Assembly (NCBI GenBank): GCA_040357565.1
Contig: JBDODJ010000079.1
Direction: 5' to 3' (one strand)
Length of the DNA: 48,104 nucleotides
Source of the DNA: Cercozoa sp. M6MM
Lineage: Eukaryota; Protista; Endomyxa: Ascetosporea
The position numbers and the translations under genes are program-made. Under the pieces are notes generated by a model. That model searched no databases. It was not told the DNA's origin and was given only the letters and a program-made list of their open reading frames with translations. Shown piece by piece: positions 1-48,104 of the stretch; positions within the stretch are counted from its first letter, which is position 1; each line of letters starts with the position of its first letter.

Positions 1-24
1 CTTTACCCCCCTCGTATCATGCAG

Positions 25-1063
25 GGAAGCGACCAAACACGAACCCGTTCCTGATCTTTTTGGTACGAAATTGTTTTTTTGTGTATCCGCTTGTCATCCG
101 CGCGGACGCGATTTGTTGTGTCACAGGTCGAGCAGCGCAACGAATACCGGAAGCGACACCGCGGCAACTTCCGCAACGCCGATCTGGCCAAGTGCGTTTA
201 ATTTTTCCGTTTTTTTTTTTTGTATTTTCCCACATCCGCGCGGACGGAAAAATACAAATAATGTCCAGGATGCTGGCGCCGACGTGGCGCGACATGACGC
301 CGGAGCAGAAGCAGCCCTACGTGGACCTGGCCGAGAGCAACAAGGCCAAGTTCCGCATGATGGTGCGTGTTGCCCGGACTGACCCCGTACCCCCCTTGAC
401 CCCCCTGTGTGCGCAGGTATGGGAGCAGCAGCAGGAGGAGCGGCGCAAGCAGGGCCTGCCGCCACTGCCGCCGCCGCAGCCAGAGCCGAAGAAAATGAAG
501 CAGAAGATGCGCGGCTTTGCGCAGCAACAGCAGGTACATTGATCGATCATGATCGATCAGAGTGACCATGTGATCGATCAGAGTGATCGACTATTGATCG
601 ATCAGAGTGACCATGTGGATAGGCCTCGATGATGGCGCTGCCGTCGGTTCTGTTCGCGCCGGCGGCGCTGGGCTTTGCGCCGGTACTTTACCCCCCTGTT
701 TACCCCCCCGCCCCCCCGTAGCCAGTGCCGGGCAAGCCGCCGCAGCAGGTGACGCCGGCGCAGCCACTGATGATGCCGCCGATGGCGGCGGCGTGTCCGC
801 CGGGACAGGTTCCGCCGGGACAGGTGCCTCCGCCCGGAGCGCTGCCGCAGTCGATGCCGATGATGATGCCGCCGATGCAGATGGCGATGCACATGATGCC
901 GCTGGTGCCGCCGCCGCAGCATCTGATGCCGTCCGCGGGGATGCCGTCCGCGGGGATGCCGCAGATGCCGCCGTCCGCCGGTATGACTATGCCGCAGATG
1001 CCGCCGATGATGCAAATGCCGCCGCTGGGCATGCCGCCGATCACCAGCAACAACAACAACAAT

Positions 1064-1106
<43 letters not shown>

Positions 1107-1378
1107 GCAGTCTTGCGCAGGAACACACGGCCGGTGCAACAACAACAACAGAAACAACAACAACAACAGAAACAACAACAGCAACACCAACGGCGGCAGA
1201 GACAACAACAAGTGCCACTGCCGGTGCTACTGCCGAAAACAACAACAATGACGACGACAACCGCGCGGACGACAACAACCGCGCGGACGAGGCCGGCAGT
1301 GCTGGCGCCGCACCCAGTCCCACGACCGGTGCGACGGCGAGCCCGATTGCGCCGTCCGAGTCATCGTCGGCCCACTAG
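25..1378 (+). CDS. HMG-box protein with Pro/Met/Gln-rich and poly-Asn/Thr low-complexity C-terminus (5'-partial, spliced)
   Basis: Hand-spliced exons 25-62, 127-191, 269-362, 417-533, 623-682, 722-1378, all GT-AG, give KRPNTNPFLIFLVEQRNEYRKRHRGNFRNADLAKMLAPTWRDMTPEQKQPYVDLAESNKAKF, matching the HMG-box pattern. Stop TAG at 1376-1378. The window starts inside an intron. Confidence 0.85.
1048..1106 (+). repeat. (AAC)n trinucleotide tract encoding poly-Asn
   Basis: Seen directly in the last HMG exon. Confidence 0.95.
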
Positions 1379-1898
1379 TTCAGTTAGTTCAGTCGAGTTG
1401 TTACTGTCAACAATATACGATATACTCGGCGGACTGCTTGCTCCGCGTGGAAGCACATGTCAGTCACTGCCTGTAAAAACATGAGAGCCCACCGACATAT
1501 GAGTATCTAGTAGTCTTCAGAAACGCCTGACAATTCCACACGCCGAGTCTCCATAAAGGTAAAATTATCAGCCAAACTCGACCGTCCGGAAATGGGCCTT
1601 GGGCATTCACGCTCGGTTCGGTTTCTCCACCCAGAGGGTGCTCTGAGGAAACCCTCGTGTTCAGAGTGCATCTTGATACTGTCAGTTCAAGACGCCAAAG
1701 TTCCGTCGGATATTCGCCGTTTCGGACTTACAGGTGGCACGTGCTCTCGATCCGAGTCCAAAATGGTGTGCCGAACCTAGGCACGCTCTTCCTTGGAAAT
1801 CTACCGAGCGTACCTTAGCGATTGACTGCTGTTAACCGAAAAAGAACCGAGAGATACTTCGAGTTCCGACATAATTGGACCAAAACCGTGCTCCAAAA

Positions 1899-2132
1899 AT
1901 GAAGTTGTCAGCAATTGCCGTCACAGGTCTGGCTTTGCTGAGAGGCTGCGTGGCCAGCCATCGGATCGCCAATTCCAACACCATTCATGACCAGTCGCCA
2001 TCGGAGCAGGAGGACTTCGAGGTCAATCTGTTCCACCGAGCACGGAACGTGGAGGCTGTGATGATGATAGCGGGCCTGAGCAACCGTCAAACAGACACCG
2101 CTGTGACGCCTCCAGCGAATCTCCAGGTTTGA
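1899..2132 (+). CDS. Hypothetical secreted protein, first exon (may splice on towards ~2600)
   Basis: AAAAATG context; MKLSAIAVTGLALLRGCVA resembles a signal peptide. Possible donor CAG|GTTTGA near 2128 and a coding-like exon at ~2443-2511. No recognisable domain. Confidence 0.35.
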   Translation: MKLSAIAVTGLALLRGCVASHRIANSNTIHDQSPSEQEDFEVNLFHRARNVEAVMMIAGLSNRQTDTAVTPPANLQV

Positions 2133-2941
2133 AACATTCCTGTTTGAAGTGTTTGCGAACCATCTTTCCTAGAGCTGCCTAATACACCCCGCCCGTTGAA
2201 TTCAGTTGGCGCGGATGGTGGACGTGTTGCCAGTAAACTTTAAGCGCCTCGTGGGCGCCTACATTCGCTTCTAATCTGAACGTGCGACAAATCCTGCAGA
2301 ATCGGTATTTTTAGTTTCTAAATACCATCGAGATGTAAGTTTAAGTTAGAAATAAAGTATCGGTATTTTTAGTTTCCCAATATACCCATCTAAATGTAAA
2401 CTTAGAAATACAATATGTTGGTTGGTTGTTGTTGGTGCCCAGGACACGCTTGTTGACGAGGTGGTAGCCCAAGCGATGCAGGAGGTCCAAGTGCCGCCTG
2501 AGTACCAGGAAGGTGGAAACTTGCGGCCACTGTGTACGGTCAGCAGCTGTGCCAGGACCTGCGCCGTCGCTACAACGATCCGGACCCGATGGCTCTGCAC
2601 TGAGCAAACTACGTCATTTCTAGAAATAGGGCGGAACTCACTTCTAGAAATAGACATTCCACAAACTAGCGCGCTTGTTTTGTTTTTTTTTTGGCCTGGA
2701 GCTTGCACAACAACGGCATCGACTTGGATGTGCTTTTTGAACTGCTTTTTACGACATCAGTCACCAGTATGGTGGCCCGGTTCGGTCCTCTACGTCGGCT
2801 TCTTAAGGGAGCGCCGGAGATCGAACTCTTGGGGAAGTTTAAGGCAACAACCGGATTTTAATCGTGCTCTTACAAGCGCAGAAAAGCCCTCACCACTGAG
2901 TGCGTTTTTGAGTTTTTGGCGTGACCCGGCGCGCCAATATA

Positions 2942-3447
2942 ATGTTGACTCGGTGCGCTCGGATACGTCGTGCGTGGACAGCTCAGGGTGCTCGTCTTGC
3001 GAGCGGTATGTGCAGCTTTCGGTGCGAGTGTGCGATCTACACTATTCTGTATCTTTAGAACCCGTTCCGACGGCAGGGGAACTGTCGCATGCTCTCACCC
3101 GGTTTGCGGAGGCAAACAAGACCGCGATTCGATGCGCCACCGCAGGAATATCGATTCTGATGTTTTTGGGGATTGTGTTGGTCGAAGTGCGTGTACCGTA
3201 CTCTCTCTTATCGGCGTATTTGGCGGTTTTCATTGAGTTTCTCGTGCCATAGCTGAGCAGCAAGGTCGATGAATTCTACGGCCGAATCGACAGCCAGGCT
3301 GACGCCATTCGGTCGGATATGAACAGAGTGTTGTGTGCTGCCCTCAATGCCAATGTCAGAAGCGACTCTGCTGCTGGCCAGTCGGACTCAAGCTCAGACC
3401 AGTCGGACGCAAGCTCAGAGGATTCGAGTCCGCAGCTTCCAGAATGA
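2942..3447 (+). CDS. Small 3-exon orphan protein (130 aa): presequence-like N-terminus, one TM helix, short coiled coil; copy 1 of a duplicated gene
   Basis: Exons 2942-3005, 3059-3192, 3253-3447 splice in frame: MLTRCARIRRAWTAQGARLAS...AGISILMFLGIVLVEVRLSSKVDEFYGRIDSQADAIRSDMNRV...PQLPE*. The same structure is conserved in the inverted copy at 20229-20756. Confidence 0.7.
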
Positions 3448-3521
3448 TGGAACGAGAATTCTAACTGAATTCGCTAAAATAATCCTGTTAATGTACTATA
3501 CTATTCTACCGGCATTCTCTC

Positions 3522-3625
3522 TGTTACTGACGGTTGTCTGGCAGTGAAAAGAACAAAATAAAAGAAGTAAATCGTCAATTAGACGAAGTGATTCGGTTTG
3601 TAGAAGCGAAGTGAAGATTTACCCC
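3522..3625 (+). repeat. Short dispersed 3'-flank element (homologous to 10025-10115)
   Basis: Shares TGTTACTGACGGTTGTC, CAGTGAAAAGAAC, TTGTAGAAGCGAAGTGAAGA and TTACCCC with 10025-10115. Confidence 0.75.
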
Positions 3626-3731
3626 ACGGGTTTTACGTCAAACTAGACGACTGTTTTGGTGGGTAACTCGACAGTTTTTATTTAGTTTTTCTCCTTTCCC
3701 TTACTGATAGCCGCAGGAACAGCGTAATAAA

Positions 3732-4696
3732 CTAGTTGAAGCGCAGACTACGCAGTTCGAGCATCTCGGCCGACAGCGTGAGGATGGCAAAGTCGGCGAC
3801 GTCGGCGTGTTTGCAGCTGCGCCAGTGCAGCTCGAGCTGCGACTCGCCGCGGAACTCGCTCTTGAGACACTGCGCTGTCTGTCGAGCACAACGCACAGCA
3901 ACGACCTGTGCACTCATGTGTGTCAAGCACACAGTTCAAAGCACAAGTATGGTAGGGTGCGGGTACCTGCATCTCGGCATCGTGTGAGTCAGGAGAGGCA
4001 AAGTGCGCGGCCACCTGCCAGGCGAGTTGCGGGTCACTCGTGATGCGAGAGGCCGTCTCCAGCGTGGCCAGCAGACACAGCGACACTGAGGACTCGGCAG
4101 TTTGACTCGTCCGGGCGAGTGACAGGTTGTGTCGCTGCATGCGTCGAGTCACCTGGACACACACCGAGAGCAGCGCGGCCAGGCGAGTGTGCCACCTGGC
4201 CCCTGGCTGTGTGCACAGCTGCAACGGCAGTCGCACGAACAGAGACGACACTGGACGCTCCGGTGGCAGCTCTGTGCACTCTCAGTCTTTTTGTGCATCT
4301 TCTAGGTATACGACACCGATATAGCAAGAGTACCGAGTCGCAGCAGGTCGAAACTGAAGCTGGCAAGGTTGCTCGTGTCGATCGAATGCGACACGATCCT
4401 TTCGGCGTCCGGCAGTGTCGTGGGAACTCTAACATTGACTGCAACAGCCACCGATCGGTTCCGACTGTCGCCCTCACCTTCTTGACTGGCCAGCATGGCG
4501 TTGCACGCCACGTGGTGCAGCGACACCTCCCTGCCTCAACAGCATTCGACATCATCACAGAGAACACTGTCTCTGGGACTGCTGAAAAAACTCACAGATC
4601 TTCCGTGAACAGCCACAAGGAGGAACGAAACGAAGTGCGCTCCTTCCCGAGAGTATCGACGCCGTCGCATTTGCCGATGAAGTGGCGCAACTGCAT
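3732..4696 (-). CDS. Hypothetical protein (spliced, about 4 exons)
   Basis: ATG at 4696 (MQLRHFIGKCDGVDTL...). GT-AG introns join ORF pieces 4302-4526, 3748-4251 and 3732-3932 in frame; TAG at 3732. No family recognised. Confidence 0.5.
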
Positions 4697-4949
4697 CTCT
4701 GCCTCCCGCCAAATACGGTTGAACTTTAGGACAATCAATTGATAAGTTTAGCGGTGTGCAAGCGTGCTAACCTTCACTAGTGCAGAAACGTACACTAATG
4801 CGCGTTTCTGTACGGCGAGAAAATACAGTAATCCTCACATTGCTGGCTCAGTCGTTTTTTTTTTTGTACTTCGCTGGCTGTCCAAATAGCGTACGTAACG
4901 GAATGTGACTTGCGTAACTTTATTTTGACACCAATAGTTGAAATAAGAT

Positions 4950-7235
4950 TCACTCAAGTGTCGCAATGTGGCCATCCGGACGCACCAGCACGCCTCGCGA
5001 CACTCCGCCCTGCTCGCACATATCTCGGAACCGGTCACATTCTTCGGCTTGGAAGTGATCCTTCGCGCGGAAGGTGGCTGCATTCGGTACACGCGCAGTC
5101 GACGCCGAGTCGATGGCAAAAAATGTCCAGCCAGGCCATGAGTTTGAAATCAAGTCGAGCGAGGACTGAGCGTTCCGTGTGCGGAAGTGCGGAAACCTGC
5201 CGCCCACTCGGAGTGATGGCGAATACGACAGGTCACGCAACGTTAAGTCGTCCGAGTTGCCGTACACCTGTACCGGTTAGAAAAATGTAAAACCTAGTTC
5301 AAGTCAAGGTAGCCAGATCTTACGAATCCAATGTCATGCCGCGGGTATTGCAGTTGCAACGTAGCTGCTTAAGCACTCTCGAATTTAATTAAGACAAACA
5401 AACCAATCAATCAGACCGACCTGAACTGTCCGCGCGGAAGAGTTTCTCCAACTTTTGATTAACGTGCTGCACGGGCGGCGTGTGTTGCAGCAGCGCCAGC
5501 GCTTTCTCGTACATATCGAACAGCACCGAATCCACCGGATTCTGCAAGTGAGAAACTGTTTTTTCGACTTTTGTGGGGTTTGGGGAGTTTTGAACAGGTT
5601 TTTTCTTGAAACTACGTATATTTGTGGATGTGTGTGTGTGTGTGCGTGTGTATATATTTGTATGTGTGGTACAGTGCAGAAGTGCTCGCGCTCGGCGGCA
5701 AGAACTTCGGGTGCAGGCGGTCGGATTACCCGTGTCACACTGAGGCCCTATTCAAACAGGTAACAGTCGAACACACGGCAACTGCTGAAAGCAGACGGAC
5801 CAGTTTGGTGGCTTGTTGCCAGAGTTGCGTTTTGACAAAGGACGGCAGCGGCAACGCGTCCAATGCGTCCGAAAGCACACCAGCTGCACGCTTGTGCAGA
5901 CCCATTGTTTCAGGCACCTACCGTTAAAAGTATACAGCACAGACGCGAGACAAAGCAGAAACTGACACTGTTTGCAGCTTCAAAGTTGCGCAGCGACTGC
6001 ATGAGATTGCGCCGCGCGATTTCGCTGCGTTCGCGACTGTAATCGTCCAAGTCTGCTCTGCATACGGCACAGTAACACAACAACTGGAACTGAGCAACAA
6101 CGTAGATACCCTGAGGCTAGTCGCCACACGAGTGCGTGAGCATCTTGCACGCCCGTGTTGAGACCGAAACCGCCAGCCTAGACTCGAAACAAGATGAGCA
6201 CATGAGTAGAACACTTGACTGGTCAGGCACCTCTGTCAGTGATCAGTGTCACAGGTGTTACCGGAGGGAACTGATGTGCAGCATCGCCACACAGCACGAT
6301 GGTACTGCTGTCATTATCATTGTTGCTGTTGTGCACGTAGCGAGACGCCACTTGGCCGCGCATCGTCCACGGATTCGCCTGAACATGAAGATAAGTTGAT
6401 CACTGTTGTCACCATTGTTTTTGATGATAACGTGTGCAAGTACCGACAAAATCTGCAGATCGGAAATTCGCGTTCCTCGGATCTTCCGCGAGACTTCTGC
6501 GCTGGTTCCGTGAATGGCCTCCATCAGCAGGCCCTCACAGGTGCCAATGTCAAAGTCCGAATGCTTCTGCGGCGACCAGAACGGAACTGCAACAGACAGG
6601 ACGCGCTCAAAAGTACCACACAAAAAGCGAGAAAACACAAGTTGTACTTTGTGCCACGAATTCGCCGTTTTCAAGATCGTGCGCAACAATCACCACGACC
6701 GATCTGAGAAAGCGAAAGCGTATCTGGAAGCGTAGCCACAGTGATTTAAGTCCAGAGAACGTCGGGTACCGACGTGCAAACACAAAGTACAGCATTGCAG
6801 GGTCCTGTCCATATAGAACATCAGTGGAGAGGCACAGGCCAGGAGAGACGACACCTGCTGTAGCACCGAGGCCAGCTGCTGGCTTTTGAAGTGAACATTG
6901 ATAAGTGAGTGCACGTGACTCGTGTCACTCTGCATACCGATATCGGTACTGCACATATACAGACACACGCACGTGCAGTGCACATTGTGACAGACAAAAG
7001 TGGGTGAGTACTATTGATTTCGCACGAAAGAGTGAGCGCCATCGCAGGCAATGACAGTGTCGGTTTCGATGCAAGCGGTCTCCTTGCTGGCAGTGTTCTG
7101 GACCAGCAGACGCCTGCCCTCCAGTCCGACAACCTCGTGCTCGTACCTGATCGTGTGCTCTGCACTGTCTTGCCTGTTGTCGTAGGCACTGTGGAACTGC
7201 ATCCCCAGGGGCAGTAACACACCAACACAGGAACG

Positions 7236-7286
<51 letters not shown>

Positions 7287-7296
7287 NNNNNNNNNN

Positions 7297-7345
<49 letters not shown>

Positions 7346-7918
7346 GTACTTGAGTCAAGGCATCCACGAAGTGGTGCTGCGGCACGTGCAGCTGCCGACA
7401 CGGAGACATCTGCTTTCCGGAAACAGTTAAAAAAGAACCGATAACAAACGAGAGAAATAAATAGAGCAGGCAAGAGAAAGGCACGGAAGCAAGCGAGTCC
7501 TCAGACATGTGGTCCACGCGGCCCAGCAGCGAGTGCGACAGGTGGCACAGGTCTGTGCTGTAGACAAAGTTGCGCCACATCGCCACCTCCGGCGACCTGG
7601 CCTACACGCGCAGCCTTTCTTCAACCTTAACCCCCCCCCCCCCCCCAGATTCCGATCAACTTACCTCAACGGCAGCTTGCAAGGCAGGCGAGATCGATCG
7701 CAACACCTCCATCGTGCGCGTGTTCAGGTAGTGTGCCTGAGGGTGCTGCGTTCCTTGAGCTGCTTTCTCCAGAACCATGTGAGGCACGCGGAAACGCCGC
7801 AGCAGCAGTGACGTTGTCAGGCCGACTGCGAAGACCGAGTTTTCATTGCAACAACCAGTCCCGCGCAAATATGAAAATTACCGGCACCGCCGCCAACCAC
7901 TGTAACTGGCACTCTCAT
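4950..7918 (-). CDS. FAD-dependent aromatic monooxygenase (FAD_binding_3, PheA/TfdB-like), multi-exon
   Basis: Spliced product has the Rossmann motif MRVPVTVVGGGAVGLTTSLLL, HPQAHYLNTRTMEVLR, IACDGAHSFVR, the fingerprint GDAAHQFPPAGGFGLNTGVQDAHAL, GGRFPH and C-terminal VLVRPDGHIA; TGA at 4950. Confidence 0.9.
7240..7343. repeat. (GA)n microsatellite with a 10-N gap, intronic
   Basis: Seen directly; Ns at 7287-7296. Confidence 0.95.
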
Positions 7919-8185
7919 TGGCTACACACAACAACGCTCAATCCATTCGAGCGCTTCCGGTGCACTTTAATGTGTAAAACGTCGCTTTGCCTGATCGGGC
8001 TCTGATACTATTTTCATAGACTGTTAAACGTACTACAGCTGTGCTGTGGTGTGCTTGTATTAATTTCGTGTCGTTCTAGTGCATATTTGTGGAAGCAACG
8101 ACCTACGATTTTTTGTACTGGTTTTCGCCTGCTCGTGCGCTCTCGTGGTCCGCGCGGATTCCGTTTTTTGTCGTCTGTTTCGCCA

Positions 8186-9942
8186 ATGAACGAGCTGGCG
8201 CGATGGCATGACTTAAACATGGTGAGGGTTGAAGCTGCAGGAGATCTGCAATGTAGGGTGCAACCTGGTCTTTTCCCAGGCACCGGCGGAACTTCGGTGC
8301 GATGTGACCCTGCGCAACGGACAGTGCTTCCATTGGTCTGTGAGCAAACTGAATCAAGATAACGAGCCGTGTCGATGGCGAGCCGTATTGGCGCGTTCCG
8401 TGGCCGTTGGTGCGTTTGAGTTTTTGTATTCTGCTGTTCGCGTTTTTCGTGTTGTTTTGACCTCGTTGTCGTAGAGCTCTGGCAGCGCCCGGAAGCGACG
8501 TGGTTCCGCGTGCTTGGCTGCAGCGACGCCGACTGGCGAATTGCGCTTCAAAGCGTGACGAAACAAAGCGAAATCGAAACCGGAAGCGAAAGCGAAAGCG
8601 AAAAAAGCAACGAAAGCGAAACCGAAACCGAAAGCGAAAGCAAAAGCGAAATCGAAAGCGAAAGCGAGTTGCCGCGCATCGAAGAAGTTCGAAAAATTCT
8701 GGCGTTGCACTTGCATGCCGATGTCGCTTTGACTGAACTTGGTCAAGATGTTTGGAAATCGACCGATGTCGCTCCTTTATTAAACCCTGGGTGAGTTTCA
8801 ACTATTTTCGTTTTAGTCGTTTTTGATCGCATGCAGCGTTTCTCGTTTGATCTTTTTTGCAGTGCGTTCCAAGGCTTGCGACTGCTGAGACAGGAGCCAT
8901 GGGAGTGTTTAATTTCCTTCTTGGTGTCTGCCAACAACAACATGTCAGTTTCTATAGAAAAGCTGTGGAAGCTAGTTGAAATGGCTTTGTGTGTGTTGTG
9001 GATATAGCAAGCGAATAGAGTCTCTTCTGACCAAGCTTCGCGAAACCTACGGCACTCGAGTGGAAGTGTTCGACTGTCTCAAGAAGCAAAGCGAAAACTC
9101 GAGCGAAGAAGCAGTGAAACTCGGCGAAATCGAGCCGCTAGTCAAGGCTGGGCAGATGTTCAAGTTCCCGACACTGGCGCAACTGAGCGCCGAGAGTGAG
9201 GAGACCTTTCGCACGATGGGACTGGGCTACCGCGCGCCTCGACTGGTGCAGACAATCAAGACAGTGGCTGCCAAAGGCGGCATAAAGTGGCTTGAGTCGC
9301 TGCGAGACTTGCCAGCCTCGGCCGAGAGCCGAAAGCACGTACGACAGGAACTGCTGGCACTGGCGGGTGTGGGACCCAAGGTGGCCGATTGCGTGGCCTT
9401 GTTCTCGCTGGACCGGCTGGATCTGTCGCCTGTGGACACGCACGTCTGGCAGATCACGCAGCGCAGGTACATGCCGTTGCTGAGACAGCGACTCAGACAG
9501 ACGCAGGGCAAGAAGACAACCAAGCTGCCCAAGAGTGTCACGCCTGCTGTTCACGACGCTGTCGGCGATGTCTTTCGCTCTCTCTACGGCCAGCATGCTG
9601 TACAACCTACCCTTTACCCTCATGCCCGTTTACCTTTCTCTATCCTTTTACTTCCCCCATCCCATACCTTCTCCCATCCTGTAGGGCTGGGCACAGCAGT
9701 TGCTCTTTGCTGCCGAGTTGCCGCAGTTCAAGCAGCGACTCGTGCACACCAAGAGGCCGTCCGAGTCGGTCGGCGACAGTTCAGCTAGTGATACTGGTAC
9801 CAAACCCACCAGCCAGAGTGCGAGTGCCAGTGACTCGCACTCTCGCGACGATTCGGAACTGAACGACGAAAATGCCGACGCGAACGAACCGGCGCGCAAG
9901 CGACGCCGTCTGCGTCCTCGACGCGTCGTCAACTATCGCTGA
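8186..9942 (+). CDS. OGG1: 8-oxoguanine DNA glycosylase/AP lyase
   Basis: Spliced: [56 protein letters not shown], HhH-GPD motif LLALAGVGPKVADCVALFSLDRLDLSPVDTHVWQI (catalytic Lys and Asp), AGWAQQLLF; basic NLS-like tail RKRRRLRPRR. Confidence 0.95.
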
Positions 9943-10024
9943 CGTGACACGACAGTCGAGTCGAGTAGCCGGTGCGGCGGGTAGCTAGTCAATTACGTTA
10001 ACTGACCTAATATAAGTTGGTTAT

Positions 10025-10115
10025 TGTTACTGACGGTTGTCAGTGAAAAGAACTAACTAAAGAAGCGAGGGAATCAATAGATTCAGCTTGTAGAAGCGAA
10101 GTGAAGAATTACCCC
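10025..10115 (+). repeat. Short dispersed 3'-flank element (homologous to 3522-3625)
   Basis: Block-wise identity to 3522-3625; contains the hairpin ACTGAC-GGTT-GTCAGT. Confidence 0.75.
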
Positions 10116-11373
10116 TACTGGAATCTTCCGTCACAGGGAAAATCGTGAGAAGATTAAAAACCCCTTCTCTACAGCAGCCAATGCTTACTTGTAGAGGTGG
10201 ATATCAGCACAAACTGCAGAGCAACTGACCAGCTGATGCCAAGTAGATGAGGTTTTCTCTTTGCCAACTGGCAGGCTCAACACAAACTCTTAACTCTTCT
10301 TTCTTTTAATTCAATGATGGGAGACCAACTGGCCTGTCTGGGTTCATCCCCGCGGAGGCTGCATAATTTGAGTCAGTCTGTAACACTAAACTATCGAGTA
10401 CTGACGGACAGCAACGATGAGGATACATTCACTAAACATGTACTGAGTTACTTCGTACAATTTTACTGTCTTTGTGTCAGTACCACTCTACAGTACTGTA
10501 GCCACTGCACTATAGTACTGTAGCCATAGAACGTACAGTACTGTCGTCTCTATACGGTGCAGTGCTGTATACGTAGCTGCAGTTCCATTTTGCAGTATCC
10601 ACTTGTTTCTAGTTGTCCAAACAGACTTAACTTACAGGACAAATTCGATTGAATTGTTCAGTTGTGGTCAGTGATCGGTGCAATAGGAGCTCCAGGACTG
10701 CGCATGCTTGGGGCGGGACTAACAAGAGACTCTCTAAGGCTGGGAGCTTGCGTCGAGTTCGAAATCCAACTGGGATCCTGCGAAGTCTGACCATGACTCG
10801 CCGTGTACCCCGCCGTAATGCTCTGGACAAAGTTACTGCAGTATCAGCTTACTATATACTAGTATACAGCTAGGTGGTAGTCTGGACAATCGTCAACTCA
10901 CCGCGATGCATATCACAGTAACGACGAAGCAAATCACGGCGACGGACCACCTCGCACTGTTGCACCGCACGCCGCAGACTCTGTCAGTGTCCACTCCCCC
11001 TGCAAATCGACTCGGAGGCGGCATTGCTTGGATTATTGCCTGTCTCGTACAACAACTAACTTATATAAAGTGTTGACCGTGGATGCTGGGAAGGCACCGG
11101 CACGGCTGCATTCCGAGTATCCATCCACGCGTATGTCGGGTTTGTACTCTCGGTCACCACGGGCCCGACCTGAGCCATTTTAATGCTAGCTTTGGTCATT
11201 TAACCCACCAGAAAACAACACAACAAAGCTGCTTGAAGTCCGAACGCACGAGTTACTATCGGCTCAAAAGTTCTGGGAGTCCATAATGAGCCGCTAGTCG
11301 TTAGTCTTTCCAAGACACGCTTTCGTGCTTTCTGCCTACGCGAGCGTGTTTAGTTCTGTTGATCCTCTAGGAT

Positions 11374-13244
11374 ATGGCTACTGAGCGGTACCATATGCCT
11401 CTAATTATTTCCCATTACCTCGGTTTTCGATGATGTGTGCACAGGGCCCTGCCGCGCTCAAAGAGTCCCGAGTTTATGTACGACGAAAGCGATGAACCTG
11501 TGCAAACCCAGCCGTCGCGTCCTCCGGTATCCCAGTTTGATTCGAACAAACTGTGCTTGATTTGCTTGCAAGCAGGAGAGACTGAACAACCAGTGCTGCC
11601 CGATCTGCCACAAACTGATTCGTTGCGATCTGATTCAGCACTTAGACGCCGTTCATTTAGGCTTGTTGCGTTTTCGCTGCCCAAAGTGAGTTTCTTGCTT
11701 AAGCAAACACAACTTTGTCTGCTTTTGTCTTGTCAGGTCGTTCGTTTGACTGATGTGCAGGTGTGAGTACAAAAGACCGCGCAAGGTCGAAGTGACGACT
11801 CATCTTATCGACAAACACGGCAAACAACGTATTTTTCGAAAGCAAAAACCTTTCCCAAAGCAAAAAATTTTAATCGCTATAAGTTTAGATGCAAGCGAAG
11901 TTGAATCGTTGCTTGCAGATCCAAACGCGTACTTAAACGAAGTAACTTCTTTGTTCAGGTATCCCGAGTTTGTTTTGAAAGTAAAAGCAGTGATTGTTGA
12001 TTTAAATTTCGTGCATGTTTTATGCAGACACTTGTTGTTGGAAAAACTGACGCGACAGCAGTTCCTGCGAAAGTACCACGCGTGTGCTGCGCAACATTCA
12101 CAGGTAGCTTTTGAGAGAGCTGAATATCTTCTGCTCTCAATATAAATGCTGACTTTATGCTTTGAACCACTTGCCTCTCGTGCCCCAGGGACAAGTATGC
12201 ATGCGATCGTTGGCAGAAATCACCAACGAAGCTATCCAGTTTGACAACGCACGAACCGAGCAAGACCCTGACCCAGTACTTCCGGTATATTTTGTTTAAT
12301 TGCTGCGTCTGTCAACTGCAAGTTCCCGCGGATGCAGGAAAGACCGAAAAAGCAACGAAAATTAAAAGCACCGAAAACGCCAGATCGAACTGTCTCAGCG
12401 GTGTGTTGCGCTCATTGGATTGCTGCAGCGTAGATTCTCTGCTGTGCAGACCACAGATAGCACTCCAAGACGCTCGTCTCGTCGCCTGCAGGCGAAATCA
12501 ACGCCGTCAAAAAGTTCCGACTCCTCCAGGTATTTGACACTCCATTTTTTGCAGTGTTTCTTTAACATTGCCACTAAAAACAGCGAAACGAGGAGTACGA
12601 TAAGTGAGAGCGATGGTGTGCTGATCGAGCAACTGCAAGCAACACAGCGGGTCAGTTTTTTATTTTTAGTTGCCAACGCGAAATATATAATGGTTGGTTT
12701 TGATTTAAGCAGGCCCAGGACGCGATTGCTCTGATCGAAGCCGCGTGTGACCCGAAGTGGTACGCTCGAGTGCTTGGCGCGCCCAACGAACGAAGCAACG
12801 ATGACCATAGTGCCGTTGATTTCATCGACAAGAACAGCATTGGGAAAAACGATCCGACACGAGACTTGGCTGTCGCCACTCTCGCACTGTGTCGATTACG
12901 GAGTGTCGTACACTTGTCTTTTTTACTGTTTGATGGTGGCTACCATCTGTGTGTTTTGTGAGTGGAGAGTTTGCAGACACGAAGTGAAGGACCGGCTTGT
13001 TTCGCCGCTGATTATGCTAGAGAGAAAGAGTCAGTCACGCCGTGCAAGGGCGCTCTGGTAAATCTGTTGCTCCTTGTGTTTGTGTCTTGTACCTTTGAGG
13101 TGCGTGCAGGTTGTGCTCCGCAACCTGGCTGCGAGGGTACGAAGATACCACCCAAGCGAGAATGTCGCTTTGCTGCTGTCCAACGAAGTGGCCGTGACTT
13201 TCCGCCACTCGGCGTCAACAAGATCTGACTCAAGATCAGACTGA
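11374..13244 (+). CDS. Hypothetical multi-exon protein (possible degenerate C2H2-like segment)
   Basis: A series of coding-like exons bounded by GT/AG, e.g. RCEYKRPRKVEVTTHLIDKH, AQDAIALIEAACDPKWYARVL and a final ...SASTRSDSRSD*. Exact start and internal structure uncertain. Confidence 0.45.
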
Positions 13245-13359
13245 GTGCTCGTGTGCCTGGAACCAGTGCAGCTCAACTGTGTGAATCAACCAAAAACACA
13301 AATGCAACTCATGATGTGTCCTGAACCAACCTCATTGAAGATTTGCAGCTACTCTGCCG

Positions 13360-13476
13360 TACGTATAAATAAATACTGGTGCAGGGGCATGTGACCCACC
13401 CCAGACTGGTGCAGGGGAACTACATAGTTGGTTTCCTAGAAGACTCAACTAACTAACTACGTATAAATAAATACTG
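13360..13476. mobile_element. Putative short retro-insertion: 79 bp between 19-bp direct repeats, ending in an (AACT)n tail
   Basis: TACGTATAAATAAATACTG at 13360-13378 and 13458-13476; the insert ends in CAACTAACTAAC. Confidence 0.4.
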
Positions 13477-13579
13477 TGCCGTCGCGTAAGACCAAAAGTT
13501 CGAGACTGAACTGAACCGAACGGATCTCGAGTAAAATTTACTGACTTTGCAGGACAGGACATAATTCTCGACCGGCGAC

Positions 13580-14805
13580 TCAGTTACTAGTATGGAGCGT
13601 GAACGCTCCTCTTGCAGGCTCAGGCTCTTCAACCCGGTCGAGCACCGGAACAAAGCAAACGTCATTCAAGACCATGCGTTTGTCCAAGTGTCCGTTCGCC
13701 TGTTTTTTGAACAGGTACATGCTTCCCACGCGTTGGTCTTCTTCCCCAGCAATGGGCGTCAACAAAACACCACCAGGCTTCAGCAGTTTAACTGCGTCGT
13801 TCAGTTGGTGTGGTTGCAGCATCGCACCTGTGAATCAAGCCACATCACATCGTACCAGTCGGGGGCAAAAATATGTTGTACCCACGTGAACAAAGTCCAT
13901 TGAGCCACTTTCGTAGGTGCCAAAGTCGCATTGTTCGATGCTCCATTCGAATGTCGAACTATCGTTGGGTTTCACGCGATAGAATTCGTCGAGGTTGGAC
14001 GCAGCGAGTCGCACCAACTGCTCGTTGACTTCGGTGCCGATAATTTCTCTTTTGCGCTCGCTCCCGAACAGGTCTAAAATGGGTTGAATAGACTGAAACA
14101 AACGAAGTGATACATCCGTAATGGTTTGATTAAAATGGTTTTTACTCGTTATCACACGATCAAGCAGAGCCTGCGGTACAAAAGGCGTGTGAGCAGTTGC
14201 AACGTCGTAGTTTCCACTACAAATTACTCTACCTGAACCAGTTCCGACGTCCAAGCTAAAAGGGCGACAAGCATATTTCTTATTTCATTGCGAAGAGCAT
14301 ACTCGAAGATCGCAAAGGCATGGATGTCAGGTGAGCTGAGTGTGACATCACCTGCTCGATTAAAGCCAATCGGAAGCGGCGTAATCACGTAGGTATCACG
14401 TGCTTGGATATAATCGTTGGGCACAAAGAACGCTCGGTCAACGTGAATCTAAATTTACAAAACACATGTAATTTTGCAGCACAGATGCTGAAATTTTTTA
14501 TTGTCCGAGTCGACCATTGCATCTTCGGCAGCAGACCAAGCTCGTAGCGCCCGCTCTTCTGATGCTTCGTCATCAAAAGCAGCTCCGACTTCAGGGAAGC
14601 TCTGAAAGATAGCATTTCTGCCTGTTCCTGAAACTGAGACCGAAACTGGTGAGACTAAACTTAAGTAAAACGAACCCGCACTCGATTCAGGACCGCGGCA
14701 GCAAAGGATCTGACCTAAGCACAACAAATCACGTGCAAAGCATTCGCCAAGTTTATCGGAACGCGTTTTTTAATTCACTCGGACCAGCTCCGAGTCGTCA
14801 ATCAT
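13580..14805 (-). CDS. Protein-L-isoaspartate O-methyltransferase (PIMT/PCMT) family protein
   Basis: Spliced motifs AMIHVDRAFFVP, PLPIGF, TLSSPDIHA (cf. TISAPHMHA), LDVGTGSG, IIGTE, DFVHVG, LKPGGVLLTPI, VCFVPV; TGA at 13580. The 5' exons and start codon are uncertain. Confidence 0.8.
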
Positions 14806-15226
14806 CCTCGAGGTCGGAATGCGAACAGCCAGTGTACGCCACTGGTGAGACACTGGACTGAAATGGCTTAGGAAGCAAGTTTTGTGCCGAGTATGTATCT
14901 TTTTCTCGCTGCCCCGGGCTGACTTCAGGTTGTAGTGTCACTATCCGCGCGGCAGTTCTATTCAGTTCAGATCTTAATTTTAAGTGACAACCCGGCGTTC
15001 CAACTTGTGATCCTGAGTTCTGCCGCATCGCACGTCGTGGAGTAGTGAGTTACTAGCGCAGAACGCGCGGCTGTGTTCTGATCGCCCGCTTCGCGCGGTT
15101 GAAACACCCTGGGATATTTCGGGACAATCAAAAAACGTCAGTGGGCATTTTTTTGTGGTGTTTTTTTCCGTTCTTTGTTGTCGCGGATACGCTACGCTAA
15201 CTCCCATCTGAATGTTAATGCAGTGA

Positions 15227-15825
15227 ATGCCATCGAAAGACGAATGGCGATATGTGTATCTCCCCGCAATCGGTGCAATTCCCAGGTGTGTTTCATAGAG
15301 TGCAAAAGGACAACTGAAGAAGGGAAAAAGAATAAGCATGTGCGTGCAGTGAGTTCGGTTGGGTCGTGAATGAGGCGCTCGTGTTGCCTCTGTTTCTGAG
15401 TTTCGGTGTGCGTGAATCACAAGCCACTCTGGTGTGGCTTGTGTCGCCTCTGGCCGGCCTGCTGTTGCACACGTACCTCGGCAATAGGAGCGATCGCTGC
15501 ACGTCGCGCTATGGCCGCCGGAGGCCCTTCATTTTCACGCTGATGCTGATTTGTGCCATTGGATTGTTGCTGGTCGCCATGGCGGCCTCGTTGCCAGAGT
15601 CCCAGTCGTCGGTATTACCTGTGCTTGGGTGTGCATACTCTTTGGTAGGTCGGGTACTGTACTGGATTTGTTGTTGCAGACCGCGGTTGCGCTGCTGTTT
15701 GCCGGCACAGGAGTGGCCGATCTGGCACTGGACTTGCTGCTTGGACCAACGCGTTCGCTGTACTGGATTCCTTTCCACTCGGGGATGCGGCATGATGTGT
15801 GTGTGTGTGCGTGTGTGTGTGTGTG

Positions 15826-15910
<85 letters not shown>

Positions 15911-16993
15911 ACAGTGCGACCGAGTACCCGCCGCGACAGTACCGAGACAAGTCGGTCGCTGTGTTTGCACGTGCTGGTACAACTTAATATGTTTGAATTG
16001 TTTGGACATGTGTGTGTGTGTGGTTGCTGTAGGCCTGCTGGGTCGTCTGCTGGGTCTGGTGTTGTGTGCCTCACTGACATCGCACGCAGCAGCGCTCTTC
16101 ATGGCCTCGGCGGTTTTTGTGCTGGCGTGTTGCGGTGTGCTGATGACGGTGCAGGAGAAACCTCTGCGCCTCGAGTTGGACAGCGAGGAGGACGAGGACG
16201 ACTTGGACACCGAGTTGGACACCGAGTTGGACACTGAGTTGGACACTGAGTCTGGCCTCAACTCTCTCGTTGGCGATGGAGAGGACGATGCTGATGATGA
16301 GGACGACGAGGAAGATGAGGACGAAGAGGACGAGGACGAGGATGATGAGGACGAAGACGACGATTTGGACGATTTGCTGGGACAGCAACTGCGCCGCAGT
16401 GACACCCGACAGGCGACACGCGTCAACCGACACGAAGGTACCTTTCGGTTACGTTGTTGTTGTTGTTGTTGTTGTTGATGATGCTGATGTTGTTGATGAT
16501 GATGACACGGGACAATGTTGCTGTGTTGGCATGGTCGTAGGCACAGTGTCGCAACTGCGCAAGATGGGCCTGCGTTTCTGGCTGCTGTGGATAGCGCAAT
16601 TCTTTGGCTGGAACACCTTCAATGCGCTTGCCTTTTTGTGTACGGCCATGATGGGCCAGCTGGCCTTTGGCGGCGATGCCTCTGCTCCCAAGGGTACCCT
16701 GTATACACTTCTCAGTGCGACCACTCTTTATTCGAGAGTGCCGTTGCCATCGCAGGCACGCCAGAAAGAGAGCAGTTCGACAAGGGCGTGCAGTACGGCA
16801 CGATCGTGATGTTGATACACGCTATGCTGGTAGCACATTGTGTGTGTGTCTAAGGGAGAGGGCTCCAAAGGGTTTGTATGTTAGGGCGTGGCGTGGTTCA
16901 TTGTGTTCCGCTTCCTGATGCGAAAGTACGCCAATACCTGGCGCGTCTACGTTTTTGGCGAGGCCTCAGGATGCGTAAACTTCCTTATTTGCC

Positions 16994-17060
<67 letters not shown>

Positions 17061-17764
17061 TTGCTGTTTTTATCCTTGTTGTTGTTGTGTCGCAGGTGTT
17101 CCTGCTGGCACTTACGTGGCGCTGGGCGCAGACCAAGACGATGCTGACAGTGCTGAGTCTGCTGACATCGGCTTCGTACCCGGTACACATGGACTTCAGC
17201 TTCCGACTCATGGAGCAGTTCACGCCGACGCCGCTGCTGGAGCGATCGCGCGGTCTCGTGACGGCCGTGATGAACCTCTCGCTTGTGCTGTCGCAAATTC
17301 TCGTGGCCGGTGGCAGGTATGCCTTCGTAGTTATAATCTATAATATTCTAGTATATGTAATGTATACAAGGGGTTATTTAATTGTATTTTAATATGCAGA
17401 TATATTTCAATCATCTATTATATATATATTCTGCTGCAGCGGCTTCCTGGTCGAGTTCGTGGGCCACGGACAGGTGCACGTGGGCGTCACGATCCCGGCC
17501 TTTGTCAACGCCGGCGTGCTGGTTGTCATTGCCGTCTGGATGGAGTGCCTCAGGATACCGCCCAGCGTCAAGCACAAGAACTCGGTGATCGAGCTCCACA
17601 CTGTGGCACGCAAGTCGGTCAAGAAGAAGCAGCATGTCAACAAGGAGCACATCATTCGCAGCACCGACAGCGATGACGACGACCTTCCGGGCTGCGGCTT
17701 CACGGCCGAGGAAGCTCTGCCGAAACGCGGTGTTGAGAATCCACTGACTTTCCCTGCAACTTGA
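15227..17764 (+). CDS. MFS sugar transporter, SLC45/SUT (sucrose:H+ symporter-like) family
   Basis: Spliced: EFGWVVNEALVLP, VWLVSPLAGLLLHTYLGNRSDRCTSRYGRRRPFI, ADLALDLLLGPTRSL, LWIAQFFGWNTF, GLVTAVMNLSLVLSQILVA; acidic central loop; TGA at 17762-17764. Confidence 0.88.
15797..15908. repeat. Compound (GT)n(GA)n(GT)n microsatellite, intronic
   Basis: Seen directly. Confidence 0.95.
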
Positions 17765-17847
17765 CACTTGGGTGCCGCAAAAGTAATTTCCCGCTTAGTT
17801 AGTATTGAACCGTATTTATCGCGAACTGGAAGAAACAAATTTAGAGA

Positions 17848-19704
17848 ATGCTTCAAAGCGAATGCATCTACAATCATGCCTTTATGCTATTAAGCGCTGA
17901 TCGGGTCAGTTTTGTGATGCGTTTCTTGTTTTCGAATGCGGTTAAGGCTGTCAAGCCACGAGTTCTCCCAAGCAAGGCTCTAACGCTTTTCCACAAAGGC
18001 GATGTATGTCGCAGTACAACGGTACACACAACGGTAAATTTACACAAAGGCGACCGAGTGCTCGCGGCACGTCTCGTGGAATGCCATGTGTGCGGATTTA
18101 AGCGTTGGTTTTGAGTTTTTGAGATTATAAGGGCTTTCTGTCCATCAGCAAGGAGTCTTTGTGTTGTGTGGAGTTTGTGTGGAGTAGGTAATATTTTTTT
18201 TGCTTGGTAAAAAAGGTTCCCTAGTTCTCGGCATTCATATTTTCAGGGCGATCATCGCGGCACAGCACAGTTCTGCCGCGCGAGTGTTTGTTGTGTTACT
18301 ACGTTGTGCGTTCGCGTGTGCTCATACACATGTCAGGCGAAATAGATGTGTCAAAGCGCCTGCTAGAGGCCGTAGCACCGAATCGTCTCATCGCTGTGCC
18401 GAATGAGGACAAGCAGTTCGTGCTCGCTCGTGTCATCGACGCCACGCGCTCTGTATGTCGTATGTGCTATGTTCTCATGTTTGGTGTAGCTCTGATTTCG
18501 ATTTGCGTTCAGGAAGTGAATGCCGTGCCAGCTGACGCTCCTGGTGGACTCATGAGTGCGTCCGCGCGGACGTATTTGTGGTCGCACGTGAGACAGCTCC
18601 GGGAGCCCGTACTGTCACAGGAAAACTTGCTCGTGATGCTAACGCACAATAACTCGGGTCTTTGGACGCAACGATACGTTCGTGCGTCATTTCGGAGGTG
18701 CGTTGGCACTCAGCCAGTTTTGTGGTTCTCGCGCCTTTTTTTTTATTTTCGAGATTGTGCGTGTGTGCAGAAAGGAGGCAAATGGGCGCTACCACGTTAT
18801 CGTCAATGGCACAGAACGCGGGTACTCGTTCTTCCTGTCTTTGCTGTGCCCTGTTCAGCCCCAGTAACCTTTGCCTGTAGTGTGCCAGAGATGGCAAGCA
18901 ACGTCGTGCAGGAATTGGGCACGATTCCGGTGCGACTCGTGATTCCCGATGTGCCCGCCGAAGCTGCCGTGCAGGCTGCTCTCGTTGTGTAACCTCGGCC
19001 AAAGTTTGCTCTTTCTGCTGTGCACATGATGTGAACACATTGTGCATTTTATCGAGTACACTACTTACATTGCAGCAAGAGAAGACCGCGATTGCGACTG
19101 AAGAAACGCACGCGACCGACAGCACATGCCAGTAGCGAGGACAGTGTGTTGCTGGACACGCGGAAACAAGTGGCACGCGGCAACATGCGACTCAGTGCCC
19201 AGGTAGGACGTTCCTCTTTTCCCTTACCCTACAGTACCGTGTGTTCTGTATATGTGTACTGCACAGTTAAGGAAGGAGCAAAAACCGCAGCCACGCGTGC
19301 CGTCGTCGGCACTGGCGGCGCAGTATGACGTGCCACTGCCGCGATTAGCCCTCCGCGCGGTGCCTGCCGTGCCGGACAACATCGACGCCGTTGATATCGA
19401 TGCCGCCGATCGCGACACCAGTGTCCCACTCACACAAGGCGACATTGCTGTCGGGGTACTCTCTGCATAGCTCCCTGCCTTTGTCAGTTGGGATCTGTGC
19501 TCACTTTTGGGGTTAGAGAGGATATGCCGCGTGCAACGGACGACGACGGCGCTGGAACGAGTCCACCACTGTTCCCAAAGTCGGCACCGACGGCAGACGA
19601 CTCGAGGTGGCGCCTTTCGTCGCCCTCTGACGCCACGGGTGCGCTGCCTGCGCGTTCCGTTCTGTACAGTCGAGCTCTTAGTTTTCAACGAAAGGGAGCT
19701 CTAA
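17848..19704 (+). CDS. Hypothetical multi-exon protein
   Basis: Coding-like exons (GEIDVSKRLLEAVAPNRLIAVPNEDKQFVLARVIDATRS; EVNAVP...; QQEKTAIRLKKRTR...) separated by GT-AG introns. Start and the frame of the last exon are uncertain. Confidence 0.45.
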
Positions 19705-20228
19705 TTCCATTGCTCAGTTGTTACTGCACACTTTCTGTCGTCATTACTCTGACCAGCCGCGTGGAGGAAGAAGTTTAAGAGTGTTTGGCTTGGTACCTTG
19801 CTCTGAGACCTAACTACTGACTCAGTGGATTGCTGTTGCTGTAGATCTTGCCTGGACAGAGTCCTTGCAGAGAAGCAGAAAGCTCCGGTCGGTTAGTTTT
19901 GTTCACTTCGTCGTGTGTTCACAGGCGGAGTTTTTCTTTCTTAAACGCATTGTTACGAGCAAGGACGTCTTCCTTCGGTCGAGATCCTGTGGGATCACTT
20001 CGAGACCCAGTAGGTGTATTCACCTTCAGTTCTAACGTTGACTTCTAACCTTGATTTATTTAGTCGCTCCTTTCCCTTACTGATTGAGCAAAGTAGCCGC
20101 AGTAAAACAGTGCCGTTCGGACCCGGACCCAAATCGATAGACCTGACTGAGGAGAGAATACCGTTTCGTAGCATAATACTGTACATTAACGGGATTTTGA
20201 ACGAAATTAGTTTCAAGTTCCCGTCCCA

Positions 20229-20756
20229 TCATTCTGGAAGCTGCGAACTCGAATCCTCTGAGCTTGCGCCCGACTGGTCTGAGCTTGAGTCCGACTGGCC
20301 AGCAGCAGAGTCGCTTCTGACATTGGCATTGAGGGCAGCACACAACACTCTGTTCATATCCGACCGAATGGCGTCGATTCGGCCGTTGAAGTCGGAGTGC
20401 ATTGCGTCGATTCGGCCGTTGAATTCATCGACCTTGCTGCTCAGCTATGGCACGAAGAAACTCAATGAAAACCGCCAAATGCGTCGATAAGAGAGAGTAC
20501 GGTACACGCATTTCGACCAACACAATCCCCAAAAGCATCAGAATCGATACTCCTGCGGTGGCGCATCGAATCGCGGTCTTGTTTGCCTCCGCAAACCGGG
20601 TGAGAGCATGCGACAGTTCCCCTGCCGTCGGAACGGGTTCTAAAGACACAGAATAGTGTAGACCGCACACTCGCACCGAAAGCTGCACATACCGCTCGCA
20701 AGACGAGCACCCTGAGCTGTCCACACACGACGTATCCGAGCGCACCGAGTCAACAT
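20229..20756 (-). CDS. Small 3-exon orphan protein (137 aa), copy 2 (inverted paralogue of 2942-3447)
   Basis: Near-identical exons and introns to copy 1. ATG at 20756, TGA at 20229; 7 extra codons in the coiled coil (FNGRIDAMHSDFNGRIDAIRSD). Confidence 0.7.
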
Positions 20757-21105
20757 TTTATTGGCTGACGCGCGCACCAAAAAACACAAAGCAACGCACT
20801 CAGTTCTTTAGGTCTACGGCAACGTTTTCTGTGCAGTAAGAACACGATCACGGACCTGTTCTTGCCCAAGCTTCTTCCGGGTTCGATCCCTTAAGAAGGC
20901 GACATTCGGATCCACAGTACAGTTTACAGACGTTCGGAACAATGGAACCGGGTCACCATACAGGTAACTATTGAGTGACGAAGACTGATGCGTAAAAAGG
21001 CAGTTCAAACTTGTGCGAATGCCTCCGCTACCGGTTAAAGCTCATAATCCCCAGTGTTCTGAGGATTGTATTCCTCGACTCGAAGGTTCACGCAGTCAGT
21101 CGCTG

Positions 21106-22443
21106 TTAGGAAGACACGGCCATGTGGTTGTGGTAGATCGTCACTTCGCGATGACCGTAGAACCTGTTTCAGATCAGAGTTCAGACGTGTGAAAGAACGG
21201 TAATTTAAACACGTAAAGATATCCAAAGGCAAATGTACGGATATTCGCCGATGCCGTCACCACACTTGGCTCGGTAGGTCCAGCCATCCGGCAGAGCACA
21301 CTGCACATAATAGCGTATCACTCACTCTCGACAGCTAGCCGCTAGATATTGTATGTGTACTGATCGCGGGGAGCAGTAATTGCCGACGTTGGCAGCAGTT
21401 TCCTGCATGGACACAACACTGAGGGTAAACGCGATTCAGTAGAATGGAACTTCTAGGTACCGTCGCAGTGACGCAGCGACAGTTAACATCACTACATCGC
21501 AACAATTATCTTACATGAACAATGTGGCTCACGATACTTGTCAAGAGGGCCGTTGGAACTCAGCGTGATGTAGTCGAGTTTGGTGTAGCTCGGGTTTAAT
21601 GCGTTCATCGTGGCACAGTACGTCAGACACGTCTCCACAAAATCACCATCTGGCGGCACTACCAACATTAGCACATGCCACACATGAGACTGATACAACC
21701 TGGACTTGCTGACAATCAGCACTTATATTTAAACTTAAGTTTACCGTAAGAGATAGTCAAGCCGCCATACGATCCCAGATTATTCGCTAAGCACATGTAT
21801 GACAAGATAGCTGTTACACAGAGTGAGTGTTAGAACAGAGTGCGTACGAACTTTGCGGCAGCTGTTGTGGCGCGGGTACACCTGCGCCAGCGACGTGCGA
21901 TCGCCGCTACACGTGAGAAGTGAAGCTTCTAAAAATGCACGTTACAGTACCACATGAACAATTACCAAGCCGCATGCAGCAGCGTGTCGGAGGAACTCAC
22001 GCCAGCCTGAGTGCCAGCAGCGGTCTTATCGCTCGGGCAGCCACTCGTCACTGCCGGACACATTACAGTATGTAACACTACACAGCACAAGGTGCAGTTG
22101 TTACACTTGTAGCACGTCATGGAGATAGTGCTATCGGGCGCTTCGTGCAGTACAACACCGCATTTTTGGCGCTTGCCGAGGTCGTCAATGTGCTCAGTCA
22201 GACACTCCTACATGACACACATTAGTTGAGGACAGTATGTGAACAGGGAAATTTCTACGCACCGCCATGGATAGGCGCATCGATAATTCGGACGTGCCGC
22301 TCGGGAAAGCGGTCTGCGGGTGCAAAGAAGCGTTTAAAAAAGAACGGACTCAATCGGACTGTCTGTACCGAGAAGGCAGAACAGGCAGTGCCGGTGGCCA
22401 TTGAGCCAGTAGCGGCAAGCAACGCAGCAGCCAGAAGTTTCAT
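21106..22443 (-). CDS. Secreted Cys-rich protein with a WSC-like domain (about 9-10 short exons)
   Basis: Signal peptide MKLLAAALLAATGSMATG. GT-AG splicing joins ...YDGDFVETCLTYCATM...YITLSSNG...NCRC...NYCSPRSCALPDG...KCGDG...EVTIY, which resembles the WSC Cys pattern. TAA at 21106. One internal junction is uncertain. Confidence 0.55.
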
Positions 22444-22764
22444 GTCAGACTCAATTTTAGTCGAAAGCCCGAGAAAGAGAAAGCTCAGAAATGGAATGCT
22501 GTCAAGCCGAGCAAGAGGTTTTGGGTCTGGTAGCAGCCACGTGCCGTTGTCAGTATCGCAACTCTGATCATTGGCTGGCAGCGTTTTTTGATTGGCACCA
22601 ACGAGCAGCATCACTATGTTGGACTCTAGGCTCATTGGTCACTCCAAAAACCTATTCGCACACCTTGGCACACCTTCATGTTAACCGACCTTGAAGAAAC
22701 GTCATCAAGCACGATCTTCGAAATCCGTCACGGCGCCCGGAGCGCCGGGACAAAATGAAACGCC

Positions 22765-22812
22765 CTATTCGTAATACTATTACGAGTAGTATTACGAATA
22801 GTATTCGTAATA
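22765..22812. promoter_or_regulatory. Perfect 15-bp inverted repeat made of four 12-bp TATTACGAATA-type units, immediately upstream of an ATG
   Basis: CTATTCGTAATACTA (22765-22779), loop TTACGAG, TAGTATTACGAATAG (22787-22801); a second overlapping palindrome spans 22790-22812. The regulatory role is inferred from position only. Confidence 0.45.
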
Positions 22813-22816
22813 AGAA

Positions 22817-23334
22817 ATGACAACAGAAAGTTAGAGTGGTTGTTTTTGTTTGAAGTTTTCACTCTTGTGATTACTAATCGGGCCGCGTGATAAACACCTG
22901 AAGGATACTACGTTGATCAAGACACCCTCCGTGACATCTGCCGTGAAATTGACACTGACAGATGGGCAACCACTCGACGATGCGCGTGACACCTCGCCTC
23001 ACAGGAAGCCGCATCGTCCACGCGGTGACCTGGCTATTGCTTCTGACCTTCTTTGTGTGAGAGCTGGAAATGTTGGTCTCACCTGCGAGACCAACACTCC
23101 CTCAACATTGAAGCCTGCGAGGCCAAGCTCGAGCGAGTTCAAGAGAATGTCCAGCTCAGCCGAGAGCTGGGCATCGACGCCGAAGACATGGCCATCCTCA
23201 ACTGCCAGGAAATCTGGGGCACTTTCCCAGATTTTCGAGGATGGCTCATGCGCATGGCCAACCCCCTCCGGATCCTGACCCCCGGCAGCAAATCCTTGTA
23301 CGCCAACATCAAGACACTAATCAATTTTTACTGA
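22817..23334 (+). CDS. Small hypothetical protein (3 exons, ~120 aa)
   Basis: MTTER|YYVDQDTLRDICREIDTDRWATTRRCA|WKCWSHLRDQHSLNIEACEAKLE...TLINFY*. C-ending codon bias in the last exon. The second acceptor would be GAG, which is weak. Confidence 0.45.
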
Positions 23335-23456
23335 CAAGTTTCGCCGGAGCAAAGGGTACAAGGGGGCAAACTTCAATTCGCAGCTCCCTTTATCTTTCGG
23401 TTTATTGAGACGCCGAACGAACACTGACAAAAAATTGACAATCTCACATCAACAGG

Positions 23457-24964
23457 TTAGTAACTGTCCGAGCGGAGTCCCAGGTGGAGCCGTCGCTGTT
23501 GCACCAGTTCGCGCAGCGTGTCGTTGACGGCGAAACTGACTCCAACAGCCAGAGGACCCTGTTTTTCGGGTAACACAAGGGTAAACTTATATTTACACTG
23601 CGTATACCTACATTCGAGTAATCGGGTTGGGGAACATTGCAAGATCAGCACCTTAATCCAGTTGAGCGAAACGCCCTTGAACAGCGAGCGTACTCCCTCT
23701 GTGCGTGCAATGTGCACGAGCGACCGGAAGACGCCGTGCGATGCCGGGTCCGCGTGCACCTGAAACCGTCTACGAACCGAGTCGAGTGCTGTGTCGGATT
23801 ACGCGAATATCAAACAGAAGAAACCAGGGAAAGCAAGCAATACGATAGGTCACTGTCTGTGCGCAGAGACCAGCAAAGCCGCCAAACACCAGTCTGTACA
23901 AAAATAGATGTCCTGCACCCGACATGCCTTAGTCTCCATCCGACGAGATACCTGGCATGCGTGGGCACATACTGCTCACCATCGTAGTAGCGATGCTTGA
24001 GTGTATGAAACACAAAGAATGACGTGCCTGCCAGAGGCACCACTCCCTGTGCGGTGCAAGTGTAAAGGAATCAAAGTAGGAGGAGCAGCCAGTAAACCAG
24101 CAGAGTCGGCCACATGCCCTTCCACAAGGCTGCGGCGCCTTCCTTCCGCCAGATACTCGAGGCGGCGTGCAGAATACCGCTGAAGCGCGGGTGCTGGTGC
24201 CTCCTGTCTGCGTGTTCGAACACTCCCTGCCCGTGTGCGTGTGCGTGCCCATGTGCTGTGTGATGTGTGTGGGTGTCAAAGTGCTGCGTCGCCATGCGTG
24301 CCCGTAGAACGTCGAGTGGGTACGTGCACACTACCGACAAGGCACCCGCCGAGGCACCTTTAACATTATTCGCAATACCAATTGCTCCAACACATGTGGG
24401 ACACGTCTAGATACCTGCCACGAAGCGAGACAGTTTCGGCGACCTGTCGGGCAGGTCGAAGTGTCGCTGCAGCTGCGCCTGCGCCGCGTCGAACGCCGTG
24501 AACTGCACGGCCGCATACGGCACCACTCGCAGCATCATGGCGCCGTTGCCCTGTACAGATTGTTCCACCCAACCACCTAAGACTCCCCCGCAAGAACACA
24601 GAGTTGCACCCTCCACAAAGCCTTCACGCCCTCTGTTTGATGAATCGCATGTAGCGTACGATACGCATTGCGCAGCGAGAACGTCTTAGTCGATGAAACC
24701 TAAAGAACACGCTTGCTAGACTCCCACACCATCAAAGGGCCAGGTTGTACCTGAAACAGAATCTTCACTCGGTCCAGCGGCGCTGTTGTGGTCTGAACAT
24801 TGTGAGGTCAGAGAGCGGGCAGTTCGGAAATAGACACGGGGGACCTTTGCCAACGCCCCTGCGCAGCCGCCGCAGAGAAGCCTATTAACTTCCAGTGCAG
24901 AAACAAACTGACGGAAAATCGAGAAAAACACACACCTTTCGCCAAGTGAGGTGTCGTCGCCCAT
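23457..24964 (-). CDS. Mitochondrial carrier (SLC25), SLC25A42/SLC25A16-like CoA transporter subfamily
   Basis: Spliced: [111 protein letters not shown]; carrier Px[DE]xx[KR] signatures present. Confidence 0.92.
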
Positions 24965-25359
24965 CGACCGAAAAAACCGGATTATTTTTCGACCAAAGGT
25001 CTCTCCCGCCAAATAGCACCGAGCCAATCGGAACCACTGAAAACGTACTTGTGGTAGTTTCACGCGTGTGAGTCTACCCAAGGGCACGGAGGAGGTCGTG
25101 TCGCGATTTTGTTTTTGTGCGTCAAAAAGTGGACGGTGCTTCTCGTGACCCTGGCGCCTGTTTTAGCAGGCCGAGAGTTGAGTGAGAGAGCTTGGACATA
25201 GCACGGGTCCCAGACGTCGTGTGATCGGCCGACTTGCTCCTCGTGGGCGCGTTTCGCCGTTTGGTACTTCTGGCTTCTCAGATTACAACATGATTTTCTT
25301 GTTTTTCTCTGTCGTCGTGCCTGTGTGGTCGAGTGACCGTCTGTGAGTGCTTGAGCAGA

Positions 25360-27795
25360 ATGCAGGACGACGAAGATGCCGAGTTGCAGGTCGCGCAAGT
25401 GCAATCGCTAGTAGAAGCAGCGTTAACAAGCATTCGGCATGCGTAAGTTTGTTTTGATTGTTTACCAGACCAACCAGAGGATTGAGATATGCTTGACTTG
25501 ATTGAACTGAACGCAGTCACGGAAAAGGCGAGCAAGAGATTGACGAGGCGAGTTTCGCTGTTCGACTGGTACCATCGAGATATTGTTTCTCTTGGCATGT
25601 GTCCATCCGTTAAAAACAGGTGTTCGCCAAGTTGACACTCTTGCTGAAAGAAGAGGTGAGCGAGAACACAAAACAGTTTCTGTTACGAGTGAAAGTGCGT
25701 TTCTGTGGGGTCGTAAATCAAGCAAACCTGTGTTTCTCGACAGACGTTGTACAACGATGAAGTTCTGGCCGAACGCGTCGCCATGGACGTTGCGCCGCTG
25801 CTGCAGCAGCTGCAGCAACTCTACCGCAGTGCAGGTATGTTTTGCCCCCCCTGCCTTTCTAGCTTAACCTTCTATCCTTGTTCTGTGTCACTTTGTCTTG
25901 TTCTTGTTACCCTGGACCCCTATGGCCTATGCCCCTTTGAGATTGGGTGTTCACACGGACAGGTGACGCGTGCTACGACGTGATGTGGCGCCGCGAGTCG
26001 CTGCTGTGTCTGATGGCGATACTAAAGTGCGAGCGGCAGGACTTCATCACAGGTGCCTTCGTTGACTTATGTGCTCTGTGTGGTCTCATGTGCTTCCACA
26101 GACATCGTTGGCGGTATCAACACGATGGATGACATCGAAGATGATGGTATATGCTCTCATTGTTATCTACCAGGTTACCTCCTCCCCTGCTGGTATACAG
26201 GCTGCGTATGGCGCACGGTGTCGGCGCAGTTGCAGCACTCCCAACGCGCGTCGCACTGGCTGGCATCGAATCTCTTGCCGACCGAACTTAGTACTTTCTA
26301 TCTCTCTTCTGCATTTACTGACTGGAGGGCTGTGTGTCTACCTGTGCCAACAGACATGGACACGGTGCATCCGATACACTTGCTTCCGCGAACGACTGAT
26401 ACTCTGGTCTGCTTGAGTGCACTGGTTGTGGTATGTACCGATACTCTGATACACTTCGTACCAACCCGACACATCCTGCTTGCTGGGTGGGTGGACAGGC
26501 CAAACGAAGGACGCAAGCCTGGTCGCTCATTCTGCCGATGAGTCAACTCTGCCTGTCGAGCGAGTTCTCTGAGGTAGTCTGCCACTCCCTTCACCTTTCC
26601 CTATCCCCTGTCTACTTATACCCCTGTGTTGCACAGTCGGTGCCTCTGCAGCAGTGGGTGGTGACGCTGCTGGTGCTGTCGGGCGCACTGTCACTGTGTC
26701 TGCGCGGACGGCAGGGTCAGGACGCACTGGCCGTGGCGCACGTGGTGTTGCGCAACCTGCTGCAACCGAACAAGAACTCATTGCGCGAACTGGCACTGTT
26801 GCTGCCCGACGGTGCTCTGCCACAGACACTGGACACGGTACAGTGACCTTCCCCGGGACACTTGTACCCTTGTGGGGCAGCTGGACATGTTGTGCATGTG
26901 GGTGTGGCTACAAAACTCAGGCTCAGCCGGTGGCCGAGTGGTTCAAGCGGCAGGTGCACTCGCTGCGCTTCTACTCGGCCGTACAGCAGCGACTGCAGAC
27001 CAATGCGACGCTCGATGACCTGTACAAATGGACCGCACAAATGGACAGCTGTACATATGGACAGCAGTACAAATGGACTGCTGTATAAATGGACTGCTGT
27101 ACAAATGGACCGGTGTGTATGTGCGTGCAGAGTCGACTCCACGACCGATGCCGAGCTGAGAAACGCGCTGCAGCAACTCATGAATGAACCGCCTGTGCAG
27201 GCACTCACTGCCTTGGTAGCTCTTTCTACCCCCCTGTTTACCCCCCTGTTTACCCTCCCTGTTTACCCCCCTGTTTACCTCCTGTTTACCCCATTGTATG
27301 TGTGTGTCACGACGTGTATGTGTGTGTTGTTAGCATACGCACATTCAGCAGTTGTCGGCGCAACTGCAACTCATCAAAAATGTAGCTCCCGTGATCTTAC
27401 CCCCCCCTTGACCCCCCCTTGACCCCCCTCTTGACCNNNNNNNNNNNNNNNNNNNNNNNNNNNNNNNNNNNNNNNNNNNNNNNNNNNNNNNNNNNNNNNN
27501 NNNNNNNNNNNNNNNNNNNNNNNNNNNNNNNNNNNNACCCCCGTTTCTCATGAGCAGACGCATGGACACCCTCTGGTGTTCTTCATGCGTCATTTGATCG
27601 GTCTGGTTGTGGCCGAGGTAGCCTGCATGTTGTTTATCCCGCTGTCCCCATTCAATCCCCCCATTCAAAGACACAAAGCGACGCCGACATCGACAACTTT
27701 GGCACACTCATCGAAGTGGCATCTGAGCAGGCACAGCTGGTACTTGTGTCCGTGTGTGTGTCCATGTGTGCGTCCACATGGACCTGTGTTTGTCC

Positions 27796-27870
<75 letters not shown>

Positions 27871-30800
27871 ACACGGACCTGTGTGACAGATGTGGCAGAC
27901 CACGTGGTGCATCGGGCCTCTCGTACTGCACCGCCTGCTGTGCCTGCGCCGCCAGTCGCTCACGCAGCGCATCGCCGCACTCACGTGGTACCCCTTGCCT
28001 CGTGACCATCCACGTGACCACCCACATGACCACCTACGTGACCACCCATGTGACCACCCACGTGACTGCCTTAAATGGTCACTCACTGACTGACACATGT
28101 GCGCAGGATCGGCGACTTCTCGCGACTGCTGCTGAAGTCGGTGCTCTCTCTCTCCTCTCTCTCTCTGTGTCTCTGTCTGTGTGGAGTGGTCGCTTCTCAC
28201 TGCCACGTGTCTGACTGGTGTGTGAGTGAGTGAGTGAGTGTGACCTGACTCGACTGAGTGGTACCATTTGCCACGTGCACAGCCGACGCCGCTGGTGCCG
28301 TTTTTGTTCGCCGAGGCTCTAAGTCGCGGCGACCTCGTGGGCACGCTGTTTGGTGGTACCTCTTGCCTCGTGCCGAGTGGCACGTGTCTCACTGAGTGAC
28401 TGGGTGACTGAGTGACTGGGTGACATGTGACCGAGTGGGTGAGTGACACGTGTCCACTGCGCAGAGGTGCACGCGCAGCTGGTGCAGCGCGCGGCGGCGC
28501 CACTGGCGCTCATGTCGCTGCACGGACTGCTGGAGCGGCGGCACGTGGCCACGGTGCTGGCCGGTGCCACGAGTGATCGGCACGAGTCGCACGTGCGCGG
28601 CCTGCTGGACTGCGTGCGCGACACGGTGCGACTGGTGTGCCAGGCCACGCAGACCGCGCGGCCGCACGCGCAGCGCACGCGCCTGCTCGAGAGTGTGCTG
28701 GCCTGCGTGTTTCCGATGGATCAACCGATCGATCAGGTGGACAATCAAGTGGTCGATCAGTCAGATCAGGTGGTCGATCAGTCAGATCAAATGGTCGATC
28801 AGTCAGATCAAGTGATCGATCAGTCCAGTGACCACAGCGATCACTCACAGATGCAGCGCTTCGCCGTGGACCTGCTGCCCTTCTTGGAGCTACTGCCGCC
28901 GCCGCGCGCCGCCGCCTGGACCGCGCGCTTCGTGCGTTTCGCCGCGCGCGCCGTCGCTTCCGCGCGGACGCTCTCGGCGCGGCGGCAGCTGCGACGCCAG
29001 TTGCTGCGGCACGCGCCGTCGCACCCGGCTGTGGTTTTACCCCCCATCTTACCCCCCCATCTTACCCCCCCATCTTACCCCCCATCTTACCCCCCATCTT
29101 ACCCCCCCACCTCCACCATCTTACCCCCATCTTACCCCCCCCATCTTACCCCCCATCTTACCCCCCACCTTACCCCCATCTTACCCCTCCCCATCTTACC
29201 CCCATCTTACCCCCCATCTTCCCCCCAGTTTACCCCCCATCTTACCCCCCAGTTTACCCCCCTCCCGCAGGTGCTGCAGTTGGCGACAACGCTGTGTCAC
29301 CAGGCGCATCGGCAGCTGTGCGCTCTCCTGTCGGACGGTGTGTGCACAGAGGGAGACGGTGACACTGTGAGTGAGGAGGACGACGGTGACACTGCGAGTG
29401 AGGAGCACGTGCTGTACGGTGCCTCGGTGGCGCTGTCGCTGCTGTCGCTGCTGCCGTCGCACGTGGCCACGTGGCAGTCGCAGTGCCCGGCACGTGCGCT
29501 GCTGGCGCTCTACCTCTACGTGGTGCCTGCGTTTCACCCCCCTGTTTACCCCCCTGTTTACCCCCCACTTTACCCCCCCACTTTACCCCCCACTTTACCC
29601 CCCACTTTACCTCCCCACTTTACCCCCCCTATACCCCCCACTTTACCCCCCACCTTACCCCCATCTTACCCCTCCCCATCTTACCCCCATCTTACCCCCC
29701 ATCTTCCCCCCCGTTTACCCCCCCTGTTAACCCCCCTGTTTACCCCCCTGTTTACCCCCCTGTTCACCCCCTGTTTACCCCCCTACCCCGTGCCCCAGAA
29801 CGGACGGTCCGAAGGCCAAGTCGCAGCTGTGCCGTCGCGCGGCGTTCACTCTGCTGCGGCGACTGAGTGCGCACGTGCCGCCTCAGTCGCACGTGCTAAG
29901 TGACGGTAGGTCACGTGCTCTCTCTCTCAGTATACACTGTGACGGTGTGATCGATCAGACGACCCGGACGAGTGGTGGCGCCTCTTTGTTCTGGGCGGCG
30001 GCGACCTGGAACGCTCCGTGCAGTGCCTGCGCGACGTGCTGCTCGAACTCGAGATGGGCGGTTTACCCCCCTGTTTACCCCCCTGTTTACCCCCCCCCCC
30101 CGTTTATCCCTTGTTTATCCCCTGTTTATCCCCCAGTTTTACCCCCCTGTTTACTCCCCTCTTACCCCCTCTTCACACCTATTTGCCTTCCTATTACCCT
30201 TCCTATTACCTTCCTATTACCCTTCCTATTTACCTTCCTATTACCCTTCCTATTTACCTTGCTATTTATCTTCCTATTCACCTTCCTATTTACTCCCTAT
30301 TCACCTTCCTATTTACTCCCCTATTTACTTCCCTATTTACTTCCCTATTTACTCCCCTATTTACTTCCCTATTTACTGCCCTATTTGCCCCCTATTTACT
30401 CCCCCCATTAACCCTGCCCGTGTGCCCGCAGAGAGGCAGAGTGCGACGCGGCAGTGCGAGGCCGTGGGCCTGCACAACTTTGGCTGCACGTGCTACATGA
30501 ACGCGCTGCTGCAGCAGTTGTTCCACACGCGCCGCTTCCGCAACACGGTGCTGGCGCTGCGGCCGAGGCAGCTGCTGCGACACCTCGCGTCCGACGAACT
30601 CTCCTGTGGGCTTGTTTAGTAGATACAGTACATGTGTATATTCAGTGTATATGTATAGTATAGATGTATAGTATAGATGTATAGTATAGATGTATGTATA
30701 GTATATATATAGTATGTATAGTATATTGTATAGATGTATATATAGTATATAGTATATGGTATAGGTATAGTATAGTATAGAGTGTATAGTAGAGGTATAT

Positions 30801-33800
30801 ACAGTTAGATGGATATATACCTATACACTATTTAGATGGATATAGTATAGTATGGGTATATACAGTTAGATGGATATAGTATAGGTATATACAGTATTTG
30901 TATAGTGTCAGTTAGTGTCTGTGTATACTATTTGTATAGTATAGTGTGTATATGTATTATAATAGTGTATGTGTATATGTATACTGTATATACGGATATA
31001 TTATAATATATACATATGTTTATGTCTCTCTATGTATATGTACCTCTTCCCTCACTTTACCCCCCCCCCCGTAGCGACGGAGCAGTTGTGGAGCACGCAG
31101 TTGCAGCGCGTGTTTGCGCAGCTTTTCGCGTCGGTTCGCCGCTACATTCGACCGACGTCGCTGTGCGTTTCTCCCACTCTCAAGCGTTTCCTGTGTTGCT
31201 GTGGACTTGATATGTGTGTCCGCGCGGACAGAGTCAAGGTGACGAAACGCGAGGTGCACAAGCAGGAGGACGCGCACGAGTTCTTCTCGGAACTGCTGGA
31301 CCATGTGGAGGAGGAGATGTCGCACGAGTCGCCGGTACTTTCAGCTTTGGCTTTTTGAAGCTTTTGCTCGTGAAAGCTTTTGCTTTTTGCTTTTGCCGAA
31401 TAGCTTTGCGCTACTGTGTGTGTTAATGTGTGTTGTGTATGTGTATGTGTGTGTCAATGTGTATGTGCAGGAGTGGAAGCAGGCAGTGGGCGCTATTTTC
31501 GGCGGTGAGTTTTCCAACGAACTCATCGGACGGTACGTTTGGCTTCTCTCTTTGATTTCGAAATTCCCGCTTTGATTTCGAAATTCCCGCTTTGATTTCG
31601 AAATTCCTGCTTTGATTTCGAATTCAAGCTTTGATTTCGAAATTCCTGCTTTGCTTTTCGAGGAAACTGCTTTGATCAACGATGCTCACGTATGCACACA
31701 CAGAGGAGGAGGCTGTACGCACAAGAGTGACCGCAAGGAAGAGTTCCGTGCCATTCCACTCGAGGTAGCTTGCAGCTTTTGCTTGTAAAATAGCGTTGGT
31801 AGAGTGAAAGCTGTGAGAGTGAAAGCTGTGATAGTGACAGCTTTGAAAGTGATAGCTTTGAAAGTGAAAGCTTTGAAAGTGAAAGCTTTGAAAGCGAAAG
31901 CTAAGTGAAAGGTTTGAAAGCGAAAGCTAAGTGAAAGCTTTGAAAGTGAAAGCTTTGAAGTGAAAGTGACAGGAAAGTGACAGCTTTGACTGAGTGTGCA
32001 GTTGCGACCGACGCTGAAGGAGTCGCTGGAGGCACTGGTGCAGGGCGAGCTACTGGACGGCGACAACTGCTTCCGGTGCGACGAGTGCGCCAAGCCAGTG
32101 CCGACGCTGAAGCGGCAGTGCATACACCGCCTGCCGCAGACGTTGGTGCCTCATGTTTCTCCTACCTTTACCCCTCCTTTAGCCCCCTCCCCTCCCTTTA
32201 CCCCCTTCCCCCAGGTACTGACACTGAAGCGGTTCACGCTGAACTACCAGACGATGTTGTCGGAGAAGGTGCACACGCGACTGGAGTACCCGCAGGTAGT
32301 GTCTACCTGCAAGACGCTAGATACTCGAGATACACTAGGTGTCCCTCAGGAACTGGACATGCGTCCGTACACACAGGCGGCACTTAACAGCACGGACAAC
32401 AGGGAGGGCAGTACCAGCACAGAGGACAGTAGTGCCGACAGGGAAGGCAGTTTGAACAAGGAGGAAGGCACGTGCCAGGACAGGCAGATGTACCGTCTGA
32501 CGGGCGTGCTGACGCACAGTGGTATCGCCGGCGGCGGGCACTACTACTCCTACGTGCGACGGCACGACGACACGTGGCTCCTCTTCGACGACCGGCGCGT
32601 GCTGCCGGTCTCGCTGGAGGAGAGTAACCTATGCGATCACTCTGCGATCACTCTGCGATCACTGGTCGATCACTCTGCGATCACTGATCGATCACTCTGC
32701 CTGTGTGTGTGTGTAGTGAAAGAGGGCACCTTTGGCGGCCGCAAGAGCAGCGGCGAGCCGCGCGTCTACTCGGCCTACATGCTGTTCTACACGCGCGTTG
32801 CCGACGCTGCCCACGTGCCCAGTGGCAGTGACAGTGACCACATGTGCACTGACCACGTGTCCACTGACCACGTGTCCACTGACCGCGTGTCCAGTGACAG
32901 TGGCCACGTGTGCACTAGCGATGAGGGCGAGCACGTGCGCAAGCGACGCCGACTCATGAACGGCGCCGCCAGCTGTGATCGCGACGGACAGAAAGACGGT
33001 GATCGCGACGGTGATCGTGACGGTGATCACAGTGACCACAGCGATCAAGACCACAGCGATCAAGAGGAGTCCGATCAGACCGCACCGTCGCTGGCGCGAG
33101 TGCTGGCGTGCCGCGCCGTCGACGACGTGCTGGTAGCCACCTGTACCCATGCAGAGTGACCACGTGGCACCCGCCCACTCCACTGGCACGCTGTGCGATC
33201 GGCACGTGTGTCTCAGTGTGCGCACGTGTCTCTCAGTGTGCGCACGTGTCTCTCAGTGCACGTGTGTCGGTGTGCGCAGGGCCTGATGCCGGCGCGACTG
33301 CGAGCGGCCGCGCGTCGCGCCAACGCGGCACTGCTGTACCGAGCTCTGTGTCATAGTGACCACCCCAGTGACCACCCAGTGACCACGTGACCACTCAGTG
33401 ACCACCCAGTGACCATGTGACCACCCAGTGACCATGTGACCACTCAGTGACCATGTGGGGGTGTGTGCAGACAGCGGCGCGTGCAGGCGCACCCGTTGTC
33501 GCTGCAGGCGCTGCTGGCGGCGGTGCGGCACGCGCTGTCGCACCGTGCGTCCGCGCGGCAGACGGTGCGCGCACTGCAGCTGCTGCACGTGCTGCACACG
33601 GTGCACCACGTGGCCGACCGAAACAACAAGGAAAACAACAACAACGGCGACAACAACAACGGCGACAACAACAACAACGGTGCCGCGCTGAGCGACTGCG
33701 CCGCCGCGTGGCAGCACTGCGTCGGCCTGTCCGCGCGGACGCTGCCGACGGTGCCGCAGGTGGCGGCGGCGCTGCTGCTGGCGCCGCTGATATCCGACGG

Positions 33801-36800
33801 TGACGGTGGTACCGATGATCCCGGTGTGACTGATGCCACTGATGATACCGATGATGACGGTGAGTTCGACCGTCTGACGCGACTGACGGTGCTGTGCCGC
33901 CTGTCCGCGTCCGAGGTAGCTGTCCCCCTGCCTCCTTGCCTTAACCCCTACCCCTTTACATTTAACCCCCCTCCCCCCCCCCCCCGGGACAGGTGGCCCG
34001 GTGGCTGCCGGAGCGAGGCGTGCTGGCACGTTGCGTGCGACGGTTGCTGCAGCAGCTGGGCAGTGAGACTGACAGTGACACTGACGGTGACACTGACGGT
34101 GATCATTGGAACTGGGATCATCGGCACTGGGATCAGCGGCAGTGGCACCGTCACCCGGTGCTGCACGTGCTGCGACAGGTGCGCCGACTGGTGGACGCGC
34201 GCGCACTGTCGCCGGCGGCACCGTCGGCCTCGGTGTGTCTGGGTGCTGCGCGACGGTTCGACGGTGTCTGCGTGGTACTGACGGTGTTGTGCGATGCCGT
34301 CGCACTCACCGATGATCCCAGCGACACCGTCGGTGACTCGGATCGGCACTCCGATCACTCTGGGCATCAGTCACGACGACACGTGCTGCGCGGTCTCGCC
34401 GTGGCGCTGCTGCTGTCGCAGCTGTGTCCTGCCATCGGTTTTACCCCCCTGTTTACCCCCCTGTTTACCCCCCCTGTTTACCTCCCTGTTTACCCCCCTG
34501 TTTACCCCCCTGTTTACCCCCTTGTTTACCCCCCCCCCCCTTTTAACCCCCCTTGCTCCCTCTTGCCCCCTCATACTCTCAGTCTTTACCCTCTCCCCCA
34601 GGTTCCTTCCTGTCGGTGGACTCGGTCTTCCTGTCCAAGCACAGGTCGATACCTGCTGTGTAAGTCGCCTTTAACCCTCTACACCTACCCCTGTACCCCT
34701 ACCCCTGGTAGCAAGAAGTGGAGACCGCAGGCACTGGTGGCGCACCGCGTGCTGACACTGCTGGCCAGAGTGCGCGAGCTGGCACATGGTACTACCACTG
34801 ATCACTCATGGGTGACCACGTGTGAGTGAGTGAGACCACGTGTGTCAGTGAGACCACGTGTGTGCGTGTGTGGGTGAGCAGGACGACTGCGCGAGGTGTT
34901 GCAGGCCGAGCTGCTGCAGTGCTTCCGTCACGTGCCGGCGCAGCTCGCGTTTTCCGAGCTTCTGCAGGGCCGGCGCTACGCCTCGCGGCTGCGCCGACTG
35001 CGACTGCTTGACACTGACACTGACGGTGCCACTGACGGTTCTGCCACTACTGATACCGACGGTGCCACTGATCGATCAGTCTTCCTGGGCGGTCATCTGA
35101 CCACGTGGCTGCGTCTGTGCGCCGAACTCGCGTCGCCGCTGCCACTCTTTGAGGTATCACCCTGACCACGTGACCATCTCAGTGACCATCTCAGTGACCA
35201 CGTGACCACCTGAGTGACCACCTGAGTGACCACTCAAGTGACCACGTGACCAAATGTGCAGGCACTGGTGCGCACGGCGGTCGAGCAGAACGAGTGGCCG
35301 CTGCTGCACATGCTCGCTGTGCAGACTGGTGCGTGCTTTACCCCCCCCTGACTGAGTGACTGGTGACTGGGTGACCACGTGTGCACGTGTGTGTGTGCAC
35401 GTGCGCAGTCAGCATGGACGGTGTGTCGGAACTGACGCAGTCGCTGCTGACGGTGCTGTCGCAGGCGCGGTCCGACCACACTGCGCACGTGGACGACGGT
35501 AGCCGCTCCCTTCCTACTTGGCACGTGCCTCACTTGGCACGTGGCTTACTTGGCACGTGGCTCACTTGGCACGTGCGTGTGTGTAGTGCGAGCGACGGTG
35601 CGACGGTGCGCGATGGGCGAGCTGCGCCGGCAGTACTACCACTGGCCGTTGGCGCGCGAGCTGCTGCAGACTCTGTTCGCGTGCACGGTGCGTTTCTCCG
35701 CCGACGGTGACGGTTCCGCTGATGGCAGTGACGGTGACACTCTGGACGACCCCAGCACCCGTACCACTTGTCTAATATCAACATATCTATATGTATCTGT
35801 ATCTATATCTATATATCTTCTATATAGATCTCTATGTACGTATTTTAATATATATAGAGATGCCAATACGTATATATATATATATGATATATAGATATAC
35901 TAAACATGTATGTTCTGAACATATATGTATATATATATACCAATAGTTACCTTTGCATACTGATATATATAATGTGTGTACATGATGCGTACAGCACTGT
36001 CGCCGCTGGAGTGGCAGGCGCTCGTGCGGTGGATCGCTGCCTCCGTGCCCTACGGCTGCGATGGTAGTTTTACCCCCCCCCCTGGCTACCCCTACCCTAC
36101 CCTACCCTTCCCCTCCCCTCTCCCTTCCCTGGGACAGGCATGAGCGACGAGGTGCAGCTCAAGACGGAGAATCCGCAGTTCCATGTGCATGGCGAGCGCG
36201 TGTCTTTCTGGGTACCTTTCTCTCTGGGTGGTCACTGACACGTGCTTTCTGGGGCTGGTCACTCTGGGTGGTCACCTGCCCAGTGAGCACGTGTCACAGG
36301 GTCCAACCTCCCCCTCCCCCACTGAGCACAGGCCGAGCGAGCGTCGGTGCTGCGTCTGCTGGCGCAACACTGCATGTGCCGTCCTGCCGACTCGCAGGTC
36401 GTCCTGGGTGGTACCTTTGCACACGTGACTCTATAGTCACCTGGCACGTGACACCTGGGTGGTCACCTGGGTGGTCACCTGGGTCAACTTGGCACGTGCG
36501 CAGACTGGCACACGGGCGAGTTGCTGCGACTGTGCCGGCAGGCGCACGTGCGCGCACTGGCGCCGCGCGCCCACCTGTCCGAGGCGGATGCGCAGGACGT
36601 CTTCCGCGCGGGCGCGCTGTCCGCGCTGACGCCGAGAGGTGAGCGGCTGGCGTCCGCGCGGACGTCGGCGGTGCTGGCGCTGCGGCAGCTGGAGGCACTG
36701 GCGCCGCTGCTGACGGCCGCGCGGATCGCCGCGGAGACTCTGGAGAAACGCCAGTGTCTGACTGACGGTGACAGTGACGGTGTCAGTGACGGTGATCGCA

Positions 36801-39800
36801 CCGTGCTGACTGATCTGTTGGCACGTGCCACTGTTCTGTGCGCGGCCCTGCTCGCTACGAGACCCGACGACACGCAGGTCAGGAGGTACCCCCTACCCCT
36901 TGCCTCCTACCCCCTACCCCCAACCCTCCACCCCCACCCCCTAGCCCTTACCCCCACCCCTACCTTACCCCCTACCCCTTACCCCTACCCCCTGGGGGCA
37001 GTGTGCTGATGCAGGCGTCGCACGTGTGCCAGCGAGTGCTGCGACACTCGCACTCTCTGCGTGCCGACCTGATCGATCGCGTGTTGGACACGTGCTGGTA
37101 CCTTGTGCACTGACTGGACACGTGGGACTGACTGGGTGACTGACTGGGTGACACGTGTCCTGTGTGACTGCTGCAGTCAGGTGGCGCAGCAGGAGAACGC
37201 GCGTGTCAGTCCACTCGACCTGCCACTGGTACTACCCCCTCCCCCTACCCCCCCCCCCGGCCCCCGTGCCCCCTACCCCCAGGTGAAACTGCTGCTGCTG
37301 GGCGATCTGGCCTCGGTGGACGACATCGCCGACGCTGCTCCGTACACTCTAGTTTCCTTTTACGGCGCTGTTTAGGGGCCCCCCCCCCAGTCGCATGTGC
37401 TTCGTGAGCGCGAGTGGCGTGCTGGCGCGTTGGCACGTGCGCGCGGAGAGGACGGTGCCGTCGCACGCGACGGTGGCGCTGCAGCAGACGGTGCAGCTGA
37501 TCGATCGGCTGAGTGCGCACGTGAGTGAGCACGTGAGTGAGCACGTGGTGCCACTGACGACGCAGCAGGAGTGGCTGCTGGTGCGGGCGCGACTGCGGCG
37601 CGACACGTGGCTGCCGCTGCTGTGTGCGCACATGGATGACACCGTCAGTGATGACGACACCGTCAGTGATGACGACGGTGCCACTGATGATACCGTCAGT
37701 GTGCGTCAGTGGCTGGCACGTGTCCTCAGTGGCCTCGTGCGGCGGCAACCGTCGCTGGCCGCGGCGGTGCTGGAGGTGGCCCTGCCGCCGCTGCAGCGAC
37801 TGCCGTCGGAGCGGCCGTGGCACCACGTGTGCCGCCAGGGTGGACACGTGTCCCGCCACGTGGCGCACGTGCTGCTGCCGCGACTGCAGGCCACGGCGAC
37901 GGTGCTGCAGACGGCGGCACGTGCGCAGTGCGACGCTGCAGCACCGCTACTCACGGGCCGACTGGACGCACTGGTGGACTTCCTGGGCCACGTGCCCTCG
38001 CTGCTGCACGTGCTGCACGTATCCACTGGGCCCGGTCACAGTCCCAGTCACAGTCCCAGTCACAGTCCCAGTCGTTCTACCAGTGACACTGACGACACTG
38101 ACGATGCAGAGCACGTGGGCGACCCGCAGGCACTGCTGTCGGTGCACCGGTACCTCGTGCAGGTGTGCCAGCTGGTCTGCAGGCTGCCACTGACGCGTGA
38201 GGTGACTCCCCTACCCCCCCCCGATCCTCTTTCCCCCCCGACCCTCTTTCCCCCCCCCCCCCCCTCCTCCGACAGTACGTGACGCAAGTGGCGGCGTGGC
38301 TGCAGGCGTGGCACGCGACGGCGCGACTGACGCCGCTGTGGCCGCAGCTGCTGCGCCGACTGGGCGACCTGCGCGACCGTGCCAGTCAGCTGTACAGTTA
38401 CTGATCCAAGTGTTGATCCCTATTGATCCCAGTGTTGATCCCTATTGATCCCAGTGTTGATCCCTATTGATCCCAGTGTTGATCCCTATTGATCCCACTC
38501 TGACTGGGGAGTGATCATTTGTCTGTGTGACTGCACAGGCAACTGCTGCTGCCGTCGGCCTTGGCGGTGGCCGTGTCCATCACCCAGTGCGACCGCGCTC
38601 TGCCTCGCAGCGACTGGGTGCAGCAGGTGTGCTTGCCTCCTTCCCCTACCCCCTTAACCAACTACTCCCTTAACTAATTACTCCCTTAACTAATTACCCC
38701 CTTATCCAACTACCCCCTTAACCAACGACCCCCTTTACCAACTATCTCCTTACCCCCCAGGTGCACGAGCTGACGCAGCAGGTGGCGCAGGTGTCATCAC
38801 CAACGCCACCGATCGGTGTCTCCGATGATCCTGACGGTGTGGCTGCCGATGCTGACGGTGCCACCGAGATCAGCGACGGTATGGCAGGCAGCCGCGCGGA
38901 CCGGCAGCACTACCTGTTGCCGGACATGTGGCTCCCGCTGGATCACGTACTGTGGCTGCCGCGGCACCCGCAGTACGTCGCCCTGACGCAGGTACAGATC
39001 TCGACCTACCCATCGATCACTGATCGATCACTTTTGATCACCTGCGATCACTGATCGATCAGCTGTATTGTCTGTAGGCTGCACTGGACCTGCTGGACGC
39101 CGTGCGCGCGAGCGGCGACTGCGCGGCGCAGTTCGCGTGCTACCTGCCGCTGTACCTGCTGCTGAGTCACCGGCCGTCCGCGCGGACGCCTGGCGCTGCC
39201 GTCGGTGACCCTTCCGCTGATGCGTCCGCGGATGCGTCCGCGCGGACGGCGCCGGTGGAGTCTCTGCGTGCGCGCGCACGCCGTGGCACTCGGCGCGTGC
39301 TGCGAACAGTGGCACGGGCACTGCACCGTGCCTACGACGGTTTCGGCGACGGTGACGGTTCCAGTGACGGTGACGGTGACGGTTCCAGTGACGGTGCGGC
39401 GATCACTGAGTTGGCACGTGTGAACCGCACGTTCTACGGCGTGCTGGTGCTGTGCAATCGCATCGCGCTGCAGCCGGCCTACGAGGGCGTGCGCGACTCG
39501 TGCCTGCTGTTCCGCGCGGACGTCGACGACACCGACATTGACGGTGACAGCAGCAGTGACGGCGACACAGTGACAGACGGTGACACGAACGGTGACACTG
39601 ATGACCATAGCGATGGCGATGATACTACACAGGACACCGACGTCGGCCTGCACGTGCTGATTCGACAGGTGGCGCTGGCCGATGCCTTCCTGGCCACGCG
39701 TGCCTCGGGGTAGTGTCCCCCTTTACCCCCCCCCCTTTACCCTTGGCCCCCCCCCCTACTTCCCTACCCTGCTTACCCCCTCTCCTCCGTCCCCAGCGTG

Positions 39801-40826
39801 CCCCTGCTGGAGGAACTGCTGCGGTACCAGTTGCACTGCCTGGAGCAGTCGCTGGACTGGACGGGCGATCACTACAGGTGACCACTTTGACTGACCAGTG
39901 ACCAGCCACATGACTGCACTGTGTGACTGGACTGATGTCTGTGGACTGACTGGTGCACGTGTGTGTGTGCTGTGCAGGAGGTTCATTTCGCACGGTCTGA
40001 TGGACGTGCTGGGCGGCGGCGTGTGTGCCATCTCGCCCTTTGGTCAGTCTCTGCCGGGTCAGTCTCCCTCTCCGCCGGGTCAGTCCGCGGGTCAGAGCGA
40101 ACAAGCGTGTTCGCTGCTGAGTGCCACGTGCCAGGCGACAGTGCGACGGTGGCAGCGACGCGTGCAGCGAGAGCCGCCGCAGGTGCGACGGTTCCACACC
40201 GAGACACGCGGCGGCACGTGCGGCGGCCCCGCGCTGCCGCTGCTGGACGACGTGCTCCGCGCGGCTGCGCAACTCGACCAGTCTCTGCAACAACAGCAAG
40301 AACAACAACAACAAGAACAACAAGAGGTCACTCTGTCGGAGCGACACATGTGTCTGCTCTTTCTGCAGCAGCTCCTGGCCGAGCATGTCATTGTGGTAGA
40401 GCTTTACCCTCCTAGCCTTCTAACCCTACCCCCTACCCCTACCCCGCCCCCTCGCAGGTGCAAGACTTGCTCGACGGGCCGGTGCGTGATTTGGCCTCAT
40501 TCGCCGATGCCATGGATGGTACTTCTGACCCTGTTTGCCCCCCTCCATAACCCCCCTTCCCTTAGTGTGCGACGATAACGACACAGAGGCGGGCGTGTTA
40601 GTTTCGCAGGAACCTCCGCGCGGACACGAGACGCAGCAGGCGCCGTCGCTACAGTCGCTGCACGAGGCACAGGTGTCTGCTGACCCTCGTGTGTATCTGT
40701 CGTCTTGGTTATTTACTGCTGTGTTGGGGGCAGAACGACGCGCGCGAGTTGTTCCGTCAGGCCAAGGGTCACTACCCTACCGACGACCTCGAACTCGCCA
40801 TGTTCCTCTCCATGCAGGCGCAGTAG
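25360..40826 (+). CDS. Very large ubiquitin-specific protease (peptidase C19), USP9/USP24/USP34-like, dozens of exons, C-terminal UIM-like motif
   Basis: Cys box VGLHNFGCTCYMNALLQQLF (~30464-30523), QEDAHEFFSELLD, GGEFSNELIG, LVQGELLDGDNCFRCDECAK, LKRF, ELDMRPYT, His box YRLTGVLTHSGIAGGGHYYSYV...WLLFDD, and SAYMLFY. Long helical N- and C-terminal regions. Ends DDLELAMFLSMQAQ*. A 100-N gap lies in an intron; the start codon is approximate. Confidence 0.88.
27437..27536. other. Assembly gap (100 N)
   Basis: N-run inside a C-rich repetitive intron; the flanking exons are phase-compatible. Confidence 0.99.
29035..30431 (+). repeat. Cluster of three introns filled with C-rich (TTACCCCCCATC / GTTTACCCCCCT / TTCCTATTTAC) minisatellites
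   Basis: Seen directly at ~29035-29270, 29531-29798 and 30061-30431. Confidence 0.9.
30606..31074 (+). repeat. AT-rich (TATAG/TATA) repeat intron
   Basis: Seen directly. Confidence 0.85.
31335..32001 (+). repeat. Three consecutive introns with AAAGCTTT / GATTTCGAAATTC minisatellites
   Basis: GCTTTGATTTCGAAATTCCC ~20-mer tandem (~31550-31660) and GAAAGTGAAAGCTTT tandem (~31800-31990). Confidence 0.9.
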
Positions 40827-41429
40827 TGAACGACGTTCCGCAGTTCAGTCGTGTTTATTACTTGTATATATACTCGTATGCTACGAAACGATATTCTCGC
40901 TCCATCCGGCCAGCCAGGTCTGTCTGAGTTCTCGTCTGGTGTTCCGCGCGGGAGAAAGTTGTTCACTTTGCTAACCTCCTTACCCTGTGCTCGGTAGACT
41001 TTGCTTCTCTGAGCGCCTACTAGACGAAGTTCTGGACCACATGTAGTCACGAGATAAGTCGCTTCAAGAGCAAAACGCTCAACTTGTCGAGCTTGCTCAT
41101 TCTCAGTCACACCTTTAGGCGCAGTGCTCTCAATTCCACGAAAAAGTGAACCAGCGGTTCTCTCATTCAGAGAGTGGCACTACTGCCCACGCCAAACTTG
41201 AAGACACATCCGCCCGAGATACTGTCTGACTTCTATCTACTGTACGCGAGCATGTTCAACTTGAAGAGGAAATCCAGTCGCGAGAAAAACTCGGTTCCAA
41301 GATTCACACAGAGTGCTTCAAAGCCCCGGAGGCGTTGAATCGCTCTTTGAACTTCTTCACAATTTCAGGTTCCCCATTCCCTTGGTAGAGTTGGAAACGT
41401 TGGCAACACTACATTCTCATGGTCAGAAG

Positions 41430-41700
41430 TCGTTATTCGCAGCGTCGGTCTTATCATTACCGCGTTCTGACCTTCCCTTTGTCCTCGCTTTTGACGCAAG
41501 CGACACTGCGACGAGGTACGTCCTGATGCAGCATCACGAGGACGACTACTTGCATCCCTGAGCATTTGGCCATCAGTTTTATGAATAAAACATCATGCTT
41601 TTTTAAGCGACCACTCATGATCACTCAAAGCAACCGACCACTTGAGATGCAACTTAGAGACTCTAGCTCCGGCAGGAGGAATACCAACAGTGATCGATGC
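41430..41700 (+). mobile_element. Degenerate Ty3/Gypsy LTR-retrotransposon pol fragment (RT connection / RNase H)
   Basis: ASVLSLPRSDLPFVLAFDASDTATRYVLMQ...LHP*AF resembles the Gypsy pattern APVLxxPDxxxPFxLxTDASxxxxGAVLxQ...LxPVAF. It has an in-frame stop and decays downstream. Confidence 0.7.
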
Positions 41701-42101
41701 CAATGAGCGTGAACTCGCTCCCGGTAGGGTTTGCTAGCTCGCCTGCGTTTGAGTCCGAGTCGCATAAGTTTACAAACTATATCGATCTTGCTATAAATTA
41801 CAACGAGTTCAGTTGCAAAGAGCAGTTGACAGCACGCTCGAAGGGGCAAGCGACGACTCCAAGCTGCAAGCGTTCTCTTCTCTAAGAGTATTACACATAA
41901 TTAGTTCCTGTAACTGTTTATGAATTCGCAATCAAATCAAAATATAGACATCCTCGAACTCAAGCTCCAGCTTCGAGCCATGCATCGATTTCTTTTGTGG
42001 TAGTTTAGTTTACGTCAACTAAGTTCAACATGCAAAATTGACTGCTAGGGCATGAAGTCGTCGTCCGCACAGACTGCAGGCGAGATACTATACTGTGGGC
42101 G

Positions 42102-45100
42102 ATGGATTCTTTAGATGTCCCTACCCCCCCCCGCGACATCAATGCCGAACGTGCTCCGAGATGGCACTGCAGCCAGCAATCGATATCATGCAGTTTTGTC
42201 AATTTCAAGTTTCTCGGCGAGATCTTTCGATTCTTTTTGCAGAAAAACCCGAAAGGACCTGCGCGGTTTTGCTGTCGATTCCGCATGCTATAACGGTGCT
42301 GCCAACTTGGTTCTACGCTCCAGTATTGTGACATTCGCTGTCACCGCGTACCTTGAGTGCAGTACCTTGTAATTTAGGTCCATAATTTACGCAGCAACAC
42401 TGACGCGAAAGCGACGCGAAGACGAGGAGTTCACCGAAGCTGCAAGTGACAGTGAGATCAAGCGCGTGTGTTGTCTAGCCGCGAATGTGTTTCTAGGCGA
42501 CGTAGGTTCAGTTTATCCGACAAACTTTGCCGTCCCTGCTGCGATATATTTATCGTTTCCTTATACATGTAGACATACCGTCGAAACCACTGTTCAGTTG
42601 TTTTTAGTTGTTTTGATTCGTTCCACTGCTGGTCCATTAATAGAACATGGTTCGCTGGAGTGTTGTGTTAGTGATTGGAAGGTGCAGTTCAAAAAACGCG
42701 AACGGTCAGATGATCCCGGTGGAACGGTCAGATGATCCCGGTGGAACGCACAGTGGAATGACGGTGCGATTTTAGCAAAAACTTATATTGCTCAAGCAGA
42801 CCTACTTAGAGGTTGTGGTGACGATATCACAGTACCAGAAAGGTAACCTGGACATGGGCCAGCGCGTGGGCGAGTTAAGGTACTTGTACAAATCTCGCAA
42901 CCAAGTAATATCCAGCGCGATCACATTTTGCGCAGTTGGCTCTCGTGGCTCCAAGGCCGGGTCGGCAAGCTCGACCGCCGCCAACGTAAGAACACATTCG
43001 CACTGCTTGGTATGCTGCGTTTGGCGCAGTGTATCAGCGACGAGAAGTCGCAGCGACCGGTCCATCTGGCCGAAGCTTTGATGTTTGTGTCGGTGGACTG
43101 GACTGCCTTGGACACGGAGATGAGTGAGTCCAGTGGACCTGCTCTTATAAACTACGAGCGCGCTCTAACAGCGGACAACTACCAGCCCAAGGCGCGCGCC
43201 TTTTTGCTGGCCGCCTTCAACGTTTACCGCATGACGGTCGCCTCTGTCGGAGCAGAACTGAGCACGGAGAGACTGCTGACAATGACGCAGAGAACAATTC
43301 AGTTGGATCAGTTCTGTCGTAGTGGTGAAGACTCAAACACTGACCAGTTGGGCCCTCTGCTATTGCTGGTGGTGCAAGTGTTTGGACAGCGCCACCTGCA
43401 GGACGCTGTAACACAGGATGGTTGCCTCGACGGACTCTTAACTGTGTTCAACGACTCCTTCGTCAAGCTCGACGACAATGAGGTACTGCTTCAGGACACA
43501 GATACTGTACACATTTTGCAATAGTGTCGGAGTAGCTGATGGGTTGGATACCGTTGCTCCTGATCTGGGGCATGCCACTATGCTTCAATGGCGCCGAGTT
43601 CGACCTGCTGCTGAGTTCGCTGTGGGAACGATCGGACGTGCGACCCCTCGTGTTCCGCTGTTGGAACATTATGGCGCGTGTTCTGTCTGAACACACCGAC
43701 CGACAACTTGCGACGTTGCCCAAGGAACTGATACAGAGTCACATAGTACTCTATGCTGGTAGCGAAAACTACAGCTTCATAAAAGTATGTCTGCACTTCG
43801 AGTTCTGTACTATAGGTACGCTGAACAAATGCAGCGACATTGTCGAAGCTTTAGACAATGAGCTTGCCGATAACTTGAACAAAAATGAGGTATTGGATGT
43901 AGAGATTGCCCAAGGGTAAAACGGTACAAAACGAATGCTCAGTTGCGCCGCCTGTTTGCGTGCTGTCGGACGCTGTGCGAGAGTGTTCTGTCACTGTGTC
44001 GCTTTGGCGAAAATTACGCTTCTGTTACTTGCATGCTGCGCGACCTTCTTCGCATACGCTACCCTCTGTGTGTTCTTCTTTAAGTATATACTGACATATT
44101 CTGTACAAACGATACATATACTTATAAGAATACGGTGTAGATATGTGTGTGTGTGTGTTGTTGCAGTCTAGGTCGTGAAACAGCGGGAATAAACTACAGA
44201 ATGTTCCGAGAAGAGTTCTTAGACCTCGCGGTCGAGGTGCTCGACTCTGACTTGAAGTTGAATGTCGACCCGATGGCATTAAATGTGGACTGTCCGCTGG
44301 CATCTCCGTTCTTGCGAAAAGTCGCACCGATCGCCGCCCTCATTTTTGAATGCTTGGACAATAATGTAAATTACCTTTCTTATTTGAATGCTATCATTTG
44401 AGGTGCTTGAATTTGAGGTATTTCAGTTTTAGATTTTAGTTCACTGGTGTGCAGGTCATTGAAACTCATGACGTTCCCTACATGAGCTATGTGCTCCGCA
44501 GCACGGGGTTCCTTCCCAGTCTAACCTCGAGTGTCGATATTAAGCAAGTGCTGACACGAATGCAATCGACACTGTCACTTCTGTTCTCTCGGTACAGCAC
44601 CCTTTAGTTTATCATGGCACCCTGACACAAGTGAATTCAATAGACGCGCATGGTCTTATGTCGGAATGGGTGCCACAACAGGATTTCCGACCTTTCCATC
44701 GGTACCGATCTACCGGTAAGTGTGTTGCTTTAGTTATGCTGTTGCATTTCAGTCTCTGATAATTCCGGGCGACGATTCGCGTCCAGACTTCACATGGCGG
44801 GAGGACGCTGTGGTTCCTGCACTGATGGTTTGTCCAATCTGCAAAAATACATGTGTTTGATTAGGCACTGGCAAGATTGCACACCTTCTGGCGTACTCAA
44901 CTTTTGCTTACCTTCACACCTGTGTTTATGACCCTCACTAACACAGACAGTGTCGAAGCCAACAAGTTGCAGAACGAGTCGATCACTTGGGTATAAATTA
45001 TACACACACATTGTTTCATTCAACGTGAATGTGCTCGCAACTTCTTCTGCCTGACAGATGCCAATCTCACCTATTGGAGATCAAGAGAAATGGAGTGCCT

Positions 45101-48004
45101 TTCAACAGCGCATGTCGCAAGCTGGTCCAGAACTTTGGCAGGCACACAGAGACAATTCTGTGCATGCGTGGATGCACAGTGACACTGTCATGCTGACCTG
45201 TCCTTTCGAGTACTACCGACGCAACTGGCTGCGTCACATGCACGCCATGTCGGCCCTTCCATTTGATGAATCAAGTGACTCCAACAACCTCTCCTTCCTC
45301 ACTGAGTTGTCCACCCACACGCGTTGTGTTGCCACCTACCTTTCAAGAGCTCTGATCGAACGCTGCATTGTGCAGGTCAGCTATCCATCTTTTAAAAACT
45401 GAAAACAGTTTGGACTGTATGTGCAGAAAGCAGAAGTGACCCGCGACTGGTGTCTTCATATTGCCCGTTTCCGTATGTCAAAATGAACTACGACAAAGGG
45501 GAACTGTACGAGTTATAAGGGACTGCAGGTCGTGCGAGATCGCAGCAAGTCGCGCACGCTGCTGAAACTCAACGTTGCGCTAAAGAATTGTGGGGCACGC
45601 CTGTCGCGTGGTAGTCGGACCAAGCTTGCTGTATCAACTGCTTTCTGTGTTTCTGAGAGAATTTTCAGTTAATGCAATACCAGATAGATTGATATTTGTA
45701 CATTTAATTCCTTTCAGAACTCTATCGACATGGGAGTATCGAGATCAACGGCAACAAGGCATTACATGGCGGCACTGGACCAAGAGGATCGACCCTGGCA
45801 GTACGCAAACCTGGAGCACGCTTTGCGATGTGGCGTTCCAATGACTGCACTGAATATGGTATTATTTACTTAGAACTCGTCTGTAGCAGATGTCAAACAA
45901 GGGTTTTTCTTGTGTGGTCCCGATCAGATGCTGTCGGTGATGGAGCTGCACTGTGCTGAACTGTACAGAAAGAGCGTGATGTGCTCACCTCAGTCAATGT
46001 TGGATTGGTTCATGCAGCCACTGGCCATCTGTATGCCCCTGCGAGGTGCCTACAACTACCGACCGTTGGCATCGATAGAGCCGGCCTTGTTGTTGTGCTT
46101 CCTGGCATGGCAGCACCTGCACAACAACGACGTCGATCTGAGTGGCCTGCTGGCCTTGCCGATCACTCAGAAAAACAAACACATGTCCTTGTAACCTCTC
46201 ATAAGTGTGTAGCTGGACACCGATCTCCGAGAATGTGCGTGTGTTGTGTACAGTAAGTTCATGAAGTCTCTTCGGATTGCCAGGCAGCAGATGCCAGTGA
46301 TGCCGTTCGTTGGCATTCGTGCCGACTCGCGCTGTATTGTTTTGGTATCACACACGGCACTTCAACTGTTTCTGGGTGAGTTAAATATCATTTGAAACTG
46401 CGTTTGCAGTCCTCTGTGCTGGCGTCGCTGGTGCAAGGCATTCCTCTTGATAAGAGTCGCGATTCCTTGGACATTCACTTGGTACACTATTTCCTTGTTA
46501 CTTGTGCATACCAGTCGATACTGGTGCACTCAGGTGAAGCAGTGTATCACACCGTACTCGCGATTGAGCGAGACGGCCTGTCTGGATGTCAATTCGAATG
46601 GCGTCACTTCCGATGATGAGGCAGACAACGACGTCTGGGCACTCTTCTCGCTGGGCACACTACTGCGTGGTATGGTCCGAGAGGGTGCATTCTCCGCACT
46701 GACAAATGAGACACCTTCTGCTGAAGCCTTTGAAAAAAGTACCGATGTGCGTGTTTTCGATACTAAATTATATGTGTATTTATATACATACATTTATAAA
46801 CACGTATATATATATATATCTGTATAAACTTAATGGCACAAGTTTTTGCAGACCGTTCGGAGTTGCTGACGTGTTTCGACAGTTTCGGAAAGGCGGCGCA
46901 CTCATCGCTCGAACTGAAGCTGGACATTACCGGCATGCTGGTGTGCACGACTCAACGCTACCTACGGGACAAATGTCGACGCAGAGTGTTCTCCGATTTG
47001 GAGGTACTGTACTCCAGCAACCCTACATGTCGATTTATATTATAAATATATTTAGGTTAATATCAATATATATATATATAAATTTATATATTATTTATTA
47101 TTGAACTTGCTATATATATCTTTTAAACCCATATTTAATACAATCACAGTTACCTTCTGGTGTGACAGCAACTGGGACAACAAGCACGTACCTTCCAGGA
47201 GTTACTACGAAAGATGCATCCTCTGGTGGCACGTGCGTGTCTGCGAGTGGCCTTGTGTCACACGTGGACAGCTTTCATCTTGGCCTCTTTCAGCTGGGCA
47301 GCCTGCAGGCTCCTGCAAGATGATCGAGTCGCTGTCTTTTGGAAGTTACGCAGTGTAACAACAACTTTCTCCTGGGTGAATGTGGTTTAAACTGTGAGTT
47401 TTAAATGTAGGCCTCGTTGCGACTGTGCAAACTGATACGACGACTCACCATTCAGTGTCAACAGCGACTGCAGCAACAACGAGAGTGCAGCGAAAGCAGT
47501 GACTCTGACTCCGAAAGCAACGACTCTGAAAGCAGCAACAGCACCACTGAAAGCACCAATACCAGTACCGACAGTACTGATCTCAGTGACTCGGACATTG
47601 AGAGCAGTGAGACTGACAGTGTCACTGACAGTGACTCTCTGAGCACCGACAGTCAGTGCCCGAGTCGGCGCGCATCTTACTCAATTGGTCCATGTCCCAT
47701 CTGTCTCGAAGACCAATACACCGACCCTGTCACTCTCGTCGCCTGCTCACACGTACCGTAGCCATATCGGCTAGTGATATACAAGACATATATATCTATA
47801 TATATATAAATATGTATATATATATATATCTTTATAATTATTCCTAATTCTAAACTTATGTTTGATGTGCACTGGCAGGTCTTCTGTCGCGCCTGCATCG
47901 CAGAATGGGCCTCACGGGGGCGCATGCGGTGTCCCATGTGCAACGCTTCGTTGGAAGAAGGCGCGCGCGACTCGGACCACCAGCGACTTGCTTTACGTCT
48001 TTAA
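42102..48004 (+). CDS. Large multi-exon protein with a C-terminal C3HC4 RING finger (putative E3 ubiquitin ligase)
   Basis: The last two exons splice to CPICLEDQYTDPVTLVACSH|VFCRACIAEWASRGRMRCPMC; TAA at 48002-48004. A Ser/Asp-rich linker and many helical-looking exons extend back to ~42.1-42.9 kb. The 5' end, and whether this is one gene, are uncertain. Confidence 0.65.
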
Positions 48005-48033
48005 GTTAGTAGTTTGTACAATCTGAGCCAGTC

Positions 48034-48034
<1 letters not shown>

Positions 48035-48104
<70 letters not shown>
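48035..48104. repeat. (CA)n microsatellite running off the window end
   Basis: Seen directly. Confidence 0.97.

Follow-up and report, generated by a model that had tools for sequence, protein, structure and literature searches.

A perfect 10-bp palindrome enriched throughout the nuclear genome of the eukaryote Cercozoa sp. M6MM

The window, by which we mean the whole 48,104-nucleotide stretch of Cercozoa sp. M6MM DNA that was analysed, includes an HMG-box exon near its left end, a HhH-GPD-like ORF, and a long USP gene. Within the window are 13 perfect copies of the 10-letter palindrome TCCGCGCGGA (Table 1), about eight of which share the USP gene. Six copies (starting at 18561, 31219, 33730, 36653, 39177 and 39237) extend to the 12-mer GTCCGCGCGGAC, none of the 13 departs from that 12-mer at more than one position, and CCGCGCGGAC starts at three further positions (1261, 1279 and 38892); a recount reproduced each of these figures from the preliminary description. 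Two N gaps (7287-7296 in a (GA)n run, and 27437-27536 in a C-rich intronic minisatellite) have no copy nearer than 850 bp and leave the count unaffected, and Logan contigs from the only public run, covering 36059-36801 and 38937-39574, have zero letter differences from the window.

Table 1. Copies of the palindrome and associated features in the window.
Feature	Position	Strand	Context
Perfect copy (aTCCGCGCGGAc)	97..106	.	T-rich DNA, 138 bp upstream of copy 235, 5' of HMG-box exon
Perfect copy	235..244	.	Right after poly-T, abuts HMG-box exon (Pfam match from about nt 249); intron end or exon start
Two one-mismatch copies (ACCGCGCGGAC), 18 bp apart	1260..1287	.	Beside (CAA)n repeats
Perfect copy (gTCCGCGCGGAa)	5429..5438	.	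Weakly coding-called, - strand
Perfect copy	8149..8158	.	Between - and + strand coding blocks; likely divergent intergenic region
HhH-GPD-like ORF			Start about 830 bp downstream of copy 8149..8158
Perfect copy in 14-mer CGTCCGCGCGGACG	18561..18570	.	Between + strand coding blocks
Perfect copy	28959..28968	.	In the long + strand USP gene; a C-rich intronic minisatellite follows after about 70 bp
Perfect 12-mer, then CAG	31219..31228	.	Start of exon encoding N-terminal UCH motif (KQEDAHEF...)
Perfect 12-mer	33730..33739	.	USP gene body, edge of coding-called block
Three one-mismatch copies (36603, 36620, 36716)	36603..36725	.	Local cluster around perfect copy 36653
Perfect 14-mer	36653..36662	.	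USP gene body, about 15 nt past GTGAGC donor-like site; independent contig agrees
One-mismatch copy GCCGCGCGGA, then C	38891..38900	.	
Perfect 14-mer	39177..39186	.	60 bp from copy 39237; independent contig agrees
Perfect 14-mer	39237..39246	.	Independent contig agrees
Perfect copy	39511..39520	.	Coding-called exon, frame xTC CGC GCG GAC (FRAD)
Perfect copy	40615..40624	.	Close to 3' end of USP gene

In 100 dinucleotide-preserving shuffles of the window the word averages 0.02 copies and never exceeds one, against the 13 seen. Over the small 23.6 Mb genome there are 2,239 perfect copies, about one per 10.5 kb, versus 33 of a reversed control word (68-fold), and the longer forms behave similarly, with 389 copies of GTCCGCGCGGAC versus 5 for its reversed control and 123 of the 14-mer versus 1. 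One-mismatch forms are enriched only about 3-fold (2,848 versus 887 for the control), such that the ratio of perfect to one-mismatch copies is 1:1.3 for TCCGCGCGGA and 1:27 for the control word; the outer bases are the main tolerated positions. In 248 kb of the genome, Markov models of orders 0-4 predict 0.19-0.33 sites (0.26 at order 4) where 26 are seen, an excess of ~100-fold over order 4, and orders 6 and above account for the word solely via sub-words derived from TCCGCGCGGA itself. Enrichment is present in every GC class (58- to 177-fold), and the genome-wide excess over chance is roughly 70-100 times. Against Markov models up to order 4 and a codon-shuffled null, as proposed in the preliminary description, the enrichment stands, and it reaches beyond the window. 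Among non-repeat 10-bp palindromes TCCGCGCGGA alone is strongly enriched, and palindromes with other centres or spacings (TCCGCGGA, TCCGGCCGGA, TCCGATCGGA, TCTCGCGAGA, TTCGCGCGAA) show no enrichment in the 248 kb.

The word is real, genome-wide and specific, is independent of compartment and frame, and overrides codon preference. A synonymous-codon shuffle of coding-called sequence predicts 0.40 copies where 6 are seen (15-fold), with none of 300 shuffles reaching 6, and this, together with the use of all three frames, bears out the earlier proposal that the word is set at the DNA level and not by amino-acid selection. A codon model places 4 of the 13 window copies confidently in coding sequence. 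The earlier statement that exon copies occur in all three frames of unrelated genes holds as to frame, through verified exons elsewhere in the genome, where rare codons are used, and is overstated as to unrelated genes here, given the share of copies in the USP gene; the intron label for copy 235 is likewise uncertain, as the HMG-box exon directly adjoins it. An NFS1 exon has acquired the word by substitution, with IRAE corresponding to IMKS of human NFS1 in an alignment that is gapless over 81 residues, and an ELP1 propeller exon contains two copies that use GGA (7% of Gly codons). When 26 sites are roughly divided by compartment, exons, introns and divergent, tandem and convergent spacers all match expectation. 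Divergent or 5' spacers include copies 97, 235 and 8149 in the window and 3666, 102463 and 163864 in contig C1, and AT-rich non-coding DNA also holds isolated copies (e.g. window 235). Density follows the local compositional expectation almost linearly (slope 0.91, with a likelihood ratio of 3.2 against a slope of 0), and the richest stretch of the window (28-40 kb) is repeat-filled with a GC content of 59-68%. Clustering is nonetheless far above composition-based prediction: there are 7 copies in 1.2 kb at one locus (L032), 6 at another (L035) and 4 in 0.4 kb at a third (L030), and 12 kb of the window contains 8 perfect and 7 near copies.

Genome-wide, the base at flank position -1 is G in 41% of instances and C is preferred at -2. 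The two flanks are mirror-symmetric and mutually independent: G is present on both sides in 389 of 2,239 copies (17%, near 0.41 squared), and the pairs A..T, T..A and C..G show no excess. Such side-independent preferences are those expected of protein contacts, not of hairpin or cruciform pairing. The preliminary description had the sense strand within genes always reading GGAC. This bias is local to the window, where 11 of 13 copies read so; contig C1 has 5 of its 13, and the L032 cluster, taken on the sense strand, has 4 of 7. In exons the GGAC bias matches that expected from Asp and Thr codons. The 40-base flanks of 54 copies have a mean similarity of 0.296 versus 0.278 for random sequences (maximum 0.475), and because the flanks are unrelated TCCGCGCGGA is not a transposon, tandem repeat or insertion footprint. 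With no copy in the tandem-repeat rows of the window, the description of the word as dispersed and non-tandem is upheld.

Tentatively, and with rather less than even confidence, we favour a reading in which a symmetric DNA-binding dimer recognises TCCGCGCGGA and its sites are preserved letter for letter at the DNA level. The putative protein, homodimeric or pseudo-dimeric, would bind two directly adjoining half-sites of 5 bp each (TCCGC|GCGGA) and discriminate weakly among the outer bases (GCG-...-CGC), the word standing by itself as double-stranded DNA. Some 2,200 perfect sites would be maintained in promoter-like spacers, introns and exons, those in exons being fitted in by substitution at tolerant codons and some genes accumulating dense homotypic clusters, and sites would be retained since binding may serve a genome-wide function, whether chromatin, architectural or regulatory. 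We infer a dimeric reader from the perfect twofold symmetry and the high information at all ten positions, a single mismatch reducing enrichment from 68-fold to about 3-fold; the side-independent flank preferences, the unenriched related palindromes, the homotypic clusters beyond composition and the several copies in divergent or 5' spacers also point to this. A six-frame HMM search of the whole assembly (2,235 contigs) shows that dimeric DNA-binding domains are encoded, and just two candidate families emerged: an E2F/DP-type winged helix, a kind that recognises a CGCGCG core (E2F_TDP, one exon at C21:49403-49570), and a bZIP, a kind that recognises abutted 5-bp half-sites (one exon at C82:36430-36579), both being single-exon domains that the method detects. 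However, ordinary transcription-factor sites are degenerate and promoter-concentrated, whereas no compartment here differs from expectation; conserved genes carry copies imposed with rare codons, the slope of 0.91 is equally expected from a process acting on available near-cognate sequence, and canonical E2F words are unenriched.

Several known dimer sites resemble TCCGCGCGGA in part. The E2F/DP site TTTSGCGCSAAA shares a symmetric CGCGCG core, read by two winged-helix domains, but is flanked by TTT/AAA instead of TC/GA; canonical E2F words do not exceed expectation (TTTCGCGC, 9 versus 17 expected; TTTGGCGC, 12 versus 15), and E2F regulons, with their hundreds of promoter sites, do not reach into exons. 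C/EBP-type bZIP palindromes (ATTGC|GCAAT) are also 10-bp symmetric words of two abutted 5-bp half-sites with a GC|GC centre, although the half-site is ATTGC and not TCCGC, and we know of no bZIP with thousands of perfect sites within genes. The CGCG element TCTCGCGAGA of vertebrate CpG-island promoters, bound by the dimeric BEN-domain factor BANP, likewise has 10 bp of perfect symmetry, with TC...GA at its ends and a CG-rich middle, but is promoter-confined with hundreds of sites and differs in its central six bases; it is absent from the 248 kb, and no BEN domain was detected in the genome. The everted CGG repeats of fungal Zn2Cys6 proteins, such as the Pdr1/Pdr3 element TCCGCGGA, have the same everted TCCG/CGGA half-sites, with spacing 2 bp longer in TCCGCGCGGA; TCCGCGGA is seen 4 times versus 4.4 expected, and no Zn_clus domain was found in the genome.

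The main rival to a dimeric protein, which we regard as possible but doubtful, is a written word, in which biased repair or conversion turns near-cognate sequence into TCCGCGCGGA wherever tolerated, through mismatch correction, gene conversion or meiotic drive for the motif-bearing allele, with neither per-site function nor DNA methylation needed. The model for this is HIP1 (GCGATCGC) of cyanobacteria, a short perfect palindrome tens-fold over Markov expectation in coding and non-coding DNA and in all frames (PMC4390886), which is a target of the methylases DmtA and DmtC (PMC4390886, PMC13756078) and was recently tied to natural transformation (PMC13756078). The earlier likening to HIP1 is sound statistically, as TCCGCGCGGA is dispersed, frame-independent, placed against codon preference and falls steeply with one mismatch, and in both cases overlapping words are the next most enriched. 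HIP1, however, is a bacterial 8-bp word found about once per 0.3-1.2 kb, is described as quasi-periodic and has orphan methylases (DmtA/DmtC), whereas TCCGCGCGGA is a nuclear eukaryotic 10-bp word that is sparser, is clustered, tracks local composition, and occurs in a genome where no methylase was detected. The DUS of Neisseria and USS of Pasteurellaceae are 9-12 bp words with thousands of copies, lying in genes in several frames and shaping peptide content. In length, copy number and being written into genes in several frames they resemble TCCGCGCGGA, but they are non-palindromic and often form inverted pairs in terminators, and to our knowledge their competence machinery has no eukaryotic counterpart. 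Writing of the word is consistent with the lack of any detected compartment or frame preference, the acquisition of the NFS1 and ELP1 copies by substitution, the synonymous shuffle (0.40 versus 6), the near-proportional density and the ratio of perfect to one-mismatch copies. Against it, the search yielded no candidate enzyme (Vsr, C5, N4/N6 methylase or Mrr-type, the last likewise with no match in the genome); one-mismatch neighbours are enriched 3-5 fold whereas a substrate pool would be depleted; transitions, CpG decay and AT-to-GC changes are none of them singled out; the strong local clusters are unpredicted by composition alone; and no eukaryotic precedent was found.

It is quite unlikely that a bacterial-type or DNMT5-like DNA methyltransferase specific for this sequence targets the word and that methylation-coupled repair has enriched it, as the HIP1 methylases and the three CpGs in TCCGCGCGGA might suggest. 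The six-frame search of this assembly, split as it is into 2,235 contigs, gave no match to PF00145 (C5 methylase), PF01555 (N4/N6 methylase) or PF03852 (Vsr), MT-A70 and type I N6 enzymes lying outside its scope; CpG observed/expected is 1.05, and CpG-to-TpG variants of TCCGCGCGGA (3 observed versus about 1.3-1.6 expected) are no more enriched than transversion variants. The methyltransferase association drawn in the preliminary description accordingly finds no support. An RNA-level element is very improbable; copies in the same transcript could pair over 10-14 GC-rich bp and thereby span long introns full of repeats or tag transcripts, or the 14-mer could form a hairpin (5-bp stem, GCGC loop), and many copies do lie in gene bodies and intragenic clusters (the window USP gene, L032, L035), but divergent and convergent spacers also hold copies, the flanks have fixed base preferences with no covariation, and the 10-mer by itself gives a 3-bp stem only. 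For the copies examined, a dispersed-repeat core (MITE, transposon end or excision footprint) or an assembly or library artefact (linker or ligation junction) is refuted: inverted-repeat or filled-in ligation junctions can yield short perfect palindromes, and GATCGATC is likewise over-represented in this genome, but the flanks are no more alike than random, the NFS1 and ELP1 copies are in frame with no insertion or deletion, the independently assembled contigs agree, and the window tandem repeats lack the word. Also refuted is an origin as a side effect of base composition, of codon or dipeptide usage, or of low-complexity coding sequence rich in CpG, which the GC-rich, repeat-filled 28-40 kb stretch might favour, by the enrichment within GC classes, over the order-4 Markov model and over the synonymous shuffle, and by the isolated copies in AT-rich DNA.

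Literature searches found no published eukaryotic equivalent, in agreement with the preliminary description. The pattern, one with no eukaryotic description that we found, points to a sequence-specific DNA-binding protein or DNA process.

The perfect 10-bp palindrome TCCGCGCGGA (hereafter the word) is present in the window just as the preliminary description had counted it by eye, at exactly 13 starts, where 100 dinucleotide-preserving shuffles averaged 0.02 copies and never exceeded 1. Six of the 13 reach the 12-mer GTCCGCGCGGAC, and the further CCGCGCGGAC words at 1261, 1279 and 38892 were recovered as well. Of two gaps in the window assembly, one falls within a (GA)n run and one within a C-rich minisatellite; no copy comes within 850 bp of either, they are irrelevant to the count, and they probably represent repeat collapse rather than lost unique sequence. 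Independently assembled Logan contigs, which stem from the single public run holding this DNA, agree letter for letter with two segments of the window, their k-mer depth being ~460–500.

Enrichment extends well beyond the window, which is contig C79 of an assembly of 23.6 Mb in 2,235 contigs. Across this assembly there are 2,239 perfect copies against 33 of a reversed-word control, with 389 against 5 for the 12-mer, 123 against 1 for the 14-mer CGTCCGCGCGGACG, and 5,087 against 920 when up to one mismatch is allowed. The one-mismatch forms alone number 2,848 (control 887), which puts enrichment at 68-fold for the perfect word and ~3-fold for its one-mismatch neighbours; the ratio of perfect to one-mismatch forms of the word is 1:1.3, that of the control 1:27. 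Most of the tolerance for mismatches is at the outer positions, with observed/expected counts of 16/1.5, 9/1.8, 5/2.0, 6/1.1 and 4/0.7 for position pairs 1/10 through 5/6. In a 248-kb set comprising the window and C1:1-200000, Markov models of orders 0–4 expect 0.19–0.33 copies (0.26 at order 4) and 26 are seen; higher orders converge on the observed count, and do so only because their sub-words derive from the word itself. Outside tandem repeats no other 10-bp palindrome is strongly enriched, and neither the related words TCCGCGGA, TCCGGCCGGA, TCCGATCGGA, TCTCGCGAGA and TTCGCGCGAA (in 248 kb) nor half-site families with variable spacing are enriched. In the manner of HIP1, the cyanobacterial highly iterated palindrome, a short palindrome thus stands many-fold above Markov and shuffled nulls genome-wide.

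The frame independence proposed for exonic copies is borne out by recognisable genes. The copy in an NFS1 exon is read in frame 2 (xTC CGC GCG GAx) and encodes IRAE, which aligns with IMKS of human NFS1; an ORF matching the ELP1 beta-propeller carries two copies in frame 3 (xxT CCG CGC GGA, PRG); and ORFs of two other loci, L014 and L032, read TCC GCG CGG Axx (SART, frame 1). Two of the codons so used are rare in coding-called sequence, CGG making up 10% of Arg and GGA 7% of Gly codons. Synonymous shuffling of the 17,355 codons called coding in the window and C1, with protein sequence and codon usage fixed, gave an expectation of 0.40 copies; 6 were seen, a number reached in 0 of 300 shuffles. 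The tetrapeptide [FLIV]RA[DE] occurs 9 times against ~3.5 expected, 7 of the 9 being encoded by the word, a count that includes loci chosen for carrying the word and is only indicative. Copies therefore occur across coding and non-coding DNA and in every frame with protein sequence offering no explanation, and one 10-bp palindrome shapes codon choice in conserved genes; it probably also shapes their peptide content, through [FLIV]RA[DE], SAR and PRG motifs.

Gene structure appears to have little bearing on where copies fall. Positional statistics used 26 unbiased sites and 28 ascertained ones, and the partition came from a home-made codon-score model trained on homology-recognisable exons (NFS1, aldehyde dehydrogenase) and then iterated, which is conservative and calls ~20% of bases coding. 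Under this partition the 26 unbiased sites are shared out among exons, introns and three kinds of spacer (divergent, tandem, convergent) about as the sequence itself is, with no class significant; exons and introns hold the expected numbers, and divergent spacers hold 4 of the 26 sites against 2.7 expected (p = 0.29). We conclude firmly that this is a real, highly specific, genome-wide word that acts at the DNA level, shows no detectable preference for compartment or frame, and overlies coding sequence.

Density ranges from 1 copy per 3.7 kb in the window to 1 per 19.5 kb in C1, and in 4-kb bins it follows the expectation from local composition in a near-linear way (Poisson slope 0.91, with a likelihood ratio of 3.2 against a slope of 0). 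Copies are also strongly clustered, which composition does not predict. The even, quasi-periodic spacing of HIP1 is not seen here, given the variable density, the slope of 0.91 and clusters of up to 7 copies per 1.2 kb. In the three clusters outside the window every copy has a sequence context of its own; clusters lie partly within ORFs (the ELP1 propeller in L035) and partly beside (CAA)n-type microsatellites.

Locations of clusters, genes, repeats and assembly features (C, contigs and L, loci examined, all of the same assembly)
Feature	Location	Details
Cluster, L032	G000:C20:74076-77089, 739-1908	7 perfect copies and 3 CCGCGCGG 8-bp cores with imperfect flanks, in 1.2 kb
Cluster, L035	C25:96470-99483, 1448-2687	6 perfect copies
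Cluster, L030	C14:121434-124447, 1217-1608	4 perfect copies in 0.4 kb
Cluster, window	28.9-40.9 kb	8 perfect and 7 near copies
NFS1 exon with copy	L004:9757-9999	81 residues aligned gapless, E = 2.5e-23
ELP1 beta-propeller ORF	L035:2024-2881 (-)	Pfam match at residues 38-103; copies at residues 65-68 and 82-85
NFS1 (cysteine desulfurase, multi-exon) and adjacent aldehyde dehydrogenase genes	C1:38990-40411 / 40800-42400 (L004-L005), both +	Short introns of C-rich type; homology-anchored training exons
UCH domain of USP gene	window 31996-33159 (+)	
USP-gene minisatellites	window 29037-29262, 29536-29784, 30061-30413, 34440-34534, 36887-36993	7- to 12-bp units, e.g. TTACCCCCCATC, ~19 copies
Intronic C-rich word family	window 27215-40565; C1:39190-39400, 39660-39757 (L004)	TTACCCC, CTTACCCC, TTTACCCC; strand-specific
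GCACGTGC and GATCGATC concentration	window 28589-40214	Largely in short tandem repeats, e.g. ACTTGGCACGTGCCTC, TGATCGATCAGAGTGACCATG
Inverted duplicate	window 2933-3471 / 20205-20765	Arms 310 and 171 nt, 94-97% complementary, ~17 kb apart; 0 copies of the word
HMG-box exon	window 249-362 (+)	Pfam E = 6e-6; directly 3' of copy 235
HhH-GPD/HhH glycosylase-like ORF	window 8976-9788 (+)	Weak match; downstream of copy 8149
Regions holding the assembly gaps	window 7240-7343, 27396-27545	
Logan contig matches	window 36059-36801, 38937-39574	

About 8 of the 13 window copies lie in one long plus-strand gene with a UCH domain (the USP gene), whose strand is also indicated by the C-rich intron word TTACCCCC, found 58 times on the plus and 0 times on the minus strand of the window and on the sense strand within NFS1 introns. 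The latter introns read GTACC...CCCTTACCCCC...CAG on the sense strand, with donor sites resembling GTA[C/G]C rather than GTAAGT, and in the USP gene such C-rich intronic words have grown into minisatellites. The same gene concentrates two further words over-represented in 248 kb, GCACGTGC (CACGTG core; 46 sites against 12 expected) and GATCGATC (25 against 6.6). Exons were searched one by one; no close relatives turned up in the protein or metagenome collections, the best matches being distant (29% protein identity for the UCH exon, 63% in metagenomes for the NFS1 exon), and a search with a 342-residue ORF guessed to be eIF3d returned no result.

The preliminary description also held that the sense strand within genes always reads GGAC, and this did not survive: a plus-strand C follows the word in 11 of 13 window copies and 5 of 13 C1 copies, and on the sense strand in 4 of 7 copies in L032. 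Genome-wide, flank counts are mirror-symmetric. Within exons, GAC (Asp) and ACx (Thr) codons would produce the same strand bias, and we do not regard it as a property of the word. With the two sides folded together, the adjoining base genome-wide is G in 41%, A in 24%, T in 23% and C in 12%; G on both sides is found in 17.4% of copies, the product of the single-side frequencies, and the outer preferences (GCG-...-CGC) are likewise independent on each side.

A symmetric dimer fits the perfect symmetry, the ~10 informative positions and the independence of the outer preferences. Homotypic clustering (L030, L032, L035 and window 36.6-40.6 kb) and an orientation-independent dimer symmetry, seen in the perfect palindrome and its mirror-symmetric flanks, are features that the word shares with transcription-factor sites. 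Symmetry, flank behaviour and homotypic clustering together lead us to lean, short of an even chance, towards the word being the site of a dimeric protein, which would be retained by selection for a genome-wide function. Similar sites are read by E2F/DP (CGCGCG core), bZIP proteins (abutted 5-bp half-sites), Zn2Cys6 proteins (everted CGG) and BEN proteins (TCTCGCGAGA, TCCAATTGGA). One E2F/DP and one bZIP domain were detected in the assembly and are no more than candidate readers of the word. A canonical E2F/DP site was rejected, as the domain is present once yet canonical E2F words (TTTSSCGC consensus) are at or below expectation. A Zn2Cys6 CGG-repeat site was set aside on the lack of any PF00172 (Zn_clus) match at E ≤ 0.001, in a search that control genomes cannot validate, and a BANP/BEN CGCG element on the lack of a PF10523 match and the occurrence of TCTCGCGAGA 0 times in 248 kb. 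Genome searches likewise detected no CG-1 domain and no Mrr-type domain (PF04471).

A second possibility, which we hold to be somewhat unlikely, is that the word is the product of biased repair, conversion or drive of a HIP1-like kind. Its indifference to gene structure, its overriding of codon preference and the scaling of copy density with composition speak for such a process; against it, near-cognate words are enriched rather than depleted, and no enzyme candidate was found. The dimeric-site and drive readings could be combined, as a protein that binds the word and shields it against breakage would turn motif-bearing alleles into donors for repair.

A methylase-coupled process making the word abundant, the link drawn in the preliminary description, is improbable. 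A six-frame HMM search of the whole, fragmented assembly found no C5 (PF00145) or N4/N6 (PF01555) methyltransferase, MT-A70 and type-I enzymes lying outside its scope, and no Vsr (PF03852), and the same procedure did find single E2F_TDP and bZIP exons. CpG observed/expected is 1.05, and the three CpG-deamination derivatives of the word occur 3 times against ~1.3–1.6 expected, with transversion derivatives enriched no less. The methylase link is at present without support, and a fragmented assembly cannot prove absence.

Pairing between copies at the RNA level is still less credible. Selection for a hairpin or cruciform is ruled out, as the complementary flank pairs A..T, T..A and C..G show no excess among the places listed. 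That the word is a repeat or artefact is highly implausible: the 40-base flanks of 54 copies have a mean identity of 0.296 against 0.278 for random sequence (maximum 0.475), which together with the gapless NFS1 alignment argues against a transposon or MITE core or other dispersed repeat. No tandem-repeat tract listed for the window holds the word. Insertion or excision footprints, linkers and Hi-C-type junctions are rejected because the NFS1 alignment has no gaps and the ELP1 copies are in frame, and we know of no enzyme fitting the required 5'-GC fill-in of CCGCGG. A general palindrome-creating process is also rejected, as the other enriched palindromes (ATTTCGAAAT, TGATCGATCA, (TA)n) lie within tandem repeats and the class of palindromes as a whole shows only mild elevation. 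A composition effect can be dismissed almost entirely, the word being enriched 58- to 177-fold in each GC class.

Genome-wide words blind to gene structure are known in bacteria (HIP1, DUS/USS, Chi), where they reveal DNA uptake, repair and recombination machinery. The word resembles cyanobacterial HIP1 in over-representation, dispersal and frame independence (PMC4390886; PMC13756078). It differs in missing two defining correlates of HIP1, cognate methylases and even distribution. Literature searches returned the word string only in primers and a human TERT-promoter sequence, and yielded no eukaryotic highly iterated palindrome and no described eukaryotic nuclear case of such a word. It is conceivable, though again somewhat unlikely, that we are dealing with a eukaryotic nuclear counterpart of the bacterial iterated and uptake words, a palindrome written and maintained genome-wide, coding sequence included, by a methylation-free sequence-specific drive. 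Candidate drives would be biased mismatch correction, gene conversion, or break protection by a dimeric binder, through which motif-bearing alleles would be over-transmitted.

If the word is a binding site, it would define a very large and unusually strict cistrome of ~2,200 near-identical sites in a deep-branching protist, exonic sites included. If instead a biased DNA transaction writes it, eukaryotes would have a genome-wide drive of a new kind. Such a drive would be tractable, given a short, perfect word and an organism that has apparently been sequenced deeply (k-mer depth ~480).
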